A stretch of DNA of 64,000 nt, taken from contig CAVYBH010000008.1 of NCBI GenBank assembly GCA_963766715.1, positions 64,001-128,000 on the forward strand. Reading direction: 5' to 3'. Shown in pieces: positions 1 to 64,000 of the stretch; positions within the stretch are counted from its first letter, which is position 1, and the number at the start of each line of letters is the position of its first letter. This stretch comes from an uncultured delta proteobacterium. GTDB lineage: Bacteria; Myxococcota; Myxococcia; Myxococcales; Anaeromyxobacteraceae. The notes under the pieces were generated by a model, which was not told the DNA's origin, made no database searches, and saw only the letters and a list, made by a program, of their open reading frames with translations. The translations under genes and the position numbers were made by a program.

Positions 1-238
1 GAGCCTCGACGAGGTGGAGGCCCGCCTGCGGGCCCGGGGGCCGACCGCGGTGGTCGCCGGCGACGACCGGCTGCTCGTGTTCTGCGAGTACGGAGATCCG
101 GCGCTCTTCTCCGAACTGGCGAAGGAGCTTGCCCGCGACCTGCGGGCAACCGAGAATTCCTTCGTCTTCCGGCGGATACCGGCGCTTCCGCTCACCGCGA
201 GCGGAAAGCCCGACTACCAGAAGCTCGTGCCGCCGTAG
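1..238 (+). CDS. 3' end of an AMP-dependent synthetase/ligase (partial, starts before the window)
   Basis: SLDEVEA...LPLTASGKPDYQKL carries the A10 lysine motif of the adenylating-enzyme C-terminal subdomain. Stop at 236-238, just upstream of the NRPS. Confidence 0.75.
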   Translation, partial: SLDEVEARLRARGPTAVVAGDDRLLVFCEYGDPALFSELAKELARDLRATENSFVFRRIPALPLTASGKPDYQKLVPP

Positions 239-265
239 ACGCTCCGTCGATTCGAAGGGGGGGGA

Positions 266-3200
266 ATGGTTTCAGGCCGCGATGGATCGCCAGATGGCTG
301 GACGGCGCTCGAGCTGCGCCTGGCCCGGATTCTGGGAAGAGGTCCTCGGGCGGGAATCCGTCGACCGGGAGGACGACTTCTTCTCGCTGAACGGCTCCTC
401 GATCACGGTCATCGAGCTGCTGGCGCGCGTTCACGGCGAGACCGGCGTCGAGCTGGGATTCCAGGACGTCTTCCGGGCCCCGGTCCTCCACGAGCTCGCC
501 GAGCTGATCGAGAAGGCCACGGGCGGAGACCGCTCCAGGCGCCACCTCCCGGATCGCGCGTTCGCCCCCGCGGGAGGAATACCCCCTCTCCTTCGCGCAG
601 TCCCGCCTCTGGTTCCTGGAGGAGCTCTACCCGGGGATGCCCGCGTACCGGACCATCACGGGAATCTCCCTTCGCGGCGCGCTCCGCCTCCCCGAGCTGC
701 GGACCGCGCTCGACCAGGTGGTGGCCCGCCACGCCATCCTGCGCACCACCTTCCACGCCCACGGCGGCGTCCCGGTCCAGGTGATCCAGCCAGCCTCGCC
801 GGTCCCGCTTCCCGCGGTGGATTCTGCGCGGACACGCGTCCCCCGAGGACGAGGTCCGGCGCCTGGTGCGGGTGGACGTGCGGGCACCGATGGACCTGGA
901 GGAGGGCCCGTTGTTCCGGGCCAGGCTCGTCCGGCTCGGAGAGGAGGAGCACCTCCTTCTCCTCACCATCCACCACATCGTCTTCGACGCCTGGTCCCGG
1001 AAGGTGCTCCTGCGGGATCTCGGCGCCTTCTACCGCCGGGCGTGCCGAGGACGCGACCGCCGTCGAGGCGGTCGAGCCGCTCCCGGTCGACTACGTCGAC
1101 TTCGCGGTGTGGGAGCGCTCGCCCGAGAACGACGCCCGGCTCGAGGTCGACCGCGCCTTCTGGAAGGAGCACCTCGGCCGGGATCCGATTCCGCTCGAGC
1201 TCGCGACCGACGAGGCGCGGCCGGCGGTCGAACGGTTCGAGGGGCTGCGCGAGACCCTGAGCCTTCCGCCGGAGGTCTGCGCCGGGCTGGAGCGCCTCGC
1301 CGCGGCGAAGGGAAGCTCCCTCGCCACGGTGGTCCTGGCGGGCCTCCAGGCCCTGCTCCATCGCCACACGGAGAGCGATTCGGTGGTGCTCGGCCTGGTG
1401 GTCGGAGGGCGGGACCAGGCGGGCACGGAGCCGCTCGTCGGCCTCTTCATGAACGAGCTCGCCCTGCGCACCGACGTGGCGCCCGACGAGACCTTCTCCA
1501 CCCTGCTCGCCCGGGCGACCCAGGCCACGCGGGACGCGCTCGCCCACCAGGGCCTCCCGCTCGACGAGCAGATCCGCATCGCACGCCCGGGTCGCCAGAT
1601 CGACCTGTCGCCCCTGTTCCGCGTCGCCTACAACTTCAAGCCCCGGCTGCAGGCCACCGTGGACTTCGGCGGCGGACTGGTGGGGGCGGACGTCGACCTC
1701 GATCCCGGCGTGGCGCTCATCGATCTGATCCTGAACGCGGTGCAGGTCGACGAGGGGCTGGCCGTTCACTTCGACTACGACCGCGACCTGTTCCGGCCCA
1801 CCACGGTGAAGCGCCTCGCCCTGCACCTCCGGGCCCTCCTCGAGGGCGCGATCGCCGACCCGGACCGGCCCGTGGCGCGCCTTCCCCTGATGAGCGCCCC
1901 GGAGCGGGAAACGGTGCTGCGAGGCGTCGCAGGGGCCGTGGCCGGCGGAGGCGGCGCCGGACGTGGTGGAGCGGATCCGGGAGCAGGCGGTTCGGCGCCC
2001 GGAGCACGTGGCGGTGGAGGCGCCGGACGGGAAGCTGACGTACGCCGAGCTCGAGGCGGCGAGCAACCGGCTGGCGCGGAAGCTCCGCTCGCTGGGCGTG
2101 GTCCGGGAATCGCGGGTGGGCGTGGCCGTTCCGCGCGGGGCGCGCGAGCTGTGCGCGCTGCTGGGGACGCTCAAGGCGGGCGGGGCCTACGTCCCGGTCG
2201 ACCCCGGTCACCCGGTGGAACGGGTGCGCGTGATCCTGGAGGACGCCGCCCCGGAGGTGCTGATCGCGCCGTCGGACTCGCCGCTGCGCGACGCCATGCC
2301 GCCGGGGACGCGCGCTCGCTCGCGCTCGACGACCTGGCGGCCGCCACCGCCGGCCTCGACGGCTCGCCGCTCGACGAAGCCTTCGACCCGGAGCAGCTGG
2401 CCTACATCCTCTTCACCTCCGGCTCGACCGGGCGCCCCAAGGGCGTGGAGGTGCTGCGCGGCGGCTTCGCCAACTTCCTGCGCTCCATGGCGAGGGAGCC
2501 GGGGCTCCGGGAAGACGACCGCTTCCTCGCCATCACCACCACCACCTTCGACATCTCCGGCCTCGAGCTCTTCGGGCCGCTCTGGGTCGGGGCGACGACC
2601 GCCATCGTCGACCGCCAGACCTCCATGGACCCCCGCCTCCTCGGGGACCTGCTCGCCACGGGAGGATTCACCGTCCTGCAGGCCACGCCGGCCACCTGGC
2701 GCATGCTCGTCGACGCCGGATGGAAGGGCACGCCGGGGCTGCGGATGTTCTGCGGCGGCGAGGCCCTGAGCCGCGACCTCGCCGACCGCCTCCTCGAGCG
2801 GGGCGGCGAGCTCTGGAACCTCTACGGCCCCACCGAGACCACCGTCTGGTCGACCCTCGACCGCATCCTCCCGGACGGCGCGCGCATCACCATCGGTCGC
2901 CCCGTCGACCGGACCCGGGTCTACGTCCTCGACCCGTCGCTCTCGCTCGTGCCGCCCGGCGTCGTCGGGGAGATCTTCATCGGCGGCGACGGCGTCGCCC
3001 GCGGCTACCGGGGGCGCCCCGACCTCACCGCCGAGAGGTTCCTCCCCGACCCCTTCGGCCCTCCGGGCTCCCGCTTCTACCGGACGGGCGACCTCGGCCG
3101 CCTCCTCGAGGACGGGCGCTTCGAATGCCTCGGCCGCACCGATCACCAGGTCAAGGTTCGCGGCTTCCGCATCGAGCTCGGCGAGATCGAGGCCGCCCTG

Positions 3201-6200
3201 CGGACCGTCCCGGGCGTTCGCGAGGTGGTCGTCGTCGCCGAGAGGCGAGCCGAGGGCGACCCTCGCCTCGTCGCCTACTGGACCGGCGACGTGGAGCGCC
3301 TCGCGCTCTACGAGCGGGCCCGCAGCGCGCTCGCGCCGTACATGGTTCCCTCCGCCTACGCCCGGCTCGACGCCTTCCCGCTCACCACCAGCGGCAAGAT
3401 CGACCGCAAGGCCCTGCCCAGCCCGGACGACGTCGCCTCCGACGACGTCCCCGCCCTCGTCCTGCGCCCGCGCGACGACACCGAGGCCCGCATCGCCTCC
3501 ATCTGGGCCGACGTCCTCGGCCTCGACGCCGTCGGCGTCGACCAGGACTTCTTCGCCCTCGGCGGCACCTCGCTCCTCGCCATCCAGGCCCGCTCCCGCA
3601 TCGAGCAGGAGTTCGGCCTCGAGGTTCCCCTCCGCGCCTTCTTCGAATCCCCCACCGTCTCCTCCATCGCCAGCGGGGCTCGGCTCCAGCGCCGCGCCGG
3701 CAGGACCGTCCGCGGCCGGCCCGAGCAGCGTCCGGGCGACCGACCCGGAGGCGCCGGGGGCCGACGCGCGGTCCCTCGCCCTCGGGCTGGCCCGGGCGCG
3801 CGCCGTTCCCCTCACGGCTCGACAGAGCCTGATGTGGCTGGACCAGCAGCTCTTCCCGCACGCCCGCTACCACAACCTGGTCCTCACCCTCTCGATCACC
3901 GGCGACCTCGACATCGAGCGGTTCCGGCGCGCCTGGGCGGATACCGTGGCCAGGCGGGACTTCCTCCGGATCGCCGTGAGCCCGCGCGGGGCCAGCCAGC
4001 GCCTGGTGGAGGTCTCTCCCCCGACCTCCCGCTCGTGGACCTGAATCCCGAACGGCTCCAGGCCTGGGTCGCCGAGCACGGCACCCGGTCCTTCACCTCC
4101 GACGGGGTGCGCTGGGAAGCGGCGCTCCTCCGCCTCGACCGGGAGCACCACGTCTTCTTCCTCGCCACCGACCACATCCTGGTCGACGCGCTCTCGCTCC
4201 GGGTCGCCGTCGCCGACCTGGACCTCCTCTACCAGGGAAAGGCGCCTCCACCGCCTCGCTCGTTCGCCGAGTACCTCGACTTCGAGGCGCACTACAGGGC
4301 GTCGGCCGGCGCGGAGCTGGACCGTGCCTACTGGGAACGCAAGGTGGCCCTCGGGGCACCGCCCCTTCGCCCGTATGGCCTTCGGCGCACCGATCCCTCG
4401 GTGGCCGCCGAGGTCCGCTGGACCGACGCGGATCCGGTGCGAGGGGGGCGCCTGCTCGAGCTGACGCGGTCCGAGGCGTTCCGTTCCGTGAATGGACCGC
4501 TGTCCAGGATGGTGGTGTTCGCCACGGCCCTGGCGGCCTTCCTCCACCGCATCACCGGCAATCGCGAGGTGGTGCTGGGAGCCCCCGTCGCCAACCGGAA
4601 CCCGCGCTTCGCATCGACCAGCGGGCTCCTCATGGAGCAGGTCTTCCTGCGGATCCTCGTCGAGGAGGAGGACACCTTCGAGACGCTGGCTCGCAGGGTT
4701 CACTCGGAGCTGCTGGAGTCCCTCCGCCACGGGCAGGCCTGCGTGAGCGACCGCGGGATGGAGTACGTGACGCTGAACCTCCTGCCCCCACTCCCGACCT
4801 CGTTCGGCGAGCTCGCGGTGGAGATGCACGCTCGACGCCGCCGCGTCGCTCGGCGGGCCCCAGGCAGGCACCGGCGATCTCCGCGATACCTTGCGACTCC
4901 AGATCGTGGACTCGGCATCGAGCGACCTGATCCAGGTCGGCTTCGTCTTCCACAAGGCGACGTTTCCCCGCGAGGTCCAGGAGCGCGTCCTCGACCATTT
5001 CCACCGGATCCTGGACACGATGTCGGCGGATCCCGCCACGTCGATCGAGTCGGTGGGGCTTCAGGACGAGGTCGAACGCGACGGCGGTGCTCCAGGCGTC
5101 GCAGGGGCCGTGGCCGGCGGAGGCGGCGCCGGACGTGGTGGAGCGGATCCGGGAGCAGGCGGGTCGGCGGCCGGAGCACGTGGCGGTGGAGGCGCCGGAC
5201 GGGAAGCTGACGTACGCCGAGCTCGAGGCGGCGAGCAACCGGCTGGCGCGGAAGCTCCGCTCGCTGGGCGTGGTCCGGGAGTCGCGGGTGGGCGTGGCCG
5301 TTCCGCGCGGGGCGCGCGAGCTGTGCGCGCTGCTGGGGACGCTCAAGGCGGGCGGGGCCTACGTCCCGGTCGACCCCGGTCACCCGGTGGAACGGGTCCG
5401 CGTGATCCTGGAGGACGCCGCCCCGGAGGTGCTGATCGCGCCGTCGGACTCGCCGCTGCGCGACGCCATGCCGCCGGGGACGCGGCTGCTCGCGCTCGAC
5501 GACCTGGCGGCCGCCACCGCCGGCCTCGACGGCGCGCCGCTGGACGAAGCCTTCGACCCGGAGCAGCTGGCCTACATCCTCTTCACCTCCGGCTCGACCG
5601 GGCGCCCCAAGGGCGTGGAGGTGCTGCGCGGCGGCTTCGCCAACTTCCTGCGCTCCATGGCGCGGGAGCCCGGGCTCCGGGAGGACGACCGCTTCCTCGC
5701 CATCACCACCACCACCTTCGACATCTCCGGCCTCGAGCTCTTCGGGCCGCTCTGGGTCGGGGCGACGACCGCCATCGTCGACCGCCAGACCTCCATGGAC
5801 CCCCGCCTCCTCGGGGACCTGCTCGCCACGGGAGGATTCACCGTCCTGCAGGCCACGCCGGCCACCTGGCGCATGCTCGTCGACGCCGGATGGAAGGGCA
5901 CGCCGGGGCTGCGGATGTTCTGCGGCGGCGAGGCCCTGAGCCGCGACCTCGCCGACCGCCTCCTCGAGCGGGGCGCCGAGCTCTGGAACCTCTACGGCCC
6001 CACCGAGACCACCGTCTGGTCGACCCTCGACCGCATCCTCCCGGACGGCGCGCGCATCACCATCGGTCGCCCCGTCGACCGGACCCGGGTCTACGTGCTC
6101 GACCCGTCGCTCTCGCTCGTGCCGCCCGGCGTCGTCGGGGAGATCTTCATCGGCGGCGACGGCGTCGCCCGCGGCTACCGGGGACGTCCCGACCTCACCG

Positions 6201-7655
6201 CCGAGAGGTTCCTCCCCGACCCCTTCGGCCCTCCGGGCTCCCGCTTCTACCGGACGGGCGACCTCGGCCGCCTCCTCGAGGACGGGCGCTTCGAATGCCT
6301 CGGCCGCACCAATCACCAGGTCAAGGTTCGCGGCTTCCGCATCGAGCTCGGCGAGATCGAGGCCGCCCTGCGCGGCCGTCCCGGGCGTTCGCGAGGTGGT
6401 CGTCGTCGCCGAGAGGCGAGCCGAGGGCGACCCTCGCCTCGTCGCCTACTGGACGGGCGACGTGGAGCGCCTCGCGCTCTACGAGCGGGCCCGCAGCGTG
6501 CTCGCGCCGTACATGGTTCCCTCGGCCTACGCCCGGCTCGACGCCTTCCCGCTCACCACCAGCGGCAAGATCGACCGCAAGGCCCTGCCCAGCCCCGACG
6601 ACGTCGCCTCCGACGACGTCCCCGCCCTCGTCCTGCGTCCGCGCGACGACACCGAGGCCCGCATCGCCTCCATCTGGGCCGACGTCCTCGGCATCGACGC
6701 CGTCGGCGTCGACCAGGACTTCTTCGCCCTCGGCGGCACCTCCCTCCTCGCCATCCAGGCTCGCTCCCGCATCGAGCAGGAGTTCGGCCTCGAGATTCCC
6801 CTCCGCGCCTTCTTCGAATCCCCCACCGTCTCCTCCATCGCCAGGGGGCTCTCGGCGCCGCGGTCGACCCCGACGAGCCCATCGTCGCCTGGTTGTCCCG
6901 CAAGCCGGCTGGCGTGCCCCCGGTCTTCTGCCTGCTCGGGATCCAGCTCTACCAGGACGTCGCCGAGGCCCTCGGCGGCAGCCAGCCGGTGGTGGGCATC
7001 CACGTCCCGGTCCGGTACCGCCCCGGCGACAGCGCCTCCATCCAGATCGAGGCCATCGCCGCGCGATACGTCTCGCTGATCCGTTCCATCCAGCCGAGCG
7101 GCCCGTATCACCTGGCGGGCTTCTGCTTCGGGGGGGTGGTGGCCTACGAGGTGGCGCGACAGCTGGAGCGCGCGGGCCTGGAGGTCGCCCAGGTGGCAAT
7201 CTTCGACGGGGGGCTGCCCGGCGCCTTCCGGACGCAGCGCCTGGCCCAGATCCGCGAGGCTGGCTCCTACCTGATCCGGCCGTCCAGGGCCCTTGCGTGG
7301 TTCCGTCGCCGTCGACGCAGCCGCGCCGCGTCGGTCCGGCCATCGGCGAGCCCGGCGAGAGGGCCTCGTCGATCTCGACGTCACCAGCCCTGAGCTGCGA
7401 GTGACGGGGCGCAGGTACGAGCGCACGCTGGGCCGGATCCGCGCGCACGTGCTGGTGTTTCGCGCCCTCTACCGGGAACTGGGAGTCGGCGTGCAGGTCG
7501 ACCCCGATCTCGGGTGGTCCCGCTTCGCGGAGCGGGTGTCGGTCTGCATCGTCCCGGCCGTCCACATGGACCTGGTCCAGGCTCCGCAGGCCGAGACAGT
7601 GGCCGCAAGATGGACCGAGGAGCTCCAGATACGGGGCGCCCTGCCTCGAGCCTGA
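266..7655 (+). CDS. Non-ribosomal peptide synthetase, T-C-A-T-C-A-T-TE (stitched across several frameshifts)
   Basis: T0 DDFFSLNGSSIT (~370-410). C1 LSFAQSRLWFL, RHAILRTTF, HHIVFDAW (~970-995). A1 YILFTSGSTGRPKG, NLYGPTE, YRTGDL, GRTDHQVKVRG, SGKIDRKAL. T1 DFFALGGTSLL (~3545). C2 DHILVDA (4170-4190). A2/T2 are copies of A1/T1. TE PYHLAGFCFGG (7118-7132), IFDG, and VHMDL (His 7563-7565). Confidence 0.92.
1922..3673 (+). repeat. Copy 1 of a ~1.75-kb near-identical direct repeat (A-T didomain)
   Basis: Reads almost base for base like 5094-6844, from aggcgtcgcaggggccgtgg to ctccatcgccag. Confidence 0.95.
5094..6844 (+). repeat. Copy 2 of the ~1.75-kb direct repeat (A-T didomain)
   Basis: Same sequence as 1922-3673 with scattered substitutions. 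Confidence 0.95.
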
Positions 7656-7897
7656 CCCACCCAGCCTGCCGCTCGACCGAACGAACGGGCAGTCGCCCGC
7701 CCAGTCTCGGCCCCTACCCGGAAGGGAACGTCAGGATCCAGGGGGCCGTCCTGTCCTTCTCAAGGCAACGCCGCGCCGGCTCTCCATCCCGTGTCCCGGG
7801 ACTCCACGACATCCGAAGACAGGATGTGTGCGAGTGGGGCAAAGGTGGGAAAAGGTAACTGGGAGTTTATCTGGCGGGAACAAGGCGAGGGGTGGGA

Positions 7898-10800
7898 ATG
7901 ACTCGGAATCTCAGGGCCGTCGCAATGGTGTTGCTTCTCGCGTCCTGCGGCGACGGGGACTCCCCTGGACGGCGCGCTCCGTCGGCGGACGCTTCGCCGC
8001 GGCTCGACGCCGGCTCGCGGACCTTCGGCTACAACACGACCGACGGATTTTACTACGCGTCTCACAACTGGCCCCTGGTCAACAATCACCAGGTGCAGCA
8101 GGCCACGCTGACGGAGCCGGGACTCCTCACGGCGATCCGGACGTATTTCTACACCGTCAAGGATGCGCCTGGCTCCGCCATGCGCGTTCGCGGCCTCATC
8201 TACACCGACGAGCAAGGAGCCCCGGGCACGCTGCTCGCGGTGACCCCGGAGGTGACCAACATCGTCGGCGCCGCATGGCGCGAGCTCCCGCTCAGTCCCC
8301 CCATCCAGCTGGAGCCCGGGACCTACTGGATCGGCATCTGGGCCGACGGCAGCCAGGAGGCGCTGTCCCGACCTGGCGTCAATCGCTACAAGCCCGTCCC
8401 GTACAGCACGCTCGGTCCGGCGCAGAATCCCTGGCTCCAGGATTTCAATGGCGGCGTGGACGGCGGCGTCATCCGGCCCGTCTGCGGCGTCTATACGCCC
8501 GCCAGCACAATCACGGCCTCCGTGTCGCTCCAACCCAGCAGCGTGGTCGGCGGTACGGGCGCGACCGGAACGGTCACCCTTTCCGACGTTGCCCCCGCCG
8601 GCGGCGCCGTGATCGCGCTCGCGAGCAGCAACGTGGAGGTGGCCACGGTGCCAGCAAGCGTCACCGTGGACGCCGGCGCGACCTCGGCCACCTTCGCCGT
8701 GACGACCACGGCGGTGACTGCCACGGCGAACGTCACGGTCACCGCTGGCTACGGCGGCGGGACGCGAACCGCGAGCCTGGCGGTCAATCCTGCGCCGGTC
8801 GTCGTCACCCTCTCCTCGGTCTCTGTCAGCCCCGCCAGCGTCGTGGGCGGAACGGGTTCGACCGGCACGGTCACCCTTTCTTCCGCCGCTCCGGCCGGTG
8901 GCGCCGTGGTCACGCTCGCGAGCAGCAACGCCGCGGTGGCGACGGTCCCCGCGAGCGTCACCGTCCCTGCCGGCGCGACCTCGATTGGCTTTGCCATCGC
9001 GACGACGGACGTGCCGGCCTCGACGATCGCCACGATCACCGCCGCCTATGGAGGGTCCACGCGGACGGCGATCCTGGCGGTCGACCAGGCGCCGGTCGTC
9101 GTCACCCTCGCCTCGGTCTCCCTCAATCCCGCCAGCGTCGTGGGCGGAACCGGGTCACCGGCACGGTCACCCTCTCCTCCGCCGCTCCGGCGGGCGGCGC
9201 CGTGATCGCGCTCGCGAGCAGCAACGCCGCGGCGGCGGTCCCCGCGAGCGTCACGGTCCTCGCCGGCGCGACCTCGGCCACCTTCGCCGTGACGACCACG
9301 GCGGTGACTGCCACGGCAAACGTCACGGTCACCGCGGCCTACGGCGGCGGGACGCGCACCGCGAGCCTGGCGGTGAATCCGGCGCCGGTGGTCGTCACCC
9401 TCGCCTCGGTCTCCCTCAATCCCGCCAGCGTCGTGGGCGGAACGGGCTCGACCGGCACGGTCACCCTCTCCTCCGCCTCTCCGTCGGGTGGCGCCGTGGT
9501 CACGCTCTCCAGCAGCAACGCCGCGGCAGCGGTCCCCGCGAGCGTCACGGTCCTGGCCGGCGCGACCTCGGCGACCTTCGCCGTGACGACCACGGCGGTG
9601 ACTGCCGCGGCCAACGCCACGGTCACCGCGGCTTACGGCGGCGGGACGCGACCGCGATCCTGGCAGTCAATCCCGCGCCGGTCGTCGTCACCCTCGCCTC
9701 GGTCTCCCTCAATCCGCGCCAGCGTCGTGGGCGGAACGGGCTCGACCGGCACGGTCACCCTCTCCTCCGCCGCTCCGGCCGGCGGCGCCGTGGTCGCGCT
9801 CGCCAGCAGCAGCGCCGCGGTGGCGTCGGTCCCCGCGAGCGTCACGGTCCTTGCCGGCGCGACCTCGGCTGGCTTCGCCGTGACGACACGGCGGTGACCT
9901 GCTGCGGCAAACGTCACAGATCACCGCGGTCTACGGAGGGTCCACGCGGACCGCGAACCTGGCGTCAACCGGCGCCGTCGTCGTACCCTCGCCTCGGTCT
10001 CCCTCAATCCCGCCAGCGTCGTGGGCGGCACCGGGTCGACCGGCACGGTCACCCTCTCCTCCGCCGCTCCGGCCGGCGGCGCCGTGGTCACGCTCGCGAG
10101 CAGCAGCGCCGCGGCGGCGTCGGTCCCCGCGAGCGTCACGGTCCTCGCCGGCGCGACCTCGGCCGCCTTCGCGGTGACGACCACGGCGGTGACTGCCACG
10201 GCCAACGTCACGGTCACCGCGGGCTACGGCGGCGGGACGCGCACCGCGATCCTGGCGGTCAATCCTGCGCCGGTCGTCGTCACCCTCGCCTCGGTCTCCC
10301 TCAATCCCGCCAGCGTCGTGGGCGGAACCGGGTCGACCGGCACGGTCACCCTCTCCTCCGCCGCTCCGGCGGGCGGCGCCGTGGTCACGCTCGCGAGCAG
10401 CAGCGCGGCGGCGGCGGTCCCCGCGAGCGTCACGGTCCTGGCCGGCGCGACCTCGGCCACCTTCGCCGTGACGACCAGGCGGTGACTGCCACGGCCAACG
10501 TCACGGTCACCGCGGCTACGGCGGCGGGACGCGCACCGCGAGCCTGGCGGTCAATCCTGCGCCGGTCGTCGTCACCCTCGCCTCGGTCTCCCTCAATCCC
10601 GCCAGCGTCGTGGGCGGAACGGGCTCGACCGGCACGGTCACCCTCTCCTCCGCCGCTCCGGCCGGCGGCGCCGTGGTCACGCTCGCGAGCAGCAGCGCCG
10701 CGGCGGCGGCGGTCCCCGCGAGCGTCACGGTCCTGCCGGCGCGACCTCGGCCGCCTTCGCCGTGACGACCACGGCGGTGACTGCCACGGCCAACGTCACG

Positions 10801-12240
10801 GTCACCGCGGCCTACGGCGGCGGGACGCGCACGCGCGATCCTGGCGGTGAATCCTGCGCCGGTCGTCGTCGACCCTCGCCTCGGTCTCCCTCAATCCCGC
10901 CAGCGTCGTGGGCGGAACGGGCTCGACCAGCGCGGTCACCCTCTCCTCCGCCGCTCCGGCCGGCGGCGCCGTGGTCACGCTCGCGAGCAGCAGCGCCGCG
11001 GTGGCGTCGGTCCCCGCGAGCGTCGCCGTACCTGCCGGCGCGGACCTCGGCCACCTTCGCCGTGGCGACCACGGTCCGTACGAGCAACACCACCGCGACG
11101 ATCACGGCATCCCTTTCCGGACGACCCGGACGGCCCGGCTGACCGTACTCCGGATCGCGGTGCTGTCGCTGGCGCTCAATCGCCCAGCGTGGAGGAGGCA
11201 CCTCGGCCATCGGCACCGTCGCAATCAACGTCGCGGCTCCGGCGGCGGGATTCCGCGTCACGCTCACCAGCAGCCTGACCTCGATGGCGACCGTACCGAC
11301 CAGCGTGACGGTGCCAGCCGGCGCGACGAGCGCGACCTTCCCGGTGACGACGAGACCGGTGACCACCTCGGGTTCCGTCCGAATCTCCGCCTCCGGAGGC
11401 GGGGCCACCCGGTCTGCCACCCTGACGGTCAATCCTGCGCCGGTCGTCGCGACCCTCGCCTCGGTCTCCCTCAATCCCGCCAGCGTCGTGGGCGAAACGG
11501 GCTCGACCGGCACGGTCCGGCTTTCCGCCGTCGCGCCCGCGGGCGGCGCCATGGTCACGCTTTCCAGCAGCGGTGCCGCGGCGGCAACGGTCCCGGCAAG
11601 CGTCGCCGTCCTTGCCGGCGCGACCTCGGCCACCTTCTCCGTGGCGACCGCGGCGGTGACTGCCACGGCCAACGTCACCGTCAGCGCGAGCTACGGCGGG
11701 GTGACTCGCACCGCGAATCTCGCCGTGATGGTCGCGGGGAGCATCTCGCGCGTCTTCGGATACGACACCATCGATGGCTTCTCCTATGCCTCACACAACT
11801 GGCCCCTCGCGAACAACCAGCAGGTCCAGCCGGCCACCCTGACGGAGCCTGGACTCCTCACGTCCATCCGCACCTACTTCTACTCGGTGGCAGATGCTCC
11901 GGGCTCCGCCATGCGCGTGCGCGGTCTCGTCTATGCCGACGCGGTGGCGCACCGGGGGCGTTGATCGCCGTGACTCCCGAGGTCTCCAGCATCGTCGGCG
12001 GCGCCTGGCGCAATCTTCCGCTCGCCACGCCCGTCGCCCTCCCACCGGGCACCTACTGGATAGGAATCTGGGGCGACACCAGCCAGGACGCCCTTTCGCG
12101 ACCCGGCGTCAACCGCTACAAGCCGGTCACCTACAGCAGCACCGGGCCGGCGCAGAGCCCCCTGGCTGCAGGATCGCAACGGCGGCGTGGACGGCGGGGT
12201 CGTCCGGCCCGTCTGCGGCGTGTACACGCCCTCCAATTGA
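7898..12240 (+). CDS. Large surface lipoprotein: head domain, 11 Ig-like repeats, second homologous head domain (frameshifted)
   Basis: Signal [17 protein letters not shown] (lipobox LASC). The N- and C-terminal domains both read [48 protein letters not shown]...PGTYWIGIW...[13 protein letters not shown]...[17 protein letters not shown]. Stop TGA 12238-12240. Confidence 0.85.
8510..11730 (+). repeat. Eleven coding tandem repeats, period ~294 bp (~98 aa, beta-rich Ig-like)
   Basis: Unit [39 protein letters not shown]...[19 protein letters not shown]. The PASVVGG anchor recurs near 8534, 8831, 9128, 9421, 9714, 10009, 10307, 10598, 10896, 11182 (diverged) and 11476. Confidence 0.92.
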
Positions 12241-12419
12241 TCCGGCTCGCGGGCCGTGCGTTGGGGGGGCGCCCGTTGGAGGCATCTCGACGGGGACGCG
12301 CTCGATTCGATGCCGATGGCCAGGGCCCCGTTAAGAGAATGCGGCGCCATGCCACCGATCCGCGCAGTCCGTGCAGCGCGTGAACGGCGAAGGCGACACC
12401 CGCGCAGAAAGGGATGACC

Positions 12420-13750
12420 ATGAACCCGGCCAGTTCCGTTCGACGCGCCGCCCTGGCGTTCGCCACCCTGCTGGTGCTGGGCGCCTGCAGCGGCACGCCC
12501 ACCCCCGCGCAGCCCGGGCTACCCGGGGATACCGGGGGATCCCGCCACCGTGGCCGTCGTGGTCAGCCCTCCGGCCGCGCAGGTCTCCCCATCCGGAACG
12601 CAGGGCTTCGTCGCGACGGTGAGCGGGGCCTCCAATCTGGCCGTGCGCTGGGACGTCGCCGAGAGCGGCGGCGGCACGATCGATTCGAATGGCCTCTACC
12701 GGGCCCCCGCCCAGGCCGGGACCTTCCACGTCGTCGCGACCTCGCTCGCCGACGCGTCCAAGTCCGCGACGGCCGCCGTGACCGTCACCGCCTCCCAGCC
12801 CGCCGTCGTGGGGGTCTCGATCTCGCCCCAGTCCCGCTCCGTGACCACGGGAGGATCGATCCAGTTCACCAGCGGCGTCTCCGGCACCTCCGACACGCGG
12901 GTCACGTGGACGGTCTCCGAGGGTTCGGCGGGCGGCTCGGTCGACTCGGGTGGCCTCTACCAGGCTCCCGCCCAGGCCGGGACCTTCCACGTGGTGGCGA
13001 CGTCGGTCGCCGATGCGACCCGGTCGGCCACCGCGACGGTGACCGTGACGGCGCAGCCGCTCCCGGCCACCGACCTCGCAGCCCAGTTCGACGTGCTCTC
13101 GCGCCACGCGATCCTGTTCGAGCATGCCTCGGTGGGCGAGAACATCATGGACGGCGTCGCGGGATCTGCTCGCAGGGCGTGAGCGGGCCGAAGCCCACCA
13201 TCATCAACATGAACGCCTCCATCGGCGGCCTGAAGCCCGACCTGATGCGCGCGGGCGTGTGGGCCGAGTCGATGAAGCTCGCCCTGCTGAACGGCAGCCC
13301 GATGCAGAAGATCACCACGTTCAAGGACGACCTGGCCGGCGGCTCCGGCGCCAAGGTCGACATCGCCTTCATGAAGTTCTGCTTCGTCGACTTCGACGGG
13401 AGCACCGACCCGGCTGCCCTCTTCAGCGCCTACCAGTCGATGATCACGTCGGTGAAGGCCCAGTACCCGGACGTCCACTTCGTCCACTTCACCGCGCCCC
13501 TGGAGACCGTCTCGAACGGCGCCTACAACGTCGTCCGCGAGGCCTTCAGCGCGCGGGTCCGGGCCGCCTACGGGTCGGACGTCTTCGACCTCGCGCTCCT
13601 CGAGTCGACCTGTCCGGGCGGCAGGCGCGAGCTGTCGGGCGGCGTGCCGGCCCTGTGCCCGGAGTACACGAGCGACAGCGGCCACCTGAACGCGACCGGC
13701 CAGGCCGGGTGGTGCCGGAGCTGGTGAAGTTCCTGGCGAACCTCCCCTAG
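12420..13750 (+). CDS. Lipoprotein with two Ig-like (BIG2-like) domains and a C-terminal SGNH-hydrolase-like domain (frameshifted)
   Basis: Lipobox LVLGAC. Two units of V.ISP...W.V.E...GG.IDS.GLY.APAQAGTFHVVATS. Then ILFEHASVGENIMDG, KFCFVDF and YTSDSGHLNATG (Ser plus DxxH). Paralogous to 29499-30341. Confidence 0.75.
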
Positions 13751-13811
13751 GCGGCGGTCCGGCGGGCCAAAAAACTCGCCCCTCCCCGCCTCCGCTGAGA
13801 GACTCCTGCCC

Positions 13812-14819
13812 ATGGCGCCTCCCGACCCGACACAGGCGCCCGCGGCCGCCAGCGGCGCGGGTGCGCCCCGGCGGCTCCTCCTCATCGCCTCGTCCGGCGG
13901 CCACATCTTCGAGATGTTCTGCCTGCGGGACTTCTGGGGGGACAAGGACCGCTTCTGGGTGAGCTTCCCCACGGCGGACGCGCAGTACCTCCTGAAGGAC
14001 GAGAAGGAGGTCTACTGGGCCGCCCATCCCACCGTGCGCAACGTCCCCAACCTGCTCCGGAACCTGGCGCTGGCGGCGAAGCTCCTCCGCACCAACCGGC
14101 CCGACATGATCCTCACCACCGGATCGGGCGTGGCCGCGCCGTTCCTCTGGCTGGCGCGCCTCCTCGGCATCCCCACCGTCTTCGTGGAATCCATCACCCG
14201 CATCACCGAGATCTCCCTCACCGCACGGATGGTGAAGCCCTTCGCGACGAGGATGCTGGTCCAGTGGCCGGAGCTGGTGGATCGCTACCCGGGCGTGGAG
14301 CATCACGGGAGGATCGTGTCGATCTTCGTGATCATGGGGATGGAGGTCCACCCGTTCGACCGCCTGGCGCGCGCCGTGGACGAGCTGCAGGCGAGCGGCG
14401 TCGTCGGGGAGGACTTCCTCGTCCAGCTGGGCGCCTGCACCTACGAGCCCCGCCACGCGCGCTACGAGCGGTACGTCTCCTTCGGCGCCCTCTGCGAGCA
14501 CGTCCGCGTGCCTCCAGCGTGGTCATCACCCACGCCGGCGCCGGCTCGACGCTCGTCTGCATCCAGCAGGGCAAGCACCCCATCATGGTTCCCCGCCGCG
14601 CGCGGTGGGGAGAGCACGTGGACGAGCACCAGGTGCCGTTCGCGGAGAAGCTGTCGGAGGGCGGGCTGGCCACCACGGTCGACGACCTCTCGACGCTGCC
14701 GGCCGCGATCGAGGCGGTCCGGGGCCGCGTCGCCCGCAAGCGACGCCATGGGACGCGCCGCCGAGCTGTCGGCGTGGCTGGAGGGCTTCTGGCGGGCCCT
14801 CCCCGGGCGCGCCCCCTAG
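13812..14819 (+). CDS. PssD/CpsF (Alg14-like) followed by PssE/CpsG (Alg13-like) glycosyltransferase subunits, probably two overlapping genes
   Basis: LIASSGGHIFEM, PDMILTTGSGVAAPF, VFVESITRI and VQWPEL are Alg14-like. IFVIMG...PFDRL, VITHAGAGS and [15 protein letters not shown] are Alg13-like. Junction near 14318. Confidence 0.88.
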   Translation: MAPPDPTQAPAAASGAGAPRRLLLIASSGGHIFEMFCLRDFWGDKDRFWVSFPTADAQYLLKDEKEVYWAAHPTVRNVPNLLRNLALAAKLLRTNRPDMILTTGSGVAAPFLWLARLLGIPTVFVESITRITEISLTARMVKPFATRMLVQWPELVDRYPGVEHHGRIVSIFVIMGMEVHPFDRLARAVDELQASGVVGEDFLVQLGACTYEPRHARYERYVSFGALCEHVRVPPAWSSPTPAPARRSSASSRASTPSWFPAARGGESTWTSTRCRSRRSCRRAGWPPRSTTSRRCRPRSRRSGAASPASDAMGRAAELSAWLEGFWRALPGRAP

Positions 14820-15680
14820 GCGGCCGGCCAGGCCTGATCGATGAGCGACTTCGTCTGGCGGATGTTCGCCGAGGACGACGCGCCGAACACGATCGAGTCG
14901 AGCCCCTCGAGCCCGCAGACCCAGTCGATGGCCTCCTTGGCCGGGATGGCGCCGGAGGCGAACACCGACATGGCGATGGCGCGGCAGCGGCGCTGGCGGA
15001 GCAGGTCGCGGTAGGCGTCGACGCCGCCGGACATGCGGAACCCGATCTTGTTGATGTTGGCGCAGACGATGGGGTTCGTCGATGCCCTTCTTCTCCAGGG
15101 CGTCGACGAGCCGCGGCAGGTTCATGGTGATGAAGCCCGCCTCGGCGCCGTACTTGCGCTGGATGTGGTGGGCGAAGGCCGGGAAGACGTCGTCGAGCCC
15201 GAGGCCGAGCAGGAGGTCGGTGACCACGTTCTGGACGAAGATCACCGGGGTCTTCACGCCGGCGAAGCGCTTCATCTCCGCGTCGACCAGGATCTCCATC
15301 AGCTTGTAGATGTCCTGGGTGACCGCCGAGACCGCGCCCTTGAACAGCGTCTCCACGAGGCCGCCCGGCGCGAAGCGCTTGATGGTCTCGAGGATGCCCA
15401 CCTCGCCCACCGAGTTGGCGTACTTGTGGGCGTACGGCATGCACGGGTAGAACTCGAAGTCCGGGTAGCGTCCGGGGTTGCCGCGCACGATGTCGGCGAT
15501 CTCGCCGACCCGGTCGTGGGTCGTGCACATGAAGATCCGGATGCCGCTGTCGTAGGCGATGTCGAGCACGCGCATGATCGACGCGGTGTCCTTGAACTGC
15601 ATCGCCTGCGCCCGGGCCTTCTCCTCCGACATGTGGTTCACGCCGAAGAACTGGTTGTCGCCGAAGAGGATGCGGTCCAT
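14816..15680 (-). CDS. Conserved hypothetical protein, possibly aldo/keto-reductase-like TIM barrel (one frameshift)
   Basis: MDRILFGDNQFFGVNH...IAMSVFASGAI...SIVFGASSSANIRQT. Strong coding bias, 2 bp downstream of the oxidoreductase stop. Confidence 0.7.
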
Positions 15681-15682
15681 GG

Positions 15683-16713
15683 CTAGCTCCTCTCCTGGCC
15701 GGCCTTCTGGATCTGGTCGATGACGCGGTCGGTCTCGCTAGGCGCTCGCGAACGAGTTCTCGTGCTCGGCGGTCCCCTGCTCCGACCGCGTCGACGAAGG
15801 CGTCGATCTGGGCCGAGTACTCCTCGCCCCGGAGGTAGAACGCCACCGGCTTCTGGAGGTCGGTGATGTAGCGGATGGTCCAGCCCGGCCGGTACGTCTC
15901 GAAGTCCGGCGCCCTCCCGCAGGAAGACCCGGCACTCCTGCCGGTCGGCGACGATCTTGCCCTTGGTGCCGTAGACCGTGATGCGTGGTGCTCATCTTGC
16001 GGTGGCTGTCGTCGCTCCAGTTCGTCTCCAGCTTGCCGCTCGACCCGTCGGCGTAGCGGAAGGTGGCGTAGACGGCGTCCTCGACGTCCTTGGAGAAGAT
16101 GCGCCGCAAGTCCGCGGCCGCGACCTCGCCGGGGCACGCCCACGACGAAGTTCATGAGGTCGACGACGTGGGACGCGTAGTCGTGCAGGCAGCCGCCGCC
16201 CTCCGACTTCTTCGCGCGCCAGGTGCATGCCGGTCTTGGGCCGGATGACGACCTGGCCGAAGGCGCTGCCGGTCACGTGGTAGACGTCGCCGATGGCCCC
16301 GGCGCGGACGAGCCGCCGCGTCTCCTGGAAGGTGCCGATGAAGCGGTTGTGGTAGCCGACCTGGTTGGCCTTGCCCTTCTGCCGCGCCAGCTCGGCGAGC
16401 TGCGGCGCTCTGGGCCGGGTCGAGGCAGAGCGGCTTCTCGACGAAGACGTGCAGGCCCCTGCTCGAGCGCGTGCGTCGCCGCCTCGAAGTGGGTGGCGCT
16501 GGGCGTGGCGACGAACACCGCGTCGAGCCCGCCCGCCTCGATCATCTTGCGGTAGTCCTTGAAGGTCTCGACGCCGGTGTGCTTCCGCAGCGCCGAGGTG
16601 ACGTAGCGACAGCTGTCGCAGACGGCGGCGACCTTCACGCGCGGGTGCGCGCCGAGGATCGCGTAGTGCGAGATGCCCATCTTGCCTGCGCCGATCAATC
16701 CGACTCTCGTCAT
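15683..16713 (-). CDS. Gfo/Idh/MocA family NAD(P)-dependent oxidoreductase (frameshifted)
   Basis: VGLIGAGKMGISH, DAVFVATPSATH, VFVEKPL, NQVGYHNRF, GGGCLHDYASHVVD. Confidence 0.9.
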
Positions 16714-16840
16714 GAAGCCTTCTCCCCCTGGCCGCGGGTCGAGACCCGCTGGCGACGATGATGCCCGCGTCCCCTGCGGGCTGGCCCGGCGCCTCCCCGA
16801 GGAGGCGCACGGACGAAAGGGACCGTCGTGCTCGAGGCCC

Positions 16841-18270
16841 CTACGGCTCCCTGTTGAACTCGGCCAGCACCGGGAGGTCGAGGCCGATCTCGATCTGCGA
16901 GCGGGTGAAGATCTGGCCCGTGCGCGACTCCCGCCAGACCGCGGCGCCGAGCGCCAGCGCGAGCACGAGGAAGCCTCCCAGCCCGAAGATCTTGAGGGGA
17001 TTGGGGCTCACCGGCCGGCGCGGGACCTCCGCCGGCCAGACCACGCTGTAGCGGTACTTGAAGGCGGCGCGAGCGCTGTCCAGGTCGAGCTGGGCCGCGT
17101 TCACCCGCTCCACCATCTGCTGGTAGCGGAAGCGGGCCTCCCGCACGGCCTCGGTCTCCGAGCCCGGAGCGATGACGACCTGGCGCGGGCTCCGGTCGAG
17201 CCGTGCTGGAGCTCGCCTGCCGGCTCTCCAGCGCGGCCCGCTCGTTGTACTCGCGGCGGAGCGCCTGCTCCTCCTCCCGCAGCGCGGCGATCTGCGGCGA
17301 CTCGCGGGAGAGCCCGGCGATCTCGTTGCGCAGCGCCACCATGTTGGGATGGGCGTCGGAGTAGACGCCCCGCTTCTCGTCGAGCTGGGCCTGCAGGTCG
17401 AGGAGGCGGCGGCGGCGGAAGTCCTCCATGTCCCGGAGGGCGCGCTCCTTCGCGTCGAGATTGGCCTTCAGGACCGCCAGGCCGTCGCTGACCGGCGCGG
17501 CGCCGCGGGGCGGCGCCGCGCGCGGCGAGGCGCGTCGGACGCCGGGGCGGCCACCACGCGGGGAACGGACCGGCGATGGCCGCGTCGAGCTCCTGGCGCA
17601 GCGTCGACACCCGCCCCTGCAGCAGGGTGATGGTGTCGTCGATGGCGGTGATCTCCTGGAGCTGCCGGGCCTCGAGGAAGTTCTGGAGGGCGGCCTCGAC
17701 GAGCTGGTAGGCCTGCTGGGCGTCGGGCCAGTCCACCGAGATGGTCACGGTGCCGTCGCCCGTCTCGACGGTGAGCGCCTTCTTGAGCCGGAGGACGAGG
17801 ACGTTGAGCGGGTCCTCGGGCGGGCGCGGAGCCGCTCCAGAGGCGCGCGGCCGCCAGCTCCAGCCGGATCATCCAGTCCGACTTCGGAGCGGGGCTCGAG
17901 GGGTTGTAGACGTTCGTCTGCTTGAGCAGCGAGACCAGGTTCTCCCGCCGCTGGATGAGCTCGAAGGCGGCCTTGGTGGGCAGCTCGTTCGGGACGCTGG
18001 CCCGGACGATGGACGGCATCGCCTGCTGGCGCTGGGTGAGGAGCGTGGTGCTGACCCGGTAGAGCGGGGTCTTCGTCGCGTAGTAGACCCCGAGACCCGC
18101 GAAGCCCACGACCAGGATCGCGGCGAAGAGGAGCTTCCCACGTGCCACGGCCCCGGCCATGAACTGGAGCCGGCGCGGAGCGTGGGCGCGCGCGCCTCGT
18201 CCAGCGCCTCGTCGGTCTCGTACGACGCGTGAATTGGCCCCTGGCCCGGGGCGGACCGGTACCCGCTCAT
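16841..18270 (-). CDS. Polysaccharide co-polymerase / chain-length determinant (Wzz/GumC-like; frameshifted)
   Basis: N-terminal TM followed by TPLYRVSTTLL, a coiled coil with YSDAHPNMVALRNEI, and a Pro-rich VVWPAEVPRRPVSPN before the C-terminal TM. No kinase domain. Confidence 0.85.
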
Positions 18271-18385
18271 TGTCGACGAGGCTATCACACGATCTGCGTC
18301 GTCGCCGTGCCACGACCCGGGTGCATCCGGAATCCGGTGTCACCAGGTCAGGGTGGCGATCGTGCGGTGCACCCAATCAGGTCGT

Positions 18386-20219
18386 TCACCGCCCGGCGGC
18401 GAAGTCCATCACGGCCTGCCACATGGGCGTCGGCGAGGGGGTTCCGGTCAGGGGCCAGGGAAATCCATCGGCGGCCGAATAGGAACGCGAAAGCTCGTTC
18501 GTGGTGCGGACGCCGCGCACGGTGGCGCTCTGCACGGCGACGTCGGCGTGGGGCATGGTCCGCATGTGCGCGAGCAGGTTGTAGTAGATGACCCTCATCT
18601 CCGGGTCGGACCACGCCGCGCCCACCTGACCGGGCTTGAAGATCTCGATGCCGGTCTCGTACGAGGTGAAGCGGACGCCGTGGCGCGCCGCCAGCTTCTC
18701 TCCCGTCTCGTGCAGCTGGTAGATGGATTGCTCCCACTTCCCCTGGTTCCCACCCTTGACGCTGAGCGCGCGCTTGAGCTCGCCGAGGAAGCCCGACCCG
18801 TCGCCGAGGACCCCGAGGGTGCCAATCTTGCCGACCGAGGTCGCCGTCGGGACGCCGTCGTTCATGGGGGCGTGGAGGTAGAAGCTCCCGGAGAGGTCGT
18901 GGAGGTAATGGCCGACCGGCTTCCTGGGATTTGGGAAGCCGGCGATGGTGTCGAATCGGGATCCAGGTCCCCAGACGGCCGTCACGTAGTCCAGGCCCGC
19001 CTGGTGCCGCCCCAGCCGCCCCAGTCGCCCTGGTTCGCGTAGACGATGCGGATGGTGTCCTGCATCGCCGCGTCGCCCCACACCCTGCGACCGAGCAAGC
19101 TCAGGCGAACGGCGTTCCATGCGCCCCATCGGTCCCCGGGGTGGTCCCGCTTCCCGTCCCAGGCGAGCTGGTGGACGTCTCCAGCGTCAATCTCCGCCTT
19201 TCCGCGCGGGTCGCCGTACGAGTAGTACGTGAACAGCTCGTTCGTGAACTCCACGTACACCTTGCGGCCAGGCAAGAGTCCCGGGTACCACGTCGCAGTG
19301 GGCGTCCAGGCCGCCGGATCGTTCGTCCGCACGGTGTAAGGCACTTGACCGTCGCTTCCGTACTTCAGCAACTGGAAGACCTTCGTGACGTAGTCGTCGT
19401 CCGCGCCGATGGGGATGTTCAGCCAGAGGTCCATCCCGGTCAGGTTGGCGAAGACCACCGTGTCTTCCCACGGCATGCCCTTGTCCGCGTACCCGTAGAA
19501 CCCCGGTCGCGCGCGCGTGCTCCAGGTCGTGTCGCACGAGTCCATCACGCCGCTCGCGTTGTTGCAGCCTCCTCCGGAGGGGCCCAGCGCCCACTCGAAG
19601 CGCATCAGCGAGAAGACGTTGCGCATCGACACCACTTCCTTGCGCCAGTAGTCCTGCGGCCACGAGTGGCCAGGCGCCATCAGGCGCGGATTCGAGAATC
19701 CCCGGGTGCTCCCGGTGGCGTCGGCCGCGTGATCCGCCCTGCGCCAGGCGTTCCTGAACTCAATCCAGTAGTTCGACCCGCTTGCCGGGATGACGACGTC
19801 GGCCGTCGTCGTGTTCGTGACCGCGTCGTACTTCTGGTTCTCGATGGTCCCGGCGTCGCCGATGGCCAGCGTCGCCTGGCCGGTGAAGGTGAGCTTGTAG
19901 GTGCCCCCGATCACCTCCGTGGGGCCTGCCCGGACCCCTCGATGAAGAGGATGCGGGCGTCCGTCGTCGGATTCCCCTTCGCGTCGTACCTGTCCAGCGG
20001 CAGCGGGTTCAGCGAACCCGGGACGCACCACCTTCGCCCCTGCTTCAGCGCGTTCGCGTAGACCGGGGCCGTCCATCCGGAGATCTCCGGGATGTGGCCG
20101 CCCACGTAGACCGGTGGCCTCGGCGGGGAGGCTGCCGCCCTCGCGGCCGACCCGGTGCCCGCCAAGGCGACCATGCCGGCAACGAGCAAGGAACGAGGGA
20201 TCCAGTCGAGGGCGCGCAT
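18386..20219 (-). CDS. Secreted protein with a putative clan-A glycoside-hydrolase-like domain, paralog 1 (frameshifted)
   Basis: Signal-like MRALDWIPRSLLVAGMVALAG...ARA. Motifs MPWEDTVVFANLTGMDLWLNIPIGADDDYV, KVYVEFTNELF (NE) and FTSYETG (second Glu). Confidence 0.65.
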
Positions 20220-20338
20220 GTCCAGCGTGCCAATGTCCCAGACGACGTCCGGGACCGTCAAGCAACGTCCACCGCGACGCGGCGGTGGTCTCACCGCGGG
20301 ACGTCCGGGGGCGACCGGGGCAGCCCCCGGGCGTTCGT

Positions 20339-22460
20339 TCAGTTCCCGCCGGCGAGGTCGATGATCGCCTGCCACATCGGAGTCGGCGACCCGGTTCCGG
20401 TGAGCGGCCACGGGTACCCGTCGGAGGCCGCGTAGGAGCGCGAGAGCTCGTTGGTCGGGTAGATGCCGCGAACGGTGCCGCTCTGCACGATGACGTCAGG
20501 TGAGGCAGCGTGTACGCGTGCCCGATCAGGTTGTAGTAGATGGTCTTCATCTGCGGGTCGGACCACGCGGCGGCGACGGAGCCCGCCCGGAAGATCTCGA
20601 TGCCCGACTCGTAGGACGAGAACTTGATGCCGTAGCGTGCCGCCATGTCCTCGCCGTCCTGCTGGCGCTCGTAGATGGAGCTCTCGTAGGGCTGGCCCGA
20701 CCCGGTGCAGGAGAGCTGCTCCTTCAGGTCGTGGAGGAAGCCGGAGCCGTCGGCTCGAACGCCCAGCGTCCCGACGCTTCCCACCGACGTCGCGGTGGGG
20801 GCGCCGTTTCCATCCATCGGGGCGTGCAGGTAGAAGCTCCCGGACACGTTGTGGATGTAGTAGCTGACCGGCTGCTTCGGGTTGGTGAACCCGTCGATGG
20901 TGTCGTACGTCGAGTTCGGCCCCCACACGGCCGTCATGTAGTTCATCGCCGTCTGGTGGCGCCCCCACCCGCCCCAGTCTCCCTGGTTCGCGTAGACGAT
21001 CCGGATGGTGTCCTGCATCGCCGCGTCGCCCCAGACCTTGCGAGCGAGCAGGCTGATGCGGACGACGTTCCACGCGCCCCACTTGTCGCCCGGGGTTGAC
21101 GTGTTGCCGTCGTAGGCCAGGTGGTGCTCGTCACCGCCGCGATGTCAGCCGCTCCCTGCGGGTCACCGTAGGAGTAGTAGCTGAACAGCTCGTTGGTGAA
21201 CTCCACGTAGACCTTCCGGCCGGGCAGCAGGCCCGGGTACCAGCCCACGCCCTGCTGCCAGGTTGCCGGGTCGTGCGTCTGAACCGTGTAGGGATCGCGT
21301 CCGTTGCTGCCGTACTTGAGCAACTGGAACACCTTGGTGACGTAGTCGTTGTCCGCGCCGATCGGGATGTTCACCCAGACGTCCATCCCGGTCGTGTTGG
21401 CGAAGATCACCGTGTCCTCCCACGGCGTGCCGAAGTCCTGGTAGCCAGGGACTCCGGGGTACTGCCGGGTGCTCCACGACGTCTCCGTGGACCCCATGAT
21501 TCCGGTCGCGCCGTGCGTGCAGGCCAGGGGTGCCACCGAGCGCCCACGCGAAGCGCATGAGGGAGAACACGCGGTTCAGGGCCACCACTTCCTTGCGCCA
21601 GTAGTCGGTCGGACACGAGTGGCCCGGGTACATCAGCCGGGGGTTGGTGAAGCCCCGGGTGTTCCCGGTGGCGTCCGCGGTGTGCGCGGCGTTCCGCCAG
21701 GAATTGGTGATCTCGACGTAGTAGTTCTTGCCGCTGGAGGGGATGTTCACGTCCGCGGTGGTCGCGTTGGTCGAAGCGTCGTAGACGAGATTCGTGACCG
21801 AGCCCGTGTCCCGACGGAGACGCTGGCCTGGCCGTTGAAGAAAGCTTGTAGGTCCCGGCGACGACGGCCGAGGGCCCCGCTCCGGAGCCCTCGATGTAAG
21901 AGGCGCGGCAGTCGACGGTCGGGTTGCCGTTCACGTCGTACTGGCTCGCGCCGATCGTGTTGAGGGTCCCGGCGGCAGCCAGCCTGGCGTCCCTGCTTGA
22001 ACGGATCGGCGTAGATCGCGGGCCGTCCAGCCGGAGATCTCCGGGACGTGACCGCCGACGCGCCCACGGGCGTCGTCGTCGGGCGCGGGGGCGTAGACGC
22101 AGTCGACACCGTGATCGTGGCGGTCGCCGAGACGGAGCTGTCTGCGGCGGAGGTCGCGACGACGTGGAACGTCCGTACGTGCCCGGCGCGAGTAGGAGGC
22201 CGCTGGCATCGACGGTTCCGCCTCCCGACTTCCGTCACGACCAGACGACGCTCCGGACGGGGTGCCGGTCACCGCGGCCGCCAGGGAAATGACCCTCCCG
22301 GGGTCACCGTTGCGGCCGGGGGACGACGGCAACGTCGACGCCGGTGGCCGCCGACCGTTGGGGGCTCCGCGGAACGTCGGCGGAGTTCCCCCGCAAGCCG
22401 ACAAGGAGGATCGCGGCGCCAAAGATGCCAAGGAGGGCGTGAACGGGCGCTGTTGAACAT
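20339..22460 (-). CDS. Probable lipoprotein with an Ig-like domain and the same glycoside-hydrolase-like domain, paralog 2 (frameshifted)
   Basis: N-terminus contains LSACGG, then TFHVVATSAADSSVSATATITV. Motifs PWEDTVIFANTTGMDVWVNIPIGADNDYV, KVYVEFTNELF and FSSYESG are collinear with 18386-20219. Confidence 0.65.
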
Positions 22461-22824
22461 GAATGCCCGTCGTTCAAGGCGGCTGTACCCGGCCGATAAC
22501 GGCGGTCGCCTGAGCCGCCTCACATGATAGGGTACTTCGTTCGCGGGGTCGTCACCATTATTCCCGGCCGAAAACACCCTAAAGTATCGCAGTCACAGTA
22601 GGAATTTTCACTACACGGCAGGCAAATTCGGAGAAAGCTCCGTAAGCCAGGGATTCTTGAGGGTAATCTCGGGGCGACCCCAACCAGACGCGTCGCAAAA
22701 AGGACCAGGTAAAGCGTCTTTTTTCAGACGAACCCTTCCTTTTCCTCGCGAAGGGCCGAGGGAAGCGGATTGGCCCATTTAGGGGCCTACTTTTTCGGCG
22801 GAGGACGGCCGGGGCTCGACTCGG

Positions 22825-24327
22825 TCACGGGCTGCGCGGCGTCACGCGGCGGTCGCCGAGGTACCAGAGCGCGACCACGCCCCAGAACAGCGGCACGACG
22901 GCGGCTGCGGCCAGCGAAGGGGAGGATGCTGCGGCTCGGCGTGGACGACAGAGCTTTGGCGGCCGCGAAGCCGGCGAGGATGCCACGCCGCGAGAGGCCG
23001 TGAAGCGAGGCGTCGAAGCGGGTGGCTCGCAGCCCGTGGGCCGAGACGCCGATCATCGAGACCGTGTACTTCGCCAGGTCGGAGCAGCGACGAGCCCGAT
23101 GAGCGCGCCGCGGAATCCGCCCAGGTGGAAGCCCAGCGTCACGAACGCCACGAGGGTCGCGACCTTGACCGCGCTGATGGCCGCCTTCCAGTGGGTGTGC
23201 CCCATGGCGAGGAGCGCGGCGCCGTTCGTCGACTCCAGGATCTGGAACCAGGCGGCCACCGACAGGAACTGGAGGATCCAGCCCGCCTCCCAGTAGCGGC
23301 TGTCGTAGAGGATGCGGACCAGGGAGGGCCCGCAGGCGATCATCCCGCTCACGATCGCACCACCGCCGAGCAGGAGCGGCAGGCGCACCACCGCGAACGT
23401 CTTCGAGAAGTCGTCCCGCCCCGCGATCCGGCTGTAGGTGGGGAAGAGGACCCGGCTCCCGATCGCCTCCATCGCCTGCGTGGGCATGACTCCCAGCGTG
23501 GCGCCGATGTTGTAGACGCCGAGCGTCTGCGATGGGCAGGAGCTTGCCGAAGAGGAGCCGGTCGGACTGGTCCGACAGGAAGTGCAGGATGGTGCTGAAG
23601 GCGATCCATCGTCCGAAGCGGTACTGGATCCGGAGCCAGTGCCGGTCGAAGACGAAGCGGTGACGGATGTGCTCGACGATAGGTGTGGGTGAGCACCAGC
23701 CTGACGAAGTTCCCGGCCAGGTTTCCGCCCACGACCGCCCAGACCACGCGGGGGTCGTTCGCCGCGTGCGTCGATCGGTAGGCGAGCGCCAGGACGATGA
23801 TGGCGACGATGTTCACCACCTGGCTCACGAGGTCGACGATGACGACCGGCTTCATCTTCATGTGGCGGCACGCTGCGTGTGCATCGAGGTGGCCTCGAAG
23901 CCGTTCATCACGGCGTTCAGCCCGGCCACCGGGAGGAGCTGCGCGAGCAGCGGCTGGCCGTAGAAGGACGCCACGGGCCCGGCGATGGCACAGGAGACGA
24001 GCCAGATCGAGCCGCCGCGCACGATCTGGATCGACCAGCAGGTGTTGAGGAAGCCCGGGTCGTCGCCGTGCTGGCTCTGGATGATGGCGGCCCCGGTCCC
24101 GGTGTCCGAGAACATGAAGAGGCCCAGGATGAAGATGGACACCAGGGCGGCGAGGCCGAAGACCTCCGGGAAGAGGAGCCGCGTGAGGATCAGGTTGCCG
24201 ACGAAGCGCAGCAGCTGGGCGCCGCCGTAGCCGCCGAGCGTCCAGATCGAGGCCCGCATGGCGCCTCATGCCGGCCGCCGGAGGCCGGTGGGCGGTCCCG
24301 TCCCGCTCCGGCCGCCTGGGTGATCAC
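22825..24327 (-). CDS. wzx: Wzx/PST-family polysaccharide flippase (frameshifted)
   Basis: RASIWTLGGYGGAQLLRFVGNLILTRLLFPEVFGL, FSDTGTGAAIIQ, LGVYNIG, LYDSRYWEAGWILQ. Probable GTG start overlaps the upstream GT2 stop (GTGA). Confidence 0.88.
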
Positions 24328-25533
24328 CGAACCCTCTCTCGCGAGGCGTCCGGACCCATTCCTGTTTGGAGCGGCGGCGCGGGCGCAGCAGGAGCCCGAC
24401 CTTCCAGACCAGGTAGAACGGGCGCTCCCAGCAGGCCGAGCAGGCCGGGCCAGCCCGGTGCCGGAGAGCCACCAGCCGCGCAGCGACGTAGAGCGCGAGC
24501 GCCGCCAGGCTGGCTCCCCAGGGCCAGACCGGCCAGAGCAGCGCGTCCGGCCAGACGCGGAAGCCAGGCCAGCCAGGAGCGTGCCCGCCGCGGCGGCGGC
24601 CGCGAGGTAGGCGAGCGGCGGGACGAGGAGGTCGAGCCCGAGATCCACCAGCACCCGGTCTCCAGTACGGAGCCCGCGCCGCAGGACGGGCAGGCCGTAG
24701 CGGCGCGCCATCTGGCAGCGCCCGCCCTCCCACCGGCGTCGCTGGACGTCGGCCGCGGCCCCGCCGACCGGCCATGTCCCCGAGGACCGAGGCCTCGGCC
24801 GCGAAGTGGACGCGATGGCCGGCGAGCCCGAGCCGGATGCCGTACTCCAGGTCCTCGACGATGGAGAAGGCCTGGTGCGGGACCTCCCGCAGCACCGCGG
24901 CCGAGAAGCACATCCCGTTGCCGCGCAGGCCGGCCGAGCAGCCCAGGCGCTCGCGCCCGAGCGAGCGCAGCATGTGGAAGAGCGCCAGCGCGACCGCCAT
25001 GAGCCGCGTGCGCCAGGAGGCGCCGGGGTTGCGCACGCCGTAGAACGCCTGCACGGCGGGCGCCCCGGCCTCCAGCCGCGCCGAGAAGGCGCGCGAGCAG
25101 GTTCGGGCGACACCTCGCTGTCGGCGTCCACGACCACCACGGCGTCGGCGAAGCCCTCGGCCAGGCTCTCCGCGAAGGCGTACTCCAGGGCGTAGCCCTT
25201 CCCGCGCCGCTCGGCGTCCGTCCGGACCAGCACCTCGGCGCCGGCCGCGCGCGCCCGCTCGGCGGTGCGCGTCGGTGCAGTTGTCGGCCACCACCACCAC
25301 GCGTCGAAGCGCTCCGGGTAGTCGAGGGCGAGCAGGCTCGCGACGGTGGCCGGCGATGCCCGCCTCCTCGTCGTGGGCCGGGACCACGACGTCGAAGCGC
25401 AGGCGCGGGAGCGCACGGCGGGCGGCGCGCGCCGGCGCCGGAGAGAAGCGTGAGCACGAGCAGGTAGCCGGACGCCAGCCAGCACCGGCAGCGCAAGGAG
25501 CCCGAGCAACGCCTCGGCGACGTCCGCAATCAA
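24324..25533 (-). CDS. Membrane-bound GT2 glycosyltransferase (frameshifted)
   Basis: VVVPAHDEE, VVADNCTD, GKGYAL, VVDADS, GNGMCF, IVEDLEY and QRRRWEGGR (D,D,D,QxxRW). Confidence 0.9.
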
Positions 25534-25803
25534 GGCAGGGCTCGGGGGCGGAATGGGACGTGCGAGTCGGTTGGTCGGTCCAGGCGTTCAATGCGGGCGT
25601 CGAGCTCGCACGGGAGCGGTCTCCGAGTACCACGGGGCTGCATCGGGTGCATGATACCGAGGTCGAGGGTAGCGGCCGTCGCAACTACGGCGCGGGCGGT
25701 TGTCTTTCGGCCCGGGTCTGTTAATGATTCGCCAGGCTTTCCGCCATTCCCGCCGACGAGCGTCACGTCAGGGACATTGCGACGAGGCGCCGACGAGGGG
25801 CGC

Positions 25804-27260
25804 GTGAGCGCACTGATCCACATCGCGATCGCTTCCTGGTTGGTGCTGGTCTTCGCGCTCTTCTGGCTGCGACCGCCCGCGCAAGCCGCGGTGGCGTCCT
25901 TCGTGGTGGGATGGATGTACCTGCCCATCGCCGGGTACCCGATCACCGGGCTCCACTCCAAGGCGGAGATCGTCGCCACCGGCGTGCTGGTCGCGAGCCT
26001 GATCTTTGCGCCCCGCGCGTGGCTCCGGTTCCGTCCGGCCTCGATCGACCTCCCGATGGCGGTGGCCTCCCTGGCGCCCTTCTTCGCGGCGATCGCCAAC
26101 GACGAGGGCCCCTACAACGGCAGGCTCCGTCCTCTTCTCCGGCCTGCTCCGATGGGGTTCGCCCTACCTCGTCGGCCGCGTGTTCCTCTCCGACCTCACG
26201 GGGCTCCGGACGATCGCCCTCGGGGTCTTCCTGGGTGGACTCAGCTACGTCCCGCTCTGCCTGTACGAGATCCGGATGAGCCCCCAGCTGCACCGGATCC
26301 TCTACGGATTCCACCAGCACGAGTTCGTGCAGACCCTGCGCTGGGGTGGCTTCCGGCCCATGGTGTTCATGAACCACGGCCTCGCCCTCGGGCTGTGGAT
26401 GACCCTGGCCTGCCTCTCCGGATACTGGCTGTGGCGGACCGGAACGAAGAAGCGCCTCTGGGGTGTCCCGATGTCCTCGCTCTCGTGGTCCTGTTCCTGA
26501 CCACGCTGCTCGTGAAGTCCCTGGGGTCCCTCGTCCTCCTCGCCGCGGGGATGGCAGCGCTGACGCTGGCGCGATCGCTGCGGACGTCGTGGCCGGTCCT
26601 CGCGCTGGTCCTCGTCGCGCCTGCCTACATGACCGCGAGGGCGACCGGGTACTGGTCCGGGACAGGAGCTGATGCAGTTCGCCGGACGGCTGGACGCCGA
26701 GCGGGCGCAATCCGTGCAGACCCGCCTCGAGAACGAGGACGAGCTCGTCCGGAAGGCCATGGAGCGGAAGGTATTCGGCTGGGGCGGATTCGGTCGGGCC
26801 GAGATTCGCGACGAGGAGGGGGTCAGTCCACTCCGTCCGCGACGGCATGTGGGTGATCTTGCTGGGTGAGGTCGGGGCTGGTCGGGCTGATCAGCCTGAC
26901 CGCCGCGTTCCTGCTTCCCGTCGTGTACCTGGTCCGTCGCTACGGGACGCGGCTCTGGCGCGACCCGGACCTGGCGACGGCCGTGGTGCTCGCCATGTTC
27001 TTCATCCTCTTCCTCATCGATTCCCTCTTCAACTTCTTCGCCAGCCCGGTTTACTCGGCCAGCGCCGGAGCACTGGCTGGATTCGCGCTGCGCGCACCCC
27101 CTGAAGGTCCGCCGCCGGGTCCGGCGCGCCGCCCGATCCGGCTGGGCGGTGCCCCGGATCAACCCGCAGCCCGTGCTCGGGCCGAAGACCGAGAGCGGCG
27201 GCGGAACGTGAATCCAGCCGGCCCGGCGCCCGTTCCGCTCGCGTCACCTGAATCCGGTGA
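25804..27260 (+). CDS. Wzy-type polysaccharide polymerase / O-antigen-ligase family membrane protein (frameshifted; 3' end approximate)
   Basis: Multiple TM segments. YVPLCLYEIRMSPQLHRILYGFH, RWGGFRPMVFMNHGLALG, RAQSVQTRLENE and FGWGGFGR. Confidence 0.8.
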
Positions 27261-27301
27261 TCCCGCCGGACCGCCCTTCCGCTATTATCCGGCTCGCCCC
27301 C

Positions 27302-27858
27302 ATGTTCGAGACGCTGCGGCGCGACGGCGCGAGGTACTCCCAGCTGGGAGGGTGGGCGTCCAGCCCCGGCTTCTGGGTGGGCGCCATCTACCGCTTTGGG
27401 GTCTGGGCCCACTCCCTGCCCTCGGTCTTCCTCCGCATCCCGGTCATCACGCTGTACCGGATCGTCAAGCTGCCCTGGCGCATCCTGCTGAACGTCTACA
27501 TCCCGCCCTCGGTGCGGATCGGCCCGGGGCTGTGCCTCATCCATCCCAACAACATCCTCATCGCCCCGAACGTGGTCATCGGCGAGGACTGCCTCATCTT
27601 CCACGAGGTGACGCTGGGGACGGGCCCGACTCCCGGGGGTCCCGACGATCGGGAACAGGGTCGACATCTACGTCGGGGCCCGCGTCCTGGGCGGCGTGGT
27701 CATCGGCGACGCCTCGATGATCGGCGCCAACTGCGTGGTCACGCGGAACGTGCCCGCCCGGATCGGTGGTGGTCGCTGCCCCGGCGCGGGTCGTCCCCCG
27801 TTCGCTCGCCCCGGTGGCCCGCGCGGCCGACGAGCGGGCCCGCTCGAACCAGGAGTGA
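27302..27858 (+). CDS. Serine-acetyltransferase-like hexapeptide-repeat (LbH) O-acetyltransferase (frameshifted)
   Basis: IPPSVRIGPGLCLIHP, IGEDCLIFHEVTLG, PTIGNRVDIYVGARVLGGVVIGDASMIGANCVVTRNVP. Confidence 0.88.
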
Positions 27859-27897
27859 ACGCGCCGCGGGTCTCCCGGGACGCTGCGGCTCGACCGC

Positions 27898-29476
27898 TCA
27901 GGACGCCGGGGGCCGGGCGGCGAGCTGCGCCCGGAGGAGCTTGCCCGACTCGTTCCGGGGCAGGGATTCCACCGGGGTGAAGCGGACCGGGACCTTGTAG
28001 GCGGGCAGCGCCTCCCGGCAGAAGCGCCGGAGCTCGCGCCTCGTCGACGGCGCATCCGTCCCGGGGGACGACGAAGGCGGCCGCCACCTCGCCCATCAGG
28101 GCGTCGGGGACCCCCACCACCGCTGCGTCGGCCAGGTCCGGGTGCCGGGCCAGGACGTGCTCGATCTCCACCGGGCTCACCCGGTGTCCGCCGATCTTGA
28201 GGATCTCCTTCGACCGCCCCTGGAGGAAGAAGAATCCGTCGCGATCGCGGTGGGCGAGATCACCGGTCCAGAGCCACCCGTCGTGGAGGATGGCGGCGGT
28301 CTCCTCCGCCTCGTCGAGGTAGCCCGGCGTCACGTTGGCGCCGCGCGCCACCAGGTGTCCCGTCTCCCCGGCCGGAAGCGCCCTGCCCGTCTCGTCGGCC
28401 ACCTGCAGCTCGACGCCGGGGATGGGGACGCCGATGGAGCCGGCCTTCTCCGCGGAGCGGGACGGCGGCAGGTAGGACAGGCGCGCGGTGGCCTCGGTCT
28501 GGCCGTACATCACGAAGAGGTGGGCCGGCTGGAAGGCCTGGCGCACCCAGGCGATGGTGTCCGGGGACATCGCGCCCCCGGCCTGGGTGAGATACCGGAG
28601 GCGAGGGAAGGACAGCGACGCGACGTCGACCTGGCGCCGGATGATCTCGAAGGTGAGCGGGACCCCGGCGAACCCCGTGCAGCCCTCCGACCCGAGGTTC
28701 TCGAGCACCACCCGGGGGAAGGCGAAGCGGGAGTCCAGGAAGACCGAGCCGCCCGCGAGCAGGTGGGTCTGGAGCACGCTCCGGCCGTAGCAGTAGTAGA
28801 GGGGGAGGACGACCAGCGCCCGGTCGTCCGGGCCGAGCCCCAGGTACTCGACGATGGAGCGGGAGTTGGCGTCGACGTTGCGAAAGGTCTGGATCACGCC
28901 GCGGGGGCGCCCGGTGCTCCCCGAGGTGTAGAGGATGAGGGCCGGCGAGGCGGGATCCAGCGACGGGAACCTCGGCGGCGCGGCCGCCGGGAGCGCGGGA
29001 TCGACCCGGCCGTCGTCGAGCACCCAGGACACCTGCGTCCCGGAGAGCTCCGCCCGGAGCGGCTCGGGGAGCGCGGCCGGGTGCACCACCCAGAGCCGAT
29101 CGAGCGGGCTCCGCTCGATCACCCTCCCCCAGATCCGGGCGTCGCGTCCCCAGACCACCGCCGTCCGGACGCCGGTCCTCGCCACGATGTCGCCCAGGAT
29201 CTCCGCGCCCCACTCCCGGTTCACCTCGACGGCGGTGCCACCGAGGGCCTGCACGGCGAGGGCCGCCACGACGGTCGCAGGGACGTTGGGCAGCGCCAGC
29301 AGGACCCGATCGCCCGGCCGCAGGCCGCCGGCGGCCAGATGGGCGGCGAGGGCGCGCACGCGCCCGGCCAGCTCCCCGTAGGAGAGACGCGTCGTGGGCG
29401 TCGCCACCGCCGGCGCCTGCGGGCGCCGCTCGGCGTGCTCGAACAGCCAGTCGTGGAGGAACGGGGAGTTCACCAT
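27898..29476 (-). CDS. AMP-forming acyl-CoA/acyl-carrier ligase (class I adenylate-forming enzyme)
   Basis: ILYTSGSTGRPRG, TQAGG, MYGQTEATARLS, WTGDL, GRSKEILKIGGHRVSP and LPRNESGKLLR. One frameshift near 28035. Confidence 0.92.
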
Positions 29477-29498
29477 GGGTCCGTGCACGCGGGGGAGC

Positions 29499-30341
29499 CT
29501 AGGGCGACGACGGCGCAGGGCCGGAAGGGACGCGGGCGAGGACGCCGACGAGCTCCCGCGCCGCCCGGAGCCGGCCCGCCTGGTTCAGGTGGCCCCCGTC
29601 CTCGCTGTAGGCCTCGGCGAGCACCGGGATGGACCTTCCGCTCCACTCGACGACCGTGCGCGCGCCGTCGGGACCGGTCGACTCGACCGCCGCCAGGTCG
29701 AACAGGGGTTCGCGCCCCTGGTACGCCTGGCGCATGAGGGCGTTGAACTCCTCGCGCCGCGCGTTCTCCGCCACGCCCCCGGGCGCCTTCCCGAGGAGGC
29801 GCTTCACGAGGGCCTTCGGCCCCCCCTGCGTGGTGGTGAGGGGAACCGTCACGTGGACGAACGTGGTGCCCGGATGGCGTCGCGCCAGGTCGGCCACCGT
29901 GGACTGGTAGCGGGCGAACAGCCGGGGCGCGTCGGTGTCGGATCGGAAGTCGACGTAGCAGAACTTCACGAGCGCGACGTCCACGGCCGAGGCCGGCCCG
30001 GAACCGAGGACCCGGGCGAAGCTCTCGAGCTTCTTCTCCGGGTTGCCGTTCTCCTCCACGGGTCCGTGCCCGAAGGAGCCGGCGGGGACGGCGAGCGGGC
30101 CTGCCTCGACCTCGACCCACCGGATCGGCACACCCGCCTGGGCCGAGAGCTGCTTCAGGCCGTCGACCAGGTTCCAGCCCACCGACTGGTGACCGAAGTA
30201 GATCCGGTGGCGCCCCATCGACTCCAGGTCGGCGCGCAGCTTCGGGTCGCCGGCGTCGGCGCGCGCGCCGCCCGCCGCGGTGACCGCGAGTCCGGCCACG
30301 AGCCCGAGCATCGCCCCGCCGATGAGTTCCGTCCCCACCAT
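29499..30341 (-). CDS. Secreted SGNH-hydrolase-like protein
   Basis: Hydrophobic N-terminus ending ARA, with a GGAGG RBS upstream. IYFGHQSVGWN, KFCYVDF and YSEDGGHLNQAG. Paralog of the C-terminal domain at ~13080-13750. Confidence 0.75.
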   Translation of the reverse strand: MVGTELIGGAMLGLVAGLAVTAAGGARADAGDPKLRADLESMGRHRIYFGHQSVGWNLVDGLKQLSAQAGVPIRWVEVEAGPLAVPAGSFGHGPVEENGNPEKKLESFARVLGSGPASAVDVALVKFCYVDFRSDTDAPRLFARYQSTVADLARRHPGTTFVHVTVPLTTTQGGPKALVKRLLGKAPGGVAENARREEFNALMRQAYQGREPLFDLAAVESTGPDGARTVVEWSGRSIPVLAEAYSEDGGHLNQAGRLRAARELVGVLARVPSGPAPSSP

Positions 30342-30384
30342 CCCGAACCCTCCTGTGGTGCCGCGACCCAGCCTACCTATATAA

Positions 30385-31383
30385 ATGGACATTCGTGCCG
30401 GAGCCCCATTGACCCGCCTCGCCGTCGTCATCGTCAACTACCGCACGGCGGACCTGGCTTGCCAGTCCCTCGCCAGCCTGGCGCCCGAGCTGGCGAGCCG
30501 GCCCGGGAGCGTCGTGCGCGTCGTGGACAACGACTCCGGCGACGGCTCCCTGGAGCGGATGGCCCGCTTCGTCGAGGAGCGGGGCTTCGGGGCCTGGGCC
30601 CAGGTCGTTCCGGCCGGCCGGAACGGCGGCTTCTCGGCGGGGAACAACGTGGCCCTGCGCGCGCTCCTCGCCGAGGGGCGGCACGACGCCTTCCTGCTGC
30701 TCAACCCCGACGCCTGGGTGCTTCCGGGGGCCATCGACGCGCTCGTCGCCCGGATGGAGAGCGATCCGGGGATCGGCATCGTCGGAAGCCGGCTGGAGAA
30801 CCCGGACGGCTCGCTCCAGAGGGCCGCGTTCCGGTTCCCGTCGCCGGGCAGCGAGCTGGAGCGGGCCATCTCTCTCGGCCCGATCACGCGCCTGATGGGC
30901 AACTGGGCGATCTCCTTTCCTCCGGCGGACGAGCCGCACCGCTGCGACTGGGTGGCGGGCGCGAGCCTCCTCGTGCGACGGGAGGTCCTCGAGAAGGTGG
31001 GCCTGCTCGACGAGGGGTACTTCCTCTACTTCGAGGAGGTGGATCTCTGCCTGCGCGCCGCCCGCGCCGGCTTCTCCTGCTGGCACGAGCCCCGCAGCCG
31101 GGTGGTCCACCTCGAGGGGCAGGCGACGGGGGTGACCGATCCCCGCAACGCCCGGCGCCGGCTGCCCACCTACTGGTTCGACTCCCGCCGGCGGTTCTTC
31201 CTCAAGAACTTCGGCCGCGCGCGGACCGCGGCGGCGGACGCGTCCTGGCTGGCGGGGTGCGTGGTCGGCGCTCCGGGCCGCGCGCTCCGGAAGGCCGTGC
31301 GGGGAAAGGTCGAGGAGACGCCGAGGCGGATGCTCGTCGACTTCACCCGGCACAGCGTCTTCGTCCGGGGCTTCGGCTGGTGA
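30385..31383 (+). CDS. GT2 family glycosyltransferase (WbbL-like)
   Basis: VVIVNYRT, VVDNDSGDGS, NGGFSAGNN, LLNPDA, DWVAGASLL, YFLYFEEVDLC. Confidence 0.93.
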   Translation: MDIRAGAPLTRLAVVIVNYRTADLACQSLASLAPELASRPGSVVRVVDNDSGDGSLERMARFVEERGFGAWAQVVPAGRNGGFSAGNNVALRALLAEGRHDAFLLLNPDAWVLPGAIDALVARMESDPGIGIVGSRLENPDGSLQRAAFRFPSPGSELERAISLGPITRLMGNWAISFPPADEPHRCDWVAGASLLVRREVLEKVGLLDEGYFLYFEEVDLCLRAARAGFSCWHEPRSRVVHLEGQATGVTDPRNARRRLPTYWFDSRRRFFLKNFGRARTAAADASWLAGCVVGAPGRALRKAVRGKVEETPRRMLVDFTRHSVFVRGFGW

Positions 31384-32390
31384 GCGCATCCGGGCAGAAG
31401 CGCCGGGTGGGCGTCGTGGCCATCGGACGCAACGAGGGAGATCGGCTCCGGCGCTGCCTGGAGTCGGTGGTCCCGCTGGCCGACCGGGTGGTCTACGTCG
31501 ATTCCGCCTCGTCCGACGGAAGCCCCGCGCTCGCCCGATCGCTGGGCGCGACCGTGGTCGACCTGGACATGTCGAAGCCCTTCACCGCCGCGCGCGCGCG
31601 CAACGAGGGGTTCGAGCGGTTGCTCGAGCTCGAGCCCGGCCTCGAGCTCGTCCAGTTCGTGGACGGGGACTGCGAGGTCGTGGCGGGGTGGATGGCCGTC
31701 GCCGTGTCCGCCCTCGACGCGGACCCGGGCGTGGCCGTGGTGTGCGGCCGCCGGCGGGAACGACACCCGGAGAGGAGCATCTACAACCGGCTCTGCGACT
31801 TCGAGTGGGACACGCCCGTGGGCGAGACGCTCTCCTGCGGAGGGGACGCGATGATGCGCGTGCCGCCCTTCGTGGAGGTGGGCGGGTACGACGCCGGCCT
31901 CATCGCCGGGGAGGAGCCCGACCTCTGCCTCCGGCTGCGCCAGCGCGGCCATCGGATCCTCCGGGTCGGGGCGGAGATGACCGTCCACGATGCGGCCATG
32001 ACACGGTTCGGACAGTGGTGGCGCCGGGCGGTGCGCGCCGGGCATGCCTTCGCGGAGGGAGCCGCCCGTCACGGCCGGCCGCCGGAGCGCCACTGGGTGC
32101 GGGAGACCCGAAGCCTGGTGATCTGGGGCGGCCTGTTCCCGCTCGCCGGGCTCCTCCTCGCCCCCGTCACGCGCGGCGCCTCGGTCGTCGCGCTGCTCGC
32201 GCTCTATGCCCTCCAGTTCGGCCGGATCTACGCCTCGGAGCGGCGCCGGGGCCGCGGTCCCGCGGACGCCCGGACGCTCGCGGCCTTCCTCCTCCTCGCC
32301 AAGGTCCCGGAGTTCCAGGGCGCCTCCCAGTACGCGCTCCTGGCCCTGGCCGGCCGGCGCAGCCGCGTGATCGAGTACAAGAGCGGGTGA
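31380..32390 (+). CDS. GT2 family glycosyltransferase
   Basis: VVAIGRNEG, YVDSASSDGS, FTAARARNEG, FVDGDC, CGGDAM, LIAGEEPDLC. GTG start overlaps the previous stop. Confidence 0.92.
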   Translation: MSASGQKRRVGVVAIGRNEGDRLRRCLESVVPLADRVVYVDSASSDGSPALARSLGATVVDLDMSKPFTAARARNEGFERLLELEPGLELVQFVDGDCEVVAGWMAVAVSALDADPGVAVVCGRRRERHPERSIYNRLCDFEWDTPVGETLSCGGDAMMRVPPFVEVGGYDAGLIAGEEPDLCLRLRQRGHRILRVGAEMTVHDAAMTRFGQWWRRAVRAGHAFAEGAARHGRPPERHWVRETRSLVIWGGLFPLAGLLLAPVTRGASVVALLALYALQFGRIYASERRRGRGPADARTLAAFLLLAKVPEFQGASQYALLALAGRRSRVIEYKSG

Positions 32391-32469
32391 CACGCGCGAC
32401 CCGCCCCCTCGTTCGAGGGACTCACCAGGAAGACTCCCCCGTGCTAGCCATTCGATGCACCGAGGCCAC

Positions 32470-33454
32470 ATGCCCCTGACCCATCCCCTCACCATCGACC
32501 CGGAGAAGGTCGCCGAGCAGATCTCCCTGGCCATCCGGGAATCCGTCCTCGGTACGCTGAAGCGGCGTGGCGCCGTCGTCGGGATGTCCGGCGGCATCGA
32601 CAGCTCCGTCGTGGCGGCCCTCTGCGCCCGGTGCCCTCGGGCCGGAGCGGGTCTTCGGGCTCCTCATGCCCGAGCGCGACTCCTCCCCCGACGCGCTGCG
32701 ACTCGGCCGGATGCTCGCGGACCACCTCGGGATCCGCCACGCCGTCGAGGACATCGCTCCGGCGCTCGCCGGGCTCGGTTGCTACGACCGGCAGCTCGAG
32801 GCGATCCGGATGGTGGTCCCGGAGTACGGCGAGGGCTGGAAGTGCAAGCTCTACCATGCCGTCGATCCTCGGACGGCGACCGGCTCAACATCACGTCGCT
32901 CGACGGTGGCCGACCCCGCCGGGGAACCAGCGCTCGGTGCGGATGACGCCGGCCGCCTACCTCCAGATGGTCGCGGCCACCAACTTCAAGCAGCGCACGC
33001 GCAAGATGATGGAGTACTACCACGCCGACCGCCTGAACTACGCCGTCGCCGGCACGCCGAACCTGCTCGAGTACGACCAGGGCTTCTTCGTGAAGCAGGG
33101 CGACGGGGCGGCCGACTTCAAGCCCATCGCGCACCTCTACAAGACCCAGGTGTACGCCCTGGCCGAGTACCTCGGCGTTCCGGAGGAGATCCGCTCCGCG
33201 GCCGCCCACGACCGACACCTTCTCGCTCGCGCAGACCCAGGAGGAGTTCTACTTCGCTCTCCCGTACCGCGAGATGGACCTCTGCCTGTGGGCGCACAAC
33301 CACGGCATGCCGGCAGCCGAGCTGGCCCCGGTCGTCGGGCTCACGGCCGACCAGGTGGAGCGCGTGTACCGCGACATCGAGGCCAAGCGGCGGGTGAGCC
33401 GCTACCTGCACCAGGCGCCCGCTGCTGATGGGCCCCGGCGGTCGCGGAGCCTAG
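32470..33454 (+). CDS. nadE: NH3-dependent NAD+ synthetase-like N-type ATP pyrophosphatase (frameshifted)
   Basis: VVGMSGGIDSSV, NFKQRTRK, GTPN.LEYDQGFFVKQGDG and KPIAHLYKTQVY. Confidence 0.85.
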
Positions 33455-33456
33455 CC

Positions 33457-35512
33457 ATGTGCGGCATCGCCGGCGTCGTCACGCTCCGCGACGGGCTGTC
33501 CCCCGCCGACGATGGCGGAGCTCGAGGCCATGGTGGGCGCGCTTCGGCACCGCGGGCCGGACGAGTTCGGCATCTACCGGGACGCGCGCGCCGGGCTCGG
33601 GCACGCCCGGCTCTCCATCATCGACCTCGCCACCGGCCAGCAGCCGCTCTCGCAACGAGGACGGGACCCTGTGGGTGGTCTTCAACGGGGAGATCTTCAA
33701 CTACGTCGAGCTGCGCGACGAGCTGACCGCCCTGGGACACGTGTTCCGGACCCGGAGCGACACGGAGGTCATCGTCCACGCCTGGGAGGCCTGGGGCGAG
33801 GAGGCCTTCGGCCGGTTCAACGGCCAGTTCGCCATCGCCCTGTGGGACGAGCGAGCGGAGGAGCTCGTCCTGGCGCGGGACCGGCTCGGCGTCCGGCCCC
33901 TCTACCTCTGCGAGCACGACGGCCGGCTCTGGTTCGCCAGCGAGGTGAAGGGCATCTTCGCGGGCGACCCCGCCATTCCCCGGGAGCTCGACCCGGTCGG
34001 AATCTCCGAGACCTTCACCTTCTGGACGGTGGTGCCGCCGCAGTCCGTCTTCCGGGGCGTGACGGAGCTCGAGCCGGGCCACCTGCGGCGGGTCTCCCGG
34101 CGCGGCGTGGTCGACCGGGCCTTCTGGAGCCCGACGCTACCCGGCCTCCGGACGGGGCGCCTTCGCCGGCTCGCTCACCGACGCGACGCGCGAGGTGGGG
34201 GGAGCACTCGAGCAGGCCGTCCGCCTCCGCATGCTGCGCGCCGACGTCCCGGTGGGTTGCTACCTCTCCGGCGGCCTCGACTCCTCCCTCGTCGCCGCCC
34301 TCGGACGGAGGGTGAAGGGCGACCGGTTCCTCACCTTCTCGGTCCGCTTCGAGGACGCCGAGTACGACGAGACGCCCTACCAGCGCAGCGTGGCGGCCAT
34401 GATCGGAAGCGATCACCGCGAGCTCGCTGGTGCGGCGGTCGGACATCGGGGAGGCCTTCCCGCGGTGGTCGCCCACGCCGAGCGGCCGTTGCTCCGGACC
34501 GCCCCGGCTCCGCTCTTCCTGCTCTCCGGGCTGGTGCGCGAGTCCGGGATCAAGGTGGTCCTGACCGGAGAGGGCGCCGACGAGATGTTCGCCGGGTACG
34601 ACCTCTTCCGGGAGGGGAAGGTGCGGCGCTTCTGGGGACGCCAGCCCGGGTCCTCCCTTCGCCCCCGGCTCCTGGAGCGGCTCTACCCGTACCTGGCCCG
34701 ATCTCCCGTGGGGCAGCAGGCCCTTGCCCGGGAGTTCTTCGGCCGCGGACCGGGGCGACTGGGCGGCCCCCGGCTTCGCCCATCGGACGCGCTGGCAGCC
34801 GACCGCGGCCCTCCAGCGCCTCTTCGCTCCCGGGTTCCGGCAGGCCGCCGAGGCCACCGACGTGGTGGGGCGCCTGCTCGCGCTCGCTTCCCGAGGCGTT
34901 CCCGTCCTGGGCGCCGCTCGCCCAGGACCAGTACCTCGAGACCCGCACGCTCCTCGCGGGCTACCTGCTCTCGTCCCAGGGCGATCGCATGCTCATGGCC
35001 CACTCCGTCGAGGGACGCTTCCCCTTCCTCGACGCGGACCTGGTCGAGCTCGCGAACTCGCTCCCTGCCTCCTACAAGCTGCGCGGGCTCGACGAGAAGC
35101 ACGTGCTGAAGAAGGTCGCCGAAGGGCTCGTTCCGGACGAGGTCGCTGCGCCGCCCCAAGCAGCCGTACCGGGCACCGGACGCCCTCTGCTTCGTGGGGC
35201 CCGGGGCGCCGTCCTGGGTCGACGGCGTCCTGGACAGCCGCGCCGTCGTCCGATGCCGGCGTCTTCGAGCCCCGGTCGGTCGAGCGGCTCTGGAAGAAGT
35301 GCCGGGCGTCGGGCGGGGGAGAGCAGTTCTCCAATGCCGACAACATGGCGCTCGTGGGCGTGCTCTCGACCGGGCTGCTCCACGAGCGCGCTCGTCCGTT
35401 CCCCTCCCGGCACGGGAACGGAGATCGAGGTCCGGACGCGGGTCGACCACCTGGCCGGCCCTGGCGCCGGACGCCGTCTTGCGGCAAAGTCCTGGACGGG
35501 GGGAAGTCATGA
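33457..35512 (+). CDS. asnB: Asparagine synthase (glutamine-hydrolysing) family amidotransferase (frameshifted)
   Basis: [51 protein letters not shown] and [17 protein letters not shown]. Confidence 0.93.
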
Positions 35513-35816
35513 GCACGCACGGGGGAGCAGTGGTAGCCTCGACCGCTCGACGAACGGAGGAGGCTCCACTGGAAGTCCGAGATCGCGTCAGGCAGTTCAT
35601 CATCGAGAACTTCTACGTCAGCGATCCGTCCGAGGTCGGCGACGACGTGTCCCTCATCAGCAGCGGGCTCGTGGATTCGACCGGCATGCTCGAGGTCATC
35701 TCCTTCCTGGAAACCGAGTACGGCTTCCACGTGGAGGAGCAGGAGACCACCCCGGCCAATCTCGAGACGGTCGGCCGGATCGCCGACTTCGTCGTCCGGA
35801 AGCGACCGCCGCCTAG
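35509..35816 (+). CDS. Stand-alone acyl/aminoacyl carrier protein
   Basis: VRQFIIENF...SLISSGLVDSTGMLEVISFLE...TTPANLETVGRI, with the Ppant Ser in DST. ATGA overlap with the asnB-like gene. Confidence 0.9.
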
Positions 35817-35826
35817 ACGCCCGGCC

Positions 35827-36845
35827 TCAGAGGATGGCGCGCAGCCGCGTCCGCCGCAGGACCGACGACGAGCCACAGGGTCGGGCGGCACGCTCACGAG
35901 GACGAGCAGGACCGGGCCCAGCTGGATGCCCATGACCCGCTCCAGCCGCATGACCGTCTGCGTGTAGAGCGGTTCCTGCAGGAGGTAGCCGCCGAGAAGA
36001 GCGGCGTGATCTTCTCGATCCATCGCCCCGGCGGGTTGGGCAGCAGCGCCCCCGCCGCCACCAGGCCGAGCGCCAGCGCATAGCGAAGGGGCTCCGCCGT
36101 CACGAGCGGCGTTCCCGCGGGACGGAGTGCGAGGCTCGCACCCAGCGCCGCGACGCAGGCGGCCAGCACCGCCCACCACACGAGCCGGACGTTGGCCCAG
36201 GGACGCGCCAGCGTCCTCCCCAGCATGAGGCCGAGCGGGACCGCGGGCAGGCCGAAGGCCCACTGCCGGAACGGCTCGACCCGGATGTCGGCGAGGTGCG
36301 CGAACGCGATGGCCGCCACGCCGAGCAGGCCGCAGGCGACGAGGAAGAGGCGCGTGGGGACCTTCTGCGTCCAGACGTCGAGGTAGTGGACGGCGATCCC
36401 CACGATGGCCGCGAAGGGCAGGAACCAGAGGTGGATGGTGGTCCCGTAGAGGAGCATCCGGGCGTTGACCATGTCTCGGCACGGAGACCCCGTTCCGCAG
36501 CCCGATCACCAGGCCGGCCGCCCCGAAGAGGAGCGACCAGGCCACCCAGGGAAAGAGCAGCTTCTCCACCCGCACCTGGATGAACTTCCGGGTCGGCTCC
36601 GGCGTGGGAAGGCGGGACGCGAGCGCGAAGCGGAGCAGGAGGAAGATGGGCAGGCCGGCGCCCAGGAACAGGTACTCCCCCGACATGTGGAACGACGCGA
36701 TGTCCAGGAACGAGAGGAGCCGCAGGCGGTCCCAGTTCGCTCTGGCGCGCGCGCTTCGGCTGGCCGGGGCGCGGCGGCGTCGTGCGGGGGCGCCTCCTCC
36801 CGGGAGGAGGGGCCGCCCGCTCGATCGCCGCGCCGGCCTAGTCAC
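35827..36845 (-). CDS. Acyltransferase-3 (OafA/WecH-like) membrane O-acyltransferase (frameshifted)
   Basis: WDRLRLLSFLDIASFH, LPIFLLL, RVEKLLFPWVAWS and HLWFLPF, with many TM segments. Confidence 0.8.
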
Positions 36846-39800
36846 TGGCAGTCAGCGAGGTCCCGGAGAGCCTGCAGGCCACCGCCGCCTTCACGTATCC
36901 CTGCCACGGCTCGGTTCCGGTGTGGTCGCTGCCCACCGAGATGGCGCCCCCGGCCAGGTCGGGCGGCGCGCCCGTGAGCGGCGACCCGTCCGGCCGGCGT
37001 CAGCGCGACGTCGTTCACGTACAGGGTCATGGTGCCGTTGGGCGCGACGCATCCCTTGATCCGGGCCGACGTGTCGACCGGGATGGAGAAGTCCGCCTTG
37101 GCGAACCCGTTCACCGCGCCCTGCACGAACATCTCCAGGAGGTGCCGCCCGCCGTGCCCATGACCATGAGCCTGCACCGTCTGGCGCCTCGACGTCGGCC
37201 GGGAAGGACCACCGACCAGGGTTCGCCGGTCGAAGAACGGTCCCTGCCAGGTCATCCCGGTGGGCGGCTGGGCCTCGGCGCCGATGCAGAAGCCGGTCGC
37301 GGCCGTGCTCGGGCTGAGGGCCGGGAGGGTGAGCACCTCCCGGGTCGGCTGCGTGGCGAGCGAGCTGTAGATGGTCGGGCCCGGGTCGAAGCCGAGCGGG
37401 ATCACCGGGCGCCGAGACGCCGGCGATGTCCCGGCCCAGCTGGGTGAGGACCACGCCCCAGGCGTGGAACTCGATGGGCGTCGCGCCGTCGTTCCGGAGG
37501 TAGACCGTCCCGAGCGCGGTCGGGCGGGGCGGCGTTGAGCCCGGTGAGCTGGACGTTCGTCCACGTGGTCAGCGCCGCGAGCGGGATGTCCTGCGAGCCC
37601 AGCGGCGTCGGCGGAACGGTGCCCGGGATGTCCGAGGCGACCGTGAGCGTCCCGGTCTGCGTTCCCACCGCGCGCACCCAGATCTGGCCGTGGGCGGCCC
37701 CCGGGTTCACGAAGGCGGTGAGGGGGAGCGAGAGGCTCGCGCCGGCGGGCAAGCAGGATGCGGGCCGCGTTCGCGATGTCGGCGTCGCCCGGCGGGAGCG
37801 CGTCGTTCGGGGTCACCACGGGGGCGCCTGCGCCGCCCGCAGGAGTACGCGACCACAACTGCAGCGCCTCCGGGTACTGGACGCGGTTGGTCGCCTGGAG
37901 CCCGAAGAGGAAGCCCTTGCCGGCCGGGTCGATCCGGGGCTGGTTCTTCCAGGCCGTGTGGTAGGGCGCCCCGGCCCCGACGCCGGGGTAGTAGCCCTCG
38001 CGGTCGCGCACGTAGCTGACGGTCGTCGAGCCGTCCGGCATGAAGAGCCCCAGGATCGCGGCCGTCTTGGCCTCGATGTTGGCCCGGGTGGCGGGGAGCC
38101 TCCACACCGCGGTCTCGTAGACCCGGCCGCCGAAGTCGTGGTGGAGGTCGTTCGCGGCGTAGCCACCCACCGAGGCGTGCGCGAGCGACGTGACCATCGT
38201 ATCGGTCGGGGGAACCGCCGTGGCCGGCGTGGAGAACCGGCCGTTCGCGGCCATGGCGAGGGTCCCGCCGGCGGCGTCGCGCCCGCCGCAGAGCACCACG
38301 TACGAGGGGTTGATCGGGCCCTGCGGGTCCCCGAGGGGCATCGCGAAATCGGTCGCGATGGCGGCGACCTTCTCGCCGGAGGAGCTCTGGTAGCGGAAGG
38401 AGAAGAAGACGCTGCTCTGCATGAGCGCCCACCCGGCGATTCCGCGCTCGCCCTTGGCGATGATGATGCTGTCGTCGGCGGGTGCATTGACCGGGTTCCA
38501 GTCCGGCTTCACCACGGCGCAGACGAGGAGGTCCCCCTGGATGTCGAGGGCGTCGTCACCGGCGGTCGCGACGTAGCGCGACCCCGGCGCGGACGTCGAA
38601 CGGGCCGGCGCTGTAGCGGGTCACGCCCAGGCTGCCGACGCCGTCGAGCGGGTTGTTGGTGACGGGCGCGCCGTCCGGAGCGGTCCACACGATCGCGCTC
38701 GACTCGTGCTGGACCGGGGTCAAGACCAGGTGCTCGACGAGGTCCGGGTCGGCGTCCGGCCAGAAGGACGCGCTCGTGCCCCCCCACGCGGTCGGCGCCT
38801 GCCACTTCTGGAGCAGCACGACCGGCGGGCAGGTGACCGTCACGCTGGTGACGTTCGCGCCTCCCACGGTGCCCGTGCCGTTCGCCGACCGTGCAGACCT
38901 GCGCGGGCGCGCTCGGCTGCGTGAACACCGTCACCGCGTAGGCGCCGCCGCTCACCACCGGCGTCGCGAAGGTGAAGCCCCGTTCGCCGCGACGGCGAGG
39001 TTGTCGCCGCCGTTGTTGCGGAGGACGAGCCCGGTGCCGTCGAGGCCGGTCACCGTTCCGCCCACCGTGAAGCCGCTGGTGACGCAGGTGACGACGACGT
39101 TCGTGACGTTGGCGCCGCCCACCGTGCCGGTCCCGGCGCTCACCCCGCACGTCTGCGCGGGCGAGCCGGGCTGGGTGAGCACGGTCACCGCGTAGGCGGC
39201 GCCGCTGGCGACCGGCGTCGTGAAGGTGAAGGAACCGCTCGCGGCGACGGCCAGGTTGTTCCCTCCGTTGTTCTGGAGCACGAGCCCGCTGCCGGCCAGG
39301 CCCGAGACGGTTCCGCCGATCGTGAAGGTCCGGGTGACGCAGGTCACCGACACGCCGGTCACGTTGGCGTTCGCCACCGTGCCACTGCCGCTCGTCACCG
39401 AGCAGGTCTGGGCCGGGGAGCTCGGCTGGGTGAGCACCGTCACCACGTAGGCCCCGCCGCTCGCCACGCGCGACGTGAAGGTGAACGCGCCGTTCGCGGC
39501 GACGGTCAGGTTGTTGCCCCCGTTGTTCTGGAGCACCACGCCGGCGCCGGTGGCGAGCCCGCTCACCGTCCCGCCGACCGTGTAGGTCTGGCTGGCGCAC
39601 ACCACGCTGACGTTGGTGACGTTGGCGCCCGCCGACGATGCCGGTCCCGTTCGCGACCGTGCAGGTCTGCGACGCCGGGCTGGGTGAGCACGGTCACGGC
39701 GTAGGAGGCGCCGCTCGACACGGACGTGGGGAAGGTGAAGGCGCCGTTCGCGGAGACGGTGAGGTTGTCGCCCCCGTTGTTCTGGAGCACGAGGCCGCCC

Positions 39801-40430
39801 CCGACGAGGCCGGTGACCGTGCCGCCGATCGTGTAGGAGCCGGTGGCGCAGGTGACGGCGACGCTGGTGACGTTCGCGCTCCCCACCGTGCCGCTGCCGC
39901 TCGTCACCGTGCAGGTCTGGGACGGAGCGGACGGCTGGGTGAGGACGGTCACCGCGTAGGCGGCGCCGGTCGCCAGCGGCGGTGGCGAAGGTGAAGGGCC
40001 CGTTGGCCGAGACGGCCAGGTTGTCGCCGGCGTTGTTCTGGAGGACGAGGCCGCTGCCGGCCAGCCCGCTGACCGTTCCGCCGACCGTGCGGGTGACCGC
40101 GGCGCAGGTGACGGCCACGCTCGTGACGTTCGAGGCGCCCACCGTGCCCGCGCCGTTCGCGACCGTGCAGGTCTGGGCGGCGGGCTGGCTGGCGACCGTG
40201 ACCGCGTAGGTGGCGCCGCTCGCCAGCGCGGTCCCGAAGGTGAAGGTCCCGTTGGCCGAGATGGCGAGGTCGCTTCCCCCGTTGTTCCGCAGGACCAGAC
40301 CGGACCCGGTGAGGCCGGTCACCGTGCCGCCCACCGTATAGGTGGTGGTGGGGCCGCCTCCGCCGGAGCTCGTGCAGCTGGCGAGGACGGCGACCGACAG
40401 GACGGCTAGCCACTTCGGCGAGACAGGCAT
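36842..40430 (-). CDS. Large lipoprotein: six ~85-aa repeats plus C-terminal beta-sandwich (LamG/ConA-like) domains (frameshifted)
   Basis: MPVSPKWLAVLSVAVLASC lipobox and repeat unit YTVGGTVSGL.GSGLVLQNNGG. C-terminal region has DLLVCAVVKPDW, GGRVYETAVW and GTMTLYVND. Confidence 0.8.
38830..40345 (-). repeat. Six coding tandem repeats, period ~255 bp, each with two Cys
   Basis: Units start near 40340, 40090, 39835, 39585, 39327 and 39070: GGTVSGL...NNGGDNL.V.ANG.FTF...SGA.YAVTVLTQP....QTCTV..G.GTV..ANVT.V.VTC. Confidence 0.92.
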
Positions 40431-40576
40431 TCAGGACCTCGTGACAGGTGGACCCGGGTCGCCGACGACCCTCCCGGGTGGGAACTGCTACGACCCAGTG
40501 CAGCACCCTACCCCGCGACCGGGGCGGTGCAAGTCGATTGTCCCGGCGACAGCAGCGGGGTTGGTGGGATGACGAC

Positions 40577-41785
40577 CTACCCGGGGCTCGCGCCGCGGAA
40601 GAGCGCCTCGAGCCGCTCCGCCGAATGGGCCACGTCGAACTCCGGAAGGAGGCGCGCCCGGCCTCCCTCCACGACCCGCGCCCGGAGGGCCGCATCCCCT
40701 GCCAAGGTGGCCATCCGGTCGGCCAGCTGGTCCCAGCGGCCCACGGTGTAGAGCAACCCCGTCTCCCGGTGGATGACGAGCTCCGGGATCCCCGTGATGG
40801 CCGGCGCGATCACCGGGAGCCGGAGCGCCATGGCCTCCATGAGGACGACCGGCAGCCCCTCCATGAAGCTCGAGAGGACGAACACGTGGGCCCGGGACAT
40901 GGCCTCGAGCACCGCGGACTCGGGCAGCGCGCCGCGCAGCTCGACCCGGTCGCCGAGGCCGAGCGCGTCGACCACCGCCCGGATGCGCGCCTCCTCCGGC
41001 CCACCCCCGATGAGCACGAGCTGGGCGTCGAGCCCCTTCCGCACGGCGCCGGCAAAGGCCTCCACCAGGCCCACCTGCCCCTTCTCCGGCGAGAGGCGCC
41101 CGACGGAGAGGACCTGGATCCGCTCCCCGGGCGCGGGCCAGCGCGGCGCCGGCTGCGGGAGTGCGTCCGCCTCGACTCCGCAGCGGACCACGTGGAGCTT
41201 GTGCCAGTCGCCGGGATCGCTGAGCCGCATGGTCTGGCCGCGCCCGAAGTCGGTCACCGAGATCACGAAGCGGCTCGCGGCCACCTTCCGGGCGAGCAAG
41301 GGCGTCGTCGGACCGTCGAAGTCGCCGAGGCCGTGGAGCGCGATGCTCCACCCGATCCCGAGATACCGGGCGGCGGCCATTCCCACGTGGGACGCCGGGT
41401 TCGCGAAGGTGTTGTGGAGATGGGTGACGCCGCGCCGCTCGAGCTCGAGCGCCAGCCGCATCGCCTCGGCGAAGTACGCGAACGACAGGAAGAGGCGCTT
41501 CGCGCCGGGGAGGCGGTGCCCGAGCGTGTCCGACAGGGTGGACAGGAAGCGCCCGGGGCTCCGCGCGAAGGTCCGCACCAGGCTCGCCGCGATGGGCAGC
41601 CAGGGACGCTGCAGCACGTAGAAGGTCCGCGCCTCCTCGGCCCGGTCCGCCTCGGAGAGGCTGTGCGCCGGGCGGATCGAGAAGGTCTCGACCTCCACGC
41701 CGCGCTTGCGCAGGGCCGCCACCTCCCGCCGCACGAAGGTGTGCGACGGGAGCGGGTAGTGACTGACGAGATATCCGATCCTCAA
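40577..41785 (-). CDS. GT4 glycosyltransferase (WcaL-like)
   Basis: IGYLVSHYPLPSHTFVRREV, LSVGRLSPEKG and SSFMEGLPVVLMEAMA (EX7E). TTG start overlaps the deacetylase stop. Confidence 0.92.
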   Translation of the reverse strand: MRIGYLVSHYPLPSHTFVRREVAALRKRGVEVETFSIRPAHSLSEADRAEEARTFYVLQRPWLPIAASLVRTFARSPGRFLSTLSDTLGHRLPGAKRLFLSFAYFAEAMRLALELERRGVTHLHNTFANPASHVGMAAARYLGIGWSIALHGLGDFDGPTTPLLARKVAASRFVISVTDFGRGQTMRLSDPGDWHKLHVVRCGVEADALPQPAPRWPAPGERIQVLSVGRLSPEKGQVGLVEAFAGAVRKGLDAQLVLIGGGPEEARIRAVVDALGLGDRVELRGALPESAVLEAMSRAHVFVLSSFMEGLPVVLMEAMALRLPVIAPAITGIPELVIHRETGLLYTVGRWDQLADRMATLAGDAALRARVVEGGRARLLPEFDVAHSAERLEALFRGASPG

Positions 41786-42808
41786 CGTGCCCCCGGGAAG
41801 AAGTGGCTCAGGCGGAGCGCCATCCGCGCCTCGGAGAGGGCCCCGGCCCGGCTCCTGGCGCGTCGCGCGTCGATGTCGCACCGGCGTGAGCCGGAACGGG
41901 TCGGCGCCGGGCGCGTTCGGTCCCCACGCCGTGGTCACGGCCCGCAGGTAGCCGGCGCGGCGAACCGCCTCGACCACGCGCTCGTCGCAGTCGCCGTTCG
42001 GGTAGCAGAAGGACTCGCAGGGCACCCCCAGCTCCTCCTCCAGCCTGGCCCGGGAGCCGGCCACCTCGCGCTCGAGCTGGGCGTCGTCGACGAGGGGCAG
42101 GATCGGGTGGGTCACGCTGTGCGAGCCCACCTCGTGCCCCGCGCGGGCCAGCGCGCGGAGCTGATCCCAGGACATGAGGCCGTCCCAGGCTGGCCGGGCC
42201 GGTCCCGGGAGCGTCCCCTCCACGCGCGCCACGAAGGCGAGCCGGTCCGCGGGCGACAGGCGCTTGGCCCGCTCCATCGCGCCCTTCACGATGGCCCGAT
42301 CGTCGCCGGCGCCGCCGAGGATCGCCTCGGCGCGGGACCGATCGGCGGCGATCAGGCGGGTCGCCGCGTAGCCGAGCCGGTCGTGCCAGAGGAGCTCGTT
42401 GCGGTCCACGCCCTCCACCGGGACGAAGAAGCTCGCCGCGATGCCGGCGCGATCGAGCACCGGCCGGGCGTGCTCGTGGCCGTCGAGCTGCCCGTCGTCG
42501 AAGGTGATGGCCAGGAACGGTCGCGCGGGGCGTTCGCCCTTCTCCCAGCGCCGGTAGGTCGAGGCCAGCGTCCCGCAGGTGTAGTGGGCGGCGAAGAACT
42601 CGACGAACCAGCCGAACTCCTCGACCGACACCGCGATCTCGGGGATGGGGTACTCGCGGAGCTGCTCGGCGGGCAGGACGCGGTGGAAGGTGACCACGGT
42701 GAGCCGCCCGCGGGCCACCCGGGACGGACGGGTGACGCCCGAGGCGAGCAGGAGGGCCCCGGCCACGTCCCGCGCGAGCGGCTGGAGAGTTGACCGGAGG
42801 GAGGCCAT
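41782..42808 (-). CDS. Polysaccharide deacetylase (CE4/NodB family)
   Basis: TFHRV, ITFDDG, VGSHSVTHPIL and FCYPNGD. One frameshift near 41880. Confidence 0.92.
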
Positions 42809-42877
42809 CGGAGGCGCGGGCGAGAGTGGCACAGGTGGCGGGAGGCCATCAACCATGGCACGATTCGCGCCCCGGAG

Positions 42878-43362
42878 GTGCCCGTGCCCGTCGCGATCCA
42901 GGATCAGATCCCCCACAACCACTGCTGGGGCTGCGGGACGGAGAACCCCCGGGGGCTCCGGATCAAGAGCTACGTCGACGGGGAGGAGGCCGTCTGCACC
43001 TTCCGGCCCTCGCCCGACCACATGGCAGGGCCGACGCACGTGGTCTACGGCGGGATCCTCGCCGCGGTGGTCGATTGCCACTCGGTCTGCACGGCCATCG
43101 CCGACGTCTACCGCGCCGCCGGCCAGCCCATCGGGTCCGAACCGCTTCGCTGGTGCGTGACCGCGTCCTTGAAGCTCGACTTCCTGGCGCCGACCCCCAT
43201 CGACCAGCCGATGGAGCTGCGCTCCCGGGTCCGGGAGACGAAGGGGCGCAAGCGCGTGGTGGAGTGCACCGTCCGCTCCGGCGGGCGGGAGGTGGTGCGC
43301 GCCGAGGTCGTGGCCGTGGAGGTGCCGCCGACGTGGACGAGCGGACCGGGGAGCCCGCATGA
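42878..43362 (+). CDS. PaaI/hotdog-fold thioesterase
   Basis: NHCWGCGTENPRGL, VVYGGILAAVVDCH and VTASLKLDFLAPTP. An apparent frameshift near the 3' end hides an ATGA overlap with the next gene. Confidence 0.85.
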
Positions 43363-44597
43363 AGCGCGTCGACGTCCCCGCCCGGCTCTGGTACGACAAC
43401 ACGGATCGTGAACTGACCTTCCCGGATCGCTGGGAGGTCTCGGACCTGGCCTCTCCCGGCATGGGCAAGCCGGGGCTCACCCCGGAGGAGATCCGCGCGC
43501 GGCTGGAGCGCCCGGTCGCGGGCCCGACGCTTCTCGACCTCGCCCGGGGCAAGCAGCAGGCGGTCGTCGTCTTCGACGACATGACGCGCCCGACCCCGGT
43601 GAAGGACGTGGCGCCCCACGTCCTCGAGACCCTGCACGAGGCGGGCCTGCGGGACGACCAGATCCGCTTCCTCTGGGCGCTCGGCTCCCACGCCGCCTAC
43701 GACATGATCGCCGCCCGGAAGAAGCTCGGCGACGCCATCGTGGAGCGGTACGCCGTGTACAACCACGACCCCTTCCAGAACACGGTCCGGGTCGGCGCGA
43801 CGCCGTCGGGCCTGGAGATCTGGCTCAACCGCGAGTACATGGCCTGCGACCTGCGGATCGGGATCGGCTGCGTGACGGCGCACGTCCACGCCGGGTACGG
43901 CGGCGGGGCCAAGCTGATCATGCCCGGGGTCGCGGGGCTCGAGACCATCGGCCAGTTCCACGACCTGTTCCGCAAGAACGCCGCCCGGACCGGCCTGGGC
44001 AGGTTCGAGGGCAACGTGATGCGGGCCGAGATCGACGCCGCGGGCGACCTCTCCGGGCTCGACTTCAAGGTCGACTGCCTGGTGAACCGCCGCGGGCAGA
44101 TCGCGAGCCTCCATGCCGGGCGCTTCCGGGCCACGCACGCCGCGGGCGCCGAGGAGGGCAAGGTCCACTACGGCATCCCGGCCTCGGGCGTCTACGACGT
44201 CGCGGTGTGCAACACCTACGGCAAGGCCAACGAGTCGGCCATCGCGCTCGCCATCGCCATCCGGCTCCTCCGGCCGGGCGCGCAGGGCACCGGCGTGATC
44301 ATCATGGACGCGCCCGAGGGGCAGGTCGCGCACCACGTCATGCGGGCCTGGGGGACCGGATACGGCGGGCGGCATTACACCCCGAGGGAACCCGGGTTCA
44401 TCCGGCGGTTCATGAAGCGGCTCATCGTGCTGAACCCGTACCCGGACCGCACCTGCCTGGACCTCGTCTGCCACCCGGACGACGCGGTGGTCGTGAAGAC
44501 CTGGCCGGAGGTGCTGCGCCTGCTCGAGGAGGACTTCCCGGGCCCGGCCAGGGTGGGCGTCGTCCAGGACGGAACGATGGAGTACGTGAGGGCGTAG
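43359..44597 (+). CDS. LarA-superfamily (DUF2088) nickel-pincer racemase/epimerase
   Basis: FDDMTRPT, ALGSH, NHDP, HVHAGYGGGAKLIMPGVAG and IGQFH. Intact 412-aa ORF. Confidence 0.85.
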   Translation: MKRVDVPARLWYDNTDRELTFPDRWEVSDLASPGMGKPGLTPEEIRARLERPVAGPTLLDLARGKQQAVVVFDDMTRPTPVKDVAPHVLETLHEAGLRDDQIRFLWALGSHAAYDMIAARKKLGDAIVERYAVYNHDPFQNTVRVGATPSGLEIWLNREYMACDLRIGIGCVTAHVHAGYGGGAKLIMPGVAGLETIGQFHDLFRKNAARTGLGRFEGNVMRAEIDAAGDLSGLDFKVDCLVNRRGQIASLHAGRFRATHAAGAEEGKVHYGIPASGVYDVAVCNTYGKANESAIALAIAIRLLRPGAQGTGVIIMDAPEGQVAHHVMRAWGTGYGGRHYTPREPGFIRRFMKRLIVLNPYPDRTCLDLVCHPDDAVVVKTWPEVLRLLEEDFPGPARVGVVQDGTMEYVRA

Positions 44598-44683
44598 CTC
44601 GCCCGAAACGATCGCTTCGCCCCTCCCGGAGGCGAGCGAATTTTCCCGTCGCGCCGTCCCGGCCGGCCCGCTATGGCCGGAGC

Positions 44684-45385
44684 GTGCGCGTCCGTGTCGG
44701 CACGAGCGGCTTCTCGTACCCGGAGTGGAGGGGAGGCTTCTACCCCGAGGGCCTCCCTGCCGGGCGGATGCTCGGCTACTACGCCGAGCGGCTGCCGGCC
44801 GTCGAGGTGAACAACACCTTCTACCGGCTGCCGTCGGCGAGGGTGCTCGCCACCTGGAGGGCGCAGGTGCCGCCGGACTTCCGCTTCGCCATCAAGGCGT
44901 CGCAGCGCATCACGCACCGCGCCCGCCTCCGGGACGTCGCCGAGCCGGTGGGCTACCTCTACCGGACGGTCGCCGAGCTCGGCCCCACGCTCGGGCCGTG
45001 CCTGTACCAGCTGCCCCCGCAGCTCCGGAAGGACCTGCCCCGGCTCTCCGCCTTCCTCGATCTCCTCCCCGCCGGCGGGCGAGCCGCCATCGAGTTCCGC
45101 CATCCCTCCTGGTTCTCGGACGACGTGTTCGAGGCCCTGCGCGCGCGCGGCGCGGCGCTCTGCATCGCCGAGTCCCAGGACCTCGAGACGCCGGTGGTGG
45201 CGACCGCCCGGTGGGGATACCTCCGGCTCCACAAGGCGGGCTACGACGGCGGCGCGCTCACCGCCTGGGCGGAGCGGATCCTGGAACAACCCTGGGAGGA
45301 GGTCTTCGCGTTCTTCCAGCACGAGGAGATCGAGGGGCCACGCCTCGCCGCCGCGCTGTCGGCGCTCGTCGAGGCGCGCCCCTGA
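44684..45385 (+). CDS. DUF72 (YecE-like) protein
   Basis: VGTSGFSYPEWRGGFYP, VEVNNTFYRLP, FAIKASQRITH, EFRHPSW and YLRLH. Confidence 0.92.
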   Translation: MRVRVGTSGFSYPEWRGGFYPEGLPAGRMLGYYAERLPAVEVNNTFYRLPSARVLATWRAQVPPDFRFAIKASQRITHRARLRDVAEPVGYLYRTVAELGPTLGPCLYQLPPQLRKDLPRLSAFLDLLPAGGRAAIEFRHPSWFSDDVFEALRARGAALCIAESQDLETPVVATARWGYLRLHKAGYDGGALTAWAERILEQPWEEVFAFFQHEEIEGPRLAAALSALVEARP

Positions 45386-46880
45386 GGGAGGGACGGGCCG
45401 CGCCCCTGGCGGCGAGCAGCCCCTCGAGCCTCCGGTCGAGGCCGTAGATGTCCTCGAAGAACGACTCGGTCCCGTCGGGGTCCGCCGAGGCCGTGGCGTA
45501 GACCACCGCGACGTCAATCGGCTCCGCCAGCCGCACGGTGGTGGAGTGGGTGTGCCCGATGGCGGTCTCGATGCGCTCCCGGTCCCAGCCGTCCTGGTCC
45601 CGCAGGACCCAGTCGGCCAGCTCGGTCGGCTGCTCGAGCCGGACGCACCCGTGGCTCCGGTCCCGCCGCGGCTTCTCGAACAGCCGCTGGTGCGGGGTGC
45701 CGTGGAGCCCGATGCAGGCCGGGTTCGGCACCACGAACTTCACCAGGCCCAGGTCGTTGCGGGGGCCGGGACGTTGCCGGATGGTGAGCTTGCCCCGGGC
45801 GACGGCCTCGAGATTGGCCTCGTCCGGCTCGAGGGCCGGTGCGTCGTCGCCCCCGCTCGCCACGATCTCCATGCCGTGCGCGGCCAGCCACTCCGGCTTC
45901 TCCTGGACCTTCGGCAGGATCTCCTCCCGGACGATGGGCATGGGCGGGACCCACCAGGGCCGGAAGACGACCCCGGTGATCCGGGACGCCATCATGGGGG
46001 TCTCGTGCTGCGGCGCCGCGCCCACCACGAGCCGCATGGTCAGGACCGGCTTCCCCTCCTCGAAGGCCCAGAGCCGGGCGCGGGGCACCTCGACGAAGAC
46101 GAGGCGCCGCCCGGGCGCGGGGAACCAGCGCAGGCGCTCCATCGCCAGCTCGATCTGCTTCACTCTCAGTGAAGCAGGCGCGTTCAGCGCCGCCACCGTC
46201 CGGGCGCCGGGGACGCCGTCGGCCTCGACCCCGTGCCGCGCCTGGAAGCGCCGGAGCACCTCGACGAGCGGAGGATGGCCGGGCTCGTCCTGCGCGCCGG
46301 GTTCCCCGAGCCAGGCCAGCCGCGCGCGGAGGGCGGGGGCGCCCTCCCAGGCCTCCAGGTCCCACTCCTTCGGCGACTTCACCTTGGGTGCGGCAGGGAC
46401 CGGGGGCGGCTCGGGCGACGCGGCCCGGGCCCGCCAGCGAGCCAGGGCGGCGCGCAGCGGGGCGTAGGCGGGAAGCCGGGGCTCGAGGGAAACCGCCACG
46501 CGGCGGAGGTCCTCGCCCGCGAGCACCGCGCCCACCGGCCCGTCCAGGCTGGAGGGCGAGCTCGCCTCGTCGACGAGAACCCCTCGATCGGCGGCCGCGA
46601 CGCGTCCTCCCTGCAGGTCGCGGAGGAAGCGCCGGACGGCGCGCTCCACCTCGGCGCTCGCGCGGGCCCGCTCCTCGTCGCCCTGCGCCGCCGCCAGCCG
46701 GGTCGCGAGTCCGGTGGCGTCGTAGTCGGCGGGGTCGAGCCCCTGCTCCTGCGCATCGGCCAGGACGCGCACGGCGGCGGCCAGCGGGTCTGCGTGCGCC
46801 GTCCGGTCCGCCGGCTGCGCGGCGATCGCGGCGGCCAGCAGCACGAAGAGGACGCGCTCGGCGATCTGGAGCATCTCCAT
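45258..46880 (-). CDS. YcbB/LdtD-like L,D-transpeptidase with scaffold and peptidoglycan-binding domains
   Basis: Signal peptide, QGLDPADY, FQARHGVEADG, RQRPGPRNDLGLVKF and LHGTP...SHGCVRL. The 3' end as read overlaps the DUF72 gene. Confidence 0.9.
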   Translation of the reverse strand: MEMLQIAERVLFVLLAAAIAAQPADRTAHADPLAAAVRVLADAQEQGLDPADYDATGLATRLAAAQGDEERARASAEVERAVRRFLRDLQGGRVAAADRGVLVDEASSPSSLDGPVGAVLAGEDLRRVAVSLEPRLPAYAPLRAALARWRARAASPEPPPVPAAPKVKSPKEWDLEAWEGAPALRARLAWLGEPGAQDEPGHPPLVEVLRRFQARHGVEADGVPGARTVAALNAPASLRVKQIELAMERLRWFPAPGRRLVFVEVPRARLWAFEEGKPVLTMRLVVGAAPQHETPMMASRITGVVFRPWWVPPMPIVREEILPKVQEKPEWLAAHGMEIVASGGDDAPALEPDEANLEAVARGKLTIRQRPGPRNDLGLVKFVVPNPACIGLHGTPHQRLFEKPRRDRSHGCVRLEQPTELADWVLRDQDGWDRERIETAIGHTHSTTVRLAEPIDVAVVYATASADPDGTESFFEDIYGLDRRLEGLLAARGAARPSLRGAPRRAPTARRRGVAPRSPRAGRTRRPPPRVVPGSAPPRR

Positions 46881-46947
46881 CCTCCGGGGGAGGACCGCCG
46901 CGACCCCACCGCCACCCGTTGCGCTCGCGCCATTCATCCCTAAACTG

Positions 46948-47538
46948 ATGCTACCCCTCGTGACCGACGACCGCTCCCCCATCTCCCCGCCCCACCCGGA
47001 CGGGCTCACCCGACGCCGGTTCCTCGGCGGCCTCGCGGCGCTGGGCGGCGCGTTGCTCCTGCCCTCCCCCGTCCTGGCGGCGTTCCCGCAGCGCGGCGAG
47101 CGGCGCCTGTCGTTCGTCCACACCCACACCGGCGAGCGGTTCGCCACCACCTACTGGGGCGACGGCAACTACCTCGAGCGGGAGCTCGGTCGCGTCGACG
47201 ACTTCCTGCGCGACTTCCGGACCGGCGAGCGCCACCCCATCGACCCGGCCCTCCTCGACCAGCTCCACGAACTCGCGCTCGCCACCGGGACCACCGCGCC
47301 TTTCCAGGTGATCAGCGGCTACCGCTCGCCCGCCACGAACGCCGCGCTGCGCGCCGTCCGGGGCGGCCAGGCGAGCCACAGCCTCCACATGCGCGGCCAG
47401 GCCATCGACGTGCGGCTCGCCGACGTCTCGAGCGCCTTCATCCGCGACGCGGCGCTCGACCTCGGCCGGGGCGGCGTGGGGTTCTACCCGGGCGAGGACT
47501 TCGTCCACATCGACACGGGCCGCGTCCGGCGCTGGTAG
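46948..47538 (+). CDS. YcbK/DUF882 peptidase M15 family Tat-exported protein
   Basis: TRRRFL Tat motif, HTHTGE, ISGYRSP.TN, SLHMRGQAID and FVHIDTGRVRRW. Confidence 0.93.
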   Translation: MLPLVTDDRSPISPPHPDGLTRRRFLGGLAALGGALLLPSPVLAAFPQRGERRLSFVHTHTGERFATTYWGDGNYLERELGRVDDFLRDFRTGERHPIDPALLDQLHELALATGTTAPFQVISGYRSPATNAALRAVRGGQASHSLHMRGQAIDVRLADVSSAFIRDAALDLGRGGVGFYPGEDFVHIDTGRVRRW

Positions 47539-47662
47539 CGCCGGTCGGGCCGCAGGGCCCGCGATCCCGGACGGGGTCGCACAGGACCAGGACGGGGCGC
47601 CTCCGCGGAGGCAGGGAATCCGTCCGGAACGGTGAGAGGATCTCCGCCGGGGGGGTTGCTCG

Positions 47663-48350
47663 TTGGTCCACGACCTTCGCGAGCTGCGAGAGCGCGTCCA
47701 GCGTCTTCCGGGACCGGCATCACGCCGGCGAGGTCCTGGCCGGCATGCTCGAAGGCAGGCTGCCGGCCGGAAGCCGGATCCTGGCCATCCCGGCGGGCGG
47801 CGTGCCCGTGGCCGCCGCGATCGCGAGCGCGCTCGGCCTCCCGCTCGACGTCGCGGTGGTGAGCAAGGTGACCCCGTCGTGGAACACCGAGGTCGGCTAC
47901 GGGGCGGTGGCCTTCGACGGCCGCGTGCGCATCGACGCGCGCAGGCAGGCCGCGCTGGGCGTGGACGAGGCGGACCGGAAGCGCGACGTCGACCGGGCCT
48001 TGGCCAAGGTTCGACGCCGGGTGAGGATCCTCCGCGCCGGACGGGGAACGCTCGTCCCTCCCGGCGACACCGTGATCCTCGTCGACGACGGTCTCGCCTC
48101 CGGCATCACGCTCGCCACCGCCGTCGAGGCCGTCCGCGCCGCGGGCGCGGGCCAGGTCATCGTGGCCATCCCCACCGGTCACGAGGACGCGATCGTCCGC
48201 ATCGCCGGGATCGCGGACCAGGTCCACTGCGCGAACGTGCGCTCCGGCCGGACGTTCGCGGTGGCGGACGCCTACCAGGCCTGGATGGATCTCGACGATG
48301 CCGCGGTCCTGAAGGCCCTGGGGATGCCGGAGGGAGAGGTCGCGCAGTAG
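47663..48350 (+). CDS. Phosphoribosyltransferase-like protein (frameshift near the start)
   Basis: FRDRHHAG, LAIPAGGVPVA and VILVDDGLASGIT (PRPP-binding loop). Confidence 0.88.
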
Positions 48351-48392
48351 GACGCCGAGGTCGTGCCGTCGTCGGGTGGCGAAGGAGACCGA

Positions 48393-50801
48393 ATGCCCAA
48401 CCTCCCGCTTCCTCCGGATGCCCTGCGGCACCGGTGCGAGCTCTCGGCCCTTCCCTTCCAGACCACCGCCGAGCTCGAGCCGCTCGACGGCCCCTTCGAG
48501 CAGGCACGCGCCGCCGAGGCGCTCGCCTTCGGCGCCTCGATGCGCTCGGAGGGCTACCACGTCTACGCGCTCGGACCGCCCGGCGTCGGCAAGCACAGGC
48601 TGGTCGCCCAGGTCCTCGCCGAGCAGGCGCCGCGCGCGCCGGTTCCCTCCGACTGGTGCTACGTCCACGACTTCTCGGCCCCGCAGCGGCCGAGGCGCCT
48701 GGAGCTGCCGGCCGGCGCCGGCGTCCGGCTGCAGCGCGACATGGAAGCCCTGGTCGAGGAGCTCCGCGCGGCCGTTCCCGCGGCCTTCGAGAGCGAGGAG
48801 TACCGCAACCGGCTGCAGGCGCTGCACAAGGAGATGGAGCAGCAGCGCGAGGCGGCGCTGGCCGCGCTGTCGGAGAAGGCCCGCGCCCGCGGCGTCGCGC
48901 TGGTCCGCACGCCCGTGGGCTTCGCGGTCGCGCCCTTGAAGGAGGGGCAGGTCGTCGACCCCGAGGAGTTCCACAAGCTGCCCGCGGCGGAGCAGGACCG
49001 GATCCGCGTGGACCTCGAGGCCGTGCAGGAGGCCCTCGGCGAGGTCGTCCGGGACTTCCCGGCCCAGGACCGCAAGCACCGCGAGCAGGTGAAGACGATG
49101 AATCGCGAGGTCGCCCTGGGCGTGGCGGGCCACCTGGTGGACGAGGTCCGGAACCGCTGGGCCGAGCTGCCCCAGGTGGCGACCTATCTCCAGGAGGTCG
49201 GGCGGGACGTGGTCGAGAACGTGCACGAGTTCCTGGCCAGCCCCGAGAGCGGGGAGGACGGCCTGGCGCCGCAGATCCGCAAGCTCCTCGCCGAGGGCCC
49301 GGCGCTCCGCCGCTACGCGATCAACGTCCTGGTGGACCGGACCGGCCTCTCCGGGGCACCGGTGGTGTACGAGGACCTCCCCTCCCACGCGGGGCTGGTC
49401 GGCCGGATCGAGCACCGGGCGCACTTCGGCGCGCTCTGGACCGATTTCACGCTGGTCCGCGCCGGCGCCCTCCATCGCGCCAACGGCGGCTACCTGGTCG
49501 TCGACGTCCGCCGGCTCCTCGCGCAGCCGTTCGCCTGGGAGGACCTCAAGCGGGCGCTTCGGTCCGGCCAGATCCGCATCGACCCGCCCGAGCGCCTCCT
49601 CGGCCTCTCGGGCGTCGCCGCCCTGGAACCGGAGCCCATCCCGCTGGTCGTGAAGGTGGTCCTGGTCGGGGATCGGCTCCTCCACCTGCTCCTGTCCGAG
49701 CTCGACCCGGAGTTCTCGGGCCTCTTCAAGGTCACCGCCGACTTCGAGGAGCAGGCACCGCGCGCCGAGGGCGGCGAGCTTCGCCTCGCCCGCCTCGTGA
49801 CCGGCATCGTGCGCGACGAGCAGCTGCGTCCGCTCGACCGGGAGGCCGTCGCGCGCGATCGTCGAGCAGGCGTCGCGCCTGGCCGAGGACGGCGAGAAGC
49901 TGACCACCCGGGTGCGCGACATCGCCGACCTGGTCCGCGAGTCGGACCACGCGGCCGGCCAGGCGCAGCGACCGGTCGTGGGCGGAGCCGACGTGCAGGC
50001 CGCGCTCGACGCGGCCGAGCGTCGCCAGGACCGGACCCGGCGGCTCACCCGAGCAAGCCATCGCCGAGGGCACGCTGCTCGTGGACACGACGGGTGCGCA
50101 GTGGGCCAGGTGAACGGCCTCTCCGTCGACGAGCACGGACGGTTCACCTTCGGCCGGCCGAGCCGCATCACCGCGCGCGTCCGCCTGGGACGCGGGAGAG
50201 GTCGTGGACATCGAGCGGGAGGTCGAGCTGGGGGGACCCATCCACTCGAAGGGGGTCCTCATCCTGGCGGGCTTCCTCGGCGCCCGCTTCGCTCCCGACT
50301 GTCCGCTGTCCTTGCGGGCCAGCCTCGTCTTCGAGCAGTCGTACGGCGGGGTCGAGGGGGACAGCGCCTCCTCGGCCGAGCTCTACGCCTTGCTCTCGGC
50401 GCTCTCCGGGCTCCCCATCCGCCAGGGGATCGCGGTGACCGGGTCGGTGAACCAGCACGGCCGCGTCCAGGCCATCGGGGGCGTGAACGAGAAGGTGGAG
50501 GGCTTCTTCGACGTCTGCCGCGCGCGCGGGCTCGACGGGTCCGCAGGGCGTGATCGTGCCCGCCGCCAACCGTCGTCACCTCGTGCTCCGATTGGACGTG
50601 GTGGACGCCGCGCGCGAGGGGCGGTTCCACGTCTGGGCGGTCGAGACGACGGACGAGGGGATCGAGCTGCTGACCGGAGTGCCGGCCGGCGAGCAGCTCC
50701 CGGACGGCACGTGGCCCGCGGGAAGCGTGAACGCCCTCGTCGATGCGAGGCTCCGGGCGCTGGCGGAGGCGAGCCGGGTTCTGCTGGGAGGCGCGCCCTG
50801 A
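48393..50801 (+). CDS. Lon-family protease (AAA_32 + Lon_C, LonC/LonB type; frameshifted)
   Basis: [57 protein letters not shown] (Ser) and [11 protein letters not shown] (Lys). Confidence 0.92.
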
Positions 50802-50825
50802 CGGCGGGCGTGATTGGCCGCGCGG

Positions 50826-52523
50826 TCACCGCAGGCCGACGATCCTCCCGTCCGGCCCGACGTCGATCTCCTCCGCGGCCGGCCGCTCGGGGAGCCCGGG
50901 CATGAGCACCACCTCTCCGGTGAGCCCGGTGACGTAGCCCGCGCCCGCGTAGAGCCTCACCTCCCGGACCGGGAGCCTGTAGCCCACCGGGTTCGGGCCG
51001 AGCAGCGGGTCGTGGGAGAAGGAGAACGGCGTCTTCGCCATGCAGACCGGCAGGCCGCCGTGGCCCAGCGCGGTCAGCTCCTCCAGCTGCTCCGCGGCCG
51101 GCCGCGAGAAATCGACGCCGTCGGCGCGGTAGATGCGGCGCGCCACGGTCTCGATCTTCTCCCGCAGCGGGAGCTCGTCGGGGTAGAGCAGGCGGAATCG
51201 GCCCGGCGCCTCCGAGGCGGCGGCGCGGACCGCCCGGGCCAGGTCCAGCGCCCCGTCTCCTCCCTCCGCGAAGTGGCGGGCGACGACGGCCTCGCGTGCT
51301 CCGGCGGCGAGCGCCGCCTCCAGCACCAGGGCCTGCTCGTCGGAGCGGTCCCCGGGGTGCGCGTTCACGGCCACGACCACCGGCACGCCGAAGGCGAGCA
51401 CGTTCCCCACCTGGAGCCGCAGGTTCTCCACGCCCCTCCGGACGGCGTCGACGTCCGGCGTCGCGATGGCCTCGTCGCGCGCCCTTCCCGAGAGCCCCCG
51501 GCCTGCCCCCCCGTGCTGCCGGAGCGCGCGCACCGTGGCGACGAGCACCGCCGCGGCCGGCCGGAGCCCGCTCTGCCGGCACTTGAGATCGAAGAACTTC
51601 TCCGCGCCCAGATCGGCGCCGAAGCCGGCCTCGGTCACCACGATCTCGGCGCAGCGGAGCCCCAGCCGGTCGGCGACGACCGAGCTCGTTCCCTGCGCGA
51701 TGTTGCCGAAGGGACCGGTGTGGACGAGCACCGGCGAGCCCTCCAGCGTCTGCATGAGGTTGGGCTTCACGGCGTCGACGAGGAGCGCCGCCATCGCCCC
51801 GGGGGTCTTCAGGCTCTCCAGCGACACCGGGGACCCCTGCCGATCCCGGGCCACCACGATCCTCCCGAGCCGGAGCCGGAGATCCGCGAGGTCGCCGGAG
51901 AGCGAGAGCACCGCCATGACCTCCGAGGCCGCCGTGATGATCCACTCCGCGGCGCGCACCGGGCCGTTCGCCCGGCCGCCGAGCCCGATCACCGCGCTCC
52001 GCAGCGCGCGGTCGTCCGCGTCCACGACCCGTGGCCAGGCCACCGAGCCCGGCTCGATGCCGAGCCGGTTGCCGTGGTTCAGGTGGTTGTCGAGCATCGC
52101 CGCGGCGAGGTTGTGGGCGGCCGCCACCGCGTGGAAGTCCCCGGTGAGGTGGAGGTCGAACGTCTCCATGGGGACGACCTGCGCCCGGCCGCCCCCGTTC
52201 CCTCCCCCCTTCTTGCCGAACAGGGGACCGAGGCTGGGCTGGCGCACCGTGAGGACCGCGCGCGTCCCCAGGCGGCGGAGCGCGTCCACCACCCCGATCG
52301 CGGTCGTGGTCTTCCCCTCTCCGTGGGCGGTCGGGGTGATGGCCGTGACGACGACGAGGCGCCCCTCCGGCGCGTCGCCGAGCCGCTTCAGGGCGGATGG
52401 ATCGATCTTCGCAGCGTGCCGCCCCCACGGCTCGAGCTCCCCGGGACGCAGCCCGAGCTCCGCGGCCACGTCGACCAGGGGACGGAGCACCGCCTGCTGC
52501 GCGATCTCGAGCGAGGTGGCCAT
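50826..52523 (-). CDS. fhs: Formate--tetrahydrofolate ligase
   Basis: [67 protein letters not shown] and MPGLP. Confidence 0.96.
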
Positions 52524-52625
52524 GGACCGAGGGTACCGCCGGACGGCGCCGGGGGATCGCCCCTCAGGGGCCGTCCCGCAGAGGTCGGATTGGCCTGCGC
52601 CCTCTACGAGCCTTCCGGGCGTAGC

Positions 52626-54491
52626 ATGGCCTGGGGGTTGCCGTGGCGAGAGGCTGGAGTGGCTTCGCCGGTGGGTCTGGTACCTCGTCCTCCTCGGCTG
52701 GGCGGGGTTCGTCGTGTACGCGCTGCTGGGCGAGCCGGGCCAGGTCGGCCCGCTCCGTACACCGACTTCAAGGCCGCCGTGGTCGAGCACCGCGTGGTCG
52801 AGGCCGCGGTGTCGCCGACCGAGATCCGCGGTCGCCTCCGCCTCGCCTCCGCCGCCGATCCCGTGCCCTTCGCCACGGTCCGGGTGGACGACCGGGAGCG
52901 GCTGCGGACCCTGATGGATGCGGGGGTGAAGGTCTCCGGGGTGGTCGATCGCGCGCCTGGTGGAGCTCCCTCGTGTGGATGGTGCCGCTCCTCGTCTCGG
53001 CGATGCTGCGCTGGCCGCTGCTGCGGCGGGGCGGAGGCGGCGCACAGGGGCTCTTCGCCGCGGGACGCAGCCGCCCTCGCGTCTACGTGGAGACCCGGAT
53101 CGAGACCACCTTCGCGGACGTGGCCGGCGTCGACGAGGCCAAGGAGGAGCTGAAGGAGGTCGTCGACTTCCTGAAGACCCCGGAGAAGTTCCGCCGGCTC
53201 GGCGGCAGGATCCCGAAGGGCGTCCTGCTGGTCGGGCCGCCCGGGACCGGGCAAGACGCTGCTGGCCCGGGCCGTGGCCGGCGAGGCCGGGGTCCCGTTC
53301 TTCTCAGCATCACCGGCTCGGAGTTCGTGGAGATGTTCGTCGGCGTGGGCGCGGCCCGGGTCCGCGACCTCTTCGAGCAGGCCCGGGCCAAGCGCGCCCT
53401 GCATCATCTTCATCGACGAGCTGGACGCGCTCGGGCAAGGCGCGGGGGCTCGGCCCGATGGCGGCCACGAGGAGCGCGAGCAGACCCTGAACCAGCTGCT
53501 CGCCGAGATGGACGGCTTCGACCCGCGCAACGGCGTCATCCTCATGGCGCGCGACCAACCGCCCGGAGATCCTGGATCCGGCGCTGCTGCGCGCCGGGCC
53601 GCTTCGACCGGCAGGTGCTCGTGGATCGGCCCGGACATGATCGGCCGCGCTCGCGATCCTGCGGATCCACTCGCGAAGCGTGAAGCTCGACGCCCGACGT
53701 CGGACCTGCGAGGTGATCGCCGGGATGACCGCCGGGCTTCGTCGGCGCGGACCTCGCGAACATCGTCAACGAGGCGGCGCTGCTGGCCGTGCGCCGCGAG
53801 GCCGAGGACGGTGGCGCTGCGCGGACTTCGAGGAGGCCATCGAGCGGGTCGTGGCCGGCCTGGAGAAGAAGAACCGGGTGCTCAACCGCGATGGAGAAGG
53901 AGCTGGTGGCGCTACCACGAGGTGGGCCACGCGCTGGTGGCGCATCTCGCTGCCCGGCGCAGGACCCGGTCCAGAAGATCTCGATCATCCCGCGCGGGAT
54001 CGCGGCGCTCGGGCTACACGCTCCAGCTCCCGACCGAGGACCGCTACCTGATGACGAAGCAGGAGCTCGAGGACAAGATCTGCCGTCCTGCTGGGCGGCC
54101 GCGTGGCCGAGGAGGTCGTGCTTCGGCGACGTCTCGACCGGCGCCCAGGACGACCTCCGCAAGGCGACCGACATCGCGCGCAGCATGGTGCGCGCCTACG
54201 GCATGAGCGGGGTGCTGGGACCGCTCCCTTCGAGCGGGGCGGCGGCCGCTCTTCCTCGGCGCTGGCGAGTCGCGGGGCCGGGCGACGTCTCCGAGGACGG
54301 TGATGCGCCAGATTGACGAGGAGGTCCGGCGTATGGTGGAAGCGCAGCACGAGCGGGCCCGGCGGACGATCGAGGAGCGGAGCGCGCTTCTGCGGGAGGC
54401 CGCACGCGCTTTGCTGGAGCGGGAGATGCTCTCCGGGGAGGAATTGCGGGAGATTCGACCCGGATCCGGTGTAGCCTCCCCACCGGCATGA
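52626..54491 (+). CDS. ftsH: ATP-dependent Zn metalloprotease FtsH (many frameshifts)
   Basis: Two TM segments, [55 protein letters not shown] and STGAQDDL. Confidence 0.92.
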
Positions 54492-55048
54492 AGAAGACCC
54501 TGGCCCTGATTGCGTGCACGCTCCTCGTCCTGGGGTGCTCGAGCGCGACGCCGATCCGGACCCTCTCCTGGAAGCCGCCGCCCGAGGCGGCAGGGTGCAG
54601 CGAGGCCGCTCCCTGCGAGAACGTGAAGCGCTGGTTCGCCTTCGAGGGCCGGTCGGCGGGGGACTCGGCGGCCTGCCACCCGGTGGCCCAGAAGGGAACC
54701 GAGGAGGCCTGCGCCCGGGCCGACGAGGCGTACGCCCGGACCCACCAGAACTACCTCGAGTACGTGGCTGGCCTCTGCGGCGACTCGGTCGGGGTCCCGG
54801 GCCGGGCGGTGTTCCCCTACGTGGGCGTGCCCGACAACGACAAGCAGATCACCTGCGGCGGGAAGGGGGGCATCCCGGCCTTCCCCTGCCGCGTGTGGGA
54901 ATGGACCTGGGCCACCGCCACGCGCGGGGGCGCGTTCCTCGTCTTCCTGGTCCAGCCGGCCGGCGGTCCGCCCGGGGAATGGGTGCTCAACAGCTGCTCC
55001 TACTGCGAGCCGGGCACACCCTGCCGCGACGTGCCCTTCCGCCCCTGA
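54488..55048 (+). CDS. Cysteine-rich hypothetical lipoprotein
   Basis: [17 protein letters not shown] lipobox followed by ten further Cys. ATGA overlap with ftsH. Confidence 0.75.
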   Translation: MKKTLALIACTLLVLGCSSATPIRTLSWKPPPEAAGCSEAAPCENVKRWFAFEGRSAGDSAACHPVAQKGTEEACARADEAYARTHQNYLEYVAGLCGDSVGVPGRAVFPYVGVPDNDKQITCGGKGGIPAFPCRVWEWTWATATRGGAFLVFLVQPAGGPPGEWVLNSCSYCEPGTPCRDVPFRP

Positions 55049-55063
55049 GCCGCCGAGGCCTCC

Positions 55064-55810
55064 TCAGGCCGGAGAGCCGGGCGGGGTCAGGTCGTCGTAG
55101 ATGCGGACCGTCGCGATGTGGCCGCCGACCGGATCGAGCCCGTAGGTGGCCATGCCGGCCTGGGGCTCGAAGCGGGCCTTCCCCCAGCGATCGCAGGCGT
55201 ACTCGGCGGCGAAGAGCTTGCCGTCGAAGGTGGCCGTGCAGTGCTTCACCGCGATCCCGCCCTCGCGGAAGGCCGCCTCGTAGAAGGCCCGGCGCGCCTC
55301 CGGGCCGGCGTGGAGGAAGGCGTCGCCGCTCGGCTCGCGCACCGTCGCACTTTCCGTGAACGTGGCCAGGATCGACTTGAGGTCGCCCTTCTCGAGCGCG
55401 TGGAAGTAGGCCTTCACGATGGCGGGCTCGGCCAGCCCGGCGACCGGCGGCAGGACGGCCTTGCGGACCGCGTGCTTCCCCTCCAGCGGCCAGGTGGAGT
55501 GGTAGACGCGGATCGAGGAGACCTTGCCCGCGTGGCAGGCGAAGACCACCGCCACCGGGAGGTCGATCTCCTCGCCCCCCAGGTCGAGGCGCAGCACGTA
55601 CTCGGTCACCGTTCGCTCGGGGACGGACACGGACGCCACCACCCGGGACACGGCCGCCCGCTCCCGCAGCCACTCCGACATCGAGGCGGCGAGCCGGCGC
55701 CAGGGCTGGGCGCCCCAGATCGGCGAGTCGGCGGCGACGTCATGGGCGAGCGGTCCCTTCCAGTCGTGGGCGTCGCTCGTGAGGCCTTCGAAGAACCTGG
55801 AGGTGTCCAT
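55064..55810 (-). CDS. Tandem SnoaL/NTF2-like domain protein
   Basis: MDTSRFFEGL...IRVYHSTWPL.GKHAVR, then IVKAYFHALEKGDLKSILATFTESATVREPSG...VRIYDD. Confidence 0.75.
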   Translation of the reverse strand: MDTSRFFEGLTSDAHDWKGPLAHDVAADSPIWGAQPWRRLAASMSEWLRERAAVSRVVASVSVPERTVTEYVLRLDLGGEEIDLPVAVVFACHAGKVSSIRVYHSTWPLEGKHAVRKAVLPPVAGLAEPAIVKAYFHALEKGDLKSILATFTESATVREPSGDAFLHAGPEARRAFYEAAFREGGIAVKHCTATFDGKLFAAEYACDRWGKARFEPQAGMATYGLDPVGGHIATVRIYDDLTPPGSPA

Positions 55811-55839
55811 GAACGTTGCCCGTCCTCTCGTGGCTGCGG

Positions 55840-56451
55840 CTACAGCAGGGGGAGCTGACCGCCCGGGGGGCGCACCGGCGCGGGGGCGGCGGAGATGGCG
55901 GAGACCACCCGCGGGACGTCGCGGGCGCCGAGCAGGTCCTCGGCCCGGAGCGCCGCGAACACGTCCTGCTCGTCCGGCCCGGACTGTCCGCGCGCCGCGG
56001 CCGAGGCCAGCGCGTCGCAGATCTCGTTCACCGGGTGCCCCACGTGGCCGCGCACCCAGGTGTAGCGCACGCGCAGCGCGGATTCGCGGGCCGAGAGCTC
56101 CTCGATGATGTCGCGGTTCAGCACCGGGCCGCCCGAGGCGGTCCGCCAGCCCTTCCGGCGCCACCCGTGGATCCACTTCGAGAGCGCGTCGATCACGTAG
56201 CGCGAATCGGACCGCGCCTCGACCGTCTCCCCGTCCGGGAGGCCGTGGAAGGCGTCGAGCATGGCCCGCAGCTCCATGCGGTTGTTGGTGACCCCGGCCG
56301 GGCCGTCGTCCACCCAGCGGGTCCCGCCGAAGCGGACCGCGAGCCGGGCCCGGTCGAGGACCACGTACCCGGTGCCACCGGGCCCCCCGGGGTTCACGAG
56401 CGAGGAGCCGTCGGTGAAGGCGACGAAGCGGGGGTGTCCGTGGGCGGCCAT
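55840..56451 (-). CDS. rnhA: Ribonuclease HI with a C-terminal extension
   Basis: [41 protein letters not shown] and [18 protein letters not shown]. Confidence 0.93.
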
Positions 56452-56509
56452 GCGGCGGCAGAGTACCCCGCCTCGGCCCGCGGCGCCCCCCTTCCCTGGA
56501 CGATTCCGC

Positions 56510-57743
56510 TCAGGCGGCCGTCTTCACGAACTCGACGCGCCGGTTGTTGGCCCGTCCCTCGGCCGTGTCGTTCTGGTCGATCGGCTTCGACTGCCCGAGC
56601 CCCTTCGAGGTCAGGCGGCCGCCGTCGATCCCCTGCTTCACCAGCCAGGCCTTCACCGACGCGGCGCGCCGCTCGGACAGCGGGCCGTTCACCTTGGGTC
56701 CGCCCTGGTCGTCGGTGTGCCCCTCGATGGAGAACTTGAGGGCCGGGTCCTCGGTGAGGAGCGCCAGGATGGACCGGAGCGTCGGGCCGGACTCGGGCTT
56801 GATCACGTCGGAGCCGGTGTCGAAGAGGATGCCGTGGGTGACGATCCGCCCCTCGCCGGCGAGCATCTGCTTGGCCGGCTTGCCGCCCTCGGCGAGCCGG
56901 AAGCCGGTGAACATCTGGTGGTCGCCGCTCTTCTGGTAGGGCTGGTCGAAGGTGATCCCGATGCGCTTGATGGGGCGCACCACGCCGTCGGGGTCGGAGA
57001 CGACGCGCTCGCCGGCGACGTAGAGCTTCACCTGGGTGCCGCTCACCGCGATGGCCACGTGCTGGATCCCGGCCTTCACGGGGAGCTCGCCCGTTGGCGT
57101 TGGAGGTCCTGGCGATGCCGTCCTCGCGGGCCTTCATCTCGATCTCCTGGCCGCCGAATCCAGCCCTTCGTGGTGGTGAAGTTCACCGAGAGTCGCCGGC
57201 GATGTCGGCGTCGAACTCGATGGTGAAGTTCTTCGGCATGTCGCCCTTGATCTCGTAGCGGAGCCAGTGCACGGGAGGACTGCTGGTTGTGCTCCATGTA
57301 GCGCGACTTCACGAAGTGCCGGTCGCCGACCTGGACCACCTCCACCTGGTTCCCGCCTCCGCCCTTGATGGTCCACTTGGCGGGATACTCGCCGACGTCG
57401 GTGTCGGAGAAGTCGTCGTAGACGAGCACCTTGTCGCCCGGGACGAAGTCGTAGCGGTTGCCGTAGACCTCTCCTGCGGCGCGGCTGGGCGGCGGCGCCC
57501 GTCGCCTGCGGTGCAGCCTCGGAGCCCTCGCCCTGCGCCGGCATCGGGAGTGGCGGCCGGCGTCGAGGCCGGCGCCTGCTTGGCGGGCTGCGCGGCAGGA
57601 GCGGGCTTGGCGGCGTCCCGGGCCGCCTTCTCGGCCGCGTCGGCCGCGGTCCGCTGTGCGCGGTTCAGGAGGTCGCCGAACTGGGCGTGGGCAGGTGCGG
57701 CGACGAGCAACGCTGCGCAGAGGACTGCGGTCCTTGGCGACAT
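56510..57743 (-). CDS. Secreted OmpA-family protein with an N-terminal beta-sandwich region (frameshifted)
   Basis: Signal ending [40 protein letters not shown] and [10 protein letters not shown]. Confidence 0.88.
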
Positions 57744-57836
57744 GGTTTCCCCCTCGAGTTGCAAGGGAATTCTAGGGGACGCCGGGAGCGGCGAGGTCAC
57801 CGCTCCTGGGGTGCCCCTTGGGGGTGTACCCGGGTG

Positions 57837-58480
57837 CTACCCGGCCGGGCGGAGGGCCCGCGACCGGCAGAGGGGCGCGCAGAGCCCGCACCCGGTGCAG
57901 ACGGCCGGATCGACGGCGACCGACTCCTCGCCCCGCGTCCGATATCGCCGGACAGGCCAGCGAGAGGCACGCCCCGCAGCGGTTGCAGAGGGAGGCCTCC
58001 ACGACCAGCGGCACCGCGCGGGGCAGGTTGCGGACGCACGGCGAGAGCGCGACGAGGACCGCACCCGGCCTCTCCACGGCCTCCCGGACCCGGTTCTCGG
58101 TGGCGGCCGGGTCGCGGAGGTCGAGCCGGACGACCGACGCCCCCGCGCGAACCAGCGAGTCCTCCAGCGCGGTGGAGCGAACGGGGCCGACCCCGTCGGC
58201 GACGACCAGGAAGCGGGCCCCTGCGCGGCCGACCTCGTCGAGGAGCGCCGGCGCGCCGTCCACGAGGAGGCGCGAGGCCCCGGTCACGGCGCACCATCGC
58301 CCGGCCGCGGCCGCGAAGCGATCCTCCGCGCCGGGGTCGCAGCCGATGGCCGCCCTGCACCTCCAGGCCCGAGCGCCGGAGCGCGCGCAGCAAGGCCAGC
58401 TGCGGGCACCCTGCGCATCCCTCGTCGGCCGCGGGACGACCGGAGGAGAGCACGCGGGGCCTGGCGACGGGGGGGCTCAT
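57837..58480 (-). CDS. Small 4Fe-4S dicluster protein resembling the C-terminal part of IorA (frameshifted)
   Basis: CAGCPQ, ALSPC, CNRCGACLSLACPAI and AVDPAVCTGCGLCAPLC. Confidence 0.65.
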
Positions 58481-58502
58481 CGGGCGTGCTTGCCATGGAC
58501 CG

Positions 58503-59392
58503 TCAGGGACCGCGGGCGGCGAGCAGCCGGCTGCCCACCCAGTGGGTCGCGAACTGGAGGGCGATGCGGCCGCTCTGGTCCCCCTTCTTCAGCGCCCAGT
58601 CCACCGCGGCGGCCTCGGACTCGCGGCCCCAGGACAGCTCCGCGCCCGCGCGCTCCACGAGCCGCTCGGTCCACTGCCGGGCCACGGCCAGGTACTGCTC
58701 CCGCGTGAAGGAGTGGAACCCGACCCAGAGGCCGAACCGCCCCGAGAGCGAGATCTTCTCCTCCACGGCCTCGCCGTGGTGGATCTCGTTGTTGTGCAGG
58801 ATCGCCCCGAGGTTGTCGGTCTCGAACTCGGGCAGCATGTGGCGCCGGTTCGAGGTCACGTAGATGAGCACGTTGTCCGGGGCGGCGTAGACGGAGCCGT
58901 CGAGGGCGCTCTTCAGCATCTTGTAGCTCGACTCGCCAATCTCGAAGGACACGTCGTCCGAGAAGACCAGGAAGCGGAACGGCTGGTCGCGCACGCCGTC
59001 CACGATCGCCGGGAGGTGGACGAGGTCGTCCTTGTCCACCTGGATGACCCGAGGCCCTGGGGGGCATAGGTGCCGAGGAGCGCGCGGACGAGGGACGACT
59101 TCCCGGTGCCCCGCGTTCCCCAGAGGAGCACGTTGTTGGCGGGGAACCCGGCCAGGAACTGCCGCGTGTTCTCCTCCACCACCCGCTTCTGCTCGTCGAT
59201 GCCCAGGAGGTCGGGCAGCCGGATGGGCTCGCCGGCCGGGATGGGCTCGAGGTACCCGGTCAGGGAGTGGCGCCGCCAGTTGGCGGCATGGGTCTCCCGC
59301 CAGGCGATGGGCGGGACCGGCCTGGGCAGGAGCATCTCGAGCGAGCCCAGGACCCGCCGGAGCTGGTCCTGGACGTCGGGGTCCAGTGGCAT
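58503..59392 (-). CDS. DUF815 family AAA+ ATPase (one frameshift)
   Basis: LLGIDEQK...ENTRQFLAGFPANNVLLWGTRGTGKSS, FSDDVSFE, YVTSNRRH and EEKISLSGRFGLW. Confidence 0.92.
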
Positions 59393-59408
59393 CGGGCCAG
59401 TGTAGACG

Positions 59409-59636
59409 CTAGCGCTCCGGCCACACCAGGTGACGCAGTCCGAACAGCGTGAGCGCGGCCCCGGCGCCGAGCTCCCAGGACGGCCACCGTCCCAGGAACG
59501 CCAGCCCGGCCAGCGGGACGAGCCCGACGACGAGCAGCGCGAACGCCAGCCAGTCCCGTTCGGCGTCGGTCGCGGACGGGGGAGCGACGGCCTTCGAAAC
59601 GGGAACCATCCGGAGTGGTGGGACGTGGGCGTTCAT
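59409..59636 (-). CDS. Small two-TM hypothetical membrane protein
   Basis: 75-aa ORF with two hydrophobic segments, a GAGG RBS and an upstream sigma54-like motif. Confidence 0.55.
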   Translation of the reverse strand: MNAHVPPLRMVPVSKAVAPPSATDAERDWLAFALLVVGLVPLAGLAFLGRWPSWELGAGAALTLFGLRHLVWPER

Positions 59637-59682
59637 GGGTAGCCTCGGTCCAGAGGCTAGCCACCGCGGCGTCAGTCCGGTG

Positions 59683-59697
59683 GCAAGGTTCGTGCCC
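59683..59697 (-). promoter_or_regulatory. Candidate sigma54 -24/-12 promoter
   Basis: Minus strand reads GGGCACGAACCTTGC (GGCACG-N4-TTGC), 47 bp upstream of the ATG at 59636. Confidence 0.55.
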
Positions 59698-59703
59698 GGA
59701 GCA

Positions 59704-59787
59704 TCAAGAGTCGATCAAGGGCGCGAGCGCCCCTTCATGCCACCCCCATCTTGACGCGTTCTTGACACCTGGACGCCTCCTCTTGAC
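59704..59787. promoter_or_regulatory. Candidate OmpR/KdpE-type direct-repeat operators
   Basis: CTTGAC at 59750, 59761 and 59782 (spacing 11 and 21). TCAAG, the reverse complement of CTTGA, at 59704 and 59715 (spacing 11). Confidence 0.5.
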
Positions 59788-59878
59788 CTATCCCTGAGGC
59801 GAGCGCGCCTATCCTCTCGGTCCGCGGAACGGAGGGTTTACTCCCACCTCCACGGTGCGCTGCAGGAGGTCGTTCGGC

Positions 59879-61917
59879 ATGGCAGTCCAGAACCCGGCGG
59901 GGCCCGGTCCGACACCGGAACCGGCGCCGGGAGCCGGTGTCTACCCGGCGCGACACGCTGCGCCGCGTCCTCTTCGGTGCGCCCCGGGACATCAACGACC
60001 CGCGGACCTACCACAGCGTGTCGCTCATCGCGCTGCTGGCCTGGGTGGGGCTCGGCGCCGACGGCCTCTCCTCCTCCGCCTACGGTCCCGACGAGCTCTA
60101 CCGGGCCATCGGGGGCCTGCACTTCCTGGCCCCCGCCCTGGCGCTCGCGACCGCCGGCACGGTGCTCCTCATCTCGCTCGCCTACTCGCGGATCATCGAG
60201 CACTTCCCCTTCGGCGGAGGCGGCTACGTGGTGGCCACGCAGGCTCCTCGGATCGGGAGCCGGCCTGGTCTCGGGATCGGCGCTGCTCGTCGACTACGTG
60301 CTCACGATCTCCGTGTCGATCGCCGCGGGCGGCGAGGCGATGTGGAGCTTCCTCCCCCCGCACCTGGCCGTCTGGAAGGTGCCGGCCGAGGCCGCGGCCA
60401 TCGTGCTCCTCGTGGTGCTGAACCTCCGGGGCGTGAAGGAATCGGTGAGCGTGCTGGCCCCCATCTTCGCGCTCTTCCTGGTGACCCACGCGGTCCTGAT
60501 CTTCGGCGGGGTGGGGAGCCACATCGCCGAGGTCCCGGTCATCGCGCCGGAGCTCGTCCGCGAGGGGCGGAGCGCGCTGGGATCGATGGGGTGGATGGCG
60601 ATCGCGGGGATCTTCGTCTACGCCTACTCGATGGGCGCCGGCACCTACACCGGCATCGAGGCGGTGTCGAACGGCCTCGCCATCATGCGCGAGCCGCGCG
60701 TGGCCACCGCCAAGCGGACGATGGCGTACATGGCCATCTCGCTGTCGGTGACCGCCGGCGGCATCCTGCTCGCCTACCTCCTCTTCCGCGTGGCGCCCGA
60801 GGAGGGAAAGACGATGAACGCCGTCCTCCTCGAGAACTTCGCGGGGAAGTGGCAGCTGGGGAGCCTTCCGGTGGGGCGGTGGTTCGTCACCGGGACGTTG
60901 ATGGTGGAGGCGGCGCTCCTCTTCGTCGCCGCCCAGGCCGGCTTCCTGGACGGTCCGCGCGTCATGTCGAACATGGCCACCGACAGCTGGCTCCCGCACC
61001 GGTTCGCCTCGCTCTCCGACCGGCTCGTCACGCAGTCCGGCGTGCTGCTCATGGGCGGGGCCAGCCTGGTCACGCTGGTCCTCACCGGCGGCCACCTGGA
61101 CCAGCTCGTCACGATGTACTCGATCAACGTCTTCGTGACCTTCTCGCTCTCCCAGGCGGCCATGCTGAAGTTCCAGTGGACGCACCAGGAACGGCGGCGC
61201 CGCCAGGACCTCGTCCTCCACTCCCTCGCCTTCCTGCTCTGCGCCGGGATCCTGGTGGGCATCGTGTCGCAGAAGTTCACCGCGGGTGGCTGGGTCACGA
61301 TCGTGGTCACCGGCGCCGTGGTGGCGCTCTGCTTCTGGATCCGCCGTCACTATCGCGAGGTGCAGGGTCATCTCGGACGGCTCGACGCGATCATGGCGGC
61401 GCTGCCGGCGGCGCCTCCGGGGCCTCCGCGTCCGGTCGACCCGAAGGCGCCCACCGCGGTGATGCTGGTGGGGTCGTACGCCGGGCTCGGGGTCCACGCG
61501 CTGCTCACCGTGCAGCGCCTCTTCCCCAACCACTTCAAGAACGTGATCTTCCTGTCGGTGGGCGTGATCGACGCCGCCACCATGAAGGGGGTCGAGGAGG
61601 TCGACCGGGTTCGCATCCGCACCGAGGCCTCCCTGCAGCAGTACGTCGACCTCGCCCGGCGCCTCGGGCTCGCCGCCGACTACCGGACGTCGGTCGCCAC
61701 CGAGGCCGTGGCGGAGGCCGAGCGACTGGCCCTCGAGGTGAGCCGCGAGTTCCCCCGCTCGGTCTTCTTCGCGGGCAAGCTCATCTTCAAGGAGGAGCGC
61801 TTCTACCAGCGGCTGCTCCACAACGAGACCGCCTACTCGCTCCAGCGCCGGCTGCAGTTCGCCGGGATGAACGCGATGGTCCTTCCCGTCCGGGTGACGA
61901 TGGACGCGCCCTCCTAG
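59879..61917 (+). CDS. APC-superfamily transporter, KimA/Kup-like probable K+ importer (frameshifts near the 5' end)
   Basis: AGGAGGT RBS. GADGLSSSAYG, FPFGGGGYVVA, ALLVDYVLTISVSIA, LNLRGVKES, YTGIEAVSNG and a cytoplasmic tail with QRLLHNETA. Confidence 0.88.
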
Positions 61918-62643
61918 GACGGCGCGGAGCCGACGGGCGGGGGCCCTGCATCCTCGGCGAGGCGGTAGCCGACGCCAGGCTCGGTGAGCAGGAGGCGGGG
62001 GCGCGAGGGATTCCGCCTCCAGCTTCTTGCGCAGCTCCGCCATGTAGACCCGGACGTAGTGACTCTGCGACGAGGCGTTCGGGCCCCAGACCTCGCGCAG
62101 GATCTGGGCGTGGGTGAGCACCTTCCCGGCGTGGCGCGCCAGCAGGGCCATCAGCCGCCACTCGATGGGCGTGAGCTTCACGGGACGCCCGTCCACCGTG
62201 GCCTCGTGCCGCTCCAGGTCCATCCGGAGCGCGCCGGCCGCGAGGACCGGGCTGTCCGGCGCCGCGCCGGCCCGGACGTGGCGGAGCGCGACGCGAAGCC
62301 TGGCCAGCAATTCCTTCGTCCCGAAGGGCTTCGGGAGGTAGTCGTCGGCGCCTGCGTCGAGCGCCGCCACCTTGTCGTCCTCCCGGCCCCGGGCGGAGAC
62401 CACGATCACGGGGACCGACGACCATTCGCGAACCTGCCGCACCAGGTCGAGGCCGTCGCCGTCGGGAAGGCCCAGGTCGAGAAGGACCGCGTCCGGGTGC
62501 TCGGCCGTCACCATGCGCACGCCGTCCGCCACCGTCCAGGCCTCCTGGACCCGGTACCCCTCCGCGCCGAGCGAGGCGCGCAGGAACCTTCGCATCTGCG
62601 GCTCGTCCTCCACGACCAGGATCGTGGGCTGGGACTCGGTCAC
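61914..62643 (-). CDS. kdpE: KdpE-like OmpR-family response regulator
   Basis: LVVEDEPQMRRFL, LLDLGLPDGDG, KVAALDAGADDY, LTHAQILREVWGP, YVRVYMAELRKKLE and TEPGVGYRL. Its stop overlaps the convergent transporter stop. Confidence 0.92.
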
Positions 62644-63750
62644 GGGGATCCCCTCCTCGACGCGTCGATGGTATCGGCTTCCGGCTCTTCCGGCACGGCC
62701 GGCGACGCACCGTCCCCGGGCAGGACGAGGCGGAAGGCGGCTCCGCCCCCGGGACGGGCCGACACCCGCAGGGTGCCGCCGTGCACCTCGGCGATGGCCC
62801 GGGCGATGGCGAGCCCCAACCCGGCGCCCTGGCCGGTGGCCCGCCCCCCCCGGTGGAAGCGCTCGAAGACCGCGTCCTCCTCGCCGGGCTTCACGCCGGG
62901 CCCGCGGTCGGAGACCTCCAGGACGAGCCCGCCCGCCCCGCCCTCCGCGAGGACCCGCACCTCGGTGCCCGGCGGGGTGTGTCGCGCGGCGTTCTCCAGC
63001 AGGTTCACCAGGAGCTGTTCCACGAGGACGGGGTCCACCCGCACGAGAGCCGGGGTTCGCGGGATCTCGGTGCGAACGACGTGGCGGGCGAGCGTCCCCT
63101 CCGTCCTCGAGAGCGCGGCCCCGACCAGCTCGTCCACGGGGACCCATTCCCGCCGCAACGCCACGGCGCCGGAGGCGAGCCGGGTCATGTCGAGGAGGTT
63201 CGCGACGAGCCGCTCCATCCGATCCGCCTCGTCGCAGATCGCCTCGACGAGCTCCCGGCGCGTGGTCTCGTCGACCGCCTGGTCGCGGAGGGTGGTGGCG
63301 GCCCCGGTGATGGCCGCGAGCGGCGTGCGCAGGTCGTGCGAGACCGAGGAGAGCAGCGTGCCGCGCAGCGCCTCCGACTCGGCCCGCACCGCGGCCTCGC
63401 GAGCCCGGTCGGCGAGCGAGCTCACCGAGCAGGCCGATCCCGAACATCATCGCGAAGGTGAAGAGGTAGCGGGGATCGGCGACGTTGAGGGTGTAGGTCG
63501 GCGGCACGAAGAAGAAGTCGTACGCCACCACCCCCACCACCGCGGACGCGATGGCCGGGCCGCGTCCGAGGAAGACCGCGGAGACGAGGACCACCACGAC
63601 GTAGAGCATCTCCACGTCGGGCACGTCGAGCACGGCCCGGGCGGCGGCGCCGACGGCGGTGGTCGCCACCACGAGCGCCACGGCTCCCAGGTAACCGAGC
63701 CAGCCGCTCCCCCGGCGGGCGGTGCGGCGAGACGCGGAGGGCACGGTCAC
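62640..63750 (-). CDS. Minimal KdpD-like histidine kinase (DUF4118 TM + HisKA + HATPase; one frameshift)
   Basis: MLYVVVV...AYDFFFVPPTYTL, LLSSVSHDLRTPLAAI, NLLDMTRL, NLLENA, DRGPG and GAGLGLAI. Confidence 0.88.
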
Positions 63751-63800
63751 GCCCGCATCAGAGCGCGTCCGGTGCGTGCGTCAAGTGCGGAGCCCGGCCT

Positions 63801-63836
63801 GGAACGGGAAGAGGCCCCTCGGGGCCTCTTCGTTCC
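63801..63836. terminator. Strong GC-rich hairpin, terminator-like
   Basis: GAAGAGGCCC-CTCG-GGGCCTCTTC (63808-63831), extendable by GGAAC/GTTCC. The U-tract is weak. Confidence 0.45.
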
Positions 63837-64000
63837 TGCGCTTCCTGTTGGACGCTCATGGGCGAGCGCTGATCCGGCTCACGCCGGTGGAGACTGCGAG
63901 TCTGTCGTTTGCTGCGACGGCTCCGCTATCTCGACCTCCTCGGTGACGAATCGTGTGATCCGATGATGTGCCTCCCCACGAGGAGGCGCAAGTCGCACCC

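What the first reader, a model, noticed from the sequence alone, without database searches (positions are those of the whole stretch)
1..42808. Candidate new system: an NRPS and carrier-protein machinery built into a Wzx/Wzy exopolysaccharide locus
Seen: a complete NRPS, two stand-alone AMP-ligases, a free ACP, AsnB- and NadE-like amide-forming enzymes, an AT3 acyltransferase and two SGNH-like exported proteins lie among or beside wzz/wzx/wzy and five glycosyltransferase units. No drug exporter, siderophore receptor or MbtH was recognised in the window. Known: Dlt (DltA/C/B/D) and AlgI/J/X systems use cytoplasmic activation, a membrane acyltransferase and SGNH-fold proteins to decorate surface polymers. 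Inference: the NRPS makes a short X-Gly-Gly unit that is transferred to a sugar, repeat unit or lipid, giving a peptidylated EPS and not a diffusible metabolite.
Basis: partly seen in the sequence, partly recalled or inferred. Interest (0 to 1): 0.85.

Follow-up and report, generated by a model that had tools for sequence, protein, structure and literature searches.

The report
Glycine-peptide assembly line in slime locus
This bacterium carries a small antibiotic-style peptide assembly line beside its slime-polysaccharide genes, as do several relatives, and it likely builds an acyl-glycine-glycine tag that would be hung on the polysaccharide rather than released.

Summary
A T-C-A-T-C-A-T-TE NRPS (266-7655), preceded by an AMP ligase and a PPTase upstream of base 1, sits at the edge of a Myxococcus-type Wzx/Wzy EPS locus. 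Both A domains carry the glycine code. The frameshifts are most likely assembly errors, and the second module is real. Orthologues occur in 5 of 14 genomes of this Anaeromyxobacteraceae genus. They have swapped A domains and lie next to polysaccharide genes in all 6 contexts seen (Wzx or a glycosyltransferase on the same contig in 4); 0 of 154 generic NRPS loci showed such genes. The single Dlt/AlgIJX-like relay is not supported: no MBOAT was found, and the AT3 and SGNH genes do not track the NRPS. The ligase-NadE-AsnB-ACP block is a separate, widespread cassette (41 of 92 family genomes) that travels with the SGNH gene. The starter is probably not an amino acid. Best reading (0.55): acyl-Gly-Gly, passed by the TE to the lipid-linked repeat; a released acyl-glycine metabolite is the main rival. 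The scan has noted NRPS-in-EPS loci before (44 notes, at least 35 genomes), though not this cassette. I found no characterised case in the papers searched.

The parts
1..238 (+). 3' end of stand-alone AMP ligase 1 (starts about 1.17 kb upstream, C8:62.8 kb); predicted loader of the NRPS N-terminal T domain. A Sfp-type PPTase gene lies directly upstream (about -1980 to -1240).
266..7655 (+). NRPS T0-C1-A1(Gly)-T1-C2-A2(Gly)-T2-TE(Cys), in frameshifted pieces; A1-T1 and A2-T2 are 98.3% identical in DNA, C2 is unique (motif DHxxxD)
7892..12250 (+). large exported repeat protein (about 98-aa beta-rich repeats), no family hit
12414..13727 (+). exported Ig-like repeats plus SGNH1 domain
13812..14819 (+). 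PssD/PssE (Alg14/Alg13-like) glycosyltransferase unit
14816..16713 (-). GFO/IDH/MocA oxidoreductase and a partner gene without family hit
16841..18290 (-). Wzz/EpsV-type polysaccharide co-polymerase
18386..22300 (-). two related (74% DNA identity) proteins or repeats without family hit
23000..24259 (-). Wzx flippase
24266..25530 (-). EpsU-like GT2
25800..27100 (+). probable Wzy polymerase (weak support)
27212..27800 (+). EpsC/CysE-like hexapeptide acyltransferase
27668..29476 (-). AMP ligase 2 of the ligase/NadE/AsnB/ACP cassette
29499..30341 (-). exported SGNH2 protein with Ser-Asp-His triad; co-occurs with the NadE cassette
30385..32390 (+). two GT2 glycosyltransferases
32455..33428 (+). NadE-like paralogue (a separate, stronger NAD synthase match lies at C8:433.8 kb)
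33454..35450 (+). AsnB-type glutamine amidotransferase, N-terminal MCGIAG intact
35560..35816 (+). free acyl carrier protein
35870..36800 (-). AT3-family membrane acyltransferase (weak hits, broken frame)
36842..40430 (-). large exported repeat protein
40577..42808 (-). CE4 polysaccharide deacetylase followed in frame by an EpsE-like GT4

Best explanation
The PPTase-ligase-NRPS cassette is an accessory module of this genus's exopolysaccharide loci that likely builds an acyl-Gly-Gly unit and would attach it to the sugar repeat. Steps: (1) the PPTase primes the three T domains (inferred from family). (2) Ligase 1 adenylates a small acid without an alpha- or beta-amino group, possibly a dicarboxylic acid, and loads T0 (inferred from active-site residues and gene coupling). 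(3) C1 and C2 add two glycines (strongly predicted from the A-domain code). (4) The Cys-nucleophile TE passes the unit to an amine or hydroxyl of the lipid-linked repeat or a nucleotide sugar in the cytoplasm (inferred; the weakest step). (5) Wzx, Wzy and EpsV, with the OPX and EpsX-like genes on another contig, flip, polymerise and export it (by homology). The ligase 2/ACP/AsnB/NadE cassette with SGNH2 is a second, independent module that likely supplies an amidated acyl substituent.
For: Orthologues occur in 5 of 14 genus genomes (4; G008, frameshifted) and at one metagenomic locus (L041/L042). Wzx or a glycosyltransferase is on the same contig in 4 of these 6 contexts: G000; G001 (GT4 directly upstream, Wzx about 4 kb downstream); G006 (GT2 and Wzx within about 4 kb); G008 (GT4 and WecG upstream, Wzx about 26 kb away). 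The other two are 6-7 kb contigs whose neighbours are ACP/AsnB (G004) or a CE4 deacetylase and an AT3 (L041/L042). The flanking genes differ between contexts while the link persists. Control: 0 of 154 loci around generic NRPS C domains hit any EPS-side gene of this locus. The five genomes are scattered on a gyrB tree (3 changes, 0% of bootstrap trees with one), and A domains and TEs are swapped among orthologues, as expected of a variable surface substituent. The A code DILQFGLVWK keeps the Asp, Gln and Trp described for the Gly pocket of DhbF, and DhbF is the best single-domain PDB match. Ligase 1 has Ser at the amine-binding Asp position in 21 of the 21 closest homologues and keeps the Arg aligned with VinN R331. 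G012, which lacks this NRPS, carries a different adenylation/ACP/ketosynthase cassette inside its EPS locus (the G001 copy is identified).
Against: No transferase tracks the NRPS. No MBOAT was found; exosortase hydrolase 1 scores far below cut-off; the AT3 is shared by only 2 of 6 contexts; the SGNH family is absent from G001 and G006; a close orthologue of the CE4 deacetylase occurs only in G008 among G001, G004, G006, G008 and G009. A Cys TE is not diagnostic of transfer: 9 of 25 control TE rows have Cys, and 2 family members have Ser. The closest solved TE, AB3403, also has Cys and belongs to a ligase/ACP/C-A(Gly)-T-TE/PPTase operon tied to a released lipopeptide. In G000 the cassette is at the edge of the locus, 6 kb from the first glycosyltransferase. 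The NRPS is dispensable: 13 of 14 genus genomes have a close priming-GT homologue, and G009 and G012 have the same Wzx type without the NRPS. The genomes are kin, one origin is not excluded by well-supported branches, and the control loci are largely filled with megasynthase DNA.
Confidence: 0.55

Rival explanations
1. The cassette makes a released acyl-glycine(-glycine) metabolite or surfactant, as with the Acinetobacter A1S_0112-0119 operon, and sits in the EPS locus for co-regulation with biofilm genes or because the locus is a recombination hotspot.
For: Same logic as AB3403: stand-alone ligase, carrier, C-A(Gly)-T-TE with Cys, PPTase. A complete release domain is present, and no dedicated transferase was found.
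Against: No exporter was recognised beside the NRPS in any of the six contexts (read from parses), whereas the Acinetobacter operon has a candidate exporter. The link to polysaccharide genes survives reshuffling of neighbours; 0 of 154 control loci show it.
Confidence: 0.24
2. The peptide is joined to a short lipid-linked oligosaccharide or a membrane lipid and ends up as a small glycopeptide or amino-lipid, using the Wzx route only for export, as proposed for carenaemin.
For: Carenaemin needs both an NRPS-PKS locus and a Wzy-type locus, and its authors propose attachment to the repeat before flipping (PMC8313283).
Against: The locus has the co-polymerase and the genome has the OPX/EpsX-like export genes of a long-chain EPS pathway. 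No lipid A acyltransferase homologue lies near the cassette in the five genomes.
Confidence: 0.1
3. One Dlt/AlgIJX-like relay: the NRPS product crosses the membrane through the AT3 and is placed on the polymer outside by the SGNH proteins.
For: AT3 and two SGNH proteins are in this locus; SGNH2 has an intact triad and PatB is among its nearest folds. An orthologous AT3 pair flanks the NRPS in G001 and L042 (64% over 83 aa).
Against: The SGNH family tracks the NadE cassette (22 of 25 SGNH-positive genomes are NadE-positive, against 41 of 92 overall), not the NRPS (3 of 5). The window's AT3 is unrelated to that pair and lies 28 kb from the NRPS. No MBOAT was found.
Confidence: 0.08
4. The NRPS is a decaying pseudogene or an assembly duplication.
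For: Many frameshifts, and two A-T units are 98.3% identical. The locus has 10-13 inferred shifts per 10 kb against a genome median of 5.4.
Against: Shifts occur genome-wide. The two copies break at different places. Contigs from run X1 differ by single bases at 4017, 4830 and 5082, where the parse placed breaks, and one bridges the C2-A2 junction. Intact orthologues exist.
Confidence: 0.03

Closest known systems
AlmEFG (Vibrio cholerae LPS glycylation) and DltABCD (teichoic acid D-alanylation)
   Same: Adenylation enzyme plus carrier used to put an amino acid on a surface polymer; AlmE activates Gly (PMC11253843, passages). Diglycine on lipid A and the roles of AlmG, DltB and DltD are recalled.
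   Different: Here a modular NRPS with condensation domains and a TE builds an acylated peptide; no MBOAT was found and no AlmG-like gene lies nearby; the presumed acceptor is a Wzx/Wzy repeat.
Acinetobacter baumannii A1S_0112-0119 / AB3403 (acinetin 505)
   Same: Stand-alone ligase, carrier, C-A(Gly)-T-TE with a Cys TE motif, and PPTase; linked to biofilm (PMC5376624 and PMC10510592, passages; PDB match).
   Different: That operon has a free ACP, a dehydrogenase and a candidate exporter, and its product is found in supernatant. Here the carrier is fused as T0, modules vary between strains, and the context is an EPS locus.
Myxococcus xanthus EPS pathway (EpsZ, Wzx, Wzy, EpsV, EpsY, EpsU, EpsE, EpsC)
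   Same: Homologues of the core parts by NCBIfam, all below the equivalog cut-offs (PMC7484181 passages).
   Different: The passages read list no NRPS or carrier cassette; here the priming and export genes are on another contig.
Sinorhizobium meliloti SMb20650 (ligase) / SMb20651 (ACP) operon, with asnB and nadE
   Same: Same four gene types in one block as 27.7-35.8 kb; ligase-dependent acylation of the ACP is reported (PMC7232532 passages). The asnB/nadE neighbours are recalled and appear in earlier scan notes.
   Different: Product unknown; sequence orthology to the S. meliloti proteins was not tested; no NRPS.
Flavobacterium psychrophilum O-antigen R-group genes wfpC-G
   Same: A dedicated ACP pathway inside a Wzx/Wzy locus is predicted to build an acyl group found on an amino sugar, and the genes vary between strains (PMC6519341 passages).
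   Different: FAS-II-like enzymes and a PglD-type transferase rather than an NRPS.
Carenaemin loci of Collimonas arenae Cal35
   Same: Genetic interdependence of an NRPS-PKS and a Wzy-dependent locus (PMC8313283, part 1 of sections 9 and 12).
   Different: Two separate loci and a diffusible antifungal product.

Membership tests
Modular NRPS | C, A, T and TE domains in order | tested here: met
Modular NRPS | Canonical C-domain HHxxxD motif | tested here: inconclusive
   C1 has HHIVFD; C2 has DHILVD and about 30% identity to anything retrieved
Modular NRPS | PPTase available | tested here: met
   adjacent in G000, G001, G006, G008 and L041; in G004 it precedes the ligase on contig C495
Dlt / AlgIJX | MBOAT membrane acyltransferase (DltB/AlgI) | tested here: not met
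   PF03062 in 0 of 5 NRPS genomes, 74-96% complete
Dlt / AlgIJX | Exported SGNH protein co-inherited with the activating enzyme | tested here: not met
   present here but in only 3 of 5 NRPS genomes; co-inherited with the NadE cassette instead
Dlt / AlgIJX | Substituent shown on the polymer | not testable with these tools
   needs chemistry
AlmEFG | Gly-specific adenylation onto a carrier | tested here: met
   by code and nearest structures; the A domains are inside an NRPS, not stand-alone
AlmEFG | Lipid A acyltransferase-family gene in the operon | tested here: not met
   no PF03279 match near the cassette in the five genomes
Myxococcus-type Wzx/Wzy EPS pathway | Priming GT, Wzx, EpsV-type co-polymerase, OPX and EpsX-like barrel | tested here: met
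   Wzx and EpsV-like here; the rest on C10
Myxococcus-type Wzx/Wzy EPS pathway | Wzy polymerase | tested here: inconclusive
   one sub-threshold PF04932 hit among three homologues
SMb20650/SMb20651-type ligase-ACP-AsnB-NadE cassette | The four gene types clustered and conserved together | tested here: met
   NadE paralogue in 41 of 92 family genomes
SMb20650/SMb20651-type ligase-ACP-AsnB-NadE cassette | Orthology to the S. meliloti proteins | not tested
   those sequences were not retrieved
VinN-type beta-amino-acid loader (ligase 1) | Amine-binding Asp (VinN D230) and shortened loop | tested here: not met
   Ser in 21 of 21 close homologues; loop one residue longer
Exosortase-A hydrolase 1/2 unloading pair | TIGR03100 over cut-off | tested here: not met
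   0 of 5; TIGR03101 was not searched

The most novel reading that the evidence does not exclude
Swappable NRPS modules act as a side-chain code for an exopolysaccharide. Strains of one genus hang acyl-Gly, acyl-Gly-Gly, acyl-Xaa or acyl-Gly-Xaa on their slime by exchanging or duplicating A-T modules, and the TE itself serves as a peptidyl-to-sugar transferase.
Probability: 0.4. Interest if true: 0.85.

Novelty: new variant of a known kind. Interest (0 to 1): 0.62.

Why it matters
Carrier-protein decoration of surface polymers is known with single amino acids (Dlt, Alm) or FAS-like acyl groups, but I found no paper describing a condensation-domain NRPS that builds an exopolysaccharide side chain (searches; open-access library only). 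If right, small orphan NRPSs in polysaccharide loci are glycan-tailoring enzymes rather than metabolite clusters, and a TE that acylates sugars would be a useful biocatalyst. This cassette is small (three genes) and has natural one- and two-module variants, so it is a tractable test case for a pattern the scan has noted repeatedly.

Tried and rejected
Profile scans with the T0-C1 alignment in genome and metagenome collections returned only L041, L042 and L121 (G001's locus) at 47% identity or more. A phylum sample of 401 genomes gave ligase-1 matches in only 4; the one outside the genus (G027) sits in an SDR/LuxE/LuxC glycosylation cluster without an NRPS. Cys in the TE as a sign of transfer: rejected as non-diagnostic. 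AT3, SGNH, CE4 deacetylase, hydrolase 1, MBOAT and lipid A acyltransferase as the universal partner: none fits; frameshifts can hide genes, as one search missed the window's own AT3. Aspartate loading, suggested in earlier notes for such cassettes: ligase 2 here has Cys at the Asp position, so I did not adopt it. The ACP's best NCBIfam label (ornithine lipid ACP) is far below cut-off; the two papers listed were not read. No RNA holder was listed. A promoter/terminator scan of 7000-8600 found nothing. Look-ups of earlier findings by sequence and place were blank. No complex prediction or representative-protein search was run. No supplementary files were read.
Full report
Setting. The window is G000:C8:64001-128000 of a 4.2-Mb, 72% GC genome, 85% complete. 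A same-genus protein is named by its source as from an Anaeromyxobacteraceae bacterium. Genes are broken by frameshifts, so I parsed the region with a frameshift-aware model and scanned 76 pieces against Pfam and 36 against NCBIfam.

Observation. Every listed component is present; the ACP, AT3 and Wzy calls are weak (see observation check). The NRPS starts at 266, 28 bases after the stop of ligase 1, and reads T0-C1-A1-T1-C2-A2-T2-TE. Upstream of base 1 are the rest of ligase 1, a Sfp-type PPTase and then an unrelated reductase gene. It is the only NRPS-like locus in the assembly: neither blastn nor tblastn of the parsed pieces found another.

Is it real? Inferred frameshifts run at a median of 5.4 per 10 kb coding in 36 windows on four other contigs, and at 10.0 and 13.4 in the two windows over the locus. 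A1-T1 and A2-T2 are 98.3% identical over 1771 bases, with 5 gap positions that fall at or near the inferred breaks. C2 is unique. Short-read contigs of run X1 differ from the window by single bases at 4017, 4830 and 5082, where the parse placed breaks, and one 637-base contig bridges C2 to A2. The two-module gene is therefore real and the breaks are most likely assembly errors; this strain's own reads were not available.

Predicted chemistry. Both A domains give DILQFGLVWK. That this is the glycine code is recalled; it is supported by the Asp, Gln and Trp described for DhbF (PMC11253843 passages) and by DhbF being the best single-domain PDB match, with AB3403 also near the top. Ligase 1 is closest in the PDB to VinN and oxalate-CoA ligases. 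It has Ser where VinN has the amine-binding Asp230, in 21 of the 21 closest homologues, and keeps the Arg aligned with VinN R331. The starter is therefore probably a small acid without an amino group; a dicarboxylate is my guess, resting on a recalled role of that Arg. The TE has GFCFGG with the Asp and His expected downstream.

Relatives. Among 92 family genomes the C1 domain matched 4 at E 1e-95, all in the genus; a fifth, G008, is frameshifted and was read directly. That gives 5 of 14 genus genomes and 0 of 78 others at that cut-off. A protein search added six T-C-A-T-TE proteins at 57-61% identity, against 33-41% for the other 113 listed. Twenty-one ligase clusters lie at 62% or more, and four share a contig length with one of those six NRPSs, which suggests the pair travels together. 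Architectures vary: one Gly module (G004, G006, P0007, P0022, P0026, P0041), one non-Gly module with an acidic pocket (G001, P0017, P0035; substrate unassigned), Gly plus non-Gly (G008), and Gly-Gly (here). C1, A and TE show different nearest relatives. On a gyrB tree of 13 genomes the five carriers need 3 changes; shuffles reached that in 76 of 500, and one origin is not excluded by starred branches.

Context test. All six contexts have polysaccharide-related neighbours. Four have Wzx or a glycosyltransferase on the same contig (G000, G001, G006, G008). G004 has ACP/AsnB directly downstream on a 6-kb contig, and L041/L042, which share sequence and count once, have a CE4 deacetylase and an AT3. 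Of 157 loci fetched with the C1 profile, the 154 non-orthologous ones had no hit to the EPS-side genes of this locus and no ligase at 45% or more (median locus length 14.6 kb, fragment queries). All 5 carriers are among the 7 of 14 genomes with this Wzx type (Fisher p 0.02, kin not independent). However, 13 of 14 have a close priming-GT homologue, so the cassette is accessory.

Two modules, not one. The NadE paralogue is in 41 of 92 family genomes, and the genome has a separate NAD synthase. In the six NRPS-lacking NadE loci I read (G012, G020, G036, G017, G021, G115) the ligase 2/NadE/AsnB/ACP block lies among or beside polysaccharide genes. In G001 it is on another contig, in a housekeeping neighbourhood. 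The SGNH family is in 25 of 92 genomes, 22 of them NadE-positive, but in only 3 of 5 NRPS carriers. SGNH2 is a confident SGNH fold with PatB among its neighbours. No MBOAT was found in the five carriers. The AT3s next to the NRPS in G001 and L042 are orthologous, the window's AT3 is not related to them, and none was seen in G008's locus. So the Dlt/AlgIJX analogy fits the ligase 2 cassette better than the NRPS, and even there the membrane step is unassigned.

Mechanism. With no shared transferase, the simplest route is transfer by the TE on the cytoplasmic side, before Wzx flipping. This is inference. A Cys nucleophile does not prove it: 9 of 25 control TE rows have Cys and two family members have Ser. 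The closest solved TE belongs to AB3403, whose operon is tied to a released lipopeptide (PMC5376624 passages). I give 0.55 to EPS decoration, 0.24 to a released acyl-glycine, 0.10 to a small glycopeptide or lipid, 0.08 to the AT3/SGNH relay and 0.03 to a dead gene.

Literature and novelty. Nine searches were run. I read passages of PMC7232532, PMC6519341, PMC5376624, PMC10510592, PMC11253843 and PMC7484181, and the abstract plus part 1 of sections 9 and 12 of PMC8313283; the other hits were seen only as listings, and no supplements were read. Searches showed no characterised NRPS-built EPS side chain; subscription journals are mostly not covered. Earlier scan notes report NRPS lines in EPS loci in at least 35 genomes and the four-gene amidation cassette repeatedly; they are unchecked leads, and none matched this DNA. 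Verdict: a new variant of carrier-protein glycan decoration, well supported as a genomic association and unproven as chemistry.

Noticed in passing
L025:4094-12868 (G001) and L200:1562-9916 (G012): A different carrier cassette: B12 radical SAM, acyl-CoA dehydrogenase, stand-alone adenylation enzyme, two ACPs and two ketosynthases (plus FabG and a hexapeptide acyltransferase in G001). It lies inside G012's EPS locus and about 25 kb beyond G001's.
   Followed up: partly
L035:17877 to L036:3597 (G027): A ligase-1 homologue (52-55%) sits with an ACP-sized gene, SDR, LuxE, LuxC, a hexapeptide transferase, AcpS and a DegT aminotransferase in a glycosylation cluster, suggesting where the NRPS starter ligase came from.
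   Followed up: partly
window 18386-22300 (-): Two tandem 74%-identical sequences of a probably exported protein with no Pfam or NCBIfam hit, between wzz and wzx.
   Followed up: no
window 7892-12250 (+) and 36842-40430 (-): Two large exported repeat proteins; in the first, an N-terminal domain is repeated at the C-terminus (78% DNA identity). Possible EPS-binding adhesins.
   Followed up: no
window 40577-42808 (-): CE4 deacetylase and GT4 read as one 743-aa frame; in G012 the homologues are adjacent in the same frame but parsed as two, so the fusion may be an error.
   Followed up: partly
window 4017-4829 (+): C2 is a divergent condensation domain (DHxxxD, about 30% identity to all retrieved proteins) inserted with a near-exact duplicate of the A-T unit: a recent module expansion.
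   Followed up: partly
G000 C10:45.9-50.8 kb: The priming glycosyltransferase, OPX and EpsX-like genes are split from this locus, whereas G001 has them in one cluster.
   Followed up: partly
L206:17956-19800 (G020): A fused double alpha/beta-hydrolase gene directly beside wzx in an NRPS-lacking EPS locus.
   Followed up: no
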